From: Bacilli bacterium | Lineage (GTDB): Bacteria > Bacillota_I > Bacilli_A > RFN20 > CAG-826 | Assembly: GCA_045628045.1 (NCBI GenBank) | Contig: JAZQOV010000002.1 | Location: 106,826 to 170,825, forward strand | Length of the DNA stretch: 64,000 nucleotides | Direction: 5' to 3' | Shown here: piece after piece, positions 1-64,000 of the stretch | Layout of the letters: each line of letters starts with the position of its first letter | Numbering within the stretch: the first letter of the stretch is position 1 | Notes under the pieces: generated by a model | The model's database searches: none | Told to the model about the DNA's origin: nothing | What the model saw: the letters and a program-made list of their open reading frames with translations, nothing else | Translations under genes and position numbers: made by a program

Positions 1-155
1 TATCCGCTTAATGCGAATTCGAAGTCTTTACCTTTAATAAGGCTGAACTTAACAAATTGACCTGGAATTGCAAATAATCCGAATGATAATGCAATTACAA
101 TAAAAGCTAAAACAACGATTTTGTTTTCTTTAAGAAATTTGAATAATTTGCTCAT
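1..155 (-). CDS. Partial membrane protein, runs off window start (MSKLFKFLKENKIVVLAFIVIALSFGLFAIPG...)
   Basis: ATG at 155 on the minus strand with an AGGAGA RBS; hydrophobic N-terminus; frame open to base 1. Confidence 0.6.
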   Translation of the reverse strand, partial: MSKLFKFLKENKIVVLAFIVIALSFGLFAIPGQFVKFSLIKGKDFEFALSG

Positions 156-178
156 TGTTTCTCTCCTTTTCTAATTAG

Positions 179-253
179 TGGTTGGGGCGACTGGGATCGA
201 ACCAGTGAATGGCGAGTTCAGAGCCCGCTGCCTTACCGCTTGGCTACGCCCCA
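179..253 (-). tRNA. tRNA-Gln(CTG)
   Basis: Reverse complement folds as a cloverleaf, anticodon loop CT-CTG-AA, GGTTCGA T-arm, encoded CCA. Confidence 0.95.
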
Positions 254-287
254 ATTTCTTATTTGTAATATAAAAGGCGGCGTAAGT

Positions 288-375
288 TGGTGCCCGGGAC
301 CGGACTTGAACCGGTATGGATTATTCATCCGAGGGATTTTAAGTCCCTTGCGTCTACCAATTTCGCCACCTGGGC
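288..375 (-). tRNA. tRNA-Leu(TAA)
   Basis: Cloverleaf with long variable arm, AGGGA-CT-TAA-AA-TCCCT, encoded CCA. Confidence 0.95.
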
Positions 376-381
376 ATTCAA

Positions 382-458
382 TGGTCTCCCGTAGACGATT
401 TGAACGTCCGACCCCTTGATTAAAAGTCGAGTGCTCTAGCCAACTGAGCTAACGGGAG
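382..458 (-). tRNA. tRNA-Lys(TTT)
   Basis: Cloverleaf, anticodon loop CT-TTT-AA, encoded CCA; one C-A mismatch in the anticodon stem. Confidence 0.9.
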
Positions 459-579
459 ATCGATGCATTTTTTTCAAAATGCTTTAATATTATACACACG
501 TGAAACATATATTCCAACACTTTTTTATTAAAAAAGAAATTTTGATATAAAAAAATCACCTCACTGGTGACTTCTAAGA

Positions 580-654
580 TGGTTGGGGTGACAGGGATCG
601 GACCTGTGAATGCAAGAGTCAAAGTCTTGTGCCTTACCACTTGGCTACACCCCA
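580..654 (-). tRNA. tRNA-Gln(TTG)
   Basis: Cloverleaf, CAAGA-CT-TTG-AC-TCTTG, CCA end; T-loop reads TCCGA instead of TTCGA. Confidence 0.92.
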
Positions 655-660
655 ATAAAG

Positions 661-744
661 TGGTGGGCGAGGACAGATTTGAACTGCCGAACCCGAAGGA
701 ATTGATTTACAGTCAACCGCGTTTGGCCACTTCGCTACTCGCCC
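661..744 (-). tRNA. tRNA-Tyr(GTA)
   Basis: Cloverleaf with variable arm, anticodon loop CT-GTA-AA, CCA end. Confidence 0.95.
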
Positions 745-763
745 ACAATGGTTTCACGTTAGA

Positions 764-839
764 TGGTGGATGTTAAGAGGCTCGAACTCCTGACCCCCGC
801 CGTGTAAAGGCGATGCTCTCCCAACTGAGCTAAACATCC
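764..839 (-). tRNA. tRNA-Val(TAC)
   Basis: Cloverleaf, anticodon loop TT-TAC-AC, GTTCGA, CCA end. Confidence 0.95.
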
Positions 840-901
840 ACATTACACACTAAACGTGCTGAATAAATATATCATTTAGATATAAGATAGTCAATCAATA
901 A

Positions 902-2182
902 TTAATAACCTTTCTTACCAAGAAGGTGGAACATGTTCTTTTTATATACTTCAACACCAGGTTGATTGAAAGGATTTACTTTTAGTAAATATGCGCTCAT
1001 TGCTGCAGATTTTTCAAAGAAATAGAATAATTCACCAATGGTTTCTGCATCAAATTTGTCTACTTCAATAATTGCATTAGGAACTTTGGCAGTTTCGAAG
1101 TGAGCTTGTAAAACACCTCTGAAAGCTTTTTCTCCAACATCATTTAAAGTTTTGCCTGCTAAATAGTTGAGGTTATCTTCATCACCTTTAATTTTTGAAA
1201 TTTTGACATCATTAATTGGTTCTTTGCTATGCAAAATAGTTTCAAAAAACATTTGTGAACCATCTTGAATAAATTGACCAATTGAGTGTAAGTCGGTTGA
1301 GAAAGTTAAGCTGCATGGGAGAAGAGCTTTATGCTCTTTACCTTCTGATTCTGCGAATAATTGTTTATACCATTCTCCAAATTGAACAAGACGAGGTTCA
1401 TAAGAAATTAACATTTCAACTTTCTTGCCTTGTTTGTATTCGAAGTAACGAATTGCTGCATATTTATATGCATTATTTTTAAAGATGTCTGGTGAATTAA
1501 ATTCTTTTTCAGCCTTCTTTGCACCAGAAATAACTTTATCAATATCAATTCCAGCGCAAGCCATTGGGAATAAACCAACTGCTGTTAAAACTGAATAACG
1601 TCCGCCGATATTTGAAGGTAAACCAAAGGTTACGTAACCATTTTTCTTTGCAATTTCAAGAAGAAGTCCTTTATTTGGATCAGTTGTAACAAAGATTGCT
1701 TTTTTAGCTTCTTTTTCTCCAACAGTCTTAACTAATTCTTCTTTTAATAAACGGAAGGCAATTGCAGTCTCGGTGGTGGAGCCACTTTTTGAAATTACGT
1801 TAACTGCAAATTTCTTACCGTGAATTTCTTCTAAAACGTCGTGAATATAGTCTGCTGAGAAGGTTTGTCCAAGGAAAAGAATCTTTGGATTTTTGTTATC
1901 ATTTAAACCTTTAATTGCTTCAATTGCAGCACGTGCTCCAAGATAGGATCCGCCGATACCACAAACAACCAAAATCTCATAGTTTTTACGGATATTTTCC
2001 GCATTTTCCTTGATTTTTTTGATTTCTTCTTTGCTAATAAAATCAGATAATTTTTCCCAACCTAAGAAGTCAGAACCTGCTGAAGTTCTGTCTTTAATTT
2101 GTTGGTCTATTTTTGCAATTCTTTTTGCATATGATTTATAAGGTGCTTTTTTGCCTAAAAATTCATCAATTACTTTAATCAT
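902..2182 (-). CDS. pgi: Glucose-6-phosphate isomerase
   Basis: GIGGSYLG, SKSGSTTET, GGRYSV, QLFAESEGK and NPFNQPGVE motifs. Confidence 0.96.
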   Translation of the reverse strand: MIKVIDEFLGKKAPYKSYAKRIAKIDQQIKDRTSAGSDFLGWEKLSDFISKEEIKKIKENAENIRKNYEILVVCGIGGSYLGARAAIEAIKGLNDNKNPKILFLGQTFSADYIHDVLEEIHGKKFAVNVISKSGSTTETAIAFRLLKEELVKTVGEKEAKKAIFVTTDPNKGLLLEIAKKNGYVTFGLPSNIGGRYSVLTAVGLFPMACAGIDIDKVISGAKKAEKEFNSPDIFKNNAYKYAAIRYFEYKQGKKVEMLISYEPRLVQFGEWYKQLFAESEGKEHKALLPCSLTFSTDLHSIGQFIQDGSQMFFETILHSKEPINDVKISKIKGDEDNLNYLAGKTLNDVGEKAFRGVLQAHFETAKVPNAIIEVDKFDAETIGELFYFFEKSAAMSAYLLKVNPFNQPGVEVYKKNMFHLLGKKGY

Positions 2183-2544
2183 TTTTCTTCCTCTTTTGCA
2201 TTTTTAATCCATTCAGGAAGTTTTTCCTTAAGGATTGTGTAATCAATAAAATCAGGATCTATTTTTTCTTTATGGATTCCGTTATTGTGATACATTTCTT
2301 TTTCTTCTTCGGTTATTTTGGACATTGAAAGTTTTAAAAAACCATCTTCTTCAATACCAATAATTTTGACTTGATATGTTTTTCCGATATGAAGATATTT
2401 GCGAATGTTGCGAATGTAAACATTAGCGACTTCTGAAATGTGAAGAAGTCCTTTTTTATCATCATCAAAAATCATTATCGCCCCAAAATCGCGGATATTT
2501 ATGATTGTTCCTTCAATGATTTCACCAATTTTATACTCTTTCAT
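2179..2544 (-). CDS. S1 RNA-binding domain protein (GSP13/YugI-like)
   Basis: G(E)IIEG..FGA..GLLHISEV S1 signature; next to pgi. Confidence 0.85.
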   Translation of the reverse strand: MKEYKIGEIIEGTIINIRDFGAIMIFDDDKKGLLHISEVANVYIRNIRKYLHIGKTYQVKIIGIEEDGFLKLSMSKITEEEKEMYHNNGIHKEKIDPDFIDYTILKEKLPEWIKNAKEEEK

Positions 2545-3215
2545 TAGTCGATATATCCTTCGAGATATTTGATATCTTCTTTGGTTGTAATTTTATGAAG
2601 TTTGTTACTTCCAGGGACAAGTTTAACTTTGCCTTTTGCACTTAAGATTAATGAGCAATCATCTGTCGCTAAATTACCTTTTGCTTTTGCGTGTGCTTTT
2701 ATAAGTTCGCTAAATCTAAAAGCTTGAGGAGTTTGAATTAAAGCGACACTGGAACGTTCTACAAACGATTCAACTTCATTTTTCTTATTCATCTTTGCAA
2801 CAGTGTCTACTGATTCAATATAAGTTGTTGCAGCGCCACATTCTTTTGCGGCTTTTGCAACACTTATAATAATTTTTTCATCAACAAGTGGACGAGCTCC
2901 ATCATGAATAATGACTATGTCATTTGAAGCAAGTTTAGTTGCAGCGAGTCCCTTTTCTACTGATTCTTGTCGAGTTTCACCACCTAAAACAATTAAAGCC
3001 TTAATGTTTTTAGATTTAACATAATCTGAAATTTCAGATTCATTTGTTTTATTAACGACAAGAATAAGTTCGTCTATGGATTTTGCATTAGCAAAAGCCT
3101 CTATTGAGTAAGAAAAAACACTTTTGCCTTTAAGTAAGCAAAGTTGTTTATTCTTTGGCCCGCCGAATCTAGTAGAGAGGCCGGCCATTAACACAATAGC
3201 GACTAGTTTTTCCAT
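2544..3215 (-). CDS. ispD: 2-C-methyl-D-erythritol 4-phosphate cytidylyltransferase (IspD/TarI family)
   Basis: AG.STRFG..KQ, GGETRQESV, IHDGARP, QTPQAF, TDD, KITT motifs. Confidence 0.85.
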   Translation of the reverse strand: MEKLVAIVLMAGLSTRFGGPKNKQLCLLKGKSVFSYSIEAFANAKSIDELILVVNKTNESEISDYVKSKNIKALIVLGGETRQESVEKGLAATKLASNDIVIIHDGARPLVDEKIIISVAKAAKECGAATTYIESVDTVAKMNKKNEVESFVERSSVALIQTPQAFRFSELIKAHAKAKGNLATDDCSLILSAKGKVKLVPGSNKLHKITTKEDIKYLEGYID

Positions 3216-4054
3216 TCGATGCCTAATTTATGTGCTAATTTTGCGGATTTTTCTTTTAGAAGTGATTCATTTGCAATTGATTGAATAATTGCTTGAATAA
3301 CTCTTTCAAGTTCACTGCCCTCGGAGTAGTCTGCTTTGATGTAGACATTTGTTCTCTTCTCTTTGAGAAGTTTCTTAAGTGCAGCTTCATCTTTATCACT
3401 GTAAAGTGAGATTGAATGTCCGTGGTTATTTTGGACAAGTTGCATACATGGAATATCAGTCATTCCGTCACCAAGATAAATCATGTTTGTGTATGGAATT
3501 CTAATATCATCAGTCTTAGTGTTGATTGTTGTATCATCAAGTAAGTCTGTAGCACCTTTACGAATACGATAAATGTATTGTGTCTTTTGGGTGTAGTTAA
3601 TTGAAAGCTTTGGCCAAACAGGTTCTTTGGTAACTGGATCAAAGTAGAACTCACATCCAAAGATCTCTTTGAAGTGTTTTGCAATTGAACTTCCTTCAAG
3701 AATTTCTTTTGTTCCTGAGGAAATGATGTAGTGTTCAACTTCAACACCTACTGATTTACCAAATTCATTAATACGTTTGAACCATGTATCAACGCCTTTG
3801 AAATATTCAATGTTTTTACCCATGTCATTAAGGGTTTTTCTGGTTAATTTAATGCCTTTTTCTTTGCTTAAAGCAACCATTGTGTACATGTAAGATAAAA
3901 TTCTTTCAACTCCACTTTTGTTTTGGAACTCTCCAGTGGCACCCCAGAATTCATTTGGTTTCATGCCAAGTGCAGGGATAAATCCATAATCTTGCATGTC
4001 ACTTTTTGACAACGTTTTATCGAAGTCATACATAATAGCAACAATTGGTTTCAT
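3203..4054 (-). CDS. HAD-like hydrolase
   Basis: YDFDKTL motif I, ISSG motif II, GDGMTD motif IV. Confidence 0.85.
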   Translation of the reverse strand: MKPIVAIMYDFDKTLSKSDMQDYGFIPALGMKPNEFWGATGEFQNKSGVERILSYMYTMVALSKEKGIKLTRKTLNDMGKNIEYFKGVDTWFKRINEFGKSVGVEVEHYIISSGTKEILEGSSIAKHFKEIFGCEFYFDPVTKEPVWPKLSINYTQKTQYIYRIRKGATDLLDDTTINTKTDDIRIPYTNMIYLGDGMTDIPCMQLVQNNHGHSISLYSDKDEAALKKLLKEKRTNVYIKADYSEGSELERVIQAIIQSIANESLLKEKSAKLAHKLGIEWKN

Positions 4055-4154
4055 AGTAATTACCTCGATAAAACCTTAACAAATGTTAAGTTAAATGTCA
4101 AATTATAACAATTGGCATAATTTATTTGCCAATTACATTTGCGTACGAAGTAAC

Positions 4155-4178
4155 AAAAAAGAGAGGCAAAGCCTCTCT
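4155..4178 (-). terminator. Intrinsic terminator after tRNA-Leu(GAG)
   Basis: aaaaaa-gagaggc-aaa-gcctctc hairpin; U-tract on the minus strand. Confidence 0.75.
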
Positions 4179-4188
4179 ATATTATCAA

Positions 4189-4273
<85 letters not shown>

Positions 4274-4319
4274 AGCGATAAATAATATACACTCAAGTTA
4301 CATTTCTAACAAGTAGAAA

Positions 4320-5756
4320 TTACAAGATTTCAGTAAATAACAAAGCTGCTAATCCAAAATAGATAAGCAAACTTGAAACGTCAACAATTGTTGTTAAAAG
4401 TGGTTGAGAAACAATTGCTGGGTCTTTTTTAATAGCGGCAGCGCCCATTGGAAGAAGTACTGCAACCATCTTTGAAAGGAAGACTGCAATTCCTAAAGTT
4501 CCAGCGACTAAACCAGAAACTTTGAATGCATTTAACGCAAAATCTAAGGTCCAGCAAGATCCATCCCAAATAACACCTGGATTTGCAGAACTTTTTACAA
4601 TGCCAGTGTATTGTTCAATTGTGAACCAAACAAAACCAAATGCAGCAATTGTAACAGCAATTATTAAGGCAGTTAACGCCTCTTTTTTAAGAACTTTTAA
4701 GAACTCTTTTGGTGAGAATTCTTGCAAAGCAAGACCTCTAATCATAAGTGCAATTGTTTGTCCTCCAGCGTTTCCACCTGTATCCATGATTACAGGAATG
4801 AATGCTGCGAGAATTGCAAGACTTGATAAGCTTGTTTCAAATGAGGATAAAACAAGTGATGAGAATGTTCCTAAAATGAGCAAAATAATGATCCAAGGAA
4901 CACATTTTTTAACCATTTTTCTAACTGGTGTTTCTAAGTATGAATCTTCAAGTGGTGTGACCATTTGTAACTTAGAAATATCTTCGGTTTGTTCTTCAAC
5001 GATAACATCGATAACGTCGTCGACTGTGACAATACCAACAAGTCTTCCATCATTATTTAAAACAGCAATGGCGTTTAAGTCATAACGTTTAACTATGTTA
5101 GCAACTTGTTCTTGGTCATCATTAACATTAACTGTGTTGAAGTCTTTGTTCATGATTTTTGTAATCTTGTCATCACCATCTGCAAAGATTAAGTCATCTA
5201 AGTCGACAGTTCCAACAAGTTTACGTTTTCTGTCCATTACGAAAATAGTGTAAATTGTTTCTTTATTTTTGCCGGTTTTACGAATTTGTTTAATTGCTTC
5301 ATCACAAGTGATGTCATCAAGTAAAATGACAAACTCTGTGGTCATAATAGAACCAGCAGTATCTTCTTTGAAGTTTAAGAGTTTGTTAATATTTGCACGT
5401 TTTTCTTTTGGAACGTTTTTCAAAACTCTGGTAACAACGTTAGCAGGAAGTTCCTCAAGATCATCGACGATATCATCGGTGAATTGAGATTCTAGAATCT
5501 CTGCTAATTGGTCATCAGAAAGATATTTGACTAATTCTTCTTTAATTTCAGAAGGAAGTTCAGTGAAGAAATCCGCAGTAAATTCAGATTTGACAGTCTT
5601 CAAAATAAAGACAATCTTTTTCACGTCTTCTAAATCTGCACAAGCTTCTGCAATATCGATTTCTGGGACAACCTCAAAAATATGTCTTAATTCTTTGACA
5701 TTTTTAGAATCGATTAATTTTTCAATTTTTTGGGTTGAAATTAATTCATTTTCCAT
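4320..5756 (-). CDS. mgtE: Magnesium transporter MgtE
   Basis: TAGSIMT, tandem CBS domains, GIVTVDD, DTGGNAGGQ, DPAIVS.PLLTTIVD. Confidence 0.95.
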   Translation of the reverse strand: MENELISTQKIEKLIDSKNVKELRHIFEVVPEIDIAEACADLEDVKKIVFILKTVKSEFTADFFTELPSEIKEELVKYLSDDQLAEILESQFTDDIVDDLEELPANVVTRVLKNVPKEKRANINKLLNFKEDTAGSIMTTEFVILLDDITCDEAIKQIRKTGKNKETIYTIFVMDRKRKLVGTVDLDDLIFADGDDKITKIMNKDFNTVNVNDDQEQVANIVKRYDLNAIAVLNNDGRLVGIVTVDDVIDVIVEEQTEDISKLQMVTPLEDSYLETPVRKMVKKCVPWIIILLILGTFSSLVLSSFETSLSSLAILAAFIPVIMDTGGNAGGQTIALMIRGLALQEFSPKEFLKVLKKEALTALIIAVTIAAFGFVWFTIEQYTGIVKSSANPGVIWDGSCWTLDFALNAFKVSGLVAGTLGIAVFLSKMVAVLLPMGAAAIKKDPAIVSQPLLTTIVDVSSLLIYFGLAALLFTEIL

Positions 5757-5860
5757 TTTTGAAGCTCCCTTCCGCGTTTAGTTTACATTCTTTATATAAA
5801 GAAATAAAGCAAAATGATTTATTTAGTGATACAATACTTTCGCAAAGGATATATTTATAT

Positions 5861-6433
5861 ATGAAAAAAATTATTGTTGAAACAAGTGCTCGTCACATTC
5901 ACGTAACTCAAGAAGCTTTAGAGATTTTATGTGGAAAGGGCGCTAAATTAGAAGTTAAAGCTATGCTTTCTCAACCAGGACAATTCGTTTCTACTACAAG
6001 ATTAAATCTTGTTGGCCCAAAGAAATCAATTGAAGGAGTCTCAATCCTTGGTCCAGTTAGAAAAGCAAATCAAGTAGAAGTTTCCGCTACAGACGCAAGA
6101 ACTCTTGGCGTTGCAGCACCAGTAAAAGAATCTGGTGATGTCGCAGGTACTCCTGGAATCAAAATTGTTGGTCCAGCAGGAGAACTTGAAATTAATGAAG
6201 GTGTTATTGTTGCAAAACGTCACATCCACATGACACCAGCAGATGCAAAAGAATTTGGTGTTACAAATGGTCAAATCGTTAAAATAGCAACTGGAACGGA
6301 AGGACGTAAGGTCATCTTTGATGACGTTGTCATTCGTGTTCGTGAAGACTTCGCTCTTGCAATGCACATTGATACAGATGAATCAAATGCAGCAATGTGT
6401 GGTATGAAATGCGAAGGCGAAATTATTAAATAA
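5861..6433 (+). CDS. pduL: Phosphate propanoyltransferase / PduL-type phosphotransacylase
   Basis: SARHIH, SQPGQF, VAKRHIHM, MHIDTDE; start reassigned to MKKIIVE at 5861. Confidence 0.92.
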   Translation: MKKIIVETSARHIHVTQEALEILCGKGAKLEVKAMLSQPGQFVSTTRLNLVGPKKSIEGVSILGPVRKANQVEVSATDARTLGVAAPVKESGDVAGTPGIKIVGPAGELEINEGVIVAKRHIHMTPADAKEFGVTNGQIVKIATGTEGRKVIFDDVVIRVREDFALAMHIDTDESNAAMCGMKCEGEIIK

Positions 6434-6475
6434 TTATTGTATTTACTAACTTGTTAGTATAGAATACAAACATAG

Positions 6476-6579
6476 ATCTTATCAAGAACCGTGTATAAGG
6501 GAATGAAAAATCACGGTAGCAACTCTCAAATGAGTAAGTGCTCTTCCTTAGCAGTGGCCCACCCACTGAGCGATAAGAT
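6476..6579 (+). promoter_or_regulatory. SAM-I (S-box) riboswitch, variant
   Basis: P1 ATCTTATC...GATAAGAT, ATCAAGA junction, AGCAAC...GTGCT P3, P4 CAGTGG/CCACTG; directly upstream of a terminator and metK. Confidence 0.85.
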
Positions 6580-6597
6580 GGAAATCACATAAATACA

Positions 6598-6630
6598 AAA
6601 GTGACTTTCCTTGAGTGGGAAGTCATTTTT
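6598..6630 (+). terminator. Riboswitch expression-platform terminator upstream of metK
   Basis: aagtgactttcc-ttgagt-gggaagtcattttt. Confidence 0.8.
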
Positions 6631-6652
6631 ATTTATAAATAAGGATACGCGT

Positions 6653-7816
6653 ATGGAAAAGAAAAATTTATTTACTTCTGAATCCGTTTCAGAAGGACAT
6701 CCTGACAAAGTCTGCGATCAAATCGCTGACGCTATTCTCGATGCATGTATTAAAGTTGATCCAACTTCAAGAGTTGCATGCGAGGTTTTTGTCACCACAA
6801 ACTATTGTTTGATTGGTGGCGAAATCACTTCAAAAGCACATCCAAATTACAAGAAAATTGCTCGTGAAGTTATTGAAGATATTGGTTATACCAAGAAAGA
6901 ATATGGATTTTCTGCAGATAAAGTAAAAATTGATGTTAAAGTCAAAGAGCAATCTAAAGATATCGCAATGGGAGTTGATGCTTCAAAACCTGAAGAAATT
7001 GGTGCAGGTGACCAAGGAATTATGTTTGGTTACGCAACAAACGAAAATGAAGGTTATATGCCACTTCCAATTGCTATCGCACACAAGCTTGTTCGTGTTG
7101 CAACTTCAAAAAGAAAATCAGGTGAATTTAAGGGTGCAAGACCTGACATGAAATCACAAGTTACAGTTGATTACTCTAACCCTAAAAAACCAAGAGTTGT
7201 CACTGTGCTTATGTCAATTCAACATGACCCAGATATTGATATGAACAAATTCATAGAATTTGTGAAAAATAATATTATGATTAATGTTGTTAAATCATTT
7301 GGCTTAAATACTGACTTTGAAACACTTATTAATCCAACCGGAAATTTCGTCATTGGCGGACCTGCTGGAGACACTGGTGTCACAGGACGAAAAATCATTG
7401 TTGATACTTATGGTGGCGCTGGTCATCATGGCGGTGGAGCATTCTCTGGAAAAGATCCTACAAAAGTTGATAGATCTGCATCATACATGGCCCGTTATAT
7501 TGCTAAAAACTTAGTTGCAGCAGGAGTTATGGACAAATGTGAAATTCAATTAGGCTATGCAATTGGTAAAAATGAACCAGTTTCGTTATTCTGTGAATCA
7601 TTTGGCACAAGCAAAATTAAAGAAGAAAAACTTCTCGAAATTATTCAAAAAGTCTTTGACTTAAGACCTGGAATGATTATTAAAAACTTCTCACTTACAA
7701 AGCCAAGTTTTGAATACCACAAACTTACAAACTATGGTCACTTTGGAAGACCTGATCTAGATTTGCCTTGGGAAAAGCTTGATAAGGTTGAAGAAATTAA
7801 GTCTTTACTTAAGTAA
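6653..7816 (+). CDS. metK: S-adenosylmethionine synthetase
   Basis: FTSESVSEGHPDK, GAGDQG, GGGAFSGKDPTKVDRS. Confidence 0.98.
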   Translation: MEKKNLFTSESVSEGHPDKVCDQIADAILDACIKVDPTSRVACEVFVTTNYCLIGGEITSKAHPNYKKIAREVIEDIGYTKKEYGFSADKVKIDVKVKEQSKDIAMGVDASKPEEIGAGDQGIMFGYATNENEGYMPLPIAIAHKLVRVATSKRKSGEFKGARPDMKSQVTVDYSNPKKPRVVTVLMSIQHDPDIDMNKFIEFVKNNIMINVVKSFGLNTDFETLINPTGNFVIGGPAGDTGVTGRKIIVDTYGGAGHHGGGAFSGKDPTKVDRSASYMARYIAKNLVAAGVMDKCEIQLGYAIGKNEPVSLFCESFGTSKIKEEKLLEIIQKVFDLRPGMIIKNFSLTKPSFEYHKLTNYGHFGRPDLDLPWEKLDKVEEIKSLLK

Positions 7817-7833
7817 TTTGATATAAATTTTTT

Positions 7834-7864
7834 AAAAAAAGAAGTGGATTTCCGCTTCTTTTTT
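7834..7864 (+). terminator. Intrinsic terminator after metK
   Basis: aaaaaaagaagtgga-tt-tccgcttctttttt. Confidence 0.8.
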
Positions 7865-7957
7865 CATTAAAGTATGTATTCCTCTTTTAATCTTTTAGAT
7901 TATTTGCGATAATATAATTGTAATTAGCTACTTACTAATTTGGAAAGGAGATTAATT

Positions 7958-8512
7958 ATGAAGAACCAAATTATTGGCAAGAACATCGAAGTAACAGAAT
8001 CAATTAAGGCAGCAGTTGAAAAGAAACTCGCTAGACTTGAAAAGTATTTTGTTATCAATGAAGACGTCTCATGTCGCGTTGTCGTTAGAAGCTATCCAGT
8101 TGGAGCAAAGGTTGAAATTACTATTTTCACACCAATGATGGATCTCAGAGCCGAGGTTTCTGATAACGATTTATATGCAGCAGTAGATCTTGCAATCGAC
8201 AAACTCGAAGGACAAATGAGAAAACTCAAAACCAGAATGGATCGTTCCAATGGTAAGATGTCCTTAGGAAAGGCTTTAGCCTTAGATTACTTTAAAGACC
8301 TCGAAGAAGTTTCTGATGAAGAAGACGAGGTTGTTCGTATCAAGACAAAATATCTTGATCCAATGACAGTAGAAGAAGCTGTCGCAAGAATGGAAGCAAT
8401 TGACCACCCATTCTTCCTTTATCTCGATGAAGAAGATGACAAGATTTCAGTCGTCTATAAACGTGATGATGGAGGCTATGGAATCTTCCAAGCAGAAAAC
8501 GAATTAAAATAA
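7958..8512 (+). CDS. hpf: Long ribosome hibernation promoting factor
   Basis: GKNIEVT, DLYAAVD...KLEGQMRK, PMTVEEA, VVYKRDDGGYG; AAAGGAG RBS. Confidence 0.93.
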   Translation: MKNQIIGKNIEVTESIKAAVEKKLARLEKYFVINEDVSCRVVVRSYPVGAKVEITIFTPMMDLRAEVSDNDLYAAVDLAIDKLEGQMRKLKTRMDRSNGKMSLGKALALDYFKDLEEVSDEEDEVVRIKTKYLDPMTVEEAVARMEAIDHPFFLYLDEEDDKISVVYKRDDGGYGIFQAENELK

Positions 8513-8532
8513 CAAAATAGTTCGAAAAATCT

Positions 8533-8557
8533 AAAGAGGGGATTTATCCTCTCTTTT
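8533..8557 (+). terminator. Intrinsic terminator after hpf
   Basis: aagagggga-ttta-tcctctctttt. Confidence 0.7.
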
Positions 8558-8655
8558 CTTTTTTCTTGTAAATATCGGTCATTTATCATAAGATAATGAC
8601 GTGCGACAAAAGAGTCGTAACATGTATTCGATACTAAATTAGAAAGGATATAATT

Positions 8656-9519
8656 ATGAATAATTATACAGCCGCAATTGCAAGCTTTGTAAGATTCGAT
8701 GTTGTTGTTTTCAATACTCTTGAATACGCAATGAAGAAAGACAAATACGACATTCAAGCATACAAGGCACGTAAAGAAGTTATTACAACTGAAATTACAC
8801 AAAACACACCACTTAAGAATTGTTTAGACAACTCTGGTGATGCTGGTAAAAATTTACTCGAAAAAATCAATGCACTTTTAGAACTTATCTACTCTGAAAA
8901 ATCAACCATCGTTAAACTTTCACAAGATGGAAATGAACTCAGAGTTGACTACTCTCAAGCTATTGCTATTTTCGAAGCAGTTCTTCCAATTCACGAAGAA
9001 CTCCGCAAAATCATCTTCGCACACGTAAGCGCAGCCGAAAAAGCACAAATGGACGATGAAGCAACCTTCCCAGATGTATTGAACAAGGAAGAATACTTCT
9101 ACCGTGGACTTGTTAACATGTTAATGTTAGAAGAACTTGATCATCAATTTGCAGAATATAATAAAGCAAGACAAGAAGCAAAAGGCGGAATTACTCCACA
9201 ATCTAACTTCATTCAAAATGATATTAATCGTTTAGTTAAACTCTTCCATCTTGTAAGAGATGCTGCTTCAGCACGTAGTGAAGAATACTATGAAGTCATT
9301 GATCCATTATTTGCTCTTATTGAAATGACTGGTGGACGTAGAGATCTTCCTAAAGGAAAGAACTTCGCAGATATGTTCGTTTCTGTTAAGAAGATTGCAA
9401 GAGAAAAGACCACAAAATGGGAACTCGAATGGAAGCCAGCTTATGAAGCTTTCATGAAACACTTCACAGAAGAAATCGTTAAGATGCAAAACAAAGAAAA
9501 GGAAGGAGTTAAGGCATAA
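8656..9519 (+). CDS. Hypothetical alpha-helical protein
   Basis: 287-aa ORF, AAAGGA RBS, housekeeping-like codon usage; no motif recognised. Confidence 0.75.
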   Translation: MNNYTAAIASFVRFDVVVFNTLEYAMKKDKYDIQAYKARKEVITTEITQNTPLKNCLDNSGDAGKNLLEKINALLELIYSEKSTIVKLSQDGNELRVDYSQAIAIFEAVLPIHEELRKIIFAHVSAAEKAQMDDEATFPDVLNKEEYFYRGLVNMLMLEELDHQFAEYNKARQEAKGGITPQSNFIQNDINRLVKLFHLVRDAASARSEEYYEVIDPLFALIEMTGGRRDLPKGKNFADMFVSVKKIAREKTTKWELEWKPAYEAFMKHFTEEIVKMQNKEKEGVKA

Positions 9520-9533
9520 TCGCCAAATTGAAT

Positions 9534-9908
9534 ATGAAAAAAGTCACTGTTAAAGAATTTATTTGGTACGCAGGTTGTGCGTTAGTTGCTGTCCTTGGTC
9601 TTATTGCAATTACCTTTGGTATTGTTGGCTACTATATGCCATCAACTGCAGAAACAGGCAACTTTGTTGAAGTCTTTGAAAATAAGATTCACTTTGAATT
9701 AAGATGGGCTGGATTAATCGCAGTTGCGGCAGCAGTTGTTGTCTTCATTATTTGCTTACTTGTTAATGCAAAGAAAGCAGACAGAGACGTTGAAAAGAAA
9801 CTTCGTCGTGAACAAAGAATTGCAGCAAGTGCTAATAGCACAATTGAAGTTAAGAAGGCTGTTGAGGTTATTGAAGAAGCTCCAGCTGAAGAGCAAAAAG
9901 CTCAATAA
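9534..9908 (+). CDS. Small 2-TM membrane protein
   Basis: Two hydrophobic segments and a charged C-terminal tail. Confidence 0.7.
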   Translation: MKKVTVKEFIWYAGCALVAVLGLIAITFGIVGYYMPSTAETGNFVEVFENKIHFELRWAGLIAVAAAVVVFIICLLVNAKKADRDVEKKLRREQRIAASANSTIEVKKAVEVIEEAPAEEQKAQ

Positions 9909-9930
9909 TTACTTCGAAAAATTAAAAATC

Positions 9931-9960
9931 AAAAAGTGTCAATTTGGCACTTTTTCTTTT
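9931..9960 (+). terminator. Intrinsic terminator at the core/accessory boundary
   Basis: aaaaagtgtca-att-tggcactttttctttt. Confidence 0.7.
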
Positions 9961-9991
9961 ACTTGCGAATTACCTTTGGTATAATTCAGTT

Positions 9992-11251
9992 ATGACCTTA
10001 AAAGAAGTTCGCAAGTTAAAACATATAACTCAAGAAGAAGCCGCTTCTATTTTAGAGGTTCCTTTAAGAACATATAAAAGATACGAGAATGATCCAAAAT
10101 ATTTTGAATCATATAAATATGAGGCTGCAGTTTTAAAACTTAAAAATTATAAAGGTAAAACAAAGAAAACAAGAATTAAAATAAATAAAGATAATCTACT
10201 TATTGTAGGCGCGGGATTTGTAGGTTCTGCGTGCGGAGAAGTTTATTCAAAAAGATTTGATATTACTTTTGTGGATATTGATGAAAATAAGCTTCAATCT
10301 CTTAAGGGCAAATATAAAGTCTCAAATAGTATTGAAAAGATAAAAGAAATCTCAAATGTTTTACTTTGCCTTCCTACTGATTATGATGAGGAAACAAAAA
10401 CATATAAGACAGATGCTATTGAAAGCTCAATTGAGTCAGTTTTAAAAGTTAATCCAAACGCATTAATTATTGTTAAATCTACAGTTGCTGTTGGATACAC
10501 AAATTACCTTTCAGAAAAGTTCAATCATCCAATTTATTTTATGCCAGAATTTTTAAGAGAAAAATATGCGGTGGAAGATGCAAAAAGACCGATTAGGTTA
10601 CTTGTTGGCGCAGACAAAATAACCGGGAATTTACGAAAATTTTCAGAAAATATCGAGAAATCTCTTGATATTCCAATGAGGACAAGTTTTGTTTCAAATA
10701 AAGAAGCTGAAGCAATTAAATTATTTTCAAATTCGTATCTTGCAATGCGTGTTTCTTTCTTTAATGAATTAGATCAATTTGCAATGGAAGAAGGCATGAA
10801 TTCTAAGGCTATTATTTCCTCACTAGGCTTAGATGATAGAATTGGTGATTCTTACAATAATCCAAGCTACTGTTATAGTGGTTATTGTCTTCCAAAAGAT
10901 GTCAAAGTTCTAGGTGGCCAAACTGTTGGCACTCTTCTTAAAGCTATTGATAAATCAAATGCTGATAGGAAGAGGTCAATTGTAAACAGCATCATTTTTA
11001 AAGCTTATGAATTATCAAAAGATCCTGTTATTGGAGTTTATAAAACAGATTTTTCTAAAGAAAGACACATTGATAGCCTTTCTGAAATTCATGAACTTTT
11101 AAAGAAACATAGAATTAAGACATTACTTTATACTGGCAAAGATGAATCTTTAGAGGAGTTCGCTAATAAATCAACTCTCATTATTTGTGAGAAAATGTCA
11201 AAAGAACTTCTTGAGTATAAAAATAAAGTATACACACGTAACATAAAATAA
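9992..11251 (+). CDS. ugd: XRE-HTH fused to a UDP-glucose 6-dehydrogenase-like domain
   Basis: N-term TQEEAA..LRTYKRYE; VGAGFVG, KSTV, PEFLRE, EAEAIKLFSN, NNPS..YSGYCLPKD; TGgTATAAT-N6-ATG start. Confidence 0.85.
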   Translation: MTLKEVRKLKHITQEEAASILEVPLRTYKRYENDPKYFESYKYEAAVLKLKNYKGKTKKTRIKINKDNLLIVGAGFVGSACGEVYSKRFDITFVDIDENKLQSLKGKYKVSNSIEKIKEISNVLLCLPTDYDEETKTYKTDAIESSIESVLKVNPNALIIVKSTVAVGYTNYLSEKFNHPIYFMPEFLREKYAVEDAKRPIRLLVGADKITGNLRKFSENIEKSLDIPMRTSFVSNKEAEAIKLFSNSYLAMRVSFFNELDQFAMEEGMNSKAIISSLGLDDRIGDSYNNPSYCYSGYCLPKDVKVLGGQTVGTLLKAIDKSNADRKRSIVNSIIFKAYELSKDPVIGVYKTDFSKERHIDSLSEIHELLKKHRIKTLLYTGKDESLEEFANKSTLIICEKMSKELLEYKNKVYTRNIK

Positions 11252-11342
11252 ATTAATAGTTCGACAAAATGTGCAATTCTTGCAGTTTTTCTTTACTTTT
11301 TTCTTTAATACTATACTATGTATAACAAAGAGAGGTGCAATT

Positions 11343-12536
11343 ATGACATTAAAAGAAACTCGCAAAAATTGCAAATTAACACAAGAAGAAGCCGCAAAAG
11401 TAGTCGGAACTTCCTTAAGAACTTATGTTGCTTATGAAAAAGATGAAGCAAAAGCTGATCATTTAAAACTCACAAGAATGATTGAAATCTTAAATGAATA
11501 TGCAGCAAAAGATACATCAATCTTAAAAGACAAGGTCTTATTAATTACTGGTGGTACCGGTTCATTTGGCCACGCTGTAGTTGATAGATTCTTAAATACT
11601 GAGATTAAAGAAATCAGAATTCTTTCACGTGATGAAAAGAAACAAGATGATATGAGAAAGGCATACAACAATGAAAAACTTAAATTCTACATTGGTGATG
11701 TCCGTAACTTATCAAGCATTGTAGATGCATTCAAGGGTGTTGACTACGTTTTCTCTGCAGCAGCACTTAAACAAGTTCCATCATGTGAATTCTATCCAAT
11801 GGAAGCTGTCAGAACTAATGTTATTGGTTCAGATAACGTTATTACTGCATGTGTTCAAAACCATGTTAAGAAAGCAATCTTCTTATCAACGGATAAGGCA
11901 GCATATCCAATTAACGCTATGGGTATTTCAAAAGCTTTAATGGAAAAGAATGTTGTCGCAAGATCAAGACAACTTCTCAAAGATGATACTGTTTTATGTT
12001 TAACACGTTATGGAAACGTTATGGCCTCACGTGGTTCAGTTATTCCTCTATTCCTTCAACAAATTCATGATGGAAAACCAATCACAATCACAAATCCAGA
12101 AATGACAAGATTTATGATGACACTCGATGATGCTGTCGATTTAGTCCTTTACGCCTTTGAACACGGTGAACAAGGTGACTTATTCGTCCAAAAGGCTCCT
12201 GCTGCCACAATTGAAACACTTGCTAAAGCAGTTATTAATTTAACAGGATCAAAAACTGGTATTTCATATATTGGAACACGTCATGGTGAAAAGTTATATG
12301 AAACTTTAGTCACTCAAGAAGAAATGTTACGTGCAGAAGACATGGGTAACTTCTTTAGAGTGTGCGCAGATAATAGAAACCTTAACTACGATAAATACTT
12401 TACCAAAGGTAATAAGAAGTTAAATATTGGTGATTCATACACATCACATAACACTGGTAGACTTGATGTTAAAGGAATGGAAAAACTCCTTAAGAAACTT
12501 GAACTTTTTGGTGGACCAGTTAAACAACACGAATAA
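11343..12536 (+). CDS. fnlA: XRE-HTH fused to UDP-GlcNAc 4,6-dehydratase/5-epimerase (FnlA/CapE)
   Basis: N-term TQEEAA..SLRTYVAYE; ITGGTGSFG, SRDEKKQDDMR, AALKQVPSCEFYP, RYGNVMASRGSVIP; GAGGTG RBS. Confidence 0.92.
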   Translation: MTLKETRKNCKLTQEEAAKVVGTSLRTYVAYEKDEAKADHLKLTRMIEILNEYAAKDTSILKDKVLLITGGTGSFGHAVVDRFLNTEIKEIRILSRDEKKQDDMRKAYNNEKLKFYIGDVRNLSSIVDAFKGVDYVFSAAALKQVPSCEFYPMEAVRTNVIGSDNVITACVQNHVKKAIFLSTDKAAYPINAMGISKALMEKNVVARSRQLLKDDTVLCLTRYGNVMASRGSVIPLFLQQIHDGKPITITNPEMTRFMMTLDDAVDLVLYAFEHGEQGDLFVQKAPAATIETLAKAVINLTGSKTGISYIGTRHGEKLYETLVTQEEMLRAEDMGNFFRVCADNRNLNYDKYFTKGNKKLNIGDSYTSHNTGRLDVKGMEKLLKKLELFGGPVKQHE

Positions 12537-12599
12537 AATTCGAAAATCAAAATACGAAAAATTTGCGTATTAAAAAATGAAAAAGCGCAAAATAAGATT

Positions 12600-13700
12600 A
12601 TGAAAGTTTTAGTTACAGGATCAAATGGTTTTATTGGAAAACACATGACCAAAGCCTTATTAAAGGCTGGTTATGAGGTTTTCCCATACGATATTGATAA
12701 AACAGAAGAAGACTTAGTTAATTATATTAATGAGACTGATTTTGTTGTTCATTTAGCAGGTATTAATCGACCACTTACTACTGAAGAATTTTATAATGGG
12801 AACACTAACTTCACTAAAAAGGTAGTGGATTTAATAAAAGAAAGTGGTCGAAATACTCCTATAATCATGTCTAGCTCTATTCAAGCAGCATTAGATAATG
12901 ATTATGGAAAATCTAAAAAGATGGGAGAAGACTTCTTATTTAAGTCTGGACTTCCTGTCTTTGTATTTAGACTTGCTAATGTATTCGGAAAGTGGTGTAG
13001 ACCAAACTACAATAGCGCGGCTGCTACATTTATGTATAACATAGCGCACAATCTTCCTATTGAGATTAGAGATAGAAATTACGTTGTCCATTATAACTAT
13101 GTCATTGACATTGTTAATACATTCTTAGAATGCATAAAAGGAAACATTAAGCCTTCAAAAGAAGTGTTATCTGTTTCTCCAGTTCACGATTGTTCACTTG
13201 GCACTTTAGCGGACACTCTTACCTACTTTAAAAACACTGTGGAATCAGATGAACACTTACCTCTTATTAAAAATGAGTTTGAGTTTAAGTTATTTGTCTC
13301 TTTCATGGATTATCTTTCTGAGGAAGGCTATTCCTTTAACTTCGCGGAAGATGCACGTGGATCATTTGAAGAAATATATAAATCAAAAAAATATGGTCAA
13401 ATTTCACTAAATACATCTTTCCCTGGAATCACTAAAGGTGGTCATTATCACACTTACAAAAATGAAATATTCATGACCGTTAAAGGTGATTGTGTTACAA
13501 GACTTAGAAAGATTGGAACCTCCGAAATACTTGAATATCCTCAACATGGAAAAGATTCAACAAGGGTTAAAATCATTCCAGAATACACTCACGATATTAA
13601 AAATGTTGGAAGTGAAGAATCAGTTACTATAATGTGGATTTCTGAAGTTTACTCTGATAAGACTCCAGACACATTTAGAGAAGACGTCGATATTAAATAA
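12600..13700 (+). CDS. fnlB: UDP-L-FucNAc pathway reductase/epimerase (FnlB/CapF), SDR plus cupin
   Basis: VTGSNGFIG, HLAGINRP, YGKSK, NVFGKWCRPNYNS, DARGSF, GITKGGHYH. Confidence 0.9.
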   Translation: MKVLVTGSNGFIGKHMTKALLKAGYEVFPYDIDKTEEDLVNYINETDFVVHLAGINRPLTTEEFYNGNTNFTKKVVDLIKESGRNTPIIMSSSIQAALDNDYGKSKKMGEDFLFKSGLPVFVFRLANVFGKWCRPNYNSAAATFMYNIAHNLPIEIRDRNYVVHYNYVIDIVNTFLECIKGNIKPSKEVLSVSPVHDCSLGTLADTLTYFKNTVESDEHLPLIKNEFEFKLFVSFMDYLSEEGYSFNFAEDARGSFEEIYKSKKYGQISLNTSFPGITKGGHYHTYKNEIFMTVKGDCVTRLRKIGTSEILEYPQHGKDSTRVKIIPEYTHDIKNVGSEESVTIMWISEVYSDKTPDTFREDVDIK

Positions 13701-13719
13701 TAAATATAGGAAAAAGATA

Positions 13720-13747
13720 AAAGCACTGGGAATTCCCGGTGTTTTTC
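13720..13747 (+). terminator. Intrinsic terminator after fnlB
   Basis: aagcactggg-aatt-cccggtgttttt. Confidence 0.75.
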
Positions 13748-13881
13748 ATAATCTTTTGCCTATATTTACATAATTTTCTCGTATTACAAAATGTGTTGAC
13801 TCTTCTAAATAATATAGTTGTCCCTAGTAGATAGAGCTCATCTATTAGGAACACTTAATATTAAGAAAGGAAAATCAAATT

Positions 13882-14091
13882 ATGTTTGTATTACTTAAAC
13901 TTATGGGATGCGTAGTATGGATCACTGCAATTATTCTTGCATTTGTCTTTATTGGAAAATCTGTTAGCGCATTTCGTAATGAAGATACTACTGGTTCAAA
14001 AGTAGGATGGATCTTGGCAACAATTGCTAACTTAATAATTGGTGCTGGTATTGGATTACTTTTCTACCAAGTAGCAGCACTTATTAAGTAG
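13882..14091 (+). CDS. Small 2-TM membrane protein
   Basis: AAGAAAGGA RBS, two hydrophobic helices. Confidence 0.7.
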   Translation: MFVLLKLMGCVVWITAIILAFVFIGKSVSAFRNEDTTGSKVGWILATIANLIIGAGIGLLFYQVAALIK

Positions 14092-14118
14092 TTATAAAAC
14101 TTTTGGAGGTAAGAAAAT

Positions 14119-14361
14119 ATGAAAACAGCCAGAAGATTTTATAAAGCGATTGCTTGCATTGTGGCTATGTTATTTATCGCAACACTAGTGTTATACATAA
14201 TCTTAATGATTAGGTCATTCACAAGAGGTGTTGATGGACTAACTGCAGGCTTTCTAGTAGTTGGTATTATCGCATTACTTATCGTTGTGCCTACACTTGC
14301 TAACTTTTTTATGGGAAGAGGCTGCAAGTGCGATAAATACCATCTAAATCAAAAAGAATAA
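14119..14361 (+). CDS. Small 2-TM membrane protein
   Basis: GGAGGT RBS, two hydrophobic helices; followed by terminator ggacac-atccgt-gtgtcctttt (~14386-14407). Confidence 0.7.
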   Translation: MKTARRFYKAIACIVAMLFIATLVLYIILMIRSFTRGVDGLTAGFLVVGIIALLIVVPTLANFFMGRGCKCDKYHLNQKE

Positions 14362-14540
14362 CTCACCCTCCCGAGTTTATCTTATGGACACATCCGTGTG
14401 TCCTTTTCTTTTGTTTTTGTCGCATTTGTCGCAACAATTTGAAGTATTACTAATACGAAAATTTAATCATGTCGTATAAATTGCGACACAAAACAACAGA
14501 AAATATTGCAAAATTATGACAAATGCCATAAACTTTAGGC

Positions 14541-15863
14541 ATGGAAAAATTAATATCACAAAGAAAAGACCTTGGACTTACTCAAGGCGAAGCCGCAAAG
14601 GCACTTGGAGTTTCACTTCGTACATATCAAAGATATGAGAGTGAAGGAACTCTTGATGAAACAAAATTAAATAAGATCTGTGCGGATCTAAAAATGAAAT
14701 GTGGCAAAGTCACATATAAAGGATTTTTAGACAATGGAAAACTCAAACTTTTAATTATTGTTGGAACAAGACCAGAAATCATTCGTCTTGCTGCAGTAAT
14801 AAATAAATGTAGAGATTACTTTGATGTCATTTTAGCGCATACAGGTCAAAACTATGATTACAATCTTAATGGTGTTTTCTTTAAAGACCTTGGAATCAAA
14901 GATCCAGATGTTTACTTAAACGCAGTTGGAAAAGATCTTGGGGAAACCATGGGAAATATCATTGCAAGATCATATGAGCTTATGGTGGAGATTAAACCAG
15001 ACGCAGTTTTGGTTCTTGGAGACACAAATTCATGTCTTTCAGTAATTGGAGCAAAACGTCTTCATATTCCAATCTTCCATATGGAAGCTGGAAATAGATG
15101 CAAAGATGAATGTCTTCCAGAAGAAACAAACAGAAGAATTGTTGATATTATCTCTGATGTTAACCTCGCATATTCTGAGCATGCACGCAGATATCTCGCG
15201 GATACAGGACTTCCAAAAGAAAGAACTTATGTTACAGGTTCACCAATGGCGGAAGTTCTCACCAATAACATTAAACAAATTGAATCAAGTGATATTTTGA
15301 CTCGCTTGAATCTAAAAAAAGGAAAATACATTCTTCTTTCCGCACATCGTGAGGAAAATATTGATACAGAGAAAAACTTCTTGTCCTTGTTTAACGCTAT
15401 TAACAAGATGGCAGAGATTTACGATATGCCAATCTTGTATTCATGCCATCCAAGAAGTAAGAAAAGACTTGAATCATCAAAGTTTAAACTTGATGAAAGA
15501 GTCATCATGCATGAACCACTTGGATTCCATGATTACAATAACTTACAAATGAATGCTTTCTGTGTTGTATCTGATTCAGGTACTCTTCCAGAAGAATCAA
15601 GCTTCTACGCAAGTATTGGTAAGCCAATTGCGGCAGTTTGTATTAGAACATCCACTGAAAGACCAGAAGCTTTAGATGATGCTTGCTTCGTTTTAGCGGG
15701 TATTGATGAAAAGAATCTTCTTCAAGCAGTGGAAGTAGCAATCAAAAACAAAGCTGGATGTCATCCAGTAGATAATTACGTAGACACGAACGTATCAGAC
15801 AAAGTTGTTAAGTTAATACAATCTTATGTTGGTGTTGTTAATAAAATGGTGTGGAGAAAATAA
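14541..15863 (+). CDS. fnlC: XRE-HTH fused to UDP-N-acetylhexosamine 2-epimerase (FnlC/CapG)
   Basis: N-term TQGEAA..SLRTYQRYE; VGTRPEIIRL, HTGQNYD, LGDTNS, HMEAGNRC, SDSGT, TERPE. Confidence 0.9.
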   Translation: MEKLISQRKDLGLTQGEAAKALGVSLRTYQRYESEGTLDETKLNKICADLKMKCGKVTYKGFLDNGKLKLLIIVGTRPEIIRLAAVINKCRDYFDVILAHTGQNYDYNLNGVFFKDLGIKDPDVYLNAVGKDLGETMGNIIARSYELMVEIKPDAVLVLGDTNSCLSVIGAKRLHIPIFHMEAGNRCKDECLPEETNRRIVDIISDVNLAYSEHARRYLADTGLPKERTYVTGSPMAEVLTNNIKQIESSDILTRLNLKKGKYILLSAHREENIDTEKNFLSLFNAINKMAEIYDMPILYSCHPRSKKRLESSKFKLDERVIMHEPLGFHDYNNLQMNAFCVVSDSGTLPEESSFYASIGKPIAAVCIRTSTERPEALDDACFVLAGIDEKNLLQAVEVAIKNKAGCHPVDNYVDTNVSDKVVKLIQSYVGVVNKMVWRK

Positions 15864-15994
15864 TCCACACCTTTTTTATAATGTTGAAATAGTTTTTTGC
15901 CAATAGACCGAATAGGTTGTATTGGTGAATTTTAATAAAACTCTTTCATATTATGAATACATATGCTATCATATGTTTGCAAAAGGAATCAGTT

Positions 15995-16450
15995 ATGGCA
16001 TTTAATCAAAGAGAATACACAAACGATTACAACAAAAATACATATAAAATGTATCCTTTTAGGGTGAAGCAAAACTCTACCTCAGTTATTGAGAAGCTTA
16101 AATCTGTGCCAAGTATGAACGCATATGTTCTCTCACTAATTGAAAATGACATTAATCCAGGTGTATTAACTCTTAAGATGATAAAAGATCGTATTTTGCC
16201 TGTGTTAAATAAGCATAACATTAACGAGGTTTATTTGTTTGGGAGCTATGCTCGTGGAGAAGCAAATAGGGATAGCGATTTAGATATATATTGTGAAAAA
16301 GGTGATATAAAGTCATTCATTGATCAAGAAATGCTTGAAGATGAGCTTAAAAACGCATTAGGGAAGGATGTTGATATTGTTTTTATTGGATCCAAGATGG
16401 ATGATTTCTTTAAATCACAATTAGAAGGAGATAAAATTAGAATATGTTAA
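15995..16450 (+). CDS. Minimal nucleotidyltransferase antitoxin (MntA-like) with N-terminal RHH-like extension
   Basis: LFGSYARGEA..DSDLD and KDVDIV motifs; AAGGA RBS. Confidence 0.85.
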   Translation: MAFNQREYTNDYNKNTYKMYPFRVKQNSTSVIEKLKSVPSMNAYVLSLIENDINPGVLTLKMIKDRILPVLNKHNINEVYLFGSYARGEANRDSDLDIYCEKGDIKSFIDQEMLEDELKNALGKDVDIVFIGSKMDDFFKSQLEGDKIRIC

Positions 16451-16788
16451 CAATTAAAGAACAAGGCTTATTGCTCGGAATAATAAAACACTGTGATAAA
16501 ATTCTTGAAAAGATTAATAGAATTACAAGAGTTCAATTTGATGAAGACGAGGATGTTATTCAGATTGTCTGCTTTAATATTTTGCAAATTGGAGAACTTG
16601 TAAAACATTTTGATGTTTCTTTCACAAGCAAATTTAATGAAGTCCCATGGAGTTTAATTGCACGCATGAGAGATAAAGTCGCTCATGGATATGGAACAAT
16701 TGATATTGATATAGTGTGGGGAACCGCAACAAAAGATATATCTTCTTTAAAAGCCTATTGTGAAAAGATTCTTAAGGAAAATATATAA
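16444..16788 (+). CDS. HEPN RNase toxin (HepT/DUF86)
   Basis: IGELVK, VPW..IARMRDKVAHGY (RxxxxH), IDIDIVW; overlaps the MNT gene. Confidence 0.88.
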   Translation: MLTIKEQGLLLGIIKHCDKILEKINRITRVQFDEDEDVIQIVCFNILQIGELVKHFDVSFTSKFNEVPWSLIARMRDKVAHGYGTIDIDIVWGTATKDISSLKAYCEKILKENI

Positions 16789-16794
16789 TACTTA

Positions 16795-16924
16795 ATAAAA
16801 GATAACACCTCTAATCTAAAGCATCGAACGTAATTTATAAGTGAAATACTAGTGTTTTCTTTTATCTCTTTTGCATATTCTATATGCGAGCGTACTTAAG
16901 TAGTGAACTTCATTTGCAAAAGAG
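16795..16924 (+). repeat. Spacer repeat R1 (hairpin A) plus hairpin module T
   Basis: aaagataacacct...gcatcgaacgtaatttataagtgaaatact-agtgttttctttt, then ctcttttgca...gagcgtacttaagtagtgaacttcatttgcaaaagag. Confidence 0.9.
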
Positions 16925-17059
16925 CTGCTAGAGGATGATAACACAGTAAAATTGAATTGCATAATAAGTATGATGTGTTAAAATAGCACTAGAAAATTTG
17001 AATAACTAAGTTAAATAAATTTGCAAAATTAAAATGATATATTATTGCAATTAGAGAAA

Positions 17060-17839
17060 ATGAATAGAAAAACATTCGAAGGATCAATTACTATTGAACA
17101 TGAAGGCATAACTTATTATGTTTCAGATCTTTCCTATACAATTTGGGAAGATGATTCTTTTGAATTCGTGTTTACTCCTAATTATTTTGTTATTGATTTA
17201 CTTCCAACAAGCGTTTTTCAAGGAATTCCTGGATTAAATCTTGATGAAAGAAAAGAAAAGTATGTTCGCAAAAACATAATGCCGACATTTATTTCTGAAA
17301 GAGTTCCTCAAAAAAATAGGGAAGATTTCTTTGAACTTCTAGAAGAAGCTGGTATGGACTATTTAAATCCAATTGAATATTTGCTAAAAACAAAAAAACA
17401 ATATAGCGGTGATCCTCTCAAACTTAAAGAAAAGAACGTTAAAACATTAGTGAACATAAACGAATTAGCAGTTAAAAACAACACATTTGGATTAACAAAA
17501 ATAATTTTGGATAATCTCGCTAAAGGAAATGATGTTTTCTATGAGGGATCAATTATTGATAACACTAATAGAAAAGCATTCTTTAATGTTCTTCATGCTT
17601 TATATGTAAAAACTTTAAAGGGAAGAGAAGCTACTAGAAATGCAGGAATAGAAAAAGCAAGACAATCTGGTAAATATAAAGGAAGAAAACCAGTTCAAGT
17701 TGATATGGTTTTATTTAATGAATCACTCAAAGATATTTCTAATGGAGTAATTAGTGTTTCAGAAGCATGTAAAAGACTTAATATCTCCGTGGATAAATTC
17801 TATCGTGTTAGAAAAATAGTTAATAAAGAATCTAAGTAA
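17060..17839 (+). CDS. Hypothetical protein: HipA-N-like region plus resolvase-type C-terminal HTH (no catalytic recombinase domain)
   Basis: FISERVP..NREDF..LL..AG....P..YL; C-term GIEKAR..GKYKGRKP...VSEACKRLNISVDKFYR. Confidence 0.6.
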   Translation: MNRKTFEGSITIEHEGITYYVSDLSYTIWEDDSFEFVFTPNYFVIDLLPTSVFQGIPGLNLDERKEKYVRKNIMPTFISERVPQKNREDFFELLEEAGMDYLNPIEYLLKTKKQYSGDPLKLKEKNVKTLVNINELAVKNNTFGLTKIILDNLAKGNDVFYEGSIIDNTNRKAFFNVLHALYVKTLKGREATRNAGIEKARQSGKYKGRKPVQVDMVLFNESLKDISNGVISVSEACKRLNISVDKFYRVRKIVNKESK

Positions 17840-17949
17840 AGATAACACCTCTTAAGCATTGAACGTAATTTATAAGTGAAATGCTAGGTGTTTTCTTTTA
17901 TTCTTTTCTCATTAGAGAAGCGTATCAAGTTCTTGCAGGTCAAGAAAAA
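17838..17949 (+). repeat. Spacer repeat R2 (hairpin A plus hairpin B)
   Basis: Near-identical to R3/R6; overlaps the stop codon of the preceding gene. Confidence 0.92.
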
Positions 17950-17993
17950 CGCAAAATAATAACCATTTGCTAATCAAAGCAAAGCAAAATGTT

Positions 17994-18040
17994 AGTTTAA
18001 GAAGGTAGATGTTGACAATGTACCTTCCGAAACTTACAAT
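17994..18040 (+). promoter_or_regulatory. Sigma-A promoter with an overlapping inverted repeat (likely AbiEi operator)
   Basis: TTGACA(18012)-N17-TACAAT(18035)-N6-ATG; agttt..gaaggta...taccttc..aaact palindrome spans the -35. Confidence 0.75.
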
Positions 18041-18046
18041 ATAGTC

Positions 18047-18598
18047 ATGATTTACACAACGAAACAACTTCTTAAAAAACACAAAAACAACACAAGTATT
18101 AACAGAATGGAGAAATCCGGAAAACTTTTTAGGGTTGCTCAGGGTGTTTATTCTGACGAACAAACTAATGTTGCGGATTTAGAAAGCATATTTCTTGTGT
18201 ATAAAAATGCTATTTTAACTAACGAAAGTGCATTTGCCTTTTATGAATTAACCGACAACATTCCTGAAAAGTACTCAATAGTAACTCCACTTAAGTCACA
18301 TAGAATTAGCTTTAAAGGTGTTGAGCAAAGCTATATGCAAGATTCAATTTTAAAAATTGGATTAACTAAAGCAAAAACAGAGTATGGATATATTAATATA
18401 TATGACAAAGAAAGATTACTTGTTGAATTGTTTAGACTCCGCAACAAGTTTTCTTATGAGCTTTACAAAGAAGTAGTGGCAAATTATAGAAAACTTGCTA
18501 TAGAAAATAAAATAGATTTTCTTAAGGTTTTTAAATATTGCGATAAGTTCGCATATGGCAAGACGATAAGAAAGATTATTGAGGAGGTAATCATATGA
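18047..18598 (+). CDS. abiEi: Type IV TA antitoxin AbiEi family
   Basis: GKLFRVAQGVY, ESAFAFYELTD.IP, IYDKERLLVE. Confidence 0.85.
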   Translation: MIYTTKQLLKKHKNNTSINRMEKSGKLFRVAQGVYSDEQTNVADLESIFLVYKNAILTNESAFAFYELTDNIPEKYSIVTPLKSHRISFKGVEQSYMQDSILKIGLTKAKTEYGYINIYDKERLLVELFRLRNKFSYELYKEVVANYRKLAIENKIDFLKVFKYCDKFAYGKTIRKIIEEVII

Positions 18599-19401
18599 AA
18601 ACAATCAGTGAACTTGTAAAAGATAAAATAAATCTTTTTAATATGAATAGAGTTGAGGCAGAGAGCTATGTTTGCCAAGAAATTATAATCAATAAAATTG
18701 CCAAATCTGAGCTTGTTGATAGAACATTCCTAAAGGGTGGTGTTGTGTTGTTTAACATGTCAAAGAATGAACGCCGCACAACAAGAGATATTGATTTTGA
18801 TTTAGCACACTACGATATATCCACAGAAGAATCTATGAAAAACTTGGTTTACATGTTAAATAAAAGAGACTCTGAATACGTTGTTACCTACATTAAAAGT
18901 GATCAGCTACATCAAGACGATTATAAAGGCAGAAGACTTTATCTCAAAGTGTCTGATAAAAGTGCTACATTAAAAATTACGATTGATGTGGGTGTTCACA
19001 CTTTATTTGCAATTAATCAACTTGATTCAATTTTTACATTTAATAATGACAATAACAAAGTAGTGGTTAAAGTGAACCCACCTGAGCAAATGATAGCAGA
19101 GAAACTTTATTCTTTAGCAAAACACACTATAGTGTCACAAAGATATCGTGATCTTTATGATGTATATTACCTTCTAAAGAACACTAAAGTTGAAAAGAAG
19201 GTAGTTCGTCAATGTTTTGAATTGCTTTTAATTAATAATATGCATGGTTTTAATGATTTGAGTGATGTTATCTCTAGAATTGATGAAACCCTCTCAAATG
19301 AAGTGTTTAAAGAAAGAACTGAAAATGCTTCTAAGAAATGGATTGATATTGACTATCTTACTTTAAAAGAAACAATTCTCAATTTGTTATATAACATCTA
19401 A
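18595..19401 (+). CDS. abiEii: Type IV TA toxin AbiEii nucleotidyltransferase
   Basis: FLKGG, RTTRDIDF, EQMIAEK, RYRDLYD. Confidence 0.9.
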   Translation: MKTISELVKDKINLFNMNRVEAESYVCQEIIINKIAKSELVDRTFLKGGVVLFNMSKNERRTTRDIDFDLAHYDISTEESMKNLVYMLNKRDSEYVVTYIKSDQLHQDDYKGRRLYLKVSDKSATLKITIDVGVHTLFAINQLDSIFTFNNDNNKVVVKVNPPEQMIAEKLYSLAKHTIVSQRYRDLYDVYYLLKNTKVEKKVVRQCFELLLINNMHGFNDLSDVISRIDETLSNEVFKERTENASKKWIDIDYLTLKETILNLLYNI

Positions 19402-19408
19402 TAACTTT

Positions 19409-19522
19409 AAAGATAACACCTCTTAAGCATTGAACGTAAGTTATAAGTGAAATGCTAAGGTGTTTTCTTTTATCTCTTTTCTTGATAGAGAAGCGTAGCA
19501 ATTTCTCGTATGACAAGAAAAG
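19409..19522 (+). repeat. Spacer repeat R3 (hairpin A plus hairpin B)
   Basis: aaagataacacctcttaagcattgaacgtaagttataagtgaaatgctaaggtgttttctttt plus ttttcttgatagagaagcgtagcaatttctcgtatgacaagaaaa. Confidence 0.92.
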
Positions 19523-19547
19523 CCTCAATTTAATATATAGAAATTTA

Positions 19548-19705
19548 TTTACTTAATGAAGACGTTTGTTAATGTAAGTATAGAGTTCACCCATGATAGT
19601 TAATGACTTCGCCTAGTGGGAACTTTTTTATTTACTATTTAGTTTTTTCAAATATAATGTAAATAGCAGGACATGAGCGAATTAAGTTTCGAGGGGCCTG
19701 CTTTT
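19548..19705 (+). ncRNA. Two tandem candidate small-RNA units (promoter, hairpin, U-tract)
   Basis: TTTACT-N16-TAATGT then agttc-accca...tgggaact-tttt; TTTACT-N16-TATAAT then agcagg...cctgct-ttt; no ORF. Confidence 0.4.
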
Positions 19706-19790
19706 AATTTACTTTATTTCCGATATTTTCCGTTTTTTGTCTGTTTTTGAAAGAGAAACATTAGCAAATTCTCGTATAACAAAAAAGATG

Positions 19791-20600
19791 TTAAATTTTG
19801 ATTCCTGAAATGTCTAAGAAATTATCGATTGAGAATCCTGGCATGTAATTACATGTGGATATGTCCGTTCCAAGTTTGTTAAACGACTCCCCAAAATGAT
19901 ATGCCTTATCATCAACAAACAAATATCTATCGTGAAACTTATCAACCTTTATTACCTTATATTTGTCTGATTCAAATGATTCGTTCTTTGGATGAGTAAT
20001 TACCACAACCTTTGCTGGGCTGTGTAATAAAATTTCATCAAATGTGTGATCAAAATAGTTATCAATGATTACTATTAATTTTTTAGCACTTTTCAATATT
20101 TCTTCTAACATAAACAAGGCATCAATACGATTGGCTTCTTTTAGTGTTAAGGATTTGTTTTGGAAATCTTTAATTTCGTAAATTTGATTTTGAAGATCAA
20201 TAATTTTTTCTTTGCATTCTAAGCAAGAAAAGTTGGGTTTTGCAAAAATGTATTGTTTTAAAACATAATTTGCCCATTGTCTAAATAACGTTCCTCTCTT
20301 TCCGTTCACTCTATAGCCCACAGATAAGATAACATCCAGGTTATAAAGGTCAATTTCTCTAGAGACGTTTCTTTCACCTTCTAATTGAACAGTTGCATTT
20401 TTTGCAACAGTTGAAATTCTTAATAGTTCGTTGCTGTTATAAATATTATTTATGTGTCTAGAAATTGTTGATTTATTCTTTTCGAAAAGAGCAGCAATAT
20501 CATTCAATGAAAGCCATACAGTATCTTCCGTTGGAGAAACATTAACTGGCAATGAAAAGTCTCCATCTTTGAATGTTAAGATTTCAAATTTTTTGTCCAT
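19791..20600 (-). CDS. RhuM-like DNA-binding protein with C-terminal PLD-like domain
   Basis: TVWLS...IAALF, YNLDVILSVGYRVNGKRG..FRQWA; C-term IIDNY, FHDRYLFVD..YHFGES. Confidence 0.8.
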   Translation of the reverse strand: MDKKFEILTFKDGDFSLPVNVSPTEDTVWLSLNDIAALFEKNKSTISRHINNIYNSNELLRISTVAKNATVQLEGERNVSREIDLYNLDVILSVGYRVNGKRGTLFRQWANYVLKQYIFAKPNFSCLECKEKIIDLQNQIYEIKDFQNKSLTLKEANRIDALFMLEEILKSAKKLIVIIDNYFDHTFDEILLHSPAKVVVITHPKNESFESDKYKVIKVDKFHDRYLFVDDKAYHFGESFNKLGTDISTCNYMPGFSIDNFLDISGIKI

Positions 20601-20773
20601 TTTAGGTTCCTCCTTATATTAAAAATAACAATCTTTTAATCGAACAAGATTGATGCGGTTTTTGCATCTGTGTAAATTATAATATGCACGCATTGAAAAG
20701 ACAAGCATAAATTGAAAATATTTTATTTATTTTTTGCATAATGTTAAAATGATGCAGTAAGGGGAAAATAGGT

Positions 20774-21106
20774 ATGGATAAATTAGAGGAAGAAATTTCA
20801 GAACGTATTAAAGAAATGATGGAAAAGCGTAAGGTCACTCAAAGTGATCTTGCTAGTGAGCTTGGAGTGCACCAATATGACATTTCACGCATGTTAAACG
20901 GCAAGCCTTTTCCATCTATTTCTCAATTAAAATTGATAGCGAACTATCTTGATTGTTCTTTGTATTATCTAATTGGAATACAAGAAGAATCATATCGTGA
21001 GCTATCACCTGAAACTAGAAAGATAGCTAATGCATATCAATGCGCTAATGAAACCATTAAAGCAGTAGTAGATCTGGTACTCACAAATAAAAAGATAAGT
21101 AAATAA
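20774..21106 (+). CDS. XRE-family HTH transcriptional regulator
   Basis: TQSDLASELGV....ISRM..G..P....L..IA.YL.CSL.YL. Confidence 0.88.
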   Translation: MDKLEEEISERIKEMMEKRKVTQSDLASELGVHQYDISRMLNGKPFPSISQLKLIANYLDCSLYYLIGIQEESYRELSPETRKIANAYQCANETIKAVVDLVLTNKKISK

Positions 21107-21171
21107 AAAAGATAACACCTGATTAAGCATTGAACGTAATTTATAAGTGAAATGCTAAGGTGTTTTCTTTT
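21107..21171 (+). repeat. Spacer repeat R4 (hairpin A only)
   Basis: aaaagataacacctgattaagcattgaacgtaatttataagtgaaatgctaaggtgttttctttt immediately after the stop codon. Confidence 0.92.
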
Positions 21172-21228
21172 GCTATATATGATAAAAGTTATAATATATT
21201 TATAATTTAGTAAAGGCACTTTATTAAT

Positions 21229-22413
21229 ATGGTTAATTTAATTAGAAGAATATTTATTAAGAATTACAAAGACATTAATGATCCTATTGTACGTGAGAAG
21301 CACGGCACAGTAGCATCAATATTTGGAATGGTAATGAATGTTATCTTATTTGCGATTAAATTTGTTATTGGTTTAATTGCTTCATCAATGTCAATTATTT
21401 CTGATGCTTTAAATAACTTAACAGACCTTTTTAGCAACATCGCTAGTCTGGTTGGTTTTAAAATTGCAAATAAACCTGCAGATAAAAAACATCCTTATGG
21501 TCATGAAAGAGTGGAATACATTACTGGAATGATAATTTCATTCATCATCATTGCTGTTGGTATTGTGCTTGGATACACTGCAGTGAACAAATTAATCACC
21601 AAAGATGTCGTAACTACATTCTCTATTTGGTCATTTGTCATTCTTGGCGTATCAATATTTGGCAAGATCTTGCTTGGATTATTTAACAAAGGAATGGGAA
21701 AAGCAATTAACTCAGTTTCTTTAAAAGCAAGTATGCAAGATTCATTTAATGACGCAATATCGACATCACTTGTTTTAATTGCCGCTATTATTTCCTACTT
21801 TGTAGGTGAATCAGTGTGGTGGCTTGATCCTGTTATATCAATAGCAATTGGTGGTTTTATTGTTTATTCGGGAATTAAGCTCGTTTTTGAAACAGCTTCT
21901 CCATTAATTGGACTTTCTCCAGACACTGACTTTGTTAAAGCGGTGGTGAATGATGTACTTTCATTTAAAGGAGCACTTGGAATTCATGATATCGTGTGTC
22001 ACTCATATGGCCCTACTAAGAAGTTCATAACACTTCATGTCGAGGTTGATGGATATGAAGATGTTATGAAACTTCACGATATGATTGATAACATTGAAGA
22101 ATGCATCGCTAAAAAATATAACTGTGAAATCACAATTCACATGGATCCAATAGACACTAAAAATAAAGAAATCCCTGTTTTAAAAGAAAAAATAGAAGAT
22201 ATTCTTAAACATATCTCACAGGAGATAACATTCCATGACTTACGCCTTGTGAATGGCCCAAGTCACACGAATGTGTTATTTGATATCGTTATACCTCCGG
22301 TTAAAGACATTAATAAAGATGAAGTCATTAATGCTTTAATTAAAGGCGTTAAAGAAATAAACCCTAAATATAACTTAGTGATTAAAGTAGATAACTCATA
22401 CACCCATGGATAA
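21229..22413 (+). CDS. Cation diffusion facilitator family transporter
   Basis: SDALNNLTD, KPADKKHPYGHERVEY, DSFND, GIHD...H.YGP. Confidence 0.92.
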   Translation: MVNLIRRIFIKNYKDINDPIVREKHGTVASIFGMVMNVILFAIKFVIGLIASSMSIISDALNNLTDLFSNIASLVGFKIANKPADKKHPYGHERVEYITGMIISFIIIAVGIVLGYTAVNKLITKDVVTTFSIWSFVILGVSIFGKILLGLFNKGMGKAINSVSLKASMQDSFNDAISTSLVLIAAIISYFVGESVWWLDPVISIAIGGFIVYSGIKLVFETASPLIGLSPDTDFVKAVVNDVLSFKGALGIHDIVCHSYGPTKKFITLHVEVDGYEDVMKLHDMIDNIEECIAKKYNCEITIHMDPIDTKNKEIPVLKEKIEDILKHISQEITFHDLRLVNGPSHTNVLFDIVIPPVKDINKDEVINALIKGVKEINPKYNLVIKVDNSYTHG

Positions 22414-22414
22414 C

Positions 22415-22526
22415 AAGAAAACACCTCTAAAGCATTAAACAAAATTCATAAGTGAAATGCTAGGTGTTTTCTTTTATCTTTTTTCTTGATAGAGAAGCGT
22501 AGCAAGTTCTCGTAGATCGAGAAAAG
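22415..22526 (+). repeat. Spacer repeat R5 (hairpin A plus hairpin B)
   Basis: aagaaaacacctctaaagcatt...aagtgaaatgctaggtgttttctttt plus module B. Confidence 0.9.
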
Positions 22527-22735
22527 CCGACATTTAGTAGCCTTATATAGGGAATATTTCAAAATAACTTGTTGTTATAGGTTTTTTCCTATATTCAACA
22601 TCATGTTTTGTTATTTTATTTTTTTCTTATTGGAACGAACAATATAGGTGAGGAAGGGAAGTAAAATGTTGTTAGACTTCTCGTGAAGAATTGCTTCTCT
22701 CTCCTCACTTAAAAAAGAAAGGAAAATAACAATAA

Positions 22736-23152
22736 ATGAAATTCTTAAGATGTAAGAAATGTGGTCAGATCGTCGGTGTTGTAAAAGACACGGGGGTCCC
22801 AGTTATTTGCTGTGGTGAGACAATGGAAGAACTCATCCCTCATGTTGATGAAAAGGGATTAAGTGAGAAACACATTCCAGTGTACGCAGTAAAGAAAGGC
22901 AAATGCATCGCCAAAATAGGTATGATCCCTCACCCAATGACAGATGATCACTATATTGAATGGGTCGCACTCGTCACAAACAAGGGGAACCAAAGAAAAG
23001 AACTTGAACCTGGTAAATCCCCTCGCGCAGAATTTTCTCTCGATGAAGACGAGGTTGTAGAGGAAATCTACGCGTATTGCAATCTCCATCAGCTTTGGAA
23101 ACTTGATTTAAAGAAAAACAAAGACTGTGGATGCAATATCAAAACAAAATAG
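22736..23152 (+). CDS. dfx: Desulfoferrodoxin / superoxide reductase
   Basis: CKKCG...CCG, EKHIP, HPM...HYIEW, YAYCNLH. Confidence 0.92.
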   Translation: MKFLRCKKCGQIVGVVKDTGVPVICCGETMEELIPHVDEKGLSEKHIPVYAVKKGKCIAKIGMIPHPMTDDHYIEWVALVTNKGNQRKELEPGKSPRAEFSLDEDEVVEEIYAYCNLHQLWKLDLKKNKDCGCNIKTK

Positions 23153-23328
23153 TTCAAGTTTTATATACATAGATTTTCTCTCCTTAAGTGAACCGTTCCT
23201 CTTATCTATTACCCTCGTAGGAGGACGGTTCACCTAGGAGATAAGTGGTGAAAACTAACCAGAGTGAACGTACATCGTAGTGAACTCACATACTTCACCA
23301 CCTGACAAAAAGGAAAGGAAGATAACTC

Positions 23329-24363
23329 ATGAAAAGAAACGTAATTAAAGCATTAGTATATGACTCCAAAGGATTCGTTGAAGAATTTTTCGAGATTGCT
23401 AACAAAGGAAGAATTAAGTTTAGTTACACTAGTGATAAGCTCAATGCTAACACTGTTAAAACAGCAGAAAGCTACGACACGATTGTGGCATTTGTTAACG
23501 ACACTATAGACAAAAGCGTAATAGACGCACTAGTAAAACAAGGAAAGAAAGCAATCTTCTTGAGAAGCAGCGGATTTAATAATGTTGATCTTAATTACAT
23601 TGATGGGAAATTTAAAGTATTTAGAGTTCCTGCCTATTCACCAGAAGCAGTAGCGGAACACGCCTTTGCGCTAATACAAACTTCAAATAGAAGGATACAT
23701 AAAGCTTATATTAGAACTAGAGAGTTCAATTTCTCCTTAGACGGGTTGATAGGGAATAATCTAAATAATAAAACCATCGGAATTATTGGAACTGGGAAAA
23801 TAGGGCGAGTCATGATTGATATCGCTAATGGATATAAAATGAATGTAATTGCCTATGATCCATACCCAGTTCCTGATCCAACTAACCTTAGTTACGTTTC
23901 TCTTCCTGAGTTACTTTCTAGAAGTGACATTATTTCACTACATTGTCCTTTAATTAGTGACACCAAGTACTTGTTAAATAAGGAAACCTTAGCGCTCACT
24001 AAGAAAGGCGTAATGATTGTGAACACTTCTAGAGGAGGCCTTATTGATTCTAGAGCGCTCCTAGATGCGATCAAATCTCGTCATGTTTCGAGTGCATGTT
24101 TAGATGTCTACGAAGAAGAAACAAATATCTTTTTTGAAGATAAGTCAAATCACATTCTAGATGATGAAGTACTGAGAGATTTAATTTCCATGCCAAATGT
24201 GATTGTAACTTCTCATCAAGGCTTCCTAACTCATGAAGCTTTAGAAAATATTGCTAACACTGTTATTAGTAACATCATCAGTTTCTTTGATGGTACCCCT
24301 AGAACTGAAAATGAAGTTATTTTAAGTGGTAGTAGCAAACAAAATGAAAGGAAATCAAAATGA
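23329..24363 (+). CDS. ldhA: D-lactate dehydrogenase (D-2-hydroxyacid dehydrogenase family)
   Basis: FVND, GFNNVD, VPAYSPEAVAEH, GTGKIG, SLHCP, NTSRG, LDVYEEE, TSHQGF. Confidence 0.88.
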   Translation: MKRNVIKALVYDSKGFVEEFFEIANKGRIKFSYTSDKLNANTVKTAESYDTIVAFVNDTIDKSVIDALVKQGKKAIFLRSSGFNNVDLNYIDGKFKVFRVPAYSPEAVAEHAFALIQTSNRRIHKAYIRTREFNFSLDGLIGNNLNNKTIGIIGTGKIGRVMIDIANGYKMNVIAYDPYPVPDPTNLSYVSLPELLSRSDIISLHCPLISDTKYLLNKETLALTKKGVMIVNTSRGGLIDSRALLDAIKSRHVSSACLDVYEEETNIFFEDKSNHILDDEVLRDLISMPNVIVTSHQGFLTHEALENIANTVISNIISFFDGTPRTENEVILSGSSKQNERKSK

Positions 24364-24602
24364 GTAAAAGACAAAGAGCAAGGTATTTTAGATTTATGGG
24401 GTTTGTAACATGCATTGTATCAATCGCTATGATTGTTGGTCTTGTGATCACCATTGTTGGTCAATTCAAAGATGCTGTAAAAGCATGGCCAATCATCGCT
24501 AACTTCTTAAATATCTTAGCAGTACTTGGAGTAGGCTTAGGACTTACTAACTTATTCTATTCTCATGCTTGTGTATTAGATGATGAATACTGTGCTAGAT
24601 AA
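24360..24602 (+). CDS. Small 2-TM membrane protein
   Basis: GAAAGGA RBS, translationally coupled to ldhA; resembles the 14119 ORF. Confidence 0.7.
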   Translation: MSKRQRARYFRFMGFVTCIVSIAMIVGLVITIVGQFKDAVKAWPIIANFLNILAVLGVGLGLTNLFYSHACVLDDEYCAR

Positions 24603-24647
24603 TTACCTATGTGATCCAGATGAAGATTCACATGAATTAGATTATTA

Positions 24648-24762
24648 ATAAAGAGAACACCTCTTCAGCATTGAACGTAATTTATAAGTGAAATGCTAGG
24701 TGTTTTCTTTTATCTCCTTTCTTGATAGAGAAGTGTTGCAAGTTCTCGTATAGCAAGAAAAG
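24648..24762 (+). repeat. Spacer repeat R6 (hairpin A plus hairpin B)
   Basis: aaagagaacacctcttcagcattgaacgtaatttataagtgaaatgctaggtgttttctttt plus module B; followed by gtgaagtc...gacttcac hairpin (~24810-24838). Confidence 0.92.
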
Positions 24763-24898
24763 TGCCGCTGGAATAGGGTATATATGAGACTATTGATATA
24801 CGTCTCAATGTGAAGTCTATTTAGTCATACGACTTCACTTGTATATTGTTGAGAATTATAGAATAAAAGGTAGAATATAGGTAGAAAAGAGGCTGCTT

Positions 24899-26848
24899 AT
24901 GATAATATCGAATGAACTTATTAAATCTTATATAGAAATTATTAACAATCACAAAAGTAAAGTTGAGAGCATTGCAAACATGTTTGCTTCAAGTTCGTCT
25001 GAATTTAAGACTTTATTGCAAGAATATAACGATATTTGCAAACCCGATCCAAATTTTATTAATTTTAATTTTGAAAGATATCTTATTTTTTCTGAAAAAG
25101 TAAAAGATTTCAGTAAATATGTTTTAAACTTAAGTACATTTAATGAGATTATTGGTAGACTTGCTGAAACTGATCTTAGTAATGCTTATTACAAATTGAT
25201 TAAGCATTTCATTGAAACTTTAAAATCTAATGATTTTGATTACTGTTATGAGAATTCACTTAATTATAAAGCAGCTTCTGACACTGTCACAAAATTAAAT
25301 TGCATACTTAATTCTTTTAACAATAATATGACCGATTTTATTACCAATAATCAGAAAAATTTAGAACCAATATTTCTTTTTTACGATTTAAAAGAAATCA
25401 AAAACAATATAACTTTAATTGGAACTAATGGTTCTGGAAAAAGTAGGTTTTCTAGACAATTGTTAACGTTTAGTGACAATCCAAATTTCGTTGTTATTGC
25501 CGCCCAACATTTTTTGGGTTTTGAATTAGATGGAAAAGTAGATTTGAATGCTGGTGGAATTAATTTAGATGGTTATCAGAAAAGTGACAAGCTTAGCGTT
25601 AGTGCAAGCGATCAATTCTATCAAAAAGAATTTGGCGTTTTAATGAACAAACTGAGAAGCGAACATATTAGAGAAAGGTATACAAAAGGGGTCGTATCAA
25701 CAATTTTTAACAAAGTTAAAGAATTGTTTCATGAGTTAATACCAGCAAGAGAAATAGAATATGATTTTGACACTTCGAAGTTTTATGCTGTCCCACCCAA
25801 TGGTATTAAATATGATGTTAATAATATGAGTGATGGTGAAAAAAGCATTCTATTTTATATTCTTCATATTATATTTTCTGATGAGCATTCCTTTATAATT
25901 GTTGATGAACCTGAAAATCATCTTCATTCAGATATTTGCACAAGATTGTGGGATAAACTTGAAGAAATCAGACCAGACTCTATTTTTATTTACCTGTCTC
26001 ATAATATAGATTTTATTGCATCGCGCAAAAATTCAACGATTATTTGGAACAAAAAGTTCGATTATCCACAAAAATGGGATTTCGAATTACTAAAAGACAA
26101 TGAATTGCCAAAACAACTTTATTTAGAAATACTTGGAACAACGCCGCCTGTTTTGCTTTGCGAAGGCTGCAAGAATTCTAAAGACATTAAAGTATATGAG
26201 GAGTTATTTAGTGACTATAAAATTAGACCATGTTCAAGTTGCAACGATGTTAAAGAATATGTAAAAACAATAAAAAGATTAGATGTTTTTAAAAATAAAA
26301 CAGTGAATGGAATTATTGACTTAGATACACGAAACGAAAAAGAAGTTGAACATTGCGTTAGGGATGGAGTTTTTGTTTTGAATGTAGTTGAAATTGAAAA
26401 TCTTCTTTTTGTGCCAGAATTATTAGACAAAATATTTGATAAGTATTCTAGTGATGAACAGAAAAATAATTTTTTTGATTCCTTTTATAGTAAAGCAAGT
26501 GAAGAATTGCCAAGGATGGTAAATAGAACTTTAAAAGATTATTTCGTTAAGGATGTTCAAAGCAATGATAGGGACTCTTTTGCTGAACAGGTTAACACCA
26601 AATATAAAGCAATAAGTTTTGCTGACCAGGTAAGCGCGAAGAAAACTGAGCTTGAAAACGAATTTAGAGAGATTATTGAAACTAGAAATTATGATTGCGC
26701 GTTAAAGAAATTCGATTTCAAAAATCAACTCTATTATATAGGCGAATCAATTATAAGAGATTATTTAGAGAAAGCGGTCGATATTCTTCACTCTGATAAG
26801 GCTTTAGCTGATTTAATAAAAGCAAAGTATATCAGAACAAATATTTAA
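24899..26848 (+). CDS. ABC/AAA ATPase fused to a TOPRIM (DUF4435-like) domain; PARIS-fused/OLD-like defence protein
   Basis: Walker A GTNGSGKS, MSDGEK, VDEPENHLH, LSH; TOPRIM LLCEG and GIIDLD; EIEN. Confidence 0.8.
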   Translation: MIISNELIKSYIEIINNHKSKVESIANMFASSSSEFKTLLQEYNDICKPDPNFINFNFERYLIFSEKVKDFSKYVLNLSTFNEIIGRLAETDLSNAYYKLIKHFIETLKSNDFDYCYENSLNYKAASDTVTKLNCILNSFNNNMTDFITNNQKNLEPIFLFYDLKEIKNNITLIGTNGSGKSRFSRQLLTFSDNPNFVVIAAQHFLGFELDGKVDLNAGGINLDGYQKSDKLSVSASDQFYQKEFGVLMNKLRSEHIRERYTKGVVSTIFNKVKELFHELIPAREIEYDFDTSKFYAVPPNGIKYDVNNMSDGEKSILFYILHIIFSDEHSFIIVDEPENHLHSDICTRLWDKLEEIRPDSIFIYLSHNIDFIASRKNSTIIWNKKFDYPQKWDFELLKDNELPKQLYLEILGTTPPVLLCEGCKNSKDIKVYEELFSDYKIRPCSSCNDVKEYVKTIKRLDVFKNKTVNGIIDLDTRNEKEVEHCVRDGVFVLNVVEIENLLFVPELLDKIFDKYSSDEQKNNFFDSFYSKASEELPRMVNRTLKDYFVKDVQSNDRDSFAEQVNTKYKAISFADQVSAKKTELENEFREIIETRNYDCALKKFDFKNQLYYIGESIIRDYLEKAVDILHSDKALADLIKAKYIRTNI

Positions 26849-27055
26849 TTATTAGATATTATTTCCTTTAGTGGTTAATTATATTTGATATAAATATTGG
26901 TAGAGCCTGTTATTTAAATACTTAGAGATTAAGCACCATTTACATATGGTGCTTTATTTTCTCTTTTGCAAAAGAGTCGGTAATTAATGCTATTTCATTA
27001 CGTATTTATGAAGTGGCTATCTAGGTGAGATACGCCACATTGGTGAAGTCTATTT
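26844..27055 (+). repeat. Spacer repeat S1 (modular)
   Basis: ttaattattagatattatttcctttagtggttaattatatttgatataaatattggtagagcctg; collapsed T module ctcttttgcaaaagag; gtggc..gccac; closely matches S3. Confidence 0.9.
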
Positions 27056-27156
27056 ATTGCTCGTGTATCCACTAGCGAGCAACAATACGAATTCACCCCA
27101 CTGGGTAGGGTAATATATGGTGTTTAATGAAATGAATTATGGTGTATAATAAAGAA

Positions 27157-28311
27157 ATGACTAATTCAATTTTAATAATTGGAAACGGCTTCGACCTAGC
27201 TTGTAACTTAAAGTCAAAATTTTCAAATTTTTTAACTGATGAAAAACTTGAACAATTACGTGCTAATCCATACTCTTGTGAAAATTTCTGGTATTTATTA
27301 TCTGCATTAAAATTCAATAAAAATGCTGACAACGAAGAAAATCATATATTCCCCATTCTTGCAAAAGACGATTATCTTTGGATGGATATTGAATCTTTGA
27401 TTAAAGAAGTTTCAACTTCTAAATTACCAAGGTATTACGCACAATTTTTCAAAGAAAATAATTATTTAGCGCTTTTCACTTCCGCTTTTGTGAATAGAAA
27501 TAATAATATGTTTTTGGCTAAAGATAATGAATTTTCTTACTTACGAATGTTTTTTATAAAAAGATTTCCCAATATTTTTGAGCAAACAATCAATATAATT
27601 GATTTCTTGAAATTAGAATTAGAAAAATTTGAAAGAACATTTGCTGCATATTTAATTGAGTCAATTAGAACAACTGATAATTATTACGAAAAAGCATATG
27701 AACTTTTTGGTTTTTTGGGTTGCACTGGAGTGAATCCTGATTTTTTGATTGATTTTAATTACACACACGATGACGAAAAATTTAATGAATTATTTGGAAA
27801 CGATAATAGAATTTTTATTCATGGTTCGGTTAAAAATAAGCCTATTATCGGATTCGATTCTTCTAATATTTCTAGTGATGCACCCGTGTTATTGAGTAAA
27901 GCATGGCAGAAAATGTCATCAAATATTAGTGGTGTAAAGCTGCCACAATTTGACGAAGAATTTGAGATTAAATTTTTCGGTCATTCACTTGGTGAACAAG
28001 ATTACTCATATTTTCATGCATTATTTGATCGCTATGATATTTATAATAAAAAGGTTTCTCTCTGTTTTATCTATAGCCGATATAAGGATGATGAAAAAGA
28101 GAATGATGAAATAACAAAAACATATTGTAATGATGTTTATAAATTATTAAATGATTATGCATTGAGAAGTGGAAAAGAAAGTAATTACAGAACATTAATT
28201 AGTAGATTACAAATAGAAAACAGGTTACACATTTATGAATTAAAAGAGTATGTAAAAAGTCATTCTTTTTCCGAACAATTCAAAGAAATAAAAGCAAAAG
28301 GAAATGAATAA
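27157..28311 (+). CDS. AbiH-family (SIR2-like) abortive infection protein
   Basis: LIIGNGFDLA, W.DIE, DFNYT, IHGS, FFGHSLGEQDYSYF; start placed after TATAAT-N6. Confidence 0.82.
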   Translation: MTNSILIIGNGFDLACNLKSKFSNFLTDEKLEQLRANPYSCENFWYLLSALKFNKNADNEENHIFPILAKDDYLWMDIESLIKEVSTSKLPRYYAQFFKENNYLALFTSAFVNRNNNMFLAKDNEFSYLRMFFIKRFPNIFEQTINIIDFLKLELEKFERTFAAYLIESIRTTDNYYEKAYELFGFLGCTGVNPDFLIDFNYTHDDEKFNELFGNDNRIFIHGSVKNKPIIGFDSSNISSDAPVLLSKAWQKMSSNISGVKLPQFDEEFEIKFFGHSLGEQDYSYFHALFDRYDIYNKKVSLCFIYSRYKDDEKENDEITKTYCNDVYKLLNDYALRSGKESNYRTLISRLQIENRLHIYELKEYVKSHSFSEQFKEIKAKGNE

Positions 28312-28417
28312 AGACACTATGAATCGCCTAATAGATTTAATTGATTTAGATAAATATAATGATGAACCTGAGTATAAGGCTACTTTAGAGGAATTCTTTT
28401 CTTCTTTAGATGATTAA
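28304..28417 (+). CDS. 37-aa acidic micro-ORF overlapping the abiH-like stop
   Basis: AAAGGA RBS; MNKDTMNRLIDLIDLDKYNDEPEYKATLEEFFSSLDD. Confidence 0.4.
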   Translation: MNKDTMNRLIDLIDLDKYNDEPEYKATLEEFFSSLDD

Positions 28418-28460
28418 TACTTTTTGAAATATTAAATATAATTAACTTCTAATTTATATC

Positions 28461-28656
28461 TATTATATTAGGAACCTTATGGTTCCTTTTATTTTAATTA
28501 TTAGATATTATTTCCTTTAGTGTTCAATTATATTTAATATAAATATAAGATAAGGTAAATAAGAATTAATAGGTAGCAATTATTGCTACATTTTTAATCT
28601 TTTTTGCAATTAATAAATGTGAGCGTAGTTTACTAGTGAACAGATTTGCAAAAGAG
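28461..28656 (+). repeat. Spacer repeat S2 plus module T
   Basis: taggaacc-ttat-ggttcctttt attttaattattagatattatttcctttag...; tttttgca...gagcgtagtttactagtgaac..tttgcaaaagag. Confidence 0.88.
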
Positions 28657-28750
28657 CCGGCGGTGGTAGCCTTATATATCGTTTTCAATATATTGAAATG
28701 AGGTACACGATAAAAATATGCCGAAATTAATTTATAAGTTTTTCTCTTAG

Positions 28751-28882
28751 AGAATATAAGAAGAGTCATATCGTGAACTAGCACCCGAGACTAGAAAGAT
28801 AGCTAATACATATCAATCTACTAATGATGCAGTCAAACGAGTTATTAACTTAGTACTATTGAATAAAGACTCAATCAATTGA
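28751..28882 (+). pseudogene. 3' remnant of an XRE gene paralogous to 20774-21106
   Basis: RI*EESYRELAPETRKIANTYQSTNDAVKRVINLVLLNK versus GIQEESYRELSPETRKIANAYQCANETIKAVVDLVLTNK; HTH half missing, in-frame TAA. Confidence 0.85.
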
Positions 28883-29095
28883 TAATGATAACAGCCGATT
28901 AAGCACTAATAAAATTTGAAAATGGATGCAAGTGTTGTTTGAACAAACGAAATTTATTAACATAAAGTGATAATTACAGGGAATTTCCTTTATAAGGAGG
29001 AGTGTTTCAAATTTTAGTCCTTTTTCAATTTTGTGAAAAAAACTTGCACAAAAATGAATAATCGTGTAATCTTTAGATAATATCGAGGTAAACAC

Positions 29096-30355
29096 ATGAT
29101 TGGTTCGTTAACATTTAATAACTTTCGTTTCTTTGAACAGTTTCAAACAATGTCGTTTTTTGCTGATTTAAGAACTAGAAAGTTGGTCTCCAATTCTCTT
29201 AAAATTTCAAATAAGAATGTTTTAAAAACAACAGCAATTTACGGTTCTAATAATTCTGGCAAATCTAATGTTGTTGATCTTTTTTATAGATTAAAAATGG
29301 TGTTAGAAGGAAAAGATGTTGATTTTAACACAAAAGCGTTAGGCGATAGTGAAACCGTTGAATTAAGCATTACTTTCAATAATAATGACGGGGATGGTTG
29401 GTTTTGTTATTCGTTTAGTTTTAATCATGAAAAAAGATCCTTTCTTAAAGAAAAATTCTCATCTATTTCTTATTATGATGAAGGCGCCCCCTTTGAAAAA
29501 GTAATTTTTGAGAAGGATGTTGAATCTTTAAGATTAATGATTCTTGGTGAGGAAAAATCTGAATTATTAAATGTTATTACATCAAATAAACCTTTGCTGT
29601 ATACTTTAAATTTAGAAAAAGGAAATTTTTCTGAATTATCAATTTTTTTAGAAAAAATTAAAAAATTATCTGACTCCATCATTGTTTTAAGGATGTTTAA
29701 TATTCCTATTCAAAATACAATCAATGCTCTAAAAGGTTCTGACAATAACAAAAAGAACTTTATTAAAGAATTCGTTAAAAATGCTGATTTAACAATCGAT
29801 GATTTTGATTATACTCAAAAACAACTTGTAAATTTTGAAAAACCAAAAACGGTAAACGAAGACGCTTTAAAAGAAATTGCACAACTTGAGGAAGCGTTAC
29901 ATTTAGGAACAAAGTATAAAAATAAATTTGTTCCTTCTATTTTGTTCGATTCTTCGGGAACAAAGAAGATTCAAGCAATTGCGTCTTTTATCTATGATTC
30001 TATTTTTGAAGGAAAAACTCTTATTATTGATGAATTAGATAATGGTCTTCATTATAAACTTAGCAGAGCAGTTGTAAGTGCATTTAACAATTTAGCAAAT
30101 AAATCTGGACAATTGATTTTTACAGCACATGATTTACTTTTAATCAGCAATAATAATTTGATGAGAAAAGACCAAATTTATTTTGTTTCTAGAGAAAATT
30201 TGAATTCTAGATTGGTTTGGCTTAGAGATTTAACCGTGGCATCCGGCGGGCCAAGAGATATGGAAGTATTAGTTAAACGTTATAACCATGGTGATTTTGT
30301 TCGTACTCCTTCCCCGTCTTTTATTGATAATATTTTCGATATTAAAGCTAGGTAA
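29096..30355 (+). CDS. AAA_21-type ATPase (AbiLi/RloA-like)
   Basis: NNFRFF, AIYGSNNSGKSN, DSSGTKK, IIDELDNGLH, QLIFTAHD, RKDQIYFV. Confidence 0.85.
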   Translation: MIGSLTFNNFRFFEQFQTMSFFADLRTRKLVSNSLKISNKNVLKTTAIYGSNNSGKSNVVDLFYRLKMVLEGKDVDFNTKALGDSETVELSITFNNNDGDGWFCYSFSFNHEKRSFLKEKFSSISYYDEGAPFEKVIFEKDVESLRLMILGEEKSELLNVITSNKPLLYTLNLEKGNFSELSIFLEKIKKLSDSIIVLRMFNIPIQNTINALKGSDNNKKNFIKEFVKNADLTIDDFDYTQKQLVNFEKPKTVNEDALKEIAQLEEALHLGTKYKNKFVPSILFDSSGTKKIQAIASFIYDSIFEGKTLIIDELDNGLHYKLSRAVVSAFNNLANKSGQLIFTAHDLLLISNNNLMRKDQIYFVSRENLNSRLVWLRDLTVASGGPRDMEVLVKRYNHGDFVRTPSPSFIDNIFDIKAR

Positions 30356-30360
30356 TTAAA

Positions 30361-31059
30361 ATGGAAGAAAAGTACTGTGTTCATTTAATAGTTGAAGGAT
30401 TTGAAGAAGAAAAGTTTTTCGAAGTTGTTCGAGCTTTTGGAGTAAATGAAAATATTAAATTAACAGTACAAAATGCCGATGGAGCACATAAGATTGGCGG
30501 AAAATATCAGGACGCAATTTCTAATGATGAGTATGATATTGTGCTTTGTGTTTATGATGTCGATTATAAATATAGTATAAAAGATTCAGCATTTAATTAC
30601 GTAATGAATGAACTTGTTGAGATTACTGGTTGTAGCTTAGATGCTATGAAGATTAGTTATTGTAATAACCCAAATATTTTAATTTGGTTTTTAGTAGGGA
30701 CTGAAAAGGTTTCCGACATGGAATTTGTATACGCTTCAAAACCAAAAAACACAAAAGCATTGCATAACCATTGGGAAGAAATTGGAAAAGGCATAGAAAA
30801 GGACACAACTTATAAGACCTATGAAGCTCGTGATTATCAATTAAATATTATGAGAGATTCATATTTATATGGTCATTATAGTTATGACAAAATTTTAAGT
30901 AATGGAGTAGAATTTGATACCGATTTAAAAAGTAGCTCTATGTCTTCAACAATGTATAAATTATTAGAAGCACTAAAAATTGGTGATAAGAAATATTTTG
31001 AAAGTTTAAAGGAGAAAAATAATGACAAACCTAACACTTCAAGAAAAAGAAAAAATTAA
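30361..31059 (+). CDS. RloB/AbiLii-like TOPRIM partner
   Basis: LIVEGFEE..FF, CVYDVD, NNPN..IWF; directly downstream of the ATPase. Confidence 0.65.
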   Translation: MEEKYCVHLIVEGFEEEKFFEVVRAFGVNENIKLTVQNADGAHKIGGKYQDAISNDEYDIVLCVYDVDYKYSIKDSAFNYVMNELVEITGCSLDAMKISYCNNPNILIWFLVGTEKVSDMEFVYASKPKNTKALHNHWEEIGKGIEKDTTYKTYEARDYQLNIMRDSYLYGHYSYDKILSNGVEFDTDLKSSSMSSTMYKLLEALKIGDKKYFESLKEKNNDKPNTSRKRKN

Positions 31060-31237
31060 AAGTATCTTAAATTATGGTTTAAATTTAAATCCCAATCTTA
31101 ATTTCGCTTACTTTCTTAATGCGATTAAACAAACAAACGACACCGTTTCAGGATTGGATTCAAAATTAAACACGATTATTTATAATCAAAAGATTATTGA
31201 TCAAAAATTAGATAGAATTATTAATTCAATTAAGTAA
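31022..31237 (+). CDS. Small hypothetical coiled-coil protein
   Basis: AAGGAG RBS; 71 aa. Confidence 0.5.
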   Translation: MTNLTLQEKEKIKSILNYGLNLNPNLNFAYFLNAIKQTNDTVSGLDSKLNTIIYNQKIIDQKLDRIINSIK

Positions 31238-31457
31238 TGAATTTATTGTAGAGTGTGTGAACGGGCGGCTAAGCTCATTGTTTCTTTTTAACCAATTGAA
31301 AATAAAGATAGAAATGGTTAGTTTATGAATTTTTTTAATTTGTTTCCAGTCGGTTAAGACTTGTTTTATGCCGGTTTATTAAGCAACAGCAATTATTCAT
31401 TTGTTTATGATTGCGGATTATAAAATCAAATTTAATTAACACGCAAGTATATCTTTT

Positions 31458-31737
31458 TATTAGGAACCTTAGGTTCCTTTTATTTTAATTTTTAGATATT
31501 ATTTCCTTTAATGGTTAATTATATTTGATATAAATATTGGTAGAGCCTGCCACTTAAATACGCAGGACTCAAGCACCTTCTTTGTATGTTGCTTTTTTTC
31601 TCTTTCGCAATCCATATAAGCGAACGTACTGAAGTAGTGAACTTCATTTGCAAAAGAGTTGGTAATTAATGCTATTTCATTACGCATTTATGAAGTGGCT
31701 ATCTAGGCGAGATACACCATATTGGTGAAGTCTATTT
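31458..31737 (+). repeat. Spacer repeat S3 (most complete modular copy)
   Basis: ggaacc/ggttcc hairpin, S core, gagcctgc..gcaggactc, aagca..tgctt, module T, gtggctatctaggcgagatacaccat, ggtgaagtctattt. Confidence 0.9.
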
Positions 31738-31972
31738 TCTCGCATACATAGTGTGCCAAACAAAGATTCCATTGATTTTTGTTGGATTAAAAATTAACTA
31801 TTAAAAAAGGCGCAATACAATGCGCCATTGATTTCAAAACATAATTAACCTAATAATATAGCTTCGAAACCCTTCTAATTGTCTATATTATATACAACAA
31901 TCATAAAAAGAGTCAAATTTTTTATTAAACATTTTTATATTTATTAAATATTTTAGTAGTAAAAGGGGTGGG

Positions 31973-33994
31973 TTATTCATTTTCGTTTGAATTTGAAAAG
32001 TAGTGTTTTTTATCTTTTTTTACAAAAACCGATTTGATTCCAAGTAATTTTACTAAATTAGCATTTTTAAATCTTGTTGAAGGCGTTCTTAACCAATAAT
32101 ATAGCATTACTAATAATACATTTATTAAAACAATCGAACCAACAAACCAGAATTTTGGAGTAGTAATTGCATCGAACATTAAGCCGCCAATAGACATAGG
32201 CGGTTTATTAAAGTAAGTGATATCGTTAACTTTATAGCCATCAATAAATATTTTAGATATCATTCCAAACCCAAACATTGTTACTGCTAAACTAGCAACT
32301 GTGAAAGATATGTTTACCCAATGGTAAAATCTATCGTTTGATATGTTTGTTTCACGCCACGAAAATTTGTTTTGATTTTCTAAATCTTCAACAATAGTAT
32401 CAATGTTTAATTTTTTGAAGACGGTTTTAGAGAGATCAAAATTATTTTTGAAACCATAATAGATTATAGAATACTTTCTTTCAATTTCGGAAAATAAATA
32501 CGAAATTATTTTATTCTTTTTTCTAATGCCGCCATATTTTCTATTATATTCAGAAGACAATATTTTAATGTAGGCTAGTAAAGAAGCATAACTACAGCAT
32601 TGACAAATGTATTCATAATCCCACAAAACATAGTAGCGAAATTTGTGTGATGCCGGTTCAATAAGCTTCATTCGCGTGTTAACATCAGTTTGAATATTAA
32701 GAGCCTGTTCAGCTAGATTGATTACAGTGTATGTGAATTGACCATCTTCATAAAATAGATGTTGTGTGTTTTGGTTAATCAAATCAAAATTTTTGATATT
32801 AGCCTTTCTTCCTTTAAATAAAGTATATGGGTCATAGTTATGATGATTACCTACGAGTAAACTTAAATAGTTAAAGAAAGTAGTTCCTAATTTTTTCTTT
32901 TTGTGAGCTTCTAAAATATAGAAATTTAAATATAAACATTTCCATACTTTAATTTGTTTATTATAATTTTCAATTAAGTTTAGAATTTGAGTGTCTTTTG
33001 CATCAAGCTTTGGGCATAATTCAAATGAATTAAAAGGCTCATGATTGTTTTTGTTGTCAGATTTTTTATCAAAAATATTTTTATAAATGATTACCTTTCC
33101 ATTAAAATTTAAGAATGAATTTAAATCAATAACAGAGAATATTTTTGGCAATTTGTTCATATAAGAATTAATGTTATCGGCAGTTTTAACCGCTAAAGGA
33201 ACATAGTTTAAAATGTTCTTTTTTATATCCAACTTAAATAAGCATGAATCATTTTGTTGGTTATTATTTTGTTTCCCAGATTGGATTTTTTTGCTCGACA
33301 CAACAGAAAAATTTAAAAGACCATCGCAAGAAACAAGAATTAATGCTTTTGCATCATTCGCCAAACAATCGCTCAAATCGCAAACCGAATCCATACTCTT
33401 TGCTTCTTTTATAATTTTTTCCAATTGCAACGCTAGTTTATTGTTTGTTTTTTCATTATTATCATTTCTGATTCTTTGCCAATACTTAATCCTATTTCTA
33501 ATGTTCTTATTAAACTTTTTTATTTTATTAACATTAGAACAATTTGCATTATAAATCTTTTTTAGCTTATCAATACCATCAACAACCCTTAAATACTTCT
33601 TATTACATTCAGAATATGTAAAATCTGATTTAAAATAGTCGAAATATTCGAAAATCAATTTATATTTTTCTTTTAAGAAATCGTCCCTTTTCTTTTTGTC
33701 AGATTCCTTTTTGCACATATTATCAATACTGTATTCAAACAATACAAAATCATTTTTAGCCAATTCTTTAATGCTATAGTTATCGCCTTTACTATATCTG
33801 AGAACTTGTTTTCCGGAAGCTATTTCGTCATCAAAATATTTGGTAATAAACTCATTAATAAGCAAGTTATTTTTAGACCCTAATGGACCAGCATTTTCCA
33901 TACACTTAGCTAAAATTTCCTCATACTTACAAGTATAAATAAATGTTTTAGTGCAAAAATATATTGGTTCTATTTTTAATTTTACATACGCCAT
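31973..33994 (-). CDS. Hypothetical N/K-rich protein with C-terminal TM pair (CorA-like topology)
   Basis: 673-aa ORF; helical region followed by two hydrophobic segments. Confidence 0.6.
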   Translation of the reverse strand: MAYVKLKIEPIYFCTKTFIYTCKYEEILAKCMENAGPLGSKNNLLINEFITKYFDDEIASGKQVLRYSKGDNYSIKELAKNDFVLFEYSIDNMCKKESDKKKRDDFLKEKYKLIFEYFDYFKSDFTYSECNKKYLRVVDGIDKLKKIYNANCSNVNKIKKFNKNIRNRIKYWQRIRNDNNEKTNNKLALQLEKIIKEAKSMDSVCDLSDCLANDAKALILVSCDGLLNFSVVSSKKIQSGKQNNNQQNDSCLFKLDIKKNILNYVPLAVKTADNINSYMNKLPKIFSVIDLNSFLNFNGKVIIYKNIFDKKSDNKNNHEPFNSFELCPKLDAKDTQILNLIENYNKQIKVWKCLYLNFYILEAHKKKKLGTTFFNYLSLLVGNHHNYDPYTLFKGRKANIKNFDLINQNTQHLFYEDGQFTYTVINLAEQALNIQTDVNTRMKLIEPASHKFRYYVLWDYEYICQCCSYASLLAYIKILSSEYNRKYGGIRKKNKIISYLFSEIERKYSIIYYGFKNNFDLSKTVFKKLNIDTIVEDLENQNKFSWRETNISNDRFYHWVNISFTVASLAVTMFGFGMISKIFIDGYKVNDITYFNKPPMSIGGLMFDAITTPKFWFVGSIVLINVLLVMLYYWLRTPSTRFKNANLVKLLGIKSVFVKKDKKHYFSNSNENE

Positions 33995-34007
33995 AAATAT
34001 AACACCC

Positions 34008-34652
34008 TTATAAAATTTCTATTTTAATATTATCATTACCAATTTCACTAGTAAGATCGTAATGGTTAATAGTGTCATAAAATAAACCAAATTTCAAACT
34101 TTTACTATTAGATAACAATGTGTAATCATCTTTATTTATTTTTACTTTGCGATTTACATTATTTTCATCGTCCAAAAAATTGAAATAGTAATCAGTCCCA
34201 TCTGTTGAAAAATAATTTAAATTTTTTAAATTATTACATTCGAACTCAATATAATGCGTCTTTCTAAAAGGATTAATGAATTTAATTGAATCAAATATAC
34301 ATAAAATGGAACTCTTTAGTTTTTCTTCAATAACATGATAGTCAGTAATTTCCATTGTTACATTGAATTGCATATCATGAATCATGCTTTCTGTGTAAAA
34401 AGATAACTTATCTGAATCCTTTTCTCCGCAGGAATCTGGAATATTAATTTTAAGATTTTTTGAATTCTTTTCATTTGGGTTTGGAGCATAAAAATAATTA
34501 TCACCGTATTTAAAAAGTATATCTGAATAACTAAAATTAAAATGTTCTTTAATGTGTGTTTTTGTGTTATCGTGACAGTTGTTAACTAAAGTAGATGTAA
34601 AGATTATGAACCAAGTTTTAAATTTCATACATTCTAATATACTTATTAACAA
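34008..34652 (-). CDS. Hypothetical protein, possible N-terminal membrane anchor
   Basis: 214-aa ORF co-oriented with 31973-33994; start uncertain. Confidence 0.5.
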   Translation of the reverse strand: MLISILECMKFKTWFIIFTSTLVNNCHDNTKTHIKEHFNFSYSDILFKYGDNYFYAPNPNEKNSKNLKINIPDSCGEKDSDKLSFYTESMIHDMQFNVTMEITDYHVIEEKLKSSILCIFDSIKFINPFRKTHYIEFECNNLKNLNYFSTDGTDYYFNFLDDENNVNRKVKINKDDYTLLSNSKSLKFGLFYDTINHYDLTSEIGNDNIKIEIL

Positions 34653-34962
34653 TTACTTTGTAAACAATATTTCTTTTATTAATTAAAAAAATTCTAATTT
34701 CCAAGAATCTTTCCGTTGATCCTATTTATGCGTGTTAATTTTTGTGAATGAAGTACACTTACGTTTGTTAAGTTGCTTATGACGGGCAAATCTAAACCTA
34801 CATTCGAGATATCGCACAAGAATTCAAACATCGCTTTTGCAATAGACACTACATATTATTAAACCGTTATTAATAAATAATATTACTTATAATAATATTT
34901 ATGTATAGAATAGAGACACTATAAAGAAATATAAGATTAGTTACACAACTGGAGTATATGAC

Positions 34963-35201
34963 TTATTATATTAGGAACCTTAAGGTTCCTTTTATTTTAA
35001 TTATTGGATATTATTTCCTTTAGTGGTTAATTATATTTGATATAAATATTGGTTGAGCCTGCTATTAAAATACACAGAACTCAAGTGGCTAATTGATACG
35101 CCACTATGTGAAGTCGATTAGTTTATACGACTTCACTTTTTATTCTCTTTTGCATGTTTATAAGTGAACGTACTTAGTAGTGAACTTCATTTGCAGAAGA
35201 G
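34963..35201 (+). repeat. Spacer repeat S4 plus modules
   Basis: taggaacct-ta-aggttcctttt, S core, gtggc..gccac, gtgaagtcg..cgacttcac, module T. Confidence 0.9.
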
Positions 35202-35312
35202 CCGATGCTGATAGTTATTTTGAGATTATTTTTGCAGGAGAAACTTATGGTGATTTATGGTAAAATTTTTAGTATAATTTAAATATAATATTTAATTTAA
35301 TAGGAGAAATGT

Positions 35313-36365
35313 ATGGACAAAAGACTCGAAAATGTAAACCTTATCAAAATAATACTAATGGTACTAATCGTAATTTCCCATTCTATTATTTTTCTAAATG
35401 GTTCTTGGTATCCATATGGAACTATTGAAAAAGTAAATGTTATTTCTTATGTTGTTGATTGGCTAGGATCATTTCATATCTTTGCTTTTACTTTAGTTTC
35501 AGGCTATATTTTTTACTACCAAAAATATGAGATTTCTGCATATCCAAAATACTCATCATTCATTCTGAAAAAAGTTAAAAGACTAATTGTACCGTTTTTA
35601 TTCTTATCACTATTTTGGGTAATTCCAGTTAACTGGATAATTGGCGGTTTCAATTTAGAAAGATTTGCTAAAATTTTAATTGGAGTTAGATCCGAACAGC
35701 TTTGGTTTTTACTAATGCTTTTCTTTGTTTTTGCATTATGTTACCCATTATCTAATTTTTTTAAGAAAAGAGGGTTATTAGGAGCTTTTGTTTCATTAGC
35801 ATGTTATGGTGTTGGATTTATTGGAGCATATTTTTTACCGGACGTTCTACAAATTTTTACTGCTTTAAAATTTATACCATTTTTCTTTCTTGGCTTTAAA
35901 ATGAGACAAGGTTGGGATAAATATATTTCTAAAATCCCCTTTTACATTTACATAATTATTGATGTTCTTATTTTTGGAGCATTGATATTTATACAAGCAA
36001 GAGACGGAATGGTTTTTAAACTATTGTCTGTAGCTGTTGGTTTTATCTTAAATGTTATTGGCTCTATTATGGTTTGGACAACGTTGCAAACAATTGGCAA
36101 CCGTTACGAATGGAAAAATTCAAAATTGCTCTCATTTCTTAGCGACAAAACTTTTATTTTATATTTGCTACATCATCAAATTATTTATCTTGTAATATAT
36201 TTATTCTTAGGAAAAATTAATATTTATTTAATTTTGATTTTGAATCTTGTGATATCTTTTGGATTATCCACATTATTGTCAATATTAATTTTAAAATTTA
36301 ATTGGCTCAGATTTTTATTTGGAGAAAAATCAAAAAAACGCTTGTTTAAAAATGTTCATAATTAG
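35313..36365 (+). CDS. Acyltransferase-3 family membrane O-acyltransferase
   Basis: K.ILMVLIVISH, F..VSGY, KKVKRLIVPF, QLWFL, YLLH; multi-TM. Confidence 0.85.
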   Translation: MDKRLENVNLIKIILMVLIVISHSIIFLNGSWYPYGTIEKVNVISYVVDWLGSFHIFAFTLVSGYIFYYQKYEISAYPKYSSFILKKVKRLIVPFLFLSLFWVIPVNWIIGGFNLERFAKILIGVRSEQLWFLLMLFFVFALCYPLSNFFKKRGLLGAFVSLACYGVGFIGAYFLPDVLQIFTALKFIPFFFLGFKMRQGWDKYISKIPFYIYIIIDVLIFGALIFIQARDGMVFKLLSVAVGFILNVIGSIMVWTTLQTIGNRYEWKNSKLLSFLSDKTFILYLLHHQIIYLVIYLFLGKINIYLILILNLVISFGLSTLLSILILKFNWLRFLFGEKSKKRLFKNVHN

Positions 36366-36384
36366 GAATCAAATTTAGGAATTT

Positions 36385-37110
36385 ATGAATCAAAATGAAA
36401 TAGGCAAGTTAATAGCTAAAAAACGTATAGAAAGAGGATTAACCCAGAAACAATTAGCAGAGTGCCTTTTTGTCACAGATAAAGCAGTTTCTAAATGGGA
36501 AAGAGGCATTTCAATGCCTGATCTAAATTCGATAGCAAAATTAGCCTCTCTTATTGATATTGATGCTGAAGCTTTTATACCCGTATCATTAAAACCTGAA
36601 GAATGGGTTGGAATTATTTGTGTTAACGAAAAAGACGACATTTTTAAAAGAAACCTTTGTGGGCAAACAGTATTTGAGTATTTGGTTAGTTATTTTTTGC
36701 TTTTTGGTATTAAGCACGTCTTTATTAAATGTTCCGATGAAGAATTTATAGAAAACTTGAATTTGACTAAATATGGTTTTGTAATTCATTTAAATGAATC
36801 CATTTTAAATAAAAAGAGTATTTGCATAAGCGATAATCTTTTATTGATTGGCGCAAATCTAACAAGAAAATTTCAAAACTTTATGGCGTTAGAGACAAAC
36901 GTTGATATCATTTTTAATGATAGAAAAATTCCAATTTCACTAGAGGGTTTTGATAAGAAAAGTCAAAAATTTCTTGGCAACGGTTATATTTGTAGGGTCA
37001 TAAATTCCAAAAATTTTGATGAAATTTCTAATTTTGTCGAATTTTTTAACAAAGACAGCAACTTTAAATTAAACAATTTATTACAAATTAAGATAAATAG
37101 AGAAAAGTAA
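36385..37110 (+). CDS. XRE-HTH fused to a degenerate nucleotidyltransferase (RmlA-like) domain
   Basis: LTQKQLAE.L.VTDKAVSKWERG...PD; then VGII...FEYLVSYFLLFGIKHVFI, resembling RmlA KGII...[18 protein letters not shown] but without GGxGTRL. Confidence 0.7.
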   Translation: MNQNEIGKLIAKKRIERGLTQKQLAECLFVTDKAVSKWERGISMPDLNSIAKLASLIDIDAEAFIPVSLKPEEWVGIICVNEKDDIFKRNLCGQTVFEYLVSYFLLFGIKHVFIKCSDEEFIENLNLTKYGFVIHLNESILNKKSICISDNLLLIGANLTRKFQNFMALETNVDIIFNDRKIPISLEGFDKKSQKFLGNGYICRVINSKNFDEISNFVEFFNKDSNFKLNNLLQIKINREK

Positions 37111-37157
37111 ACTTTTAGTAGATTTTTATAGTAAATCTATGTTTATATAATATAATC

Positions 37158-38429
37158 ATGGATATTTTTAAAAATAAAAAATTATTAATACTTGGTGGGG
37201 CAGAGATTCACTCAAAAGTCGTTAGAGCAGCAAAGGAAATGGGCATCTATACGATTGTTATTGATAACCTCGATGTTAGTAAATCACCAGCAAAACAAAT
37301 AGCAGATGAGCATCATTTAATTGATATTTTTGATGTTGAAGAAATTATTAAATTTTGCAAGGAGAATTTAATTGATGGAGTAATTAACACATCATTAGAT
37401 CCATGTCAAATTACGCAATCGAAAGTTTGTGATGCTTTAAATCTACCTTGTTATGGAACTAAAGATCAGTATTTAACAATGACCAACAAAACATTGTTTA
37501 AACAATTTTGTGTTAAAAATCACATTGATGTTATTAAAGGATATTCAAAAAACGAAGTTTTAACTGGCAATGCGAATTTTCCTATTTTTATAAAACCTGT
37601 TGATAGCAGAGGATCAAGAGGACAATCAATCTGTAATAATATCGAGGAAGCAAAGGAAGGAATTAGAATTGCTGAATCTATTTCAACTAATGGCGATGTT
37701 TTAATTGAACAATATCTGGAAAACAAGCAAGATTTTATGCTCTGCTATATCGTTATTAATTCTGAGCCACATCTTGTTAGGGTTTGCGATAGATTTGAAG
37801 GCAAACCATCAGATGGGCTCGACAAGGTTGGAGCCCTTGCATTAAATCCTTCCAGATTTACAACGATGTATGTTAATAAAATTAATGAAAAAGTTATAAA
37901 AATGATTAAAAATTTGGGTATAAAATATGGACCAATTTTTCTTCAAGGATTTGTTGATGGTGAGACAGTCAGAATGTATGATCCCGGATTAAGACTTCCT
38001 GGCGGAAATTATGAGAATTTATTCAAACATATCTTTGGTGTTGATATCATTAAAATGTTAATCGAATTCTCGTTATCGGGAAGAATAAGCGATTCTTACG
38101 GAATCCTCGAGAACAATTGTTATCTTTTGAATGGGAAATACGTTGCAAATTTATTTCCTATGATGAAACCTGGAAAAATACACAAAATCGAAGGTTTTGA
38201 TTTAATCAAAAAGCAACCGTTCATTATTAGTGCGGCGCTCAGGCATGGCGTTAATGATGTGGTTGAAGAAACGCATACTGTTTCGCAACGTATTGGCGAA
38301 TTTAATATTGCTACAGACTCGTTTAATGATATGAAAAAGGCAATTAGTTTTGTTTATGAGAATTTAAAGATATATGATGAACAAGGAAAATTATTAAATT
38401 GTTCATACTTAAATTTAGAAAATATTTAA
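37158..38429 (+). CDS. ATP-grasp domain protein (carboxylate-amine ligase-like)
   Basis: KKLLILGG, NK..FK.F, FPIFIKPVDSRGSRG, LIEQYL, RLPG. Confidence 0.8.
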   Translation: MDIFKNKKLLILGGAEIHSKVVRAAKEMGIYTIVIDNLDVSKSPAKQIADEHHLIDIFDVEEIIKFCKENLIDGVINTSLDPCQITQSKVCDALNLPCYGTKDQYLTMTNKTLFKQFCVKNHIDVIKGYSKNEVLTGNANFPIFIKPVDSRGSRGQSICNNIEEAKEGIRIAESISTNGDVLIEQYLENKQDFMLCYIVINSEPHLVRVCDRFEGKPSDGLDKVGALALNPSRFTTMYVNKINEKVIKMIKNLGIKYGPIFLQGFVDGETVRMYDPGLRLPGGNYENLFKHIFGVDIIKMLIEFSLSGRISDSYGILENNCYLLNGKYVANLFPMMKPGKIHKIEGFDLIKKQPFIISAALRHGVNDVVEETHTVSQRIGEFNIATDSFNDMKKAISFVYENLKIYDEQGKLLNCSYLNLENI

Positions 38430-38446
38430 TAGAGGTCGAAACTCAG

Positions 38447-39541
38447 ATGAAAATTAATGTAACAAGATCATCAATGCCTTCTTATGAAGAGTATTGCAAA
38501 GAAATTAAAGATATTTGGGAAACTCATTGGCTAACAAATAGAGGACCAAAGCACAATTTATTAGAAGAAAAGCTTTCCGATTATTTAGAGGTTAAAAAAA
38601 CAACTTTATTTGCTAATGGGCATTTAGCTTTAGAAACTGCTATTGCAAGCTTCGGCTTTGAAAAAGGAAGCGAGGTTATTACAACCCCATTTACTTTTGT
38701 TTCTACCACAAACTCAATTGTTAGAAACGGCTTAATCCCAATTTTTTGTGATATTAACAAAGAAGATTACACAATTGATGTAAACAAAATTGAAGAACTA
38801 ATTACTGATAAAACAGTTGCTATTTGTGCAGTTCATGTGTACGGCAACATTTGCGATGTTGAAGCCATTGAAAAAATTGCTAAAAAGCACAATTTAAAAG
38901 TCATTTATGATGCCGCTCACGCATTTGGCGTTGAATATAAAGGCAAAGGAATTTGTAATTGGGGCGATGCTTCAATGCTTTCTTTCCATGCAACAAAAGT
39001 TTTTAACACAATTGAAGGCGGTGCTATTGCTTATAATAATGATTTGCTTGAAGACAAATATAATATAATGAAAAATTTTGGGCTTTCATCCGAAGAAGAA
39101 TGTGCTTATTGTGGCGGAAATGCCAAGATGAATGAATTTCAAGCATCGATGGGTCTTTGCAATTTAAGGCATATTGATGAATATATTTCTCAAAGAGAAA
39201 AAGCTTATAAACAATATGTAAAACGTTTAAGTGGTGTTAAGGGAATTAAACTTTGCGTTCCTCAAAAGGATGTTATGATGAATTATGCTTATTTCCCGGT
39301 TTTATTCGATGGATTCAAACTTTCTCGCGATGAAGTAAAAGCCAAATTAGCTGAACACGATATTGCTGCACGAAAGTACTTTTATCCATGCACTAATGAT
39401 TTTGAATGTTACAAAAATAGGCAAAATAACCCAACTCCAATAGCTAAAGAAATTTCTAAAAAGATACTTTGTCTTCCAATGTATCATGAATTAACTGAAA
39501 GTGATATTGATAAGATTTGTGATATTATTTTAGGAGAGTAA
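38447..39541 (+). CDS. vioA: DegT-family aminotransferase, VioA-like (dTDP-4-amino-4,6-dideoxyglucose)
   Basis: IW..HWLTN.GP, TTPFTF, YDAAHAFG, SFHATKVFNTIEGG, NAKMNEFQA, RKYFYP. Confidence 0.8.
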   Translation: MKINVTRSSMPSYEEYCKEIKDIWETHWLTNRGPKHNLLEEKLSDYLEVKKTTLFANGHLALETAIASFGFEKGSEVITTPFTFVSTTNSIVRNGLIPIFCDINKEDYTIDVNKIEELITDKTVAICAVHVYGNICDVEAIEKIAKKHNLKVIYDAAHAFGVEYKGKGICNWGDASMLSFHATKVFNTIEGGAIAYNNDLLEDKYNIMKNFGLSSEEECAYCGGNAKMNEFQASMGLCNLRHIDEYISQREKAYKQYVKRLSGVKGIKLCVPQKDVMMNYAYFPVLFDGFKLSRDEVKAKLAEHDIAARKYFYPCTNDFECYKNRQNNPTPIAKEISKKILCLPMYHELTESDIDKICDIILGE

Positions 39542-39544
39542 TTT

Positions 39545-40570
39545 ATGGAAAAGAAAATTTTAATTACCGGATCTTGCGGATTTATTGGGTCCCAAATGGT
39601 TAGACTTCTTTTAGAAGAAAGACCAGAATGGAAAATTATTGGGGTTGATGCTTTAACATATGCTGCAAATCCATCAACCATGAAAGAGGATTTGGAAAAT
39701 CCTAATTTTAAATTTTACAAAGAAGATATCAGAAATAGAGATGGTATTTTTAAAATTTTTGAGGAAGAAAAACCTGATATTGTAATAAATTTTGCAGCTG
39801 AATCACATGTTGATAGAAGTATTGAAAATCCAGGCATTTTCCTTGAGACAAATATTCTTGGAACTCAAGTTATGATGGATGCTTGTAGAAAATATGGAGT
39901 TGAAAGATATCATCAAGTTGGAACTGACGAAGTTTATGGTGATTTACCACTTGATAGACCAGATTTATTTTTTCACGAGGACACTCCAATACATACATCT
40001 AGTCCATATTCGACTTCAAAGGCTTCAGCTGATTTATTAGCTCTAGCTTATCACAGAACTTATGGACTTCCTGTTACCGTTTCGAGATGTTCGAATAACT
40101 ATGGTCCATATCAATTCCCAGAAAAGCTCATTCCTTTAATGATAAATAACGCTTCTCATGACGTTCCTCTTCCTGTTTATGGAGAAGGTTTAAACGTACG
40201 CGATTGGTTATATGTTAAAGATCATTGTTATGGAATCCTTGCAGTCATCGAAAAAGGAAAAATTGGTGAAGTCTATAATTTGGGTGGTCACAACGAAAAA
40301 ACTAACATAGATATTGTCAAAATAATTCTTAAAGAATTAGGTAAACCAGAATCACTAATAACTCACGTTGCAGATCGCAAAGGTCATGATAGAAGATATG
40401 CTATTGATCCTGCTAAAGCAATGAGAGATCTTGGATGGAAACCAACTACAATGTTTAAAGATGGTATTAAGCTTACAATTGATTGGTATAAAAAGAATCA
40501 ATGGTGGCTTGATGAATGCACGTCTGGTGAGTATTTGAAATATTACGAAAAAATGTATAAGGATAGATAG
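39545..40570 (+). CDS. rmlB: dTDP-glucose 4,6-dehydratase
   Basis: FAAESHVDRSI, TDEVYG, SSPYSTSKA, SNNYGPYQFPEKLIP, DRKGHDRRYA. Confidence 0.95.
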   Translation: MEKKILITGSCGFIGSQMVRLLLEERPEWKIIGVDALTYAANPSTMKEDLENPNFKFYKEDIRNRDGIFKIFEEEKPDIVINFAAESHVDRSIENPGIFLETNILGTQVMMDACRKYGVERYHQVGTDEVYGDLPLDRPDLFFHEDTPIHTSSPYSTSKASADLLALAYHRTYGLPVTVSRCSNNYGPYQFPEKLIPLMINNASHDVPLPVYGEGLNVRDWLYVKDHCYGILAVIEKGKIGEVYNLGGHNEKTNIDIVKIILKELGKPESLITHVADRKGHDRRYAIDPAKAMRDLGWKPTTMFKDGIKLTIDWYKKNQWWLDECTSGEYLKYYEKMYKDR

Positions 40571-40573
40571 AGT

Positions 40574-41668
40574 ATGAATTTAACTTTTACAAACGAAGAA
40601 AAAGAAATGATTAATCAAGCTAAATGCATAATCAATGAGAAGAAACAGATTTATAATTCAAAAATTGTTGATGAAATTAAACAAAGTTTAGCCCACCATT
40701 TTAATAATGCATCAAAATCTGAATTAGAAGATCATTTTTACAAAAGTATATATAACTATTGGGCATATGGTTGTTCGGTGGATGAATATTTTTACTTAAA
40801 CTTTTATAAACTATTGCATTCAGAAAAAGTAAAGTATATTACACACAAGAAAAGACTAAATTTAATCTATCAAGTTAACGACTTTAATAAAAGATATATT
40901 TGTGATGACAAGTATGAAACATACAAAATTTATGAACCATTTTATCTGAGGGAAATGATTTCTATTTCAGGGAAGGAAGATTTTGAAAAATTTCAATCTT
41001 TTGCACAAAAACACAAAGAATTTGTTGTAAAACAGAATAATTCTTGTTGCGCAATTGGTGTTTTTAAAGTCTCCGTTAAAGATGATAAAGATATTGAAAA
41101 AGTTTTTAAAGAACTAATAACCGATAAAGATTTATTGAACAAGGGTAATATCATTATTGAAGAACTGATTATTCAGGATAATTCCATTGGCGTATTTCAT
41201 CCGACATCAATCAATGGAATTAGAGTTACCACAATGCGAAAAAAACACAAAGTACGCATTATTCATCCATGGATAAAAATAGGCGCTAATGGTACATTTG
41301 TTGCCTCTGCTGTAATGGGCGGTGTTGATGTTGGCATAAATGCTCGAAATGGCAAGATAATCACAAATGGCTTTGGAGAATTGGGAGAAGAATATACTGA
41401 ACATCCAAATTCAAAAGTAAAATTTTTAGGTTATAAAATACCTCATTGGAGCGAATTGAGGAAGCTTTCTAGAAAATTAGCTTTAATTATGCCAACTGGC
41501 ATTAATTATATCGGATGGGATTTTGTGTTAACGCCAAAAGGATGGTGTGTAATGGAAGCTAACTTTTCGGGAGATTCGATGTGGCAACTTTTTCTTAAAA
41601 AGCCATGTTTGAACGAATTTGAGCGTCAATTAGGATGTAAAGTTAATAAACAATTTTGGTGGGAATAA
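40574..41668 (+). CDS. Sugar-transfer-associated ATP-grasp protein
   Basis: DDKY..Y, FVVK, IIEELIIQ, FHPTSINGIR, IPHW, YIGWD, MEAN. Confidence 0.75.
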   Translation: MNLTFTNEEKEMINQAKCIINEKKQIYNSKIVDEIKQSLAHHFNNASKSELEDHFYKSIYNYWAYGCSVDEYFYLNFYKLLHSEKVKYITHKKRLNLIYQVNDFNKRYICDDKYETYKIYEPFYLREMISISGKEDFEKFQSFAQKHKEFVVKQNNSCCAIGVFKVSVKDDKDIEKVFKELITDKDLLNKGNIIIEELIIQDNSIGVFHPTSINGIRVTTMRKKHKVRIIHPWIKIGANGTFVASAVMGGVDVGINARNGKIITNGFGELGEEYTEHPNSKVKFLGYKIPHWSELRKLSRKLALIMPTGINYIGWDFVLTPKGWCVMEANFSGDSMWQLFLKKPCLNEFERQLGCKVNKQFWWE

Positions 41669-43074
41669 TGAAGAAAAAACTTAATTTTTTTGATTTACTT
41701 GTTGTAGCATTTGGAGCCATGATAGGTTGGGGCTGGGTTGTTTCATCCGGATCATGGATTCAAAGTGGTGGAGTTTTAGGAACCGTAATAGGCTTTTTGA
41801 TTGCAGGTTTTATGATTTTTCTTGTTGGTTTAGTTTATTCTGAACTAACAACAGCGATTCCGGTGACTGGCGGAGAACGTGTCTTTTCATTAAGGGCTTT
41901 TGGCCCAACAGGTTCATTTATTTGTACATGGGCATTAATTTTGTCTTATATTGGAGTAGTTTGTTACGAAGCCGTTTCTTTGCCAACGATTCTTCAGTAT
42001 ATTTTTCCATCTATTGGCAATAATGTCATATATACTATTGCAGGATTTGACATTTCTTTGCCGTGGCTTTCAATTTCTATTTCATTTTCAATTTTAGTTG
42101 GGCTTGTTAATATTTTCGGAATTAAAAAAGCTGCCTTTTTGCAAAAAATTTTAACAATACTAATAGCATTAATTGGTCTAATTCTAATTATTTCTTCATT
42201 TTTTACTGGAAGTTTCTCAAACATTTCTAGCCAGTTATTTGTGGGCGAAAAGACTGGAGAAAATATATCTGGTATATTGAAAATAACTGTAGTTGCCCCT
42301 TTCTTTCTTTTTGGCTTTGATGTTATTCCTCAAACAAGTGGTGAAATGAACGTTCCACTTAGAAAAATTGGAATCGTTATGTTATCTTCAATTATTTTGG
42401 CAGTGTTGTTTTATTCTGGCGTAACTCTTGCAATTGGTAGAATTTTCAATTCTGGAGAAATAGCTTCAAGTCTTTCTGGATCTGGGCTAGTAACTGCTGA
42501 TGCTATGGCTAAATCATTAAATAGTCAAAAGGCTTCAATAATCTTAATTTTTGGAGGTCTTTGTGGAATATTAACATCATGGAATTCATTTTTGATTGGC
42601 GGTAGCAGAGCTATTTATTCTATGAGTGATGCAAATCTTATACCAGGTCGTTTTTCTGCAGTTCATAAAAAATATGATTCACCTTATCTTTCAATAATTT
42701 TTGTTACTGTAATTTCAATTGTTTCTGCATTTTTTGGTAAAACAATGTTAACTTGGATAGTAAATTCTGCAACCTTTTCGTGTTCCATTGCTTACCTAAT
42801 TGTTGTTATTTCATTCATGATTTTAAGAAAAAAAGAACCGAATTTAGAGCGACCTTTTAAAATTAAACACCCATTATTGGTTGGAATTTTAGCTGCGATT
42901 ATGTGTTTGCTAATTATTTCGCTCTATATTATTCCTAATACTGGAGCATCATTATGTTGGCAGGAATGGATTATAGTGGGAATTTGGGGCTTACTTGGTC
43001 TTTTATTCTACTTTATTTCTCGTTTTAAGAAAAAAGAAAAGTTCGGATATTCACCAACAGATATCATAAAATAG
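41668..43074 (+). CDS. APC-family amino acid permease
   Basis: FGAMIGWGW, YSEL..AIP.TGG, F.GFDVIPQ, SRAIYSM, RKKEPNLERPFK. Confidence 0.9.
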   Translation: MKKKLNFFDLLVVAFGAMIGWGWVVSSGSWIQSGGVLGTVIGFLIAGFMIFLVGLVYSELTTAIPVTGGERVFSLRAFGPTGSFICTWALILSYIGVVCYEAVSLPTILQYIFPSIGNNVIYTIAGFDISLPWLSISISFSILVGLVNIFGIKKAAFLQKILTILIALIGLILIISSFFTGSFSNISSQLFVGEKTGENISGILKITVVAPFFLFGFDVIPQTSGEMNVPLRKIGIVMLSSIILAVLFYSGVTLAIGRIFNSGEIASSLSGSGLVTADAMAKSLNSQKASIILIFGGLCGILTSWNSFLIGGSRAIYSMSDANLIPGRFSAVHKKYDSPYLSIIFVTVISIVSAFFGKTMLTWIVNSATFSCSIAYLIVVISFMILRKKEPNLERPFKIKHPLLVGILAAIMCLLIISLYIIPNTGASLCWQEWIIVGIWGLLGLLFYFISRFKKKEKFGYSPTDIIK

Positions 43075-43162
43075 TTTTATTTAAAATAAACGTTACTACA
43101 TTATAATTGCAAAGTGGTAGCGTTTTTTATATTATATAAAAGTAACAAGGGAGGGGATAATT

Positions 43163-44023
43163 ATGAAAGGAATAATATTGGCTGGTGGTAAAGGAACAAG
43201 ACTTTATCCAATGACAAAAGCAGTTTCAAAACAATTACTTCCTATTTATGATAAACCGTTAATTTATTATCCTTTATCTATTTTGATGCTTGCATCAATT
43301 AGAGAAGTTTTAATTATTTCCACTCCTTATGATATTGAAGACTATAAGACCCTTTTAGGAGATGGTTCTAAAATTGGCATGCACTTTGAGTACGCAATAC
43401 AAGAACAGCCAAAAGGTTTAGCAGAAGCGTTCATTATTGGCGAAAAATTTATCGGAAAAGATTCAGTATGTTTGATTCTTGGAGATAATGTTTTCTATGG
43501 GCCAAATATGACCAGATTATTAAGGAATGCTATTGAAGAAAACGAAGGAGCAACAATTTTCGGTTATCCAGTAAAAGACGCAAGATCATTCGGTGTTGTT
43601 GAATTTGATAAAGATCACAATGTTGTTTCGCTAGAAGAAAAGCCAGAACATCCAAAATCAAATTATGCAATTCCTGGTTTATATTTTTACAATAATGATG
43701 TTGTTGAAATTGCTAAAAACGTTAAGCCATCTGCTCGTGGAGAAATTGAAATTACTTCTATTAACAATGAGTATTTAAGAAGAAAACAACTAAAAGTTAA
43801 GACTTTTGAACGTGGTTTTGCATGGCTTGATACTGGCACGCCTGAAGGAATGCTTAAAGCTTCAAGTTTTGTTCAAACTGTTCAAGATAGACAAGGAATG
43901 TATGTTTCTTGTATTGAAGAAATTGCATGGAGACGAGGATTTATTTTAATTGATCAATTACAAAGGTTAGGCAACGAATTAAAAACAACTGAATACGGTC
44001 AGTATTTATTATCACTTAAGTAA
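43163..44023 (+). CDS. rmlA: Glucose-1-phosphate thymidylyltransferase
   Basis: [45 protein letters not shown]. Confidence 0.97.
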
Positions 44024-44026
44024 ACT

Positions 44027-45520
44027 ATGGAAGAGAACGAAAAGAAGAAAGAAGACAATCAACCAGCGAATATAACTGGTAAAAAAGTTGTTTCCAATAT
44101 GATTTGGAGATTTTTAGAGCGTTTTGGTGCTTATATTGTTTCTTTCATTGTTTCTTTAGTCTTAGCAAGGATTTTTGCCGATAATCGCGGAGTGTATGGT
44201 TCTATAGCTGTTGTAACTGCTATCACTGCAATTCTACAAGTTTTTGTTGATTCTGGTTTAGGCAATGCGTTAATACAAAAAAAGGAAACCGATAACATTG
44301 ATTTTTCAAGCGTGTTTTGGTTCAACATTGTTGCATGTTTAGTGTTATATACAGCACTTTTCTTTTTTGCACCGCTTATTTCTAAGGGATATAAAGGCGA
44401 AGATTTGACCTGGGTAATTAGAATCTTGGGCTTAACAGTTGTTGTTTCTGGTATTAAAAATGTTCTACAAGCTTACGTGTCACGTAACTTAATGTTTAAA
44501 AAATTCTTTTTTGCAACTTTAGGTGGGACTATTGCCGCCGCAGTTGTTGGAATTGTCATGGCCTTAAAAGGTTTTGGGGTTTGGGCATTAGTAGCTCAGC
44601 ACTTAGTAAACCTAACAATAGATACATTAATTATTTGGTTAACTGTAAGATGGAAACCTCAGTTTGTTTTTTCTTTTGAAAGGTTCAAAATTCTTTTCAA
44701 ATATGGATATAAACTTTTACTATCGGCATTGCTTGATACCGGTTATAAAGAACTACGCACATTTATTATTGGTTTCAGATATTCCGATCTTGATTTAGCA
44801 GATTACAATCGTGGAAAACAGTTCCCTGAGGTTGTTGTTAACAATGTTAATACAGCTATTGATTCAGTTTTACTTCCAACAATGTCTAAGGTACAAAATA
44901 ACAAGGAAAAAGTTAGAGAAATGACAAGAAAATCGATAAAAGTTTCCACTTACATAATGATGCCAATGATGGTTGGATTAGCAGTTTGCGCAAAACCTAT
45001 AGTTTCATTGATATTAACTGATGCCTGGTTAGATTGCGTCCCATATCTGCAAATTTTCTGTGTTACATTTGCTTTTTATCCAATTCATACTGCAAATCTT
45101 AATGCAATCAAAGCAATGGGGAGAAGCGACTTATTCTTACTTTTGGAAGTGATTAAGAAAGCTTTGGGGATTGGAGCAATTGTAGCTGCTATGTTTTTTG
45201 GGCCTTTATGGCTTGCAATTGTTGGAATACCTCTTTCTATTTGCTCTCAAATTATTAATTCTTTCCCAAACAGAAAGTTATTAAATTATAAATATGAAAG
45301 ACAAATTTTAGATATGCTTCCGCAGATGCTTTTAGCAATATTTATGGGCGGTTGTGTCTTTGCTTTTGGGTTAATTCCAATGAATAGAATTTTTTCATTA
45401 GTGTGTCAAATTCTGTTAGGGGTTGGTATTTATTTAGCGGGATCAGTGATTTTTAAATTTGATTCTTTTAAATATTTATCTAGCGTATTAAAAACATTAT
45501 TTTCAAAGAAAGCTGAGTAA
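44027..45520 (+). CDS. wzx: Polysaccharide flippase (Wzx)
   Basis: W...ERF....VSF.VS.VLAR, DSGLGNALIQ, G.GVWALV; many TM segments. Confidence 0.9.
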   Translation: MEENEKKKEDNQPANITGKKVVSNMIWRFLERFGAYIVSFIVSLVLARIFADNRGVYGSIAVVTAITAILQVFVDSGLGNALIQKKETDNIDFSSVFWFNIVACLVLYTALFFFAPLISKGYKGEDLTWVIRILGLTVVVSGIKNVLQAYVSRNLMFKKFFFATLGGTIAAAVVGIVMALKGFGVWALVAQHLVNLTIDTLIIWLTVRWKPQFVFSFERFKILFKYGYKLLLSALLDTGYKELRTFIIGFRYSDLDLADYNRGKQFPEVVVNNVNTAIDSVLLPTMSKVQNNKEKVREMTRKSIKVSTYIMMPMMVGLAVCAKPIVSLILTDAWLDCVPYLQIFCVTFAFYPIHTANLNAIKAMGRSDLFLLLEVIKKALGIGAIVAAMFFGPLWLAIVGIPLSICSQIINSFPNRKLLNYKYERQILDMLPQMLLAIFMGGCVFAFGLIPMNRIFSLVCQILLGVGIYLAGSVIFKFDSFKYLSSVLKTLFSKKAE

Positions 45521-45522
45521 AT

Positions 45523-47733
45523 ATGAAGAGTAAAGTTGTTAATAAACATTCAGACACTAAAATCAATGTATATCCTGTTGCTCAGGCTTTCAAAAAGAAA
45601 AATCCAGTGACAGTATCAATAATTTGTACAGCGTATAATCATGAAAAAACTATTACGAAATGCATTGAAAGTTTTTTAATGCAAGAAGTAAATTTTAATG
45701 TTGAGATTGTGATTCACGACGATGCTTCAACAGATAGGACCGCATCTATAATTCATGATTTTGAAAGAAAATATCCTAATGTAATTAAAGCTTTCTATGA
45801 AACAGAAAATCAATATCAAAAGCATGACGGAACAATAACTAGAATTCAACGTTCAATGGCATTAGGAAAATATATTGCTTTTTGCGAAGGTGATGACTAT
45901 TGGACAGATAAAAGCAAATTATTTAAACAAGTATCGTTTTTAGAAAACAATTCAGAATATAGCTGTTGTACACATAATTCATATTTGGTTTTGAATGATA
46001 CGCGAAGCCTATATTGCGATATTGAAAATGAGTGTGATATTGATCTAAAAGATATTATTGAATGGAAATTAGGAAAAATTCCACACTATAATTCAATTCT
46101 TTGTAAAAGAGAAGTTTTTATTGAAAATGCAAAAATTTCAAGAGGATTTGCAAAATTAACTGGTGATAGGGCAAGACTTTTAGATTCAATGGCTAATGGT
46201 AAGGTTCACTATTTTCCAGAAGTCATGTCGGTTTATGTGATGAATAGTTCACCTGATTCTTTTACAAATAGGCGTGAAAAAGACATCACTTATCAAGCTA
46301 ATATTATGAAAAATACAAGCGAAATTTTATCTGGTGCTAAGCAATTTTTTGGAATAGAGTTTCATCCAGTTTTTGACAACGAAATTAGAAAAGCGAATAC
46401 TTTGTATTATTTTTATAGTGGCGATTATAGGGGAATTTTACTAGACCGTAAACAAACAAATTTTAAAGCTCTTAATCTTAAGCAAAAAATTATTTCATTG
46501 CTTGGATTTATTTTCCCAAAAATTATGTTCAATGGCATCAGAAGTGCCAAACTAAATAAATCGAATTTATCGAAAAAGAATAAAATTTTAAGCCTTATAT
46601 TGGTGTCTTTTGCTATCTTATTTTGTGTACCAATCTCTGTTTTTTCTGTTAAAGCAAACGGCGTGAAAAATAATTCTAATATCTACTCTTTTTTACGCTG
46701 TATCGAAGATAATAATCCATCGAATTATGTTATCAGAGCTTCTTTTAGTAACGAAGAAGAATTTAATGATGTGATGAAAAAAATTAAATCAACCATTATC
46801 GGTGAAATTGATCCTGATTTTTTATGGATGGGAAATGCAACTGCTTGTGTTACAATTGACCCTTCAGAATTTTCTATAGAATCTATTTCATTGGTGGATA
46901 AGGAAATGATTACAGGAGTTAATATAAATCATTTTTCTTCAGCCCAAACATATTACAATACAACAAACGGAGAAATTTTAGGGCCAAAGCTCAAAGTAAA
47001 ATACGACATTAGTAAAGGCGGGTGGCTTCAAGCTGGTTATGTGTACATTCCTGAAACCATTGCCGATTTATTAACTGAAAAATACGATATTGATGAATAT
47101 AGTCTTTTGGGAAAAGAATTAACTATTAATGGTCACAATGAGACATATACTTATAAAATAAAAAATATTTATAGAAACAAATCACTAACTGATCCTATTC
47201 CTTTGTTTTATTCAACATATTTTGAAAATGGTATCATTTTTTCCGATACAACTACCGAATCAGATTTATATAGAAAACACAAACCTGTTTTATGTTTTAA
47301 CTCAAAAGCCGATCAAAGAAATCTTGATGATATGATTTATTACTTAAAAAATAAAGAAGTGTCCAATATCTCTATTGAATACTATGATTCTGAAAATGGG
47401 TGGACTTATTCTAACTATACTGATTTTTTTAATTCATCTGAAAACAATGCAAATATTTATGATAGATTAGTTTTGATTTTTACAATTGGTGGAATAATAT
47501 GTTTTGTGGTCTTTGTCGAAATACTATTTAAACACAAGTATTTTTATAATCGTGCAGCGGTTTTGTACTTATTTGTGGGATTTATTTTTCTATTATTTAT
47601 ATCAATACTTTATACTTTCTTGTTTAACTTAATAAATTTACTCAATATTTTCAGTGTGTATTTGTCAGCTTATTTATCGTTGACATTTTTCTACTTGTTC
47701 TTTAGGTGTATTATTGGCGGAAGAAACAAATAA
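45523..47733 (+). CDS. GT2 glycosyltransferase with a long C-terminal membrane-anchored extension
   Basis: AYNHE, HDDASTD, GKYIAFCEGDDYW; TM near aa 355, ~270-aa soluble region, C-terminal TM segments. Confidence 0.8.
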   Translation: MKSKVVNKHSDTKINVYPVAQAFKKKNPVTVSIICTAYNHEKTITKCIESFLMQEVNFNVEIVIHDDASTDRTASIIHDFERKYPNVIKAFYETENQYQKHDGTITRIQRSMALGKYIAFCEGDDYWTDKSKLFKQVSFLENNSEYSCCTHNSYLVLNDTRSLYCDIENECDIDLKDIIEWKLGKIPHYNSILCKREVFIENAKISRGFAKLTGDRARLLDSMANGKVHYFPEVMSVYVMNSSPDSFTNRREKDITYQANIMKNTSEILSGAKQFFGIEFHPVFDNEIRKANTLYYFYSGDYRGILLDRKQTNFKALNLKQKIISLLGFIFPKIMFNGIRSAKLNKSNLSKKNKILSLILVSFAILFCVPISVFSVKANGVKNNSNIYSFLRCIEDNNPSNYVIRASFSNEEEFNDVMKKIKSTIIGEIDPDFLWMGNATACVTIDPSEFSIESISLVDKEMITGVNINHFSSAQTYYNTTNGEILGPKLKVKYDISKGGWLQAGYVYIPETIADLLTEKYDIDEYSLLGKELTINGHNETYTYKIKNIYRNKSLTDPIPLFYSTYFENGIIFSDTTTESDLYRKHKPVLCFNSKADQRNLDDMIYYLKNKEVSNISIEYYDSENGWTYSNYTDFFNSSENNANIYDRLVLIFTIGGIICFVVFVEILFKHKYFYNRAAVLYLFVGFIFLLFISILYTFLFNLINLLNIFSVYLSAYLSLTFFYLFFRCIIGGRNK

Positions 47734-47735
47734 AT

Positions 47736-49046
47736 ATGAAAAGATTTCTCAATTTTTTTAAACTGGATGAACGTAAACTCGACATTTTATTGTTCATTCT
47801 TTATGGAGCTTATATATTTACTAATAATTATTTTTATCGTTCTGGATTTTCAAAAATTCCTAATGGGTTGTTAGTTATAGTTTTGCTTGTTGCTATATTT
47901 AAAACATTTTATTGCAAAATACATTATATTAATGTATGCAGTGTATTTTTTGGTATTCTTGCAATTTTTGTTTTGATATCAAATCTAATTCAAGGAATAT
48001 TTTCATATGATTTTATTCTTTTGTTTGCTGTCTGTTATACAGCTTTTATACTATTTTGTAAGAAAAAGACTGACTATATTATTCCGTTTATGGCGTTAAA
48101 TATAATCCCTAAATTTTTAGCCATGAGCCTTATATGTTTGCATTATTTCCGTACTGGGATGTTGTTCACATCCAAATTTGGCGCTGATAACTTTTTTATG
48201 AACAGAGATGCCCTTGGCTATTTAGGTGGATCTACAATTGGCTATTGCTTATGCTATTTTTTCTGTGTTAAAAAGGAAAATTTTAAAAATAAACCAATTT
48301 TATATATTCTTCTCACTTCTATTGCAATTGTCACAATTCCACTTGGTGCATTTGTGGCGTTAAGAACGGAGAGACTTGGTTCAATTATTTCTGTCTTTAT
48401 TTTCTTATTTGTACTTGTTATTTATACCTTAATTAAAAAAAGAAAATTTGTGTTATTGAGTATATTTGCAGTTGCTACTTTAGCAATTTTTGGATTTATA
48501 ATTTTTGGTCCAATTGAAAATATTTCTGTTTTAAATAGGATTCGTCTTTCAATAATGCAAATTGTTTACCCTCATCATTATTATGACAATTCGGTAAAAG
48601 AACGCTTTTACTTGCTAATTAGAGATTTTAAATATATGTTCCAAGGCCCTATTTTTGGTTTGGGATATAACTCATATTATAACTTTAATGTAATGACCGG
48701 ACACAACGGGTTTGGTTCCGCGTCAAATCATTATGGTATGTTTTATATTGTTTTATTGATTTTGATGTATTGTTTTATCGTTAAGAAAATTCATGAAAGT
48801 ACAGAAAAAAGAAAAGTGGTGGCCTTATTTTTAATTTTTAGTATTTTGTTTTCAATGTTTTATGCAATGCCATTTACATCAAGAGGCACCTTCTTTAGCT
48901 TAGGTTATCTAATGGGCTGCTATTTAGATGAATATTCAACTGCACGAATTGTTTTTAAGAAAAGAATTAGGCGAAGAAGAAAATTCGCGTTTGAAATCTC
49001 TCAACCAGAGATGAAGATTAAAAAATATAGTGAAGTTAATATTTAG
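47736..49046 (+). CDS. Putative polysaccharide polymerase (Wzy / O-antigen ligase-like)
   Basis: Multi-TM; S.KER, PIFGLG, GHN motifs. Confidence 0.65.
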   Translation: MKRFLNFFKLDERKLDILLFILYGAYIFTNNYFYRSGFSKIPNGLLVIVLLVAIFKTFYCKIHYINVCSVFFGILAIFVLISNLIQGIFSYDFILLFAVCYTAFILFCKKKTDYIIPFMALNIIPKFLAMSLICLHYFRTGMLFTSKFGADNFFMNRDALGYLGGSTIGYCLCYFFCVKKENFKNKPILYILLTSIAIVTIPLGAFVALRTERLGSIISVFIFLFVLVIYTLIKKRKFVLLSIFAVATLAIFGFIIFGPIENISVLNRIRLSIMQIVYPHHYYDNSVKERFYLLIRDFKYMFQGPIFGLGYNSYYNFNVMTGHNGFGSASNHYGMFYIVLLILMYCFIVKKIHESTEKRKVVALFLIFSILFSMFYAMPFTSRGTFFSLGYLMGCYLDEYSTARIVFKKRIRRRRKFAFEISQPEMKIKKYSEVNI

Positions 49047-49057
49047 AGGATTGTTTT

Positions 49058-50119
49058 ATGAAAATTGTTCAAATTATTAATACTTTAAGATATAGAGGTG
49101 GAGCAGAAGTATTTACTGTTTCACTTTGTGAAGAATTATCCAAAAGAAACGATGTTGATTTGACTTTAGTTTGCCTTCATTCAAACATTCATCCTTCTTT
49201 TCAAAAAGTCATTGATGAAGCAAAAATTAAATTGATAACTATTGATAGAAAGAATAAATTTGATTTTAAGAGCATTAGAAGGTTTAAAAACATACTAACA
49301 AGTTTAAAACCTGATGTTGTAAATTCGCATTTAGCAATTCCATTAACATATTATTTTGCATTCAAATGTAAAAAACAGAACTGGAAGTATTTTCATACAA
49401 TGCACAATATTGCTAAGTTTGAGTCTAATAAACTTGGAATTTTCGCCTTGAAAAGGCTTAATAAAAAGCAACGCGTACATTTTATTGGCATATCTGATGA
49501 TATCTCGAAATCAATCAATGATTTATATGGTAAATGTGAATTGGTCACCATAAATAATGGTGTTAAATTTTTGCAGGTAAATTCTCAAACGGCGAAACAA
49601 TATGATCTAATTTGTGTTGCTGGATTTAGACCTCAAAAAAATCACAAACTTCTTTTTGATGCTTTTGAAGAATTATATAAAGAAAATAATTCACTACGCT
49701 TACTTTGTTTGGGAGACGGAGAACTTTTCAATTATTATCAAAACTACATTAATTCCTTAGCGTGCAAAAACAATATTGAAATGCCTGGCGCAGTTGATAG
49801 CGTAGGTGAATACTTAGCAAAATCAAAAATTTTCACGTTGACTAGTTATTTCGAAGGAAATCCAATATCAATATTAGAAGCCTTAAATTTAGGTTTACCA
49901 GTGGTTGCTCCTAATGTAGGGGGTATACCTAATATCATTAAAAATGGTAGAAATGGTTTTTTATTTGAAGTTGATAACAAACGTGAGCTTGTTTCATGCT
50001 TTAAAAAATTATTAGATAATTATTCTTTAGTTAAAGAAATTCAATTAAATAATTTGAAAGATTGCAAAATGTATTCGATTGAAGAATGCTGCAATCATTA
50101 TTTAAAATCATATAAGTAA
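49058..50119 (+). CDS. GT4 glycosyltransferase
   Basis: GGAE, QKNH, EGNPISILEA, VGGIP. Confidence 0.9.
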   Translation: MKIVQIINTLRYRGGAEVFTVSLCEELSKRNDVDLTLVCLHSNIHPSFQKVIDEAKIKLITIDRKNKFDFKSIRRFKNILTSLKPDVVNSHLAIPLTYYFAFKCKKQNWKYFHTMHNIAKFESNKLGIFALKRLNKKQRVHFIGISDDISKSINDLYGKCELVTINNGVKFLQVNSQTAKQYDLICVAGFRPQKNHKLLFDAFEELYKENNSLRLLCLGDGELFNYYQNYINSLACKNNIEMPGAVDSVGEYLAKSKIFTLTSYFEGNPISILEALNLGLPVVAPNVGGIPNIIKNGRNGFLFEVDNKRELVSCFKKLLDNYSLVKEIQLNNLKDCKMYSIEECCNHYLKSYK

Positions 50120-50128
50120 GGCGCAAAA

Positions 50129-51331
50129 ATGAAAATATTACTTTTGTCTTTAATATTTGAACCAGATGTATGTTCCGGATCATACATATTTTCTGACTTA
50201 GCTACAGAATTTGTCAAAATGGGACACGAGGTTAAGGTCATTACCACGACACCTCATTATGATGAAAAAAACGCGTTTGAAAAAAGAAAATTATTAACAA
50301 AAACAAAATATAAATGGCTATACAAATCAAATTATAATGGTGCCGAGGTTTTTCATATCAATGTTAAGCCAAAAAAAGGAAATATAATTGACAGATTTGT
50401 AACTTTTTATAAGTTACAAACAAAGGCTTTGAAAATAGCTAAGAAATTAAAACTTGATGCTGATGTTATATATTCTCAAACTCCTCCGATGACTATTGGG
50501 ATGTATGCAAACAAAATTGCTAGATTAATTGGTTGCAAGAGTGTTAATATTTTGCAAGATTTATGGGTGGATGCTGTTTATCGTAAGAAGAAAATTTCTA
50601 AGTTTTTATATAGAATTTTGTTAAAAATTGAAAAGAAAATACTATTGAAATCTAGTGTTATTACAACTCTTTCTGATGAAATGAAACAAGTTGTAGATAG
50701 TAAAACAAGCCATAAAAAGGCGGCATTTGTCATTCCTAATTTTGTTAATACAAGTATCTATAAGCCATTAACAAAAAATTATAGAAGAGAATTTGGCTTT
50801 ACAGACGAAGATTTTATAATAAGCTACGTCGGAAATATTGGGAAAGCCCAAGACTTAACACCTTTATTAGATATTGCTAAAATTGATCAGAAAATAAAAA
50901 TAGTAATTGCTGGCAACGGCGCTTTAGAAAATTATTATAAAGAAATTTGCAAAAACGAATCAATAAAGAATGTTAAATTTTTAGGTTATGTTTCTAGAGA
51001 TGAATCTGTAAAGATTAATTCAATTAGCGATATGTGTTCGATAATGCTTGCCAATCACGTAACTTCAACAAGTTTTCCATCTAAAGTTTATACAATTATG
51101 GCATGTGGCAAGCCTATTTTGCTTTCCTGTAATCAAGAATCATCAATTGCTAATTTTGTCAAAAACAATCAAATTGGAATGTTATTTGACAAAGAGGAAT
51201 TATTGAAAATTTTTAAAAGCAGGGACTATAGCAAACTTTATAAATATGGACAAAATGGCCTAAAACTTTCTGCTGAGAAATATACATGTAGTGTTGTCGC
51301 AAAACAATATTTGGATGTGGTCAGATTATGA
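50129..51331 (+). CDS. GT4 glycosyltransferase, WbuB-like (probable L-FucNAc transferase)
   Basis: GHEVKVITTTPHY, QDLW.D, YVGNIGKAQ, FPSK...MACGKPI; fnlABC present upstream. Confidence 0.8.
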   Translation: MKILLLSLIFEPDVCSGSYIFSDLATEFVKMGHEVKVITTTPHYDEKNAFEKRKLLTKTKYKWLYKSNYNGAEVFHINVKPKKGNIIDRFVTFYKLQTKALKIAKKLKLDADVIYSQTPPMTIGMYANKIARLIGCKSVNILQDLWVDAVYRKKKISKFLYRILLKIEKKILLKSSVITTLSDEMKQVVDSKTSHKKAAFVIPNFVNTSIYKPLTKNYRREFGFTDEDFIISYVGNIGKAQDLTPLLDIAKIDQKIKIVIAGNGALENYYKEICKNESIKNVKFLGYVSRDESVKINSISDMCSIMLANHVTSTSFPSKVYTIMACGKPILLSCNQESSIANFVKNNQIGMLFDKEELLKIFKSRDYSKLYKYGQNGLKLSAEKYTCSVVAKQYLDVVRL

Positions 51332-52452
51332 AAAAAAACATTTTAGAAACAAAAGGCTGCAAATTCATTTCTAAAAGGCTAAAACCTTTATGTTTTAATA
51401 AATCTTTCTCTTATTTTTATAAAAAAGGAAAGATTTTTACTTTTGACAAAGATAATAAATTTCAATTCTTAACAAAAATTCCGTTAACTTTAAAAGAAAG
51501 AGTTTTTAGTAAATTCAGAATCACAGAACGTTTTTTTAGATTAGAACCACAGAGCGCAGTAGTTGCATTCGATTGTTTGTTTATTGCTCTTCATAAAGGC
51601 ATATTTTGTTACGATAAAAAAACCAGTACAACAAAATTATTTAAATTTAGAAAGAAATATATTCATACAAGCGAGCTAACAGTAATTAAAAACATTAAAG
51701 GCTTTGATGATTGTGTTGTTTTCGGTGAATACTATTATAATGAAAACCGCGAAAACGTTTGCATTTTTGCTCTTAAAGATATGGAAAAAGGTTTTGAAAA
51801 AGTTTATGAATTTCCTGCGGGAACCATTAGACATATACATTGCGTTAAAGCAAATAAAGAAAATAATTGTCTCTATGCTTTAACTGGCGATGAATCGGCA
51901 GAATCTGGTATTTTTGAAATCTCGAATAATTTTAAAATTATTAATCCGCTTGCAGTTGGCAGTCAAAAATATAGAGCGGTAATTATGTTTTTTGACAAAA
52001 CATTCGCCTATTATGCTACTGACTTTCCTTCATCAATCAACCAATTGTGTGTGTTAAATTTATTGACTGGATCTATGACTGAACTTGAACCTCTTTGTGG
52101 TCCGTGTACGGTTGGCGCGCAATTGACCAGAGGGTTCCTTTTTTCCTCTAGTGTAGAAACTGTTGAACCTAAAAACCACACAAAAATAGAAAAAATTAAG
52201 TATTTGTTTTCACACAAAATTGCTCCTGGTATTTTCGATAATAAATCGAGGTTATACTACTTTAATGGTTCATTAAAAGTCATATCTGAATTTAAAAAAG
52301 ATATTTTTTCTGCTGGAGCATTTAGGTTTGGAAGAATAATTCCGTATTTTGATAATTACCGCAAAATAATATATCTTTATTGTTGTTGTTTAAAAAGAAT
52401 AGATGGCAAACTTTATGCTATTAAAGAAGAGGATTTATTAAAAAATGAGTAA
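51328..52452 (+). CDS. Hypothetical beta-rich protein in the polysaccharide operon
   Basis: FGEY, IRHIH, TGD, GSQKYR, YATD repeats suggest a beta-propeller; coupled to neighbouring genes. Confidence 0.6.
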   Translation: MKKNILETKGCKFISKRLKPLCFNKSFSYFYKKGKIFTFDKDNKFQFLTKIPLTLKERVFSKFRITERFFRLEPQSAVVAFDCLFIALHKGIFCYDKKTSTTKLFKFRKKYIHTSELTVIKNIKGFDDCVVFGEYYYNENRENVCIFALKDMEKGFEKVYEFPAGTIRHIHCVKANKENNCLYALTGDESAESGIFEISNNFKIINPLAVGSQKYRAVIMFFDKTFAYYATDFPSSINQLCVLNLLTGSMTELEPLCGPCTVGAQLTRGFLFSSSVETVEPKNHTKIEKIKYLFSHKIAPGIFDNKSRLYYFNGSLKVISEFKKDIFSAGAFRFGRIIPYFDNYRKIIYLYCCCLKRIDGKLYAIKEEDLLKNE

Positions 52453-53527
52453 TGTGTTGTTTGTAACTCCTGTTCCATCTGATAGAGGTGGTATTGGTGT
52501 TTGGATTAAACAGATCGTGAATAATAAAACTCTTTTTGGCAATTTTAACATTTTTAATGTTTATACTTTTGAATATAAAAATATTGGTACGAAACATTCT
52601 TTTTTTGACAGGTTTGTTCGTAATTTTTTTGACATAAAAAGGGTCAAAAAAGAAATTATCAACCAGATAAGAAAAAATAAAATTGATATCATTCATATTT
52701 CTGTTACAGGAGATTTTAGTTTAATTAGAGATTTTGAAATTTTAAAACTTGCTAAAAAACAGAATATAAAAACTATAATGCATCTTCATTTCGGAAAACT
52801 TCCTATTATGAAGGAAAAAAATAATTTAAAATTTAAACTTTTTAAAAAATGTTATAAATTAGCAAGTTCAGTTTGGTGTTTAGATAAAAATAGTTATGAA
52901 ACTTGCAATTCAATTTCTTTAAAAAGAAATTTTGTTGTTCCAAATTTTATTAATACTAAAGAATTTTTAGTCGAAAAAAATAAAAGAGATTCAATTTGTT
53001 TTATTGGGTGGGTTGTTAAAACAAAGGGTGTTGAAGAACTGTTGCGAGCATGGTCTAAATTAAACAAAGAATTTGTCAATTTGAAATTAGAATTAATTGG
53101 CCCATATGAAGAATCATACAAAGAATATCTTAAGAATAATTTCGATACTAAAAATGTCATTTTTTCTGGAAGACTTGAACATGATAAGGTTCTTGAAAAA
53201 CTTAAAAGAAACAAAATATTTGTTCTACCTTCTTATAGTGAAGGATTTCCTAACGTAATACTTGAAGCAATGTCTTTTGGTATTCCAACAATTTCAACTA
53301 AGGTTGGTTGTATTCCTGAAATGTTATCAAATGAATGCGGCTTGATTGGAGAACCAAAAGATTCAGATTTTATTTATTCTTCTATTAAAGATTTATTGTC
53401 AAATCCAAATACTTATTTAAAAATATCTGAGAATTGTTATAAAAAAGTTAGAAGAGAGTATGATTTATATAAAGTTATAGAATTATACTGCAATTTATGG
53501 AGGAAACTGATCAATGAAAAACAATAA
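52445..53527 (+). CDS. GT4 glycosyltransferase
   Basis: GGI, KGVEEL, FVLPSYSEGFPNVILEAM, VGCIPE. Confidence 0.9.
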   Translation: MSNVLFVTPVPSDRGGIGVWIKQIVNNKTLFGNFNIFNVYTFEYKNIGTKHSFFDRFVRNFFDIKRVKKEIINQIRKNKIDIIHISVTGDFSLIRDFEILKLAKKQNIKTIMHLHFGKLPIMKEKNNLKFKLFKKCYKLASSVWCLDKNSYETCNSISLKRNFVVPNFINTKEFLVEKNKRDSICFIGWVVKTKGVEELLRAWSKLNKEFVNLKLELIGPYEESYKEYLKNNFDTKNVIFSGRLEHDKVLEKLKRNKIFVLPSYSEGFPNVILEAMSFGIPTISTKVGCIPEMLSNECGLIGEPKDSDFIYSSIKDLLSNPNTYLKISENCYKKVRREYDLYKVIELYCNLWRKLINEKQ

Positions 53528-54374
53528 ATTCTTTGTAAGTGTTGATTTTGAAGATTGGTATCATCTTCCTTACTTAGACAAATATGGATTTAAAAAAGAT
53601 GATTTTGATTCATATTGCAATCAAACATTATTTTTCTTTGAATTCTTAAAAGAGCAAAACATTAAAGCGACAGTATTTGTTGTTGGCGATATAGCTAAAA
53701 AACATGCAAATTTATTGAAGAAAATTGATGCGATGGGTCACGAAATTGCTTGCCACAGTCTTCATCACAAGGGTGTAAATTTGCAAAGCGACGCTGAATT
53801 CGAAAATGAAACAAAAACTGCAAAAATGAATATCGAAAACATTATAGGACATAAAATCTATGGTTTTAGAGCCCCTTCGTTCTCGATGACAATTGAAAAA
53901 TTAAAAATATTAAAGAAACTCGGTTTTAAATATGATGCAAGTTTTATTAATTCAACTGCGAATGAATATTATAGTTTGATGGATATAACGAAATTTGAAC
54001 ATGTTGAAGGTATTGTTTATAAAATAAATGATTTATTAGAATTTGAGACACCAACATTTAATTTTTTGGGGAAAAGAATGCCTTTTGCTGGTGGTGGTTT
54101 TTTTAGACTTTATCCATTTTGTATTTACAGATTGATTGCGAAGAAGTTTATGAAAAAATCAAAAACTTTTATGTTTTTCATTCACCCTTACGAAATTGTC
54201 GGAACTAAGTTTCCTGGGACAGAGTCACTTTCATTAAAGGATTCATTCAGGATAAATGTCAGGAGAAAGTCTGTATTTAAACGTTTTAAAAAGGCTATTA
54301 GTTTAGTTAATGAAGATACAATGTTTATCTCATATTTAGATTATGTTAAGGAGCACGATAAAAATGAATTTTAA
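53514..54374 (+). CDS. Polysaccharide deacetylase (DUF3473-type)
   Basis: SVDFEDW, ATVFVVG, HEIACHS..H, GFRAPSFS, GGGFFRL.P, HPYE. Confidence 0.88.
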   Translation: MKNNKFFVSVDFEDWYHLPYLDKYGFKKDDFDSYCNQTLFFFEFLKEQNIKATVFVVGDIAKKHANLLKKIDAMGHEIACHSLHHKGVNLQSDAEFENETKTAKMNIENIIGHKIYGFRAPSFSMTIEKLKILKKLGFKYDASFINSTANEYYSLMDITKFEHVEGIVYKINDLLEFETPTFNFLGKRMPFAGGGFFRLYPFCIYRLIAKKFMKKSKTFMFFIHPYEIVGTKFPGTESLSLKDSFRINVRRKSVFKRFKKAISLVNEDTMFISYLDYVKEHDKNEF

Positions 54375-55521
54375 AGGAATTAGGATTTTGGTTTTGGATG
54401 GTTTTGTAAGACAAGTTAATGGAATTCTTGAATCTATGCATGATTTAGGTTGCGAAATAACGACTTTTAATCTTTCAAGACTTGATATCGGATTTGCCTC
54501 AAGATATCCAAAACATAAAATTTTATTTAAGAAAGGCAAAGAAAATAAAAAAGAATTATATAAAGCAATATTAGAAGAGATTATGTCCGGAAAATACGAT
54601 GCCGTTTTTCCTATAAGTGATGAAACAACCTCGTTTGTTATGGATAATTACGATAAGATTTCTAAAAAAGTTAAGATTTGCGCAGCAAAACCTGAACCAT
54701 TTAGAAAAGCATATAATAAACAAATTACGATGGAAATGTGCCAATTAAATGGAATACCTTGCCCAATTACTAGAATGACAGACGAACCAATTGAAGATTT
54801 TTTAAAAAGATGTTCGTTTCCATTAGCAATTAAACCGAGAGAAGGCACTGGTAGTGTTGGATATCACAAAATTGATACAAAAGAGCAATTAATGAAATAT
54901 ATTGATTCAGGTGAAGTCGTTCCAAACGATTACATCATACAAGAGTTTATTTCCCACGATGGAAAACACTTTGATACTTATATATTCATGGATGAAAAAC
55001 ATGAATGCACAACCAAATTAGCAGGGAATAAGATTCGTTGGTTCCCGGTTGATGCTGGATCTGCGTGTTTGATTGGAACAGTCGATAATGAAGAAATCCT
55101 AGATTATTCAGTGAGATTACTTAAGGCAATTAACTGGAGTTGTTTTGCTCAAATTTATTGGATTGTTGATCCAAAAGATAATCTCCCTAAGGTTATAGAA
55201 ATCAATGGAAGAATTCCTGCCAGTATCAAAATATGTCCTTTATGCGGATATAACATAGTTCAACAAGAACTAGAATTAGCTTTTGGTGAAGAAGTTACTA
55301 AATTTAATCCTACATTTAAAGAACAATATTTAAGATATTTCCAAACCGACTTCTTATGGTTTTTGAAGTCTAAAAATAGATTTAAAGCAAAACCAAGATG
55401 GTTCTTCCCTTCAAAAACAAAAGATTATATCTTTTCTTGGAGAGACCCTTGGCCTTTCTTTGCATATTCTCTTCAATGTATTTTCAGATATAAAAAAGAT
55501 ATAAAAAAGAGAAGGCATTAA
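54364..55521 (+). CDS. ATP-grasp amino acid/carboxylate ligase-like protein
   Basis: NKQ.T...C..NGIPCP.T, FPLAIKP..G.GS.G, IQEFI, IEINGR. Confidence 0.8.
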   Translation: MNFKGIRILVLDGFVRQVNGILESMHDLGCEITTFNLSRLDIGFASRYPKHKILFKKGKENKKELYKAILEEIMSGKYDAVFPISDETTSFVMDNYDKISKKVKICAAKPEPFRKAYNKQITMEMCQLNGIPCPITRMTDEPIEDFLKRCSFPLAIKPREGTGSVGYHKIDTKEQLMKYIDSGEVVPNDYIIQEFISHDGKHFDTYIFMDEKHECTTKLAGNKIRWFPVDAGSACLIGTVDNEEILDYSVRLLKAINWSCFAQIYWIVDPKDNLPKVIEINGRIPASIKICPLCGYNIVQQELELAFGEEVTKFNPTFKEQYLRYFQTDFLWFLKSKNRFKAKPRWFFPSKTKDYIFSWRDPWPFFAYSLQCIFRYKKDIKKRRH

Positions 55522-55606
55522 TTATTTTTTATAAGCAATCAAAAATGGTTGCTTTTTTAATTTTTGTCTGTATAATGTTTTTGCTATATCAAATAAGAAA
55601 ATTGTT

Positions 55607-56452
55607 ATGGAATTCACGAAAAGATATCTGTATTTTTGCAAAATTGTAGACTCGGGGTCTATCTCAGCAGCAGCCAAGGACCTTGGATTAGCCCAGCCTT
55701 TTTTAAGTGCATTTATTAAAGACTTAGAGGGCAAACTAAATTGTTCTTTATTCGATAGAACAACTAAACCGTATCACTTAACAAGCGAAGGGGAGGCTTT
55801 TTATAGAGCCGCAAAAGCAATTATAAATCAAGAGAAAATACTTTCTCACACAATAAACGGTTTAAAAAAGAACAATGTAGTTCTTAATGTTGGTGTCGGC
55901 TCAACTAGAGTTAAAAATTTAATTGGAGATTCAATTGTTGAATATTTGAGTAAGTTTTCAAATGTTAAGCTCAATATTATCGAAATTATAAATACTGATG
56001 CTCTTGAGATCTTAGAAAATGGATCTGCTGATATTATTATTCATTTCAATGATTTATCTGATAAAAATATTATTTCTGAAATAATTTGCAAAGAAAAACT
56101 TGTTCTTGTAAGACATAAAAGTTTATCTGGAGAAGACGTTTATTCTCTTCCAAGAATTGTTTTACCAGAAGGACAATTGGTTAGAACAATATCAGATGAA
56201 ATTTGTCATGAAGGAAAAATTATACTTGAATGTGATAAACTCGATACCGCCTTATATTATGCTAACAAGGGTATTGGCACAACCATCGTGCCTTCATATT
56301 TATTAAAGGATTTTGAAAATCTTAAAACACAAGAAATAGTTGATGAAAGATGTAGCCGAAACATATATGTTTCGTACAAAAAGAACAATAATACTAAAGT
56401 AGCATTAATTAATTTTATTAATGTTCTATTAAATAATTTTACACATAGATAG
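55607..56452 (+). CDS. LysR-family transcriptional regulator
   Basis: GSISAAAKDL.LAQP.LS..IK.LE..L...LFDR. Confidence 0.92.
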   Translation: MEFTKRYLYFCKIVDSGSISAAAKDLGLAQPFLSAFIKDLEGKLNCSLFDRTTKPYHLTSEGEAFYRAAKAIINQEKILSHTINGLKKNNVVLNVGVGSTRVKNLIGDSIVEYLSKFSNVKLNIIEIINTDALEILENGSADIIIHFNDLSDKNIISEIICKEKLVLVRHKSLSGEDVYSLPRIVLPEGQLVRTISDEICHEGKIILECDKLDTALYYANKGIGTTIVPSYLLKDFENLKTQEIVDERCSRNIYVSYKKNNNTKVALINFINVLLNNFTHR

Positions 56453-56460
56453 GAGTTTTT

Positions 56461-57726
56461 ATGAATATTGCTGTAGTATCTTTAATTATCTTTGCCGCCA
56501 TTATTATCTTATTTGTAATTGATAAGCTTCCAATGGCAACAACCGCAATTCTTGGTTGCGTTCTAATGGTTATTTTTGGAGTTTGTGATTTTAAAACTGC
56601 ATTTGGCCAGTTTGCTTCGAGCACAGTAATCTTAACAATAGGAGTTATGATTATAGGCGCCGCAATATCCGAGACTGGGTTAGCGAAAGCAATTGGCAAT
56701 TGGATTGTAAAAGTATCCAAAGGAAATGAAATTATTTTAATAATCGGAACTTATTTGGTTTCTTCAGTTATGTCCATGTTTTTAACCAATTCGGCTGTTC
56801 TTGCAGTATTTATTCCAATCATAATGGGACTTGCCAAATCAAATAGTAATATCAAATCCAAAAATTTAATCATGCCTATTGCAATAGGCTGTGTCATTGG
56901 TGGAGTATCTACTTTAGTAGGTTCAACACAACAAATGACTGCACAAGGTTTGTTAGAAGAAGCCGGCTTAAGGACTTTTAAAACTTTTGATTTCACATTA
57001 GTTGGCGGAATTTTAATTTTTGTAGGTCTTATTTATTGTTTGACAATAGGTAGAATCTTAGCAAAGAAAATTTGGGGAAATAGACCAGAAGAAGAATATG
57101 AAACTGCAAAAGATGAGAATAATTACCCAAAATGGAAAATGATTGTTATGGCAGCGATTTTTGTTGTTACAGTTGTTTTCTATATCACTGAATGGATTCC
57201 ACTAGCAATTACATCATCAGCAGCTGCATTACTATGTATTATTCTTGGTTTAATTAAACAGAAGAAGGCGATTGCTAGTGTAAACTGGGATATTGTTGGA
57301 AGACTTGCCGGTTGTTTAGGAATTGGCAAGGCTTTAGAGGTAAGTGGTGGAACAACTTTGATTGCAAAAGGTTTTACAAAAATAGTTGGTACAAACATTA
57401 ATCCTTTCTTATTATTTTGTTTACTTGTTTTATTGGTGCAAGTTGCAAGTATGTTTATTTCAAATTCAACTGCAATTCTGATTGTTCTTCCAATTTTAAT
57501 TGCTATTGCGCCTGGAATGGGGCTTAACACATATGCTTATGCATTAGGCATTACTCTAGCCTCTGGTGTTGCTTTATCGTGCCCTCTAGCAAGTTCTACA
57601 CTAGGCATGTCGATGGTAGCAGGATACAAGTTTAATGACTATATTAAACACAATATTTTCTTGGATATTATTGCTTATGGACTTATTATTTTATTAGTTC
57701 CATTAATTTACGGATTGGTTTTATAA
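56461..57726 (+). CDS. SLC13/DASS family anion (di-/tricarboxylate or sulfate) permease
   Basis: ETGLA, SMFLTNSA, IGGVSTLVGST, FISNSTA, GYKF.DY.K. Confidence 0.85.
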   Translation: MNIAVVSLIIFAAIIILFVIDKLPMATTAILGCVLMVIFGVCDFKTAFGQFASSTVILTIGVMIIGAAISETGLAKAIGNWIVKVSKGNEIILIIGTYLVSSVMSMFLTNSAVLAVFIPIIMGLAKSNSNIKSKNLIMPIAIGCVIGGVSTLVGSTQQMTAQGLLEEAGLRTFKTFDFTLVGGILIFVGLIYCLTIGRILAKKIWGNRPEEEYETAKDENNYPKWKMIVMAAIFVVTVVFYITEWIPLAITSSAAALLCIILGLIKQKKAIASVNWDIVGRLAGCLGIGKALEVSGGTTLIAKGFTKIVGTNINPFLLFCLLVLLVQVASMFISNSTAILIVLPILIAIAPGMGLNTYAYALGITLASGVALSCPLASSTLGMSMVAGYKFNDYIKHNIFLDIIAYGLIILLVPLIYGLVL

Positions 57727-58237
57727 TGGTAATATTTATGACAGTTTATGATTTAAATTTAAAGATTAAAAAAATATTCGCCATATTTCCTGCTTTCTTA
57801 AAAAAAGTTAGTTTGAAGAAATGCGGAAGAAATTGCTCGATCGGGGGGGGTCATATTTTCTAGGTATTAAAAATATATCGTTAGGAAATAATGTCTCAAT
57901 AGGTTATAAAAATACATTTTATTGCACTAAAGCAGAAATAATTATTGGCGATGATGTAATTTTTGGTCCAAATGTAACAATTATTACTGGAGATCATAGA
58001 ATTGATATTGTTGATCGACCGATTGCTTCTATTAAAGATAATGAGAAATTGCCTGAAAATGATTTACCAGTAATATTTGAAGGTGATAACTGGATTGGCG
58101 CAAACTCAACCATTCTTAAAGGCGTTACCGTTGGGAAAGGTGCCGTAATTGCTGCAGGTTCAGTTGTAACTAAGGATGTTCCACCCTTAGCAATTGTCGG
58201 TGGAGTTCCTGCAAAAGTTATTAAATATCGAAAATAG
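57726..58237 (+). pseudogene. Hexapeptide-repeat O-acetyltransferase, frameshifted at a G8 tract (57843-57850)
   Basis: Frame from the coupled ATG at 57726 reads ...KKCGRNCSIGGGHIF*; downstream frame SYFLGIKNISLGNNVSIG...WIGANSTILKGVTVGKGAVIAAGSVVTKDVP; G9 joins them. Confidence 0.85.
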
Positions 58238-58245
58238 AAGACAAT

Positions 58246-58268
58246 ACTCGCCATCTGGCGGGTTTTTC
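58246..58268 (+). terminator. Terminator, repeated at 59492-59515
   Basis: actcgcca-tc-tggcgggttttt versus actcgcca-tt-tggtgggttttttt. Confidence 0.7.
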
Positions 58269-58506
58269 TTATGTACGCCTAAACCAGGGCTATAAGAAAA
58301 ACAATCTTATCTCTTCTTATTGTTCCTCCCTTATATCAAAAGGAAGGAATGGATAAATATCAATACTATTTTTGTCAAAGTTCCCTTTCTATTTTGTCAA
58401 TAAAAAATATCGAGAATCTCTTTTATTTATGCCGCCTGCCTTCGTGAAACCTTATCTTTTAAACATTTCTATTCGACAGTTTATAAATAAAGATTATAAT
58501 ATAAAT

Positions 58507-59283
58507 ATGAAAAAGAAAGTACAAATTTCCTATCTTAGAGTCATCAAAAGATTTCTTTTTATTGCTTCTGGTCTTTTATTAGTAACGTCTGTTGTTTTTG
58601 GGATTGTTGTTCTTTCTAAATGCAATGATTTATCATGCGCAACACTGTGTGATTGTTTAGGGAAGGCGGGAAGCATTTTTGCAACTATTTCTATTGGGCT
58701 TATTCCGCTAATTGTTTCTATTAACGGGAAAATTGAAAATGAGATTGAACTTAAACGAGAAGACCAGGAAAATACTGCGTTCGATTTACATGATTTTACA
58801 GATTTGTTATCGAATGATAGGACGGTTTTTGTTACTAATACTCTCGGTCAATTCAAAGATATCTACAATTTAGATAGGTTTAGAAAAGATTTCTTTTCAA
58901 ACAACAAAGCAACAATATGTAACGATATGGAAAACGCTATTATCGCCACTGATGTAAACTGGCCAAAGCGTCTTCTTGATGCCATTAAATCAAATTTATA
59001 TTATCTAAAGGTAGATGATCAAATTACGAAAACGCAAAATGATAGTCACATGATTGATCTTTTTATTGAATATCTTTATTTTATTTTGGATAAACTCGAA
59101 ATATATGCTTACAATTTTATTAATATAAGAACATTACCCGGAACATATAAAAGGGAAATTGCCCCTTTTGTTAAAGACATTTATTTTTGGTCTTATTTTA
59201 TTTTAGTAAAAACACACAATAATAATAATTTTCCATCAATTGATGTTGCGTGTGATATAATAAATATAGAGGAGGAGATTTAA
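58507..59283 (+). CDS. Hypothetical 2-TM protein with soluble C-terminal domain
   Basis: TATAAT-N6-ATG start at 58507; two N-terminal hydrophobic segments. Confidence 0.6.
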   Translation: MKKKVQISYLRVIKRFLFIASGLLLVTSVVFGIVVLSKCNDLSCATLCDCLGKAGSIFATISIGLIPLIVSINGKIENEIELKREDQENTAFDLHDFTDLLSNDRTVFVTNTLGQFKDIYNLDRFRKDFFSNNKATICNDMENAIIATDVNWPKRLLDAIKSNLYYLKVDDQITKTQNDSHMIDLFIEYLYFILDKLEIYAYNFINIRTLPGTYKREIAPFVKDIYFWSYFILVKTHNNNNFPSIDVACDIINIEEEI

Positions 59284-59474
59284 TGAGCAAAAACTGTCAA
59301 GAATTATTAAAAAAAAGCCATAAATTTAATGGAGATTCTAAAGCTATATATGTTAAATTTTCTCCGAAAGTAAATTCGGATGGTGATGTATACTTATCTC
59401 CTATAGAGAACAACGAAAAGCCTTTGTCTTACTACGAGATAAGAAAAGCTGTATTAAAATCAAGGAAAATCTAG
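59283..59474 (+). CDS. Small hypothetical protein
   Basis: GAGGAG RBS, TAATG coupling. Confidence 0.6.
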   Translation: MSKNCQELLKKSHKFNGDSKAIYVKFSPKVNSDGDVYLSPIENNEKPLSYYEIRKAVLKSRKI

Positions 59475-59691
59475 ATTTATTAAATAAGATAACTCGCCAT
59501 TTGGTGGGTTTTTTTACGACTTAACTTGTCTACATGAAAAGCGAAAATAGTCTTTATTAAAAATTTTTAAACCAATATAATAAGTTAACATTATTTGTTT
59601 TTAAAAACAATTTATTGCTAATAAAAACTTATTTGATATAGAGCCATCTGAACTAACACAATATCAACCAATATTAAGCTAAGGAGTAGTT

Positions 59692-60555
59692 ATGAGTGTA
59701 ATTCAAAATATTGTATGTAAGAAAATCGGAGAAGAATTTTCTATTTCTTTTGAAGAATTAAATGAATTATTTAATTCAATTAATGATGGAAAAAGACGCC
59801 AGACTTCCATAGACAATTATTGTTTTTGTTGCGGAAAGCAAAAAACTTTTATTATTGATTTAGAAGAAACATATCATTTAAAAGAGTTTTTAATAAATGA
59901 GAATCCAAGCCCAAAAACAATGTATGAAAACAAAGAAAGCATTATAGATAGGCTGAGCAGAATTGAAGGAACCATTGTTTTATCTTTTAATTGTCCAGAA
60001 TGTAAATCCCATTATTATTGTGGCTTTTACTATCGCGGATTAAAATTTCGTAAATTGTTTGAATTTCCTGATATGTCTAAAGCTAATAATGATGAGTACA
60101 AATGTTTTAAAAAATTGGATAAGAATTTTAATTATTTCTTGGAAATTGTAACCTCTAAACGTCTATTTTCGAGTGGCGCTTATATCGGTTCATTTGTTTA
60201 TCTCAGAAGGTGTATTGAAAATTTTATTAAGGTCTATTTGATTAATCGTATGAAAATTGATGGAAAGTTCGATCAAAATAAATTTAATCTTTGTGTAAGG
60301 TTTGAGGATTTTACAAATTTTGTAAAGGATTATATTGATGAAGATTTATATGATGCCATGAAAAATAGTTATTCTATTTTAAGCAAACATATTCATGAGT
60401 TAACTGAAGAAGATTGCAAAAATAATTATAATTTAGTTTTTGAAATAACCACAACTATGTTAAGCAACGAAATTGATGAAATTAACAAAAAAGAAAGAGT
60501 TAAAAATTTAAAAAATAATTCCAGTGCAGTTATAAATGATTTAAAGCAAAAATAG
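59692..60555 (+). CDS. Hypothetical protein with Cys motifs and a DUF4145/HEPN-like C-terminus
   Basis: CFCC, CPEC; GSFVYLRRCIE...YSILSKHIH; AAGGAG RBS. Confidence 0.6.
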   Translation: MSVIQNIVCKKIGEEFSISFEELNELFNSINDGKRRQTSIDNYCFCCGKQKTFIIDLEETYHLKEFLINENPSPKTMYENKESIIDRLSRIEGTIVLSFNCPECKSHYYCGFYYRGLKFRKLFEFPDMSKANNDEYKCFKKLDKNFNYFLEIVTSKRLFSSGAYIGSFVYLRRCIENFIKVYLINRMKIDGKFDQNKFNLCVRFEDFTNFVKDYIDEDLYDAMKNSYSILSKHIHELTEEDCKNNYNLVFEITTTMLSNEIDEINKKERVKNLKNNSSAVINDLKQK

Positions 60556-60843
60556 TTGCTTATTTCTTGCGCACGACCGGGACTGTTTGTAAAAAAACGA
60601 TTTTATTAGTGAAGCGGAAAATTTCACTCTATTTTAACAAAAGATCTTTTGGAGGGAATAATTTTAGGTAGGGGTGTTATTGTGACTGATATAATGGTAG
60701 ATGTAAAGACTGTACATTTAGTTCTTATCTACACAATGTAAATTTTATTTTACTTTCATGGTCTATTTCTTTCCAAAAATATTGTGTGCACTGAAAATTT
60801 ATAATGTAATTGAATAATTTTTAATTATTTGTATAATTTAATC

Positions 60844-61813
60844 ATGAAAAATTTTTTAACTTATAACCAACAGTTAAAACATCTTAGAGACAATAAAAAG
60901 ATCTCTTGCGGAGGAACAAAGGATAAAGAATATCTTTGCCGCTGCGGTTTTTTCAATTTAGTTAATGGTTATAAAACCCCTTTTATTGCGGCTTTTAATC
61001 CTATTACTAATTGCAATATTTATTTTAAAGGAACGACGCTTGAACAAATTCATAAAGTCAAAGAATTTGATGATGACCTCAGAATGCTTTTATTCAAATA
61101 TATTGTTAAAGCCGAAGAAGAAGTTCGTTCCTTTGCATCTTATAAATTTGAACAAGTTAATAATAATGGTCAAACAAGATGGTACGAAGTAAAGGCATAT
61201 TCTTCAAGTGCAAATATCAATGATGTTATTAAGTCAATTTCTGATGGATATAAAGAGCTTAGAAATTCTGGCATCATATGTATTGCATTATTTGGGCAAG
61301 TACCAAATGATACCAACTTGGATTTACTTTAAAGTTATTAGATTTTCTAGTTTTATTGATTTATTAAAAATATCAAAACCGAAAGTTTGCGAAGCTTTGT
61401 GTGATTTATATAAAATGCAAAAGCCTTCTGGCAAACCTAATATTAAATTGCTTATAAGTAGTTTATCGGCATTGAGAAAAATTAGAAATTCCTGTGCCCA
61501 CAATGAAAGAGTCTATGATTTTAAAAGGGATAACGGTAGAATATTTGAGCCAGTTATACAATCTCTTAGACATACGTATTGTTTAACTAGAGACCAAAAG
61601 ATCATTGATGCTTTAATTTATTTAAAATATTACTTAGATTCTTATGATTACGAAAGACTGATTCTCGGCTTTAAAGAACTTTTAGTGAATTTGCAAGCCT
61701 CTATCTCCGTTCAAGCTTTTGACAAGGTAAGAGCTGCAACGGGTGTCAAGCAAATAGCCGATCTTGACGATTTGCTAAAAAATAAAATTATAAAAAATTA
61801 TAATAAATTTTAA
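60844..61813 (+). pseudogene. Abi-like (AbiD/AbiF) HEPN protein, frameshifted near 61270
   Basis: FLTYNQQL..L, FNLVNGYK, FDDDLR..LF.YI..AEE; second frame HY...IPTW, IRNSCAHNER (RxxxxH). Confidence 0.82.
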
Positions 61814-61827
61814 TTTTTTATTAATAG

Positions 61828-61922
61828 TTGACTTACATTTTACTTTTTGATATAGTATTAAGCAAGGTTATATCCGGAGCAAAACCGGATGAAAGGTCGC
61901 AGAAATGCGGCCTTTCAATTTG
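61828..61922 (+). ncRNA. Promoter plus candidate abiF-associated antitoxin ncRNA
   Basis: TTGACT-N17-TATAGT, then hairpins atccgg-agcaaaa-ccggat and gaaaggtcgca-gaaa-tgcggcctttc directly after the AbiF-like gene. Confidence 0.65.
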
Positions 61923-61986
61923 AATATAAGAGTTTGAATGATTATATATTGATAAAATTTTATTCTCTTTTATAATATAACCACCT

Positions 61987-62598
61987 ATGACAATGTCTCA
62001 GAAGTTATACTTACCATTAAAAAGATTTATTGGAATATGTGGTTCTGCTGTAGGAATCATTGTATGTTTTTCATTACTATGGTGGTGGATACTTCCAATT
62101 AACGCTATAGCGACAAAAGGTCATCCAATATTTGTACATCCAAGAGTTGGAAAGAATAAGAAGACATTTGGGCTTATTAAATTCCGTTCCATGAGAGTTG
62201 ATGCTGATCCTAACCTAGCGCCTTCTCGTATGGCTGAAAATACTCAAAAATCAATGGAAACAGGATTTGGGAAGTTCTTAAGAAAGACATCTTTAGATGA
62301 AACCCTTCAATTAATTAACATATTTAAGGGTGATATGGCATTCATTGGTCCTAGACCAGGCGCTGCCATAAATGAAGAAGACTTAATTGTTGAAAGAGAA
62401 AAATATAACCCAAGTGCTTATGCAGTTAAACCAGGGTTATCTGGACTTGCACAAGTAAAGATACATAGAGAGCATGATCCAGTTAAGAAAGCTAAACTAG
62501 ATCATGAATACGTAGTTAACCTAAGCTTGTGGTTAGATATTAAATTATTTGTACTCACATGCTTAAGAGTATTCCTAAGAAATGATGGTGCTAGATAA
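61987..62598 (+). CDS. Initiating phosphoglycosyl (bacterial sugar) transferase
   Basis: KRFI, F.LIKFRSM, GKFLRKTSLDE.LQL.NI.KGDM.FIGPRP, PGLSGLAQV, SLWLDIK. Confidence 0.92.
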   Translation: MTMSQKLYLPLKRFIGICGSAVGIIVCFSLLWWWILPINAIATKGHPIFVHPRVGKNKKTFGLIKFRSMRVDADPNLAPSRMAENTQKSMETGFGKFLRKTSLDETLQLINIFKGDMAFIGPRPGAAINEEDLIVEREKYNPSAYAVKPGLSGLAQVKIHREHDPVKKAKLDHEYVVNLSLWLDIKLFVLTCLRVFLRNDGAR

Positions 62599-62880
62599 GA
62601 GGGCGAGAAGCCTTCTTTTTCTTTAAAGAAGCAAAAAGATTGTGTTTTTCTAATGGGTACGAAAAACATAGAATAATTAAATAAGCATATTTGTTAATGG
62701 ACCAAGTTTCAAGCTTCGATCGGTTTTTTGTTTATTTAAAGTTAAAGGCAGAAAAAAGTTGTATAGAAGGTAGATCCAGAACGACATGATTTTGTGATTT
62801 CCTAAAACCGATAAGCTGAAATAACTTTTTGCTATTTTAAAAGTCCTTATTTCTGAGCGAAAATATTTTAATATATTTTT

Positions 62881-64000
62881 ATGTATTTTAAGAAAAAACT
62901 ATTAACTATCCAGAAAATAAAATCATCGCGCTTATTTAAAATGTTAAGTAATAAAACACAAATGATTAGAAATTCAGGCGATGTGAAAGTTTTCACAAAT
63001 AGATCAGAACATTCTATTCAGGTATCTGAAATTTGTGGTGAAATTGTCAATAAAAATAATTTAATGTCTTGTGTTGATAGTAATAGACTTAAAATGTCAG
63101 CACTTTTACATGATATAGGGCATACTCCGTATGGTCACGCCGGCGAGGACGCAATCAATAATGTTTTTTTGTCAAATAATACTTCTCATTATTGTGAATC
63201 GCGTCCCGGACTTTTTAAACATAACATCAATTCAGTGAGATTAGTTCTTAATAATTTTGTTTTATCAAAAGGTGATTCAATATTAATTGATTCCATCTTA
63301 AAACATTCGTCTGTTTTTCCAAAGAACTATAATTTTCTTGTTTTTTCTGAACTTAACATTACTAAAACGAATTATATTTTCAGGATATTTAATAATTTTT
63401 CGCAAGATTTTATCAAAGACTTTTCGCTACTTTTTGACAAAAAATGTATTTGTTCAAATAAATGCAGAGATTTGTCAACAGATGTTCAGCGAAAGTATTG
63501 TTTACGTAAAGACACATTTTGTTTTGCCACAACACATACAGCAAATTTTTACTTATCGAAATATCTCGCATATCCATATCCACTTACTATAGAAGGCACC
63601 ATTCTCTTATTTGCTGATGAAATAGCTTGTTTTGAAACAGATTTAAGAGATTTAATTATATATGTTAAAAAATATGAAAAAAATCTTGATTCATATATTC
63701 CTTTGTTGAATTTAACTAAAACAATTAAAATTTTAAGGTCCAAATATAGAAGAAATAGTCTATTAACAGCAATTGAAAAAACCTTAGATTGTATTTTTTG
63801 TAAAAATGATAAGCGTTTTATTGTTAATATTGATGACAATATTAAGATAATTGGAGATAAATTGTGCAAAAATTTTATTTTTGAAGATTCTCTTTTAACC
63901 CCGTCAATAAATTTACGAATAACATCTAAAAAGGGATGCCAACCTTTATTTTCTTTTAACAAAAAAACTAATGATATATTCTATTCTATAAAAAATTCCT
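62881..64000 (+). CDS. dGTP triphosphohydrolase-like HD protein (partial, runs off window)
   Basis: Manually translated: LSNKTQM, NRSEHSIQV, LLHDIGHTPYGHAGE, FKHNINSVR, ILKH, TIEG..LFADEIA; absent from the ORF track because no stop codon is reached. Confidence 0.8.
   Translation, partial: MYFKKKLLTIQKIKSSRLFKMLSNKTQMIRNSGDVKVFTNRSEHSIQVSEICGEIVNKNNLMSCVDSNRLKMSALLHDIGHTPYGHAGEDAINNVFLSNNTSHYCESRPGLFKHNINSVRLVLNNFVLSKGDSILIDSILKHSSVFPKNYNFLVFSELNITKTNYIFRIFNNFSQDFIKDFSLLFDKKCICSNKCRDLSTDVQRKYCLRKDTFCFATTHTANFYLSKYLAYPYPLTIEGTILLFADEIACFETDLRDLIIYVKKYEKNLDSYIPLLNLTKTIKILRSKYRRNSLLTAIEKTLDCIFCKNDKRFIVNIDDNIKIIGDKLCKNFIFEDSLLTPSINLRITSKKGCQPLFSFNKKTNDIFYSIKNS

Follow-up and report, generated by a model that had tools for sequence, protein, structure and literature searches.

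Related HTH domains on three UDP-sugar enzymes of a gut Bacilli genome: predicted own-site autoregulation and a likely origin in HTH-MNT antitoxin genes

In the window (the whole 64,000-nucleotide stretch of DNA from an uncultured gut Bacilli bacterium that was analysed), a Ugd-like protein, FnlA and FnlC each begin with a related XRE-type helix–turn–helix (HTH) domain. Judging from sequence, each fusion probably binds a palindromic site of its own and holds down its own transcription, using a cassette whose likely source is the HTH-MNT antitoxin genes. Under the mechanism proposed, a promoter–operator–HTH cassette would have been captured repeatedly from the antitoxin genes of HEPN-MNT pairs, the transfer probably running from antitoxin to enzyme, and each fusion would bind a different palindrome at its own predicted promoter, the enzyme oligomer supplying the paired HTHs. 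The effect would be repression, a sign that the geometry makes clear for sites in the −35/−10 spacer or past the start, and that is uncertain for the ugd site, which sits upstream of −35. Three feedback loops, for the most part separate, would then set how much of the UDP-L-FucNAc pathway enzymes is made.

The open reading frames start as a sequence-only reading of this DNA had quoted them, and Pfam HTH_3 (PF01381; curated cut-off 23 bits) scores 24.8, 29.0 and 32.0 bits in the Ugd-like, FnlA and FnlC proteins, in frame with UDPG_MGDP_dh, Polysacc_synt_2 and Epimerase_2, respectively, which are unrelated enzyme families; HTH_3 gives no match in the fnlB ORF (12600–13700), as that reading had also said. 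The three HTHs are 43–53 % identical to one another over 34–56 aligned residues (E 1e-11 to 3e-9), the nearby XRE gene at 20774 matches them at E about 0.02, and a profile built from the three scores no other ORF of the genome above 17 bits. The predicted structure of the FnlA HTH has four helices (pLDDT 84–92), and an HTH model with pLDDT 92 likewise shows four. The neighbours of the fusions in the window are sugar-pathway and toxin–antitoxin genes. Single contigs of run X2 span 9700–11371, 11351–11777 and 13148–15142, and hence all three HTH–enzyme junctions, differing from the window by 1–3 % with no indel within the three fusion genes; together with recurrence of the fusions in relatives, they rule out the assembly artefact that the sequence-only reading had named as a refutation. 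As to the other concern, translation starting downstream of the HTH, the fusions look translated, and a Shine–Dalgarno-linked start lies within the linker in 0/10 fnlC, 0/15 ugd and 5/70 fnlA. Fused FnlA occurs in most of the genus and fused Ugd in 5/37 genus genomes, and three FnlC fusions appear among the 150 matches listed (251 genomes). All three HTHs are under purifying selection (dN/dS 0.26 for FnlA, 0.34 for FnlC and 0.16 for Ugd).

The claim that the enzyme domains keep their catalytic motifs stands for FnlA and FnlC and holds only partly for the Ugd-like protein. The FnlA fusion (11343..12536, + strand; 397 aa; HTH residues 1–56, helix RTY-V-A-YE) can be assigned as an FnlA/CapE UDP-GlcNAc 4,6-dehydratase/5-epimerase by homology and by its fnlB/fnlC context. 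It carries an M193xxxK197 motif, near-invariant at M193 and K197, like the MxxxK catalytic motif described for CapE (PMC3699295); structure alignments put its identity to the best CapE/WbjB chains at 61–65 %, its body matches the SDR fold at E 1e-43 in a structure search, and its best NCBIfam model, TIGR04130, scores 533 bits, under the equivalog cut-off of 730. The FnlC fusion (14541..15863, + strand; 440 aa; HTH residues 1–55, helix RTY-Q-R-YE), an FnlC/CapG UDP-sugar 2-epimerase, has a full-length Epimerase_2 domain closest to CapG, with residues 67–440 matching CapG 7ya2 (E 5.7e-138) and TIGR00236 at 230 bits vs a cut-off of 210. By sequence, both enzyme bodies look intact. Domain and NCBIfam searches identify the gene between them (12600..13700, + strand) as an FnlB/CapF-like reductase-cupin; fnlB is likely read from the fnlA promoter, and a terminator-like hairpin from a terminator scan lies 3′ of it (13719..13746, + strand). 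Among 70 fused fnlA loci, the next gene is fnlB in 29 and fnlC in 40, mostly after a very short gap. The Ugd-like fusion (9992..11251, + strand; 419 aa; HTH residues 1–56, helix RTY-K-R-YE) has a UDP-glucose dehydrogenase-like domain from about residue 68, which scores 161.7 bits with TIGR03026, below the cut-off of 189.8, in the sole PF03721 gene found in the genome. Judged by the invariant and near-invariant residues of UDP-glucose dehydrogenase taken from PMC4794789, it does not conform to an active enzyme: in S. pyogenes numbering it keeps T118, E141, E145, K204, N208, C260 and D264 and shows Y10F, G257S, R327H and S329D, with K320 absent and about 20 aa deleted from the N-terminal domain. 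The enzyme domain is likely dead or impaired, and decay has probably turned the fusion into a regulator. Across genomes, Ugd fusions are found in intact, decaying and truncated form.

A trigger enzyme is a catalytically active enzyme whose regulation depends on substrate or ligand. The sequence-only reading had proposed such a system, coupling precursor levels to transcription of the enzymes' own genes. A form of it in which UDP-sugar or NAD(P) on the enzyme body would alter DNA binding is rather unlikely, although several features would suit it. The FnlA length is fixed (exactly 397 aa in 100/120 of the homologues listed) and its linker conserved (dN/dS 0.16), degenerate Ugd bodies are still under purifying selection (dN/dS 0.11–0.16 among genomes G008, G017 and G283), CapE hexamer interfaces are described as shifting with substrate and coenzyme (PMC3699295), and BzdR provides, in the account of PMC3602430, a precedent for an XRE HTH with a dead enzyme as sensor. 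However, the linker varies in FnlC (mean identity 0.46) and in Ugd (0.20), and the window Ugd has lost residues that bind the UDP-glucose and NAD phosphates, its degeneracy making a working trigger enzyme unlikely. The same HTH also occurs on MNT, GlnA, a transketolase N-terminal domain and an AAA protein, which suggests plug-in use. Ligand sensing would be an addition to own-site autoregulation, most plausible for FnlA and for a decayed Ugd as pure sensor.

Ahead of each gene lie a predicted or putative promoter and sites of its own. The predicted sigma-70-type ugd promoter, TTTACT-16-TATAAT with TG (9958..9985, + strand; 10/12 matches), ends 6 nt before the ATG, as in a leaderless-type start, and 7 bp upstream of its −35 box lies the predicted operator GTGTCA-ATT-TGGCAC (9936..9950; a 5-N3-5 palindrome), which is the best genome-wide match of the Ugd-site model (26.8 bits; runner-up 19.2). 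Fused ugd genes (15/15) are without a Shine–Dalgarno-like 4-mer and have TANNNT 5–8 nt ahead of the ATG, and the leaderless-type layout also recurs in 10/10 complete fused fnlC; as read from sequence layout, it fits ugd and fnlC but not fnlA, whose HTH ATG is preceded by a Shine–Dalgarno-like 4-mer in 65/70 fused copies. The putative window fnlA promoter, TTTACT-16-TACTAT with Shine–Dalgarno GAGGTG (11292..11337, + strand), was found by eye and is below the promoter-scan threshold. Just 5′ of its −35 box is the predicted operator O1, GTGCAA-TTC-TTGCAG (11271..11285; 17.5 bits), the top intergenic and third overall match of the FnlA-site model in the genome, where such a site is not unique (10 matches of at least 15 bits, 8 in ORFs). 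A weaker site, TGCAA-TTA-TGACA (11336..11348; FnlA model 6.5 bits), overlies the Shine–Dalgarno and start codon, its right half partly fixed by ATG-ACA. A possible second operator, CGCAA-AAA-TTGCA (11361..11373; 5.5 bits), lies in codons 7–11 and recurs at +18 in many fused fnlA, where it is also coding-constrained. A GCAA-N3-TTGC palindrome occurs within −130..+45 in 59/66 fused fnlA. For fnlC, a terminator-like hairpin (14386..14403, + strand) sets the gene apart from small ORFs at 13882–14091 and 14119–14361, and is followed by four FnlC-type half-sites, TGTCGCA, TGTCGCA, TGTCGTA and TGCGACA (14418..14488), each above 10 bits in a model trained on QR-type MNT operators alone (four MNT loci). 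The putative promoter, TTGCAA-17-TAAACT (14506..14534, + strand; by eye, below the promoter-scan threshold), ends 6 nt 5′ of the ATG and holds in its spacer the near-palindrome TATGAC-AAAT-GCCATA (14515–14530; QR pair score 13.5).

Such palindromes could instead be terminators or promoter parts, with the cassette kept for its promoter and start codon and the HTH a tolerated tag. In keeping with this, the ugd operator doubles as a terminator-like hairpin (match 9931–9955), hairpins about 80 bp ahead of many fused fnlC resemble this genus's terminators, and dN/dS of the HTHs is about 2–8 times that of the enzyme parts. That the HTH is a passenger is nevertheless improbable: the three genomes with degenerate Ugd bodies carry an identical ugd 15-mer with a separate hairpin and T-run further upstream, and there the HTH is more constrained (dN/dS 0.05–0.08) than the enzyme; moreover, the recognition helix is invariant in 6/6 aligned FnlC, and the site sequence, beyond hairpin shape, is conserved and tracks the helix residues.

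The sites before the fused genes belong to one family and differ from gene to gene, with TGYCA-N3-TGGCA for ugd, TGCAA-N3-TTGCA for fnlA and TAYGAC-type half-sites for fnlC. A family-type 5-N3-5 site lies upstream of 17/17 fused ugd, 46/70 fused fnlA and 102/109 HTH-MNT genes, and of 0/15 ugd, 0/1 fnlA and 0/44 fnlC among unfused copies; QR-type half-sites precede 13/13 fused fnlC vs 2/44 unfused fnlC, the latter being a weak control because most sit inside operons. A DNA-binding role at their own promoters, as first supposed, is accordingly likely on sequence grounds, the sites being rare or absent before unfused genes. In the recognition helix, the second residue after R-T-Y tracks half-site position 4, which is C when that residue is Arg and A otherwise, and a Gln as the first residue is paired with C at position 1; these two are the variable residues of 'LRTYxxYE'. 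This rule was fixed first, and the test set was a further 76 MNT loci of many taxa, of which 14 had no site by the filter used and about four look like near-copies of training loci; among those with a site, it held in 62/62 for position 4 and 58/62 for position 1. On supported branches there are three pairs (sign test p 0.25), and with only three well-supported independent changes the rule is not significant.

The sequence-only reading had also inferred a common operator, and three HTHs might read one site as a single circuit, or FnlC and Ugd might cross-bind. Some FnlC–Ugd cross-talk is possible, as the QR pair model gives at least 10 to all 17 ugd operators, 11.3 to the window ugd site and 11.3 to a site between fnlA and fnlB, and the weaker site over the fnlA start codon scores 12.6 with the Ugd model. 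The terminator scan gave no match in the stretch separating ugd from fnlA, so read-through could link both genes. On the other hand, at a threshold of at least 14 bits, the FnlA-site model scores before 66/70 fused fnlA, 0/17 fused ugd and 0/13 fused fnlC, and the Ugd-site model before 16/17 fused ugd, 1/70 fused fnlA and 0/13 fused fnlC, so that a common operator is not supported; strong QR half-sites precede only 2/70 fnlA, the three kinds of fusion occur apart from one another, and unrelated genes follow the ugd fusion in the three degenerate-Ugd genomes. A different matching site upstream of each gene makes own-gene control likely, and a shared circuit is a poor prospect. Least probable is a purely structural or oligomerising HTH, as in HppE, whose XRE-like domain is not known to have a DNA role: HppE and MPnS are among the fold matches of the HTH model, but these are all weak (E at least 0.046), with repressors and restriction–modification controller (C) proteins such as C.EcoT38I and C.BclI at their head, and cognate sites that match the helix residues stand before fused, not unfused, genes.

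As to the origin of the cassette, the fused HTH is of a subfamily present on the HTH-MNT antitoxins of HEPN-MNT pairs. The nearest HTH of another class is an MNT HTH for 67/70 FnlA, 16/17 Ugd and 14/14 FnlC, an outcome favoured by MNT HTHs being the largest comparison set. The putative donor genes have Polbeta and NTP_transf_2 domains, and score 52–55 bits with the MntA model (cut-off 60); for 76/111 HTH-MNT genes, the next ORF downstream contains an R-X4-H motif. FnlC HTHs cluster with two QR-type MNT HTHs (support 97/89; SH-aLRT 96 in a second tree), and one fused fnlC has 75 bp of upstream DNA that align with the promoter of one of these MNT genes at a score of 52, vs a shuffle maximum of 40 and 35 for the next best of 109 MNTs; in the window itself, neither the fnlC nor the ugd promoter has that MNT as its top match. 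Repeated capture, in line with the earlier claim of repeated acquisition, is the favoured account, but AU tests reject neither a single clade of all enzyme-fused HTHs (p 0.075; DNA p 0.45) nor an FnlA + FnlC clade (p 0.063; p 0.59, the constrained tree scoring higher), so that separate captures from MNT genes are not proven. A GlnA fusion nests within the FnlA HTH clade, which points to an enzyme-to-enzyme hop. A bolder synthesis, which we offer tentatively and with more doubt than belief, is that HEPN-MNT antitoxins are a mobile stock of autoregulators, from which gut Bacilli would have grafted three two-residue specificities onto one surface-sugar pathway as orthogonal loops within 6 kb, at least one graft being ligand-gated and Ugd being a BzdR-like sensor in the making, with all stages extant.

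The evolution of enzymes into regulators is widely assumed, with few traceable cases; here, a likely donor antitoxin, a transferred promoter–operator–HTH unit, fusions both recent and old, and successive states of enzyme decay are visible in genomes. If true in vitro, the two-residue rule would yield a small set of orthogonal repressor–operator pairs and make operators predictable for hundreds of HTH-MNT genes. It also provides a testable model for the control of surface-polysaccharide precursor genes in small-genome gut Bacilli.

Among known systems, BirA, NadR and PutA are bifunctional enzyme-repressors or trigger enzymes, metabolite-responsive and old single fusions, and RbkR is reportedly another; here, in contrast, several enzymes of unrelated families share one HTH subfamily, and their sites differ. 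BzdR, as described in PMC3602430, joins an XRE HTH through a linker to an inactivated shikimate-kinase domain and controls a catabolic operon in response to a proven effector. The window fusions resemble it in linking an N-terminal XRE HTH to an enzyme-derived domain, with loss of catalysis seemingly under way in Ugd, and differ in that FnlA and FnlC look active and Ugd fusions of every state coexist. S. aureus CapE/CapF/CapG and WbjB/C/D (FnlA/B/C) make UDP-L-FucNAc by the account in PMC3699295 (PDB 3vvb, 4j2o, 7ya2) and share the enzyme bodies of FnlA (MxxxK) and FnlC; however, the solved proteins are without an HTH, the match beginning at window residue 59–67, and in the window a terminator-like hairpin separates fnlC, which has a predicted promoter to itself. 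Restriction–modification controller (C) proteins, as outlined in PMC2632904, are also small XRE HTHs with palindromes just 5′ of their own gene. Their mRNA is often leaderless, a clear −10 box is typically missing, and activation comes before repression; they stand alone before a restriction endonuclease gene, whereas the window HTHs are fused to enzymes, a −10 box can be recognised, and restriction genes are absent. In Streptococcus suis Xre-MNT, the XRE protein that goes with an MNT gene is described as binding and repressing its own promoter, although there the two are separate genes and MNT is the toxin (PMC8406773). In Shewanella SO_3165/SO_3166, a HEPN-MNT (HepT/MntA-like) pair, the MNT antitoxin is reported to bind and repress its own promoter at palindromes near −10/−35, and the window HTH and site family are those of HTH-MNT genes preceding R-X4-H ORFs; SO_3165, however, has no predicted DNA-binding domain, and its palindromes are dissimilar (PMC4621449). 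The window HTHs further differ from HEPN-MNT pairs in being joined to metabolic enzymes, with no toxin in the unit and, by Pfam domain search, no MNT domain in any of the three fusions.

The fusions are a real feature. As the sequence-only reading had held, an XRE helix-turn-helix (HTH) heads three UDP-sugar enzymes in frame, joined to a UDP-glucose dehydrogenase domain in the Ugd-like protein (9992-11251), an FnlA/CapE domain in FnlA (11343-12536) and an FnlC/CapG domain in FnlC (14541-15863), with HTH_3 above the Pfam cut-off in all three ORFs; FnlB, which it had described as lacking the domain, gave no HTH match. The window is G000:C2:106826-170825 of a host genome (1.07 Mb, 33 % GC) that is 96 % complete. 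An assembly artefact is rejected, as single contigs of an independent run span 3/3 junctions with the genes indel-free, and the fusions recur in relatives. In the structure prediction, FnlA starts with a confidently modelled four-helix unit and continues as an ordinary CapE body. An internal translation start is likewise rejected on sequence grounds, with a Shine-Dalgarno (SD)-linked start in the linker of 0/10 fnlC and 0/15 ugd genes; the fnlA linker holds an ATG in 46/70 genes, accompanied by an SD-like 4-mer in only five, and such a 4-mer lies ahead of the HTH start in 65/70. In all complete fused fnlC (10/10) and all fused ugd longer than 380 aa (15/15), the SD is absent and a TANNNT box lies 5-8 nt before the ATG, which suggests a leaderless-type start layout. 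Across pairs that are non-independent, dN/dS within the HTH was 0.26 for FnlA (98 pairs), 0.34 for FnlC (8 pairs) and 0.16 for Ugd (4 pairs). Two metatranscriptome runs sampled at ~2 % gave zero reads, a depth too low to bear on expression.

The FnlA fusion aligns from residue 1 in 22/24 same-genus genomes and is present in two further families of the class, and the best 120 of 1375 matches to the FnlA query all span the HTH and the junction. The Ugd fusion occurs in 5/37 genus genomes (17 loci overall), while the FnlC fusion is rare, with three among the 150 matches listed from 251 family genomes and 14 loci overall; unfused FnlC proteins occur at 85-90 % identity. All three occur together also in two relatives' genomes, G008 and G017. 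These two and a third, G283, carry a degenerate HTH-Ugd (L027:5571-10742; L349; L350) at the same chromosomal position, followed after 62 bp not by fnlA but by aconitase-X-like, DUF126 and flavin oxidoreductase genes, which it may regulate. Another locus (L021:9448-10998), which follows a fused fnlA at a distance of ~2 kb, has an FnlA-type HTH on a glutamine synthetase (Gln-synt_N and Gln-synt_C), and further partners of the same HTH subfamily are a transketolase N-terminal domain, an AAA_14 protein and a 572-aa HTH-MNT-MarR protein (P0189; L342:1601-3340; L082:2592-4307). A search for longer partners mostly returned fusions to MNT nucleotidyltransferases, because the query was MNT-heavy. An unlike XRE HTH (helix SQQAYGNYE) is joined to an M18 aminopeptidase in several genomes of the family (L087, L090, L091, L092, L097).

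Among relatives, the commonest setting of the HTH is the N-terminus of 152-163-aa MNT proteins, found in Bacilli, Clostridia, spirochaetes and other taxa. Because 76/111 of these HTH-MNT genes precede an ORF with an R-X4-H motif (a loose pattern; no ORF was found in 30 and another ORF in five), they look like the antitoxins of HEPN-MNT toxin-antitoxin pairs. The closest HTH of another class was of MNT type for 67/70 FnlA, 16/17 Ugd and 14/14 FnlC fusions, MNT being the largest set compared. In the protein tree, FnlC HTHs group (support 97/89) with two MNTs of QR type, that is, with Gln then Arg as residues a and b of the recognition helix R-T-Y-a-b-Y-E, and one fused fnlC promoter matches, above chance, the promoter of a QR-type MNT from this grouping. 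FnlA HTHs form one clade (100/97), among which the HTH of the glutamine synthetase (GlnA) fusion is nested, and Ugd HTHs are scattered over four places. Since the MNT form is wider in range and more diverse, transfer would have run from MNT to enzyme. Repeated acquisition, as previously proposed, holds in so far as three unrelated enzyme families require no fewer than three fusion events; that each was captured separately from an MNT gene, likely on these comparisons, is nevertheless unproven, as AU tests left one clade of all enzyme-fused HTHs unrejected and the GlnA fusion nests with FnlA. Immediately after fnlC, the window has an MNT (165 aa) and HepT-like pair (15953-16788), the N-terminal part of this MNT being unlike the HTH of the three fusions; AbiEi/AbiEii, RhuM, AbiH and AAA-RloB genes lie between 18047 and 31059.

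The fused genes are preceded by a palindrome of 5-N3-5 form, TGCAA-N3-TTGCA at fnlA, TG[C/T/A]CA-N3-TGGCA at ugd and of several types at MNT loci. One strict pattern recovered it at 17/17 fused ugd, 46/70 fused fnlA and 102/109 HTH-MNT loci, and before none of the unfused ugd (0/15), fnlC (0/44) or fnlA (0/1) genes. Weight matrices were built without the window, own-class counts including training sites: the FnlA model matched 66/70 fused fnlA, 0/17 fused ugd and 0/13 fused fnlC, and the Ugd model 1/70, 16/17 and 0/13, respectively. These cross-scores separate the classes, and the common operator that had been suggested for all three enzymes is now very unlikely, although an FnlC-Ugd overlap remains.

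The sites follow the helix: half-site position 4 reads C where b is Arg and A where it is another residue, while position 1 reads C for Gln at a and G for Arg. Applied to 76 further MNT loci, 14 of which had no site by the filter used, this rule was correct at position 4 in 62/62 and at position 1 in 58/62; residue b and position 4 agree in 97/99 MNT rows, and independent pairs on supported branches number only three (p 0.25), an underpowered test. The window's helices (a-b K-R in Ugd, V-A in FnlA, Q-R in FnlC) give three settings and three sites. The CG.CA half-site predicted for Q-R was seen in four QR-type MNT loci, and a model trained on these four found strong half-sites, of which the window has five, before 13/13 fused fnlC, as against 2/44 unfused fnlC, 2/70 fnlA and 5/17 ugd; the FnlC site is less regular, with a spacer of 2 or 3, and the QR pair model also scores ugd sites. 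Many fused fnlC are preceded, at ~80 bp, by GRCGTC hairpins that agree with the predicted site yet are terminator-like; these were not counted as operators.

Genome-wide, the Ugd model ranks the window's ugd site first, and the FnlA model ranks the window's fnlA site third. The ugd site can also be read as a terminator; the identical 15-mer in G008, G017 and G283 sits behind a separate terminator. Genome scans with the site models found no convincing further promoter. The second-best Ugd-model match (19.2 bits) is an intergenic site on another contig, GGTGACAATTTGTCACC at G000:C6:29829, 174 bp before a 210-aa ORF. At HTH-MNT loci L262-L340, operators repeat every 31-33 bp (about -102, -69 and -36 relative to the ATG); the one at -36 is often a half-site lying between -35 and -10. 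The window's fnlA-fnlB gap, unusually long at 63 bp and very short in most relatives, contains a TACGAA-AAAT-TTGCGTA-like palindrome (12553-12569; 6.7 bits by the FnlA model, 11.3 by the QR model). The genes fnlB and fnlC are separated by two small ORFs with hydrophobic products (69 and 80 aa; 13882-14361), which lie between two terminator-like hairpins and for which Pfam gave nothing above cut-off.

Catalytic motifs, said to be retained throughout, are kept in FnlA, which has the CapE MxxxK motif, and in FnlC, which aligns to CapG along the entire enzyme body, but only in part in Ugd. Against the UDP-glucose dehydrogenase residues listed in the available part of PMC4794789, the window's Ugd shows Y10F, G257S, R327H, absence of K320 and a deletion of ~20 aa, with C260, D264, K204 and N208 still present. 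At least one of Y10, G257, K320 and R327 is lost in 8/17 fused vs 0/15 unfused Ugd, and the window's copy has the longest branch (1.17). Its orthologues are under purifying selection, stronger in the HTH; of 15 strain differences listed for the gene, 9 are silent, and no other PF03721 gene was found in the 96%-complete genome. A fourth XRE fusion, of a different HTH subfamily, lies within the polysaccharide cluster (36385-37110); its C-terminal part had no Pfam match and only faintly resembles the window's RmlA-like protein (E 0.004), and it is possibly another HTH with a decayed sugar-nucleotide enzyme. A Ugd-type site (17.4 bits) at 36461, within its coding sequence, is probably due to chance.

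Each fusion protein would bind its own site and limit its own transcription, its HTHs being paired through the enzyme oligomer or by the HTH itself, and fnlB, probably expressed along with fnlA, would share fnlA control. From sequence, such own-site autoregulation is probable. Repression is favoured as its sign because of antitoxin precedent (available parts of PMC4621449 and PMC8406773) and because some sites fall in the -35/-10 spacer or beyond the start. In the window, the ugd site and the predicted fnlA operator O1 (11271..11285) sit directly upstream of -35, where C-protein-like activation is possible by analogy. Coupling of autoregulation to UDP-sugar ligands is doubtful overall; FnlA, which is probably hexameric, could plausibly be gated, given the substrate-linked interface changes reported for the CapE hexamer in the portion of PMC3699295 consulted.

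Literature searches, covering mainly open-access main texts, found no paper on such fusions, whether of an XRE HTH to UDP-glucose dehydrogenase or of HTH_3 with Polysacc_synt_2, Epimerase_2 or UDPG_MGDP_dh, and the sections seen of Makarova 2009 (PMC2701414) describe no XRE-MNT-to-enzyme transfer. The analysis adds the occurrence of three distinct sites in one locus, a rule predicting them and the antitoxin link. In architecture, these proteins are a variant form of the enzyme-repressor fusion; BzdR (PMC3602430, seen in part) is the model for the decayed Ugd member, which by analogy could plausibly act as a ligand-gated regulator.

Follow-up and report, generated by a model that had tools for sequence, protein, structure and literature searches.

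Accessory genes can be shuffled through recurring intergenic modules, as described for the PeSL cassettes of T4-type phages, in which stem-loop/promoter modules between genes play this part (Arbiol et al. 2010, PMC2839356; Comeau et al. 2014, PMC4122927). We observe a comparable layout in the 1.07-Mb genome (G000, 96% complete) of a gut bacterium, where anti-phage and stress genes stand in a row of units with a few recurring DNA hairpins between them, over 19 kb behind wecB and within a surface-sugar gene cluster. As in the PeSL of those papers, recurring intergenic modules lie between unrelated accessory genes in a hypervariable region, with no integrase identified. The array differs from the PeSL described there in being located on a bacterial chromosome, with defence cargo and several module families in mosaics; its repeat R has no promoter, and its modules T and Q are not terminator-shaped. 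Whereas PeSL exchange points are described as falling at modules, here several fall at module edges and two outside (15925, 34921), and whereas mini-circles are described for PeSL, the array is known from assembled contigs. A literature search, mostly outside subscription journals, found no paper on this array.

In the reports of Cury et al. (2016, PMC4889954) and Neron et al. (2022, PMC9024848), integrons are very rare in Firmicutes (almost absent in the latter) and were not found in Tenericutes, so that the locus bears on how rows of defence genes are kept and reshuffled there. With integron arrays and CALINs as described, the array shares gene-then-hairpin periodicity, a single orientation, stop-flush sites, toxin-antitoxin and anti-phage cargo, and strain variation; unlike them, it has no IntI, its R repeat fails the R''/R' boxes and has no unpaired spacer, units of two or three genes, with promoters of their own or with reverse genes, are common, and there is no single crossover. 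Its output is integron-like, namely the gain, loss and replacement between strains of single units of toxin-antitoxin, Abi and PARIS-like genes, in a 1-Mb genome and with no linked recombinase. In pdif modules, short accessory units, often toxin-antitoxin pairs, lie between repeated, alternating sites without a local recombinase; the array likewise has short accessory units between repeated sites and no local recombinase, but its sites are direct and no dif-like site rises above background.

The rAID-1 clusters of Bacteroidales (Ross et al., bioRxiv 10.1101/471110) are likewise found in gut bacteria and combine co-oriented defence genes of low GC with intergenic motifs that recur. They are described with a XerD-like recombinase at the 5' end, whereas no Xer-like recombinase lies at the array head within the window (the whole 64,000-nucleotide stretch analysed), the 5' neighbour being wecB, and the spare recombinase of the host acts on its own inverted sites. 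T and Q resemble the palindromes of REP/BIME and RAYT systems (Di Nocera et al. 2013, PMC3733652) in being hairpins with an unpaired foot that lie beside other palindromes in mosaics. Unlike the elements described there, the modules are low in copy, confined to accessory islands and devoid of a GTAG or CGTC tag, and no Y1 (HUH) transposase was found in G000, in its sister species G017 and G033, or in G016.

Units and hairpin modules of the array

The features of the array are as follows.

14541..15863, +, HTH-fused UDP-GlcNAc 2-epimerase (wecB-like), fixed left anchor of the array
15953..16788, +, Unit 1: MNT nucleotidyltransferase and HepT, a toxin-antitoxin pair
16797..16865, +, R1 hairpin, degenerate copy
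16867..16924, +, T module: long stem, tandem G.A, bulged G, GC-rich 3' foot
17045..17839, +, Unit 2: orphan partner of a HipA-like kinase
17838..17948, +, R2 and Q module
18047..19401, +, Unit 3: AbiEi and AbiEii
19408..19521, +, R3 and Q; second, degenerate Q at 19726-19786
19791..21106, Unit 4: RhuM-family gene (-) and divergent XRE gene (+)
21107..21173, +, R4
21229..22413, +, Unit 5: CDF cation efflux transporter
22413..22525, +, R5 and Q
22736..24602, +, Unit 6: desulfoferrodoxin, D-lactate-dehydrogenase-like gene, small membrane protein; T-type core at 23264-23286
24649..24838, +, R6, Q and U hairpin
24899..26848, +, Unit 7: ATPase-nuclease fusion, PARIS AriAB-like
26844..27055, +, S1, downstream hairpin and V module
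27139..28311, +, Unit 8: AbiH
28461..28656, +, terminator-like hairpin, S2 and T
28752..28910, +, relic: XRE 3' end, then 5' half of R
29096..31059, +, Unit 9: AbiLi ATPase and RloB/AbiLii
31452..31737, +, terminator-like hairpin, S3, T and V
31973..34652, -, Unit 10: two proteins of no known family, 673 and 214 aa
34964..35201, +, terminator-like hairpin, S4, U and T; right end of the array, ahead of polysaccharide genes

The cargo names given in a first-pass annotation of the sequence hold (MNT/HepT, AbiEi/AbiEii, RhuM, XRE, CDF, desulfoferrodoxin, D-2-hydroxyacid dehydrogenase, AbiH, AbiLi/RloB), and the six R and four S copies that it had placed in one orientation are all found, all on the + strand (R at about 16797, 17838, 19408, 21107, 22413 and 24649; S at 26844, 28461, 31452 and 34964). 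They do not form a genome-wide REP or terminator family, since BLAST of R and S on the whole genome matches the array only (E down to 1e-36); a covariance model of R likewise finds 6 sites genome-wide. The same annotation had five R copies and S1 starting within about 10 nt of a stop codon, and we observe stop-to-AGA gaps of 11, 0, 9, 3 and 2 nt for R1 to R5, all on + just behind ORFs, and an S1 that overlaps the ATPase stop; the gap of R6 is 49 nt. Its broader claim that each unit is followed by a conserved repeat is strict for R and S1 only, because the nearest stop is 156 nt from the S2 hairpin and 222 nt from the S3 hairpin, and S4 comes after the 5' end of minus-strand genes. S2 to S4 each start with a called terminator. 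The term hairpin repeat suits R, with folding z-scores of -4 to -7 in four of the five copies folded (R1 only -1.4), but not the S region, where S4, the one copy folded, gives -1.5.

R has the polarity of a terminator, although the terminator scan passes over its long stem, and none of its 20 stem pairs shows a double-sided change, that is, R is without covariation. Identity among R copies is 89% within G000, 91% among G017/G033 and 85% between these lineages, the last matching coding orthologues (83-86%); loop lengths are lineage-specific (60-64 versus 65 nt). What follows R varies by copy (T, Q, S, a promoter or a wecB 3' end).

Additional modules (T, Q, U, V) turn every spacer into a mosaic, T being present in four copies, all in the array, and Q in four to five, with one more on contig C11. 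The polarity of T and Q is opposite to that of terminators, and they are placed flush behind the T-tracts of other hairpins, T being found behind the wecB, adhE, dfx, R and U hairpins. Their common non-Watson-Crick core, a pattern defined from these very copies, has 11 of its 13 genome matches in the array, all on +, the only strand on which the G.A pairs and bulged G can form. The GC-rich 3' foot (78% GC versus a background of about 30%) has a pyrimidine as first base in 20 of 20. In Rfam searches tRNAs alone reach the gathering score, with three matches in the array at chance level; the promoter scan, with matches also at chance level (114 versus 113), is uninformative.

Variation among strains and species

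Strains were compared through contigs assembled from public sequencing runs. These contigs join across units or replace them, and content and order also differ between species, in agreement with the proposal that the units behave as cassettes. In one strain contig Unit 1 (MNT-HepT) is swapped for 508 other bases, with the branch at 15925. One strain contig leaves the array precisely where R6 starts (24649) and runs into a different hairpin. AbiE and CDF contigs from independent runs are of unit length (1.3-1.6 kb), strain contigs often stop inside repeats, and a deletion between Q and the degenerate Q shares nine letters. Breakpoints lie at 15925, at both edges of R (5' at 24649, 3' at 24711), at the Q edges and at 34921; several of these are module edges, two (15925 and 34921) lie outside R and S, and there is no single crossover point. 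Separately, depth is near zero on MNT-HepT, ATPase, AbiH and AbiL in run X1, and on AbiE, ATPase, AbiH, AbiL and the 673-aa gene in run X3; neither is counted as evidence of absence.

Both sister species carry R at the same locus behind wecB, with different cargo. Their arrays contain tandem repeats of the wecB 3' end (about 230 bp), two copies each, 94-98% identical to their own wecB and each between R and T, the footprint that would be expected of single-crossover integration or unequal exchange. The RhuM-XRE-R unit is intact at four positions in three species with differing neighbours (once in G017, twice in G033). In two genera a T-headed unit with a phosphoesterase is found, and the two terminators ahead of it differ.

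A second array in relatives has another hairpin family, X (26 bp), which surrounds the same CDF cargo and shows compensatory changes, and in G033 the homologue of the Unit 5 CDF gene is bracketed by X. As for R, stop codons are flush with the hairpin. The X repeat, at about 36 bp, is short for RecA, and two of its ten stem pairs are changed on both sides (5 of 500 shuffles).

The repeats occur in only 3 of 37 genus genomes, two of the three being near-sisters. None of the wecB regions of 18 other genus members has R, T, Q or S (36 had a match; several contigs end within 3 kb), and 160 wecB loci of other taxa give no module at E below 0.01. Exact R patterns have no match in genome, metagenome or viral contigs, the T pattern none in viral contigs, and the modules none in plasmids. 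The R pattern occurs in 2 of 401 genomes of the order and the T pattern in 3 of 401 of the family; under stricter filters, with 33-34 candidates scored per genome, the R model is found in 1 and the T model in 2 of 150.

Recombinases and explanations of the array

The idea that the responsible recombinase lies elsewhere in the genome found no support in the search. G000 has three tyrosine recombinases, two of which are taken for XerC/XerD from their sequence and context. On TIGR02249 (cut-off 265) the third reaches 104 bits, in a match of two pieces, and it does not track the array: its gene, on contig C6 (in G017, at about 70 kb from the array), occurs in the array-free G003 and was not found in the array-bearing G033. 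It was rejected as cassette enzyme, as it adjoins a 2.5-kb segment that has its own 31-bp inverted repeats and stands in opposite orientations in G000 and G003, and the best that its site reaches in the array is 20 of 31, equal to background. In G000 (96% complete), IntI, Y1 transposase, resolvase, large serine recombinase, IS110, reverse transcriptase and Rpn were not found, Rpn occurring in only one of five genomes; GIY-YIG matches proved to be a frame of 594 aa, the size of UvrC, and a contig that is phage-like. IS200/IS605-type genes occur in two of five relatives, and the ends of such elements in G008 and G422 are unlike R, T or Q.

Integron attC sites carry the boxes RYYYAAC ... GTTRRRY, with an unpaired central spacer beside the R box, then the L box with extrahelical bases. 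None of the six R copies fits RYYYAAC or GTTRRRY, AAC and GTT alone being kept, and in the R consensus fold ACCT is paired with AGGT directly after AAC/GTT, where attC has its unpaired spacer. The likely host dif (C3:11509, near a xerD-like gene) has a best match of 18/28 in the array, compared with 17-21 in genome tiles.

The explanation we favour, and give about an even chance, is that of a strain-variable, PeSL-like and integrase-free row of accessory units, reshuffled by host recombination through the hairpin modules. Units would be gained, lost and reordered by homologous and microhomology-driven recombination, with no dedicated integrase. R (A-tract, stem, T-tract) would terminate transcription of each unit; with two R, R-Q or R-wecB3'-T blocks on its flanks (60-370 bp, 80-97% alike), a unit would loop out, and incoming DNA with the same blocks would replace the flanked unit. 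A new gene would enter the pool once, by a microhomology join of its stop-codon/A-tract to the A-rich edge of R, and would afterwards move by homology, turnover being sustained by selection for changing anti-phage repertoires beside the capsule locus. We favour this because of the tandem wecB 3' copies, the likeness of R within lineages, the spread of breakpoints, relic neighbours (an XRE end with half an R), the varied sequence after R and its lack of covariation, the presence of RecA and ComEC genes in the host genome, the failure to find the tested recombinase families, and the PeSL precedent. If so, the PeSL principle of T4 phages would extend to chromosomal defence islands. The case comes from comparison of assembled contigs and sequences rather than from a directly observed circle or recombination event, and homology by itself does not account for the first acquisition of R by so many genes, R starting within 0-11 nt of the stop in at least seven unrelated ones.

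That placement of R, together with the T/Q structure, the T-headed phosphoesterase unit and the short, covarying X, points to a structure-reading enzyme. In this view, which we consider possible but doubtful, the hairpins would be genuine sites of recombination or insertion, and an enzyme supplied in trans, unrecognised in our searches, would read them as folded single-stranded DNA. Each unit would have T or Q at its left end and R at its right end, and units would insert at the T-tract behind a hairpin; since R would regenerate the target, the array would grow in tandem and in one orientation. Such an enzyme would fit modules that all lie on one strand, the only one on which the G.A pairs and bulged G form, stop codons flush with both R and X, one CDF gene family bounded by R here and by X in G033, the covariation of X, the range of hairpins behind which T is found and the GC-rich T/Q foot. 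It fits poorly with breakpoints at more than one position, an R without covariation, the lack of a candidate in G000 among eight families tested, IS200/IS605 ends of another kind, and the failure to find an autonomous element with these ends in G000, G017 or G033. It would amount to a new cassette machine. We think it unlikely that this small-genome Bacilli clade has a cassette system which is new, works without an integrase and is the functional counterpart of integrons in Gram-positives. In such a system hairpins folded from single-stranded DNA (R, X and T/Q leaders, with tandem G.A or a bulged base) would be read by an unrecognised enzyme, which would build stop-flush cassettes and dock them behind terminators, one defence pool being spread across arrays with different site families.

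Quite improbable is a passive insertion hotspot, where terminator and promoter fragments were copied as tandem duplications and deletions arose locally, the repeats being by-products with no part in channelling exchange. The restriction of the repeats to three genus genomes, the strain breakpoints at 15925 and 34921, the distance of S2-S4 from stop codons and a between-species R divergence equal to that of coding DNA agree with it, but the intact RhuM-XRE-R unit among differing neighbours, the unit-length AbiE and CDF contigs, the strain departing exactly at the R6 edge and the same layout at the X locus do not. The reading of R as an unusual attC in a CALIN, or of the spacers as dif-like sites used by XerC/D, the first-pass annotation having called the layout typical of integron and dif-module arrays, is very improbable and largely refuted, for although R measures 57-61 nt between its AAC and GTT triplets, starts at stop codons and is bulged, and homologues of XerC and XerD are present, its copies fail both boxes, the bases beside AAC/GTT are paired, IntI is missing and dif matches equal background.

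Cargo of the units

As the repeats mark unit boundaries, unannotated units, namely the 673/214-aa pair of Unit 10 and the 747- and 1186-aa genes of the relatives, are candidate new anti-phage systems. The Unit 7 ATPase (649 aa) matches AriAB (PARIS) in PADLOC with E 1.2e-92. Homologues of dfx-ldh in G017 and G033 lie outside the array and are without R. The ORF at 17045 (Unit 2) was rejected as a recombinase: its Atlas neighbours are automatically named 'recombinase family', yet it has no Y.R.S or DRL.R motif and no PDB match. The C-terminal half of its protein is resolvase-like, with an HTH and without the serine-recombinase catalytic motif, and a 45%-identical homologue in G029 sits after a HipA_C gene.

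Architecture of the array

The source genome (1.07 Mb, 33% GC, 96% complete, translated with table 11) is one of a family of small genomes, and DNA of the window, which forms the end of contig C2, is present in gut metagenomes. Several nucleotide-sugar enzymes encoded in the window (9944-15863 and 36385-37110) carry N-terminal XRE-type HTH domains.

Features of the window
15864-35312: array, between an HTH-fused wecB-like epimerase gene (left) and a long polysaccharide gene cluster (right)
16795, 17838, 19409, 21107, 22415, 24648, + strand: R hairpins R1-R6
26844, 28461, 31458, 34963, + strand: S hairpins S1-S4
17045-17839: orphan HipA-partner gene, resolvase-like C-terminal half plus HTH
28752-28910: relic, XRE 3' end plus half an R

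The cargo labels of the first-pass annotation are upheld for MNT-HepT, AbiEi/ii, RhuM with XRE, CDF, dfx-ldh-membrane protein, AbiH and AbiLi/RloB; the ATPase unit is PARIS AriAB-like (E = 1.2e-92), and the remaining cargo comprises the orphan HipA partner and two proteins of no assigned family. A homologue of the HipA partner comes after a HipA_C kinase in one relative (G029, L262:8811-10441), and in the public sequencing run X1 the gene is preceded by 1,216 other bases.

All six R and four S copies were confirmed, and a whole-genome check gave zero matches to either family in the rest of the genome, confining both to the array. R consists of an A-tract, a stem of ~60 nt and a T-tract, with folding z scores of -4 to -7 in four of the five copies folded and -1.4 in R1. 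That a repeat follows each unit, as first proposed, holds closely for R1-R5, which start 11, 0, 9, 3 and 2 nt past the preceding gene's stop codon, and for S1, which touches one, but the S2 and S3 hairpins lie 156 and 222 nt from a stop; R6 lies 49 nt downstream of the preceding stop. The 46-nt spacer before R6 (24602-24648) looks like the 3' part of a further ORF with its stop at the R6 edge, and is possibly a relic. S is a weaker site than R, since the S4 region has a fold z score of only -1.5 and S1 alone touches a stop.

The spacers are mosaics of modules, which beyond R and S include T (4 copies), Q (4 full and 1 degenerate, with 1 more on contig C11), U and V. T and R have a common core of tandem G.A pairs either side of AC/GT, plus a bulged G; this pattern, derived from these very copies, matches 11 times within the array, always on the + strand and once inside an ORF, and twice in the remaining 1.05 Mb. 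T and Q run from T-tract through stem to A-tract and are therefore not terminator-shaped on either strand; they are placed directly after a stop codon or another hairpin's T-tract, and end in a GC-rich foot (78% GC) whose first base is a pyrimidine in 20/20 of the copies listed, these copies being related. Double-sided changes number 0/20 in the R stem and 1/17 in the T stem, the latter not above shuffles. The lone Q of contig C11 lies in a small accessory islet (21460-25500) with three direct repeats of ~80-200 bp, and is followed by a RhuM-like 3' relic; the islet also holds a 352-aa gene (Fic-like by eye) and an HTH plus YafQ-like pair.

Variation among relatives and strains

R occurs in 3/37 genomes of the genus, namely the source genome and the sister species G017 and G033, whose shared proteins are mostly 90-99% identical, so that the two together make little more than one comparison. 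In both, the array stands behind the same wecB, R starts 3-9 nt past stops, and the cargo is different: AAA_14/DUF4143 with SWIM, PIN-RelB, nSTAND3 and a 1186-aa gene. The RhuM-XRE-R unit has a single occurrence in each of the source genome and G017 and two in G033, with differing neighbors. Both sister species carry dfx-ldh upstream of capD without R, and AbiE and CDF homologues elsewhere (68-69% nucleotide identity) likewise lack R. Identity of R copies is 89% within the source genome and 91% among those of the sister species; from one group to the other it is 85%, compared with 83-86% for coding orthologues. Each sister species shows twice the order R, a copy of the wecB 3' end (final ~230 bp), and T, these copies being 94-98% identical to the resident wecB. 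In G017, a broken IS110-like transposase (family assigned by eye) lies directly after the last array Q (C34, ~69700-70900).

None of 18 other genus members examined has R, T, Q or S modules at wecB. Behind the wecB cluster of the relative G030 (L264:7927-10905), a 195-aa lipoprotein gene and its upstream region occur in four tandem copies. Wider searches yielded single T copies only, directly after the adhE terminator in G016 (L246:2113-2180) and directly after the dfx terminator in G422, a member of another genus (L278:1298-1364); the metallophosphoesterases 3' of these T copies are related (64% identical).

Contigs of 6 public runs from 4 studies were compared with the array, using only joining contigs, and those of runs X1, X7 and X3 show that array units vary between strains; X1 and X7 come from one study, and either could be near the source sample. 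A 10.8-kb X1 contig follows wecB to 15925, continues with 508 other bases and the R3 region, and then jumps to the RhuM end, where Q and the degenerate Q have 9 letters in common. A 32-kb X1 contig starts with R-Q; next come ~6.7 kb that do not match the window at the 90% level, then S3 with the 673/214-aa unit, and the contig exits at 34921; the ~6.7-kb stretch, nearly the length of the window's ATPase-AbiH-AbiL segment, may represent diverged homologues. A 4.7-kb X7 contig reads R, 1253 nt, R-Q and 2118 nt, and passes at 24649, the R6 5' edge, into a different hairpin. An R-S junction not present in the source genome is seen in X3, on short loose ends and with an ambiguous source R copy. The expected variation between strains is thus borne out; the joints are spread over several module edges and two further places outside R and S.

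A second, cassette-like array with hairpin X

In G033, the CDF homologue lies between copies of a direct repeat, X; this 26-bp hairpin has a single bulged base. One gene kind is thus flanked in sister species by hairpins of different families. Ten X copies occur in 3/37 genus genomes (G008, G017 and G033) and zero in the source genome, and X bounds a second cassette-like array.

Loci of the X array
G033: C28:97973-99283 (L302, L314)
G017: C16, C17, C22 (L301, L305, L309, L311)
G008: C2 (L316)

The cargo includes CDF, an HTH plus YafQ-like pair and 8xMP, with YhcG nuclease genes nearby. Three X copies overlap a TAA at, or shortly after, an ORF end. Across nine aligned copies, 2/10 stem pairs changed on both sides in a compensatory manner, against 5/500 shuffles; sequences that are related may pass such a control.

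Proposed recombination mechanisms

Host recombination through repeat blocks of 60-370 bp, which would reshuffle units, is the simplest account of the array, and we give it an even chance of being correct. It would account for the relics and the scattered joints as well as for the tandem wecB 3' copies and the lineage-specific R loops. The source genome encodes RecA and ComEC. Recombination of the same kind has been described for PeSL modules, the repeat-bounded cassettes of T4-type phages (PMC2839356, PMC4122927). The array resembles PeSL regions in layout and was not assigned to them by the tests made here.

Host recombination explains poorly that R and X lie flush with the stop codons of so many unrelated genes, that T and Q have retained their core and foot on a single strand, and that X covaries despite being so short. 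These features point instead to an unrecognised enzyme reading the hairpins, which we consider possible though clearly less probable. Searches of the 96% complete source genome for a Y1 transposase, resolvase, large serine recombinase, IS110, reverse transcriptase and Rpn found none, and yielded no enzyme for the R array, known from three species. Its tyrosine recombinases number three, two of which read as XerC and XerD; the third is present in the source genome, G017 and G003 and was not found in G033, which has an array. A passive hotspot seems unlikely.

An integron or dif-module identity is very improbable. The third tyrosine recombinase is not IntI, and R, which keeps AAC and GTT, fits neither box of the attC consensus in 6/6 copies; the likely host dif, near the XerD-like gene, matches the array at 18 of 28 positions at best, which is background. 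The array is like an integron array in output, and is not one by these tests. Integrons are reported to be very rare in Firmicutes, with none found in Tenericutes (PMC4889954, PMC9024848). Our literature search found no description of the R/S array.

The third recombinase was also considered as the array enzyme and rejected: it has its own 31-bp inverted repeats, a site that matches the array at background only. These bound a 2.5-kb two-gene segment next to the recombinase gene that is inverted in the source genome relative to G003 (98% identical). Recombinase and segment, situated where the capsule island ends on its far side, are likely an invertase switch.

Loci of the Xer-like recombinase and 2.5-kb segment
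Source genome: C6:203390-206875
G003: C43 (L240)
G017: C34:1-1302

Among the other contigs of the source genome, C4, C5 and C12 are phage-like and have ends in common, and C4 (2077 nt) carries a GIY-YIG gene and identical 56-nt ends.

Follow-up and report, generated by a model that had tools for sequence, protein, structure and literature searches.

The closest described systems are integrons and CALIN arrays, in which, as the cited parts of these sources present them, imperfect attC hairpins stand after the stop codons of unrelated genes, gene order varies between strains and toxin-antitoxin and defence genes are among the cargo (PMC5027507, PMC4889954). In the cited part of one survey, none of the Firmicutes and Tenericutes covered had a complete integron (PMC4889954). 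Other likenesses, likewise drawn from partial accounts, are the tandem accretion of IMEs and CIMEs, in which modules are stacked behind one gene (PMC5704250), and the oriIS of ISCR1/IS91-family elements in complex class 1 integrons, with a fixed end, a variable region beyond it and a repeated host segment adjoining (PMC6218425). Among short repeats, SPRITE of Streptococcus pneumoniae has a long stem like that of a terminator, lies near the 3' ends of genes in 30 dispersed copies and was probably co-opted for termination (PMC3049150), and GTAG-/CGTC-tagged REPs are extragenic imperfect palindromes of 20-40 nt downstream of genes, with a short unpaired end tag (PMC3733652).

We analyzed a 64,000-nt stretch of DNA (the window) from the genome of an uncultured gut bacterium of the Bacilli (G000; 1.07 Mb in 14 contigs, 96% complete). 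Behind a wecB-like gene, the window carries stacked modules with toxin-antitoxin, defence and metabolic functions, which vary between strains (Table 1). Six copies of an imperfect-palindrome hairpin, R, all on the plus strand and spanning 16797-24711, sit behind six unrelated accessory genes, and in five of these copies the R core begins 0-11 nt past the stop codon. The array that holds R is cassette-like and its make-up changes from strain to strain, a point in favor of the original interpretation.

Table 1. Features of the array behind wecB, in window coordinates
Feature	Position	Strand	Remark
wecB-like UDP-GlcNAc 2-epimerase, N-terminal HTH	14541..15863	+	array anchor
wecB terminator (15848-15877) and hairpin hp5 (15900-15925)	15848..15925	+	strain X1 diverges after 15925
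nucleotidyltransferase and HepT-like toxin-antitoxin pair	15953..16788	+	cargo
R1	16797..16863	+	degenerate; behind HEPN gene, then S
S	16865..16928	+	candidate exchange site; contigs of other strains continue differently at 16925
ORF without Pfam match	17045..17839	+	closest Atlas clusters are annotated as hypothetical or as 'putative recombinase family'
R2	17837..17899	+	adjoins stop codon of ORF 17045-17839, then hp2
hp2 after R2	17900..17953	+	likely distant S variant (by eye)
AbiEi/AbiEii type IV toxin-antitoxin pair	18047..19401	+	own promoter-like site 18012-18040
R3	19408..19471	+	behind abiEii, then hp2
hp2 after R3	19473..19526	+	likely distant S variant (by eye)
diverged hp2	19738..19792	+	beside rhuM-like gene
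rhuM-like gene (-) and divergent XRE-HTH gene (+)	19791..21106		cargo
R4	21107..21171	+	behind XRE-HTH gene; neither S nor hp2 after it
cation-efflux (CDF) transporter	21229..22413	+	cargo
R5	22413..22475	+	behind CDF transporter gene, then hp2
hp2 after R5	22477..22530	+	type joined to flank of AbiE module at 22527 in X1 and X2
desulfoferrodoxin, D-2-hydroxyacid dehydrogenase, 80-aa ORF	22736..24602	+	cargo
apical motif on another outer stem	23244..23305	+	leader of 2-hydroxyacid dehydrogenase gene; 28.5 bits, S model
R6	24649..24711	+	49 nt behind ORF 24360-24602, then hp2
hp2 after R6	24713..24766	+	likely distant S variant (by eye)
AriAB-like ATPase, AbiH, AbiL-like pair	24899..31059	+	further cargo
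second joint family D2	26844..35073	+	copies near 26844, 28461, 31452, 34964; each shortly upstream of an S
collapsed S	26960..26980	+	outer arms only
S	28598..28660	+	two compensatory pair changes
S	31599..31662	+	hairpin S
S	35144..35205	+	final joint before capsule genes resume

R is likely an intrinsic transcription terminator, judging from its folding and position. A 31-nt core with at most 3 mismatches recurs in five of the six copies (0.00 expected from 100 shuffles), and TTTTCTTTT forms the 3' end of R in all 11 copies of the window and two relatives. Folded as top-strand RNA, R2-R6 reach z-scores of -4.7 to -6.1 against shuffles (0.2 in the degenerate R1). R is thus what had been predicted, a conserved hairpin with a U-tract, stable and lying downstream of a stop codon as an intrinsic terminator does; it is absent from the list of a consensus terminator scan with a loop limit of 8 nt. 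Contigs of RNA run X17 gave no match at 16760-18000, an uninformative result. The original description holds for the AAC/GTT outer stem and for the AGCATT/AATGCT inner one, and the outer stem (about 14 bp) continues beyond GTT into the T-tract. A clean 4-nt bulge, proposed for R as a whole, occurs in R2, R5 and R6, whereas an internal loop of 4-5 x 1 takes its place in R3 and R4. What was proposed as a conserved loop is in fact an additional stem (GA/GA, AC/GT, G opposite A, TA/TA) that contains tandem G.A pairs and an unpaired G; the five copies from the two relatives have 3 nt more here. This apical part is kept more strictly than terminator function requires.

The distribution of R is narrow. 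BLAST gave no further match in the 1.07 Mb and 14 contigs of G000; R is present in 2 of the 36 other species of the genus (G017 and G033), and the rhuM/XRE-HTH module stands before it in all three genomes. Searches of 24 genomes from other families, of metagenome contigs (0), plasmids and phages gave no match, and by eye there was none downstream of four distant HTH relatives. Against Rfam, G000 had no gathering-score matches except six tRNAs, and 15800-35400 had none at E up to 1. SPRITE, as described in the part of its source cited above, is dispersed; R, in contrast, is restricted to one 8-kb array and coupled to the hairpins S and hp2.

The original prediction went further and read R as resembling attC, a site recombined as single-stranded DNA, the crossover falling at G|TT. 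Its shape is loosely similar to the R box, spacer, L box and extrahelical bases of attC in the cited accounts, and R2 gives -13.1 (top strand) and -12.1 (bottom strand) kcal/mol when folded as DNA. This reading would suit the AAC/GTT pair in 11 of 11 copies, the position after stop codons, the conserved apical part and a cargo rich in toxin-antitoxin genes. However, the predicted partial match to RYYYAAC/GTTRRRY goes little beyond AAC/GTT: full cores number 0/11 on either strand, with 1-2 of the 4 non-core positions matched. No pair covaries (compensatory, two-sided changes in 0 of 20 pairs). The TTCTTTT following GTT is invariant whatever comes next, and the flanks change instead at the outer edges of R, either 0-1 nt past the U-tract or 0-3 nt ahead of the stem; none of the 18 loose contig ends listed, of 84, lies at 17890-17892. 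No IntI was found: G000 has three tyrosine recombinases, none on the contig of the array, and its accessory one scores 103.9 against TIGR02249 (cut-off 265). Unlike the integron cassettes of those accounts, the modules hold several genes each and promoter-like sites of their own. Both the lack of covariation and the lack of a breakpoint at GTT are outcomes that the original prediction had named as counting against it. The attC reading of R is therefore largely refuted, and we regard it as very improbable.

The predicted folded recombination substrate is better matched by a neighboring hairpin outside the original finding, S, which has the apical motif of R (tandem G.A pairs, unpaired G). The motif common to both has 10 matches in G000, all inside 16826-35185 of the window, against 0-1 per shuffled genome. 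A loose form has single matches in 7 more of the 37 genomes of the genus and in 22 of 401 of the order, and none of the 13 that were folded has flanking stems. On a structure that was hand-drawn from the sequences and then scored, 5 of 19 S pairs covary, in 15 cells (a count reached in 0 of 500 shuffles), most of this coming from three related variants. Like attC in the cited descriptions, S combines an outer stem of fixed sequence with an inner stem conserved in structure, and includes an unpaired spacer and an unpaired G. The one-sided changes in its outer stem, five in number, are all G.T on the top strand; these wobbles favor the top strand, whereas the attC substrate is the bottom strand. 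As single DNA strands, S and hp2 give z-scores of -0.8 to -1.7, not significant under the nearest-neighbor model. The hairpin hp2, which comes after R in four of the six window copies, is likely a distant variant of S, a relation judged by eye.

Several known classes were considered for these hairpins. A MIC or MITE with terminal inverted repeats was rejected, as there are no half-sites: both arms are present in all 22 S matches (20 by pattern, 2 by eye) and in the R copies that the pattern had scored as 'left only'. As dif/Xer sites, R, S and hp2 were rejected too, their best match to the candidate dif of G000 being reached by 24-197 of 200 shuffles. In viral contigs, the hp2 pattern had 0 matches, and the 17 of the S core pattern, single and by eye lacking the outer stem, were taken as chance. 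Resemblances to the ends of ISL3 and to a rolling-circle nick motif are no more than leads, as was the one to dif before it failed.

Module order has changed between strains, with breakpoints at the foot of S/hp2. Pairs with the same left flank and a different right one (14 of 14 for S, 6 of 6 for hp2) diverge 0-4 nt past the stem; these pairs are not independent and fall into four independent sets. Among 16 S copies, 14 distinct right flanks occur, each beginning 0-4 nt after the stem. Weak S-model matches in G268, G094, G054 and G017:C1 are left out of the S counts. One S pair goes the other way, with the right flank in common and the break at the left edge. Contigs leave the window sequence at 16925 in X2 (6) and X5 (4), and the hp2 junction at 22527 was seen in two studies. 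In X1, the order is wecB, 508 other letters, R-hp2 and rhuM, which rests on a bridging contig and not on missing cover of the MNT-HEPN genes. No excised circle was seen.

These changes may have come about without any dedicated enzyme, with R, S, hp2, D2 and a wecB fragment as portable homology through which RecA-type recombination and natural transformation swap or duplicate modules; the sharp limits would then be the bounds of an RNA or protein-binding element kept by selection. A 266-nt skip between two hp2 copies in X1 is consistent with this, as are a ComEC-family gene in 3 of 8 genomes, G000 included, and the lack of any recombinase that tracks with R. In G017 and G033, the repeat unit is R, a wecB 3' fragment and S, recurring with different cargo, which speaks for the joint model preferred below. 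The wecB 3' end has 3 copies in each of these genomes and 1 in the other 22 of 24 matching genomes (window included). The fragments (~200 bp) differ from the intact gene nearly only synonymously (G017, 4-6 changes, 0 non-synonymous; G033, 5/1 and 7/3). Campbell-type integration that moves the ends of working alleles would leave such a pattern, which supports recombination without a dedicated enzyme. Homologous recombination nevertheless leaves the shared start of the 14 right flanks unexplained and gives no account of why S, behind many unrelated terminators, begins where the transcript is predicted to end. We consider it possible, if rather doubtful, as a full explanation.

The duplicated 3' end between modules in G017 and G033 also recalls IME/CIME accretion. 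In the cited account of the latter the duplicate is a short att core, not ~200 bp plus a terminator; here, furthermore, the locus has no integrase, the window has no wecB duplicate and S stands behind other genes too. No array was found behind wecB in G016, G028 or G021. A terminator-like stem precedes S/hp2 at 19 of 29 sites (2.4 in shuffles), 7-9 nt away in 14 of the 19. S occurs in six genomes (G000, G017, G033, G016, G028 and G422). Single S copies follow an adhE-like gene in G016 and a desulfoferrodoxin gene in G422, and the next genes are of related metallophosphoesterase type in both.

Such placement behind unrelated terminators would suit S and R as the left and right ends of non-autonomous S-cargo-R elements, moved by an HUH transposase (IS200/IS605- or IS91/ISCR-like) that reads the common apical motif and has its insertion site behind the U-tract of a terminator, each R thus becoming the next target. 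R and S carry the motif on the same strand, and the fixed end, variable flank and duplicated host segment resemble ISCR1 as described in part of its source (PMC6218425); the likeness is one of layout, and no transposase gene lies between the repeats. In G008, the wecB terminator is present and S absent, but this site has a different right flank and is not a clean empty site (the contig ends ~700 nt past wecB). Many S copies lack an R partner, edges are equally sharp on the inner side (after S, before R) and on the outer side, and a search for Y1_Tnp was negative in all 3 genomes. We therefore regard such elements as unlikely. A REP/RAYT assignment of R, S and hp2 was rejected on the same Y1_Tnp result, on clustering and on the tag, which in S is mostly C-C/T-G after the stem; S is also longer (~60 nt, 3-5 clustered copies, no RAYT) than the REPs of the cited description.

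No recombinase tracks with R, and no linked enzyme was found. By eye, there was no recombinase-like ORF in 40 kb around the G017 and G033 arrays and no Rep-like protein among the 27 HxH-containing ORFs of G000. G000 shares the third tyrosine recombinase with G017 and G003, whereas none was found in G033. G000 has no resolvase; a large serine recombinase and an IS1182-type element occur in G033 only, IS110 in G017 and G033, ISL3 in G017, G033 and weakly G016, and a reverse transcriptase, absent from G000, in G017 and G033. A Y2_Tnp search gave 0 of 3 genomes, but control genomes were equally silent. The ends of the G000 TnpB element do not match the array. Nothing like R, S or hp2 was found at 14 IS loci, with one exception, an hp2 ~300 nt before an IS110 remnant in G017. 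Because no linked enzyme was found, homologous recombination between repeats stays a strong rival.

The explanation we prefer, and to which we give an even chance, is that R is a terminator forming the left half of an R + S/hp2 joint between the modules behind wecB, and that exchange takes place at the right foot of S/hp2, not at GTT. R would terminate transcription; the S family may be the source of its apical G.A motif, and R may have multiplied as a component of the joint. S/hp2 would fold on the top strand, the predicted lagging-strand template by GC skew, and would be read by a recombinase or transposase that recognizes the structure and is supplied in trans. Duplications such as the wecB 3' copies could then be added by ordinary recombination between repeated joints. 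Against this preferred model stand the S pair that breaks at the left edge, R4 with neither S nor hp2, the lack of a linked enzyme and of any excised circle, the non-significant folding of S and hp2 as single DNA strands, the absence of R from the terminator scan and the fact that a crossover anywhere within the 60-nt repeat would look alike.

If homologous recombination alone acts, the locus is a clear but ordinary repeat-driven hotspot and R a slightly unusual terminator. The predicted cut position 0-4 nt after the S stem makes the recombination-site reading directly testable. Either way, repeated hairpin joints are where this lineage reshuffles its defence and toxin-antitoxin modules, though the Firmicutes and Tenericutes in the cited part of the survey lacked complete integrons (PMC4889954). 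A broader and decidedly tentative proposal is that gut Bacilli with small genomes keep integron-free cassettes, in which single-stranded DNA hairpins behind terminators (S, hp2 and the derived R), marked by tandem G.A pairs and an unpaired G, would be recombined at their foot by an undescribed structure-specific enzyme, and thereby stockpile defence and toxin-antitoxin modules in a capsule locus. If S is indeed a recombination site read by its structure, it would represent a second solution to cassette capture, pointing to an unknown enzyme.

Copies of the hairpin repeat R partition a stack of accessory modules behind wecB, the UDP-GlcNAc 2-epimerase-like gene of the capsule locus, and our analysis confirmed that the stack marked by R is real and varies between strains. 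The prediction that R is a repeated hairpin was borne out by six forward-strand copies (R1 to R6), near-identical cores and folding. A 31-nt core was matched with at most three mismatches in five of the six, where chance predicts none, and a single long hairpin is predicted for R2 to R6 (top-strand RNA z of -4.7 to -6.1); R1 is a decayed copy. The conserved loop included in that prediction did not hold as a loop, since further pairing is predicted across its 19 nt (tandem G.A/A.G, then A-T and C-G, G opposite A, and TA/TA). The six cores follow unrelated genes, starting 11, 0, 9, 3, 2 and 49 nt past the respective stop codons in the order R1 to R6. BLAST found no match to R elsewhere in the source genome, G000 (1.07 Mb, 14 contigs, 96% complete), and there was no Rfam match.

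Features of the module stack and related loci (window positions unless prefixed)
Feature	Position	Description
R1 to R6	16797-24711	+ strand
Module		nucleotidyltransferase-HepT
Module	17045-17839	ORF without Pfam match; on visual inspection, a HipA-N-like front joined to a resolvase-type C-terminal helix plus HTH, without catalytic N-terminus; Atlas neighbours at 0.96-0.97, some labelled 'putative recombinase family'; no counterpart noted in the arrays of G017 and G033
Module		AbiEi/AbiEii
Module		rhuM-like + XRE-HTH
Module		CDF transporter
Module		desulfoferrodoxin + 2-hydroxyacid dehydrogenase
Adjacent long hairpins	23153-23328	two, desulfoferrodoxin/dehydrogenase intergenic; the second has the S motif on another stem
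Insertion	24581	3 nt relative to the window, in all four gut runs compared
Further modules downstream		AriAB-like, AbiH and AbiL-like genes, punctuated by D2
D2 (second joint family)	26844-35073	four copies: GGAACC/GGTTCC hairpin, AT-rich conserved block, variable terminator, then S
XRE-HTH gene 3'-end remnant	28752-28905	74% identity to 20976-21129
Capsule genes again	from 35313	
Sugar-nucleotide enzymes	9944-15863; 36385-37110	XRE-type HTH domains fused at N-termini
Abi_2 family gene	60829-61813	split over two overlapping frames, possibly frameshifted
3'-truncated R in G033	L019:19839-19899	next to a relB/PIN pair's promoter rather than behind a stop codon
Lone hp2 + hp5-like hairpin	G000:C11:22780-22980 (L125)	second locus; behind a riboswitch-like leader, presumably of SAM type, and ahead of a Fic gene and a toxin-antitoxin-like pair (hp5, hairpin behind the wecB terminator)
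TnpB-like gene	G000:C11:54895-56043	inserted in a gene; presumably an IS605-group element; no TnpA found; copies of the element's ends at the ends of C3, C9, C10 and C11
Candidate dif site	G000:C3:11509-11536	~4 kb from the xerD-like gene

R had also been proposed to be an attC-like site with crossover at its GTT. Eleven copies (six in the window, three in G033 and two in G017, both relatives of the same genus) were compared with attC criteria from PMC5027507. Neither RYYYAAC nor GTTRRRY occurred in any of the 11 on either strand, two-sided changes were seen in 0 of 20 predicted pairs, and the bases 3' of GTT were identical regardless of the following module. R pairs with one flank common and the other different part at R's outer edges, either 0 to 1 nt past the U-tract (five pairs) or 0 to 3 nt ahead of the stem (the remaining nine), and no loose contig end fell at GTT among the 18 listed of 84. 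Three tyrosine recombinases are present in G000, none on the array's contig: two look like XerC and XerD from sequence and neighbours, and the third, scoring 103.9 against a cut-off of 265 with the integron integrase model, is present in 3 of 37 genomes (G000, G017 and G003) and was not found in G033. Lacking a full core, covariation and an integron integrase, and with constant bases after GTT, the attC reading of R was not confirmed, and we regard it as very improbable. The stack works like an integron array and like the tandem accretion of CIMEs (PMC5704250), but the tests applied place it in neither class; R on its own resembles SPRITE (PMC3049150). No description of such an element was found in a literature search that took in a minority of subscription papers and used partly guessed taxon names.

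The exchange site of the stack is likely the hairpin neighbouring R. R's apical motif has ten matches in G000, all within 16826-35185 (0 to 1 in each of five shuffled genomes): five in R, four in a second hairpin, S, and one on a different outer stem (23244-23305). S combines a 10-bp outer stem, an 8 x 5 internal loop and an inner stem as in R. After R2, R3, R5 and R6 stands hp2, whose outer frame is similar and which, judged by eye, looks to be a shorter variant of S. That R and S share an ancestor is something we infer rather than consider demonstrated, because R's apical part gains a low score with the S model (16.5 bits, E 0.53). Among 17 S copies, two-sided changes affect 5 of 19 pairs (15 cells), all in the inner helix, a signal that comes mostly from three related variants on a structure we drew ourselves; 0 of 500 shuffles reached the cell count and 9 of 500 the pair count. 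With a narrower set of 15 copies, two pairs covaried (6 of 500 shuffles). In the outer helix the sequence does not vary apart from five one-sided changes, which give G.T on the top strand. Folding of S as DNA was not significant in the standard model; such models may undervalue sheared G.A pairs. No S half-sites were found, evidence against S as a back-to-back pair of transposon ends. That S and R are the two ends of an HUH-moved element appears improbable.

Where the left flank is common and the right different, all 14 S pairs and all 6 hp2 pairs part 0 to 4 nt past the stem, these 20 pairs amounting to four independent sets; one S pair with a common right flank parts at the left edge. The 16 S copies compared have 14 different right flanks and 11 different left ones; C stands at +1 in 13 of the copies, and G at +3 likewise in 13. 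Of the 29 S/hp2 sites, 19 have a terminator-like stem ahead of them (mean of shuffles 2.4, highest 6), at a distance of 7 to 9 nt in 14 cases; wecB copies account for six of the 19 and R for four. Strains were compared through animal gut contigs covering the array, placed at 82-88% likeness, so some may stem from other organisms. A contig from run X1 follows wecB up to 15925, carries 508 letters of other sequence, returns at R3-hp2, omits 266 nt lying between two hp2 copies and continues into rhuM. In X1 and X2, from two studies, an R5-type hp2 is joined to the AbiE module flank at 22527. Loose contig ends lie at the S foot (16925; six contigs in X2 and four in X5, with low agreement), and also at the R start (17837) and U-tract end (17899-17901).

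R with hp2 occurs in 3 of 61 genomes, all within the genus. Within the genus, 5 of 37 genomes carry a match to the S model; in 150 family genomes one (G422) was convincing, and 150 order genomes yielded no convincing match. The model's first pass scores part of its candidates, and weak copies may therefore have escaped it. The S pattern was found in seven metagenome contigs and in eight stretches of a genome collection, five of them from two Bacilli MAGs. Both G017 and G033 show the order wecB, S, cargo, R, a wecB 3' copy (last ~200 bp plus terminator), S, other cargo, R, a wecB fragment and S, and these two alone have three wecB ends among 24 genomes with a match. Since the fragments differ almost exclusively at synonymous sites, they likely derive from working alleles. 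Elsewhere, the start of a CoA-binding-domain gene (labelled capD-like) is repeated on either side of S and its cargo (L169), and three further stretches (L167, L168 and L170) share a left flank with different cargo past S.

No exchange enzyme was found among the tyrosine, serine, Y1, IS110, ISL3, IS1182 and reverse-transcriptase families; a Y2 transposase search gave no matches, the control genomes being equally silent. Because multi-copy elements are broken at contig ends in the G000 assembly, the enzyme gene could be absent from it. Homologous recombination alone could be assisted by a ComEC-family gene present in G000, and we consider it a less likely but strong rival. The model we favour, at about even odds, has R ending the module transcript, as its shape and place suggest, with S or hp2 behind it as the module exchange site. 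This site would probably be recognised as a folded top strand, which the contig's positive GC skew makes the template of lagging-strand synthesis, and homologous recombination between joints would add duplications.
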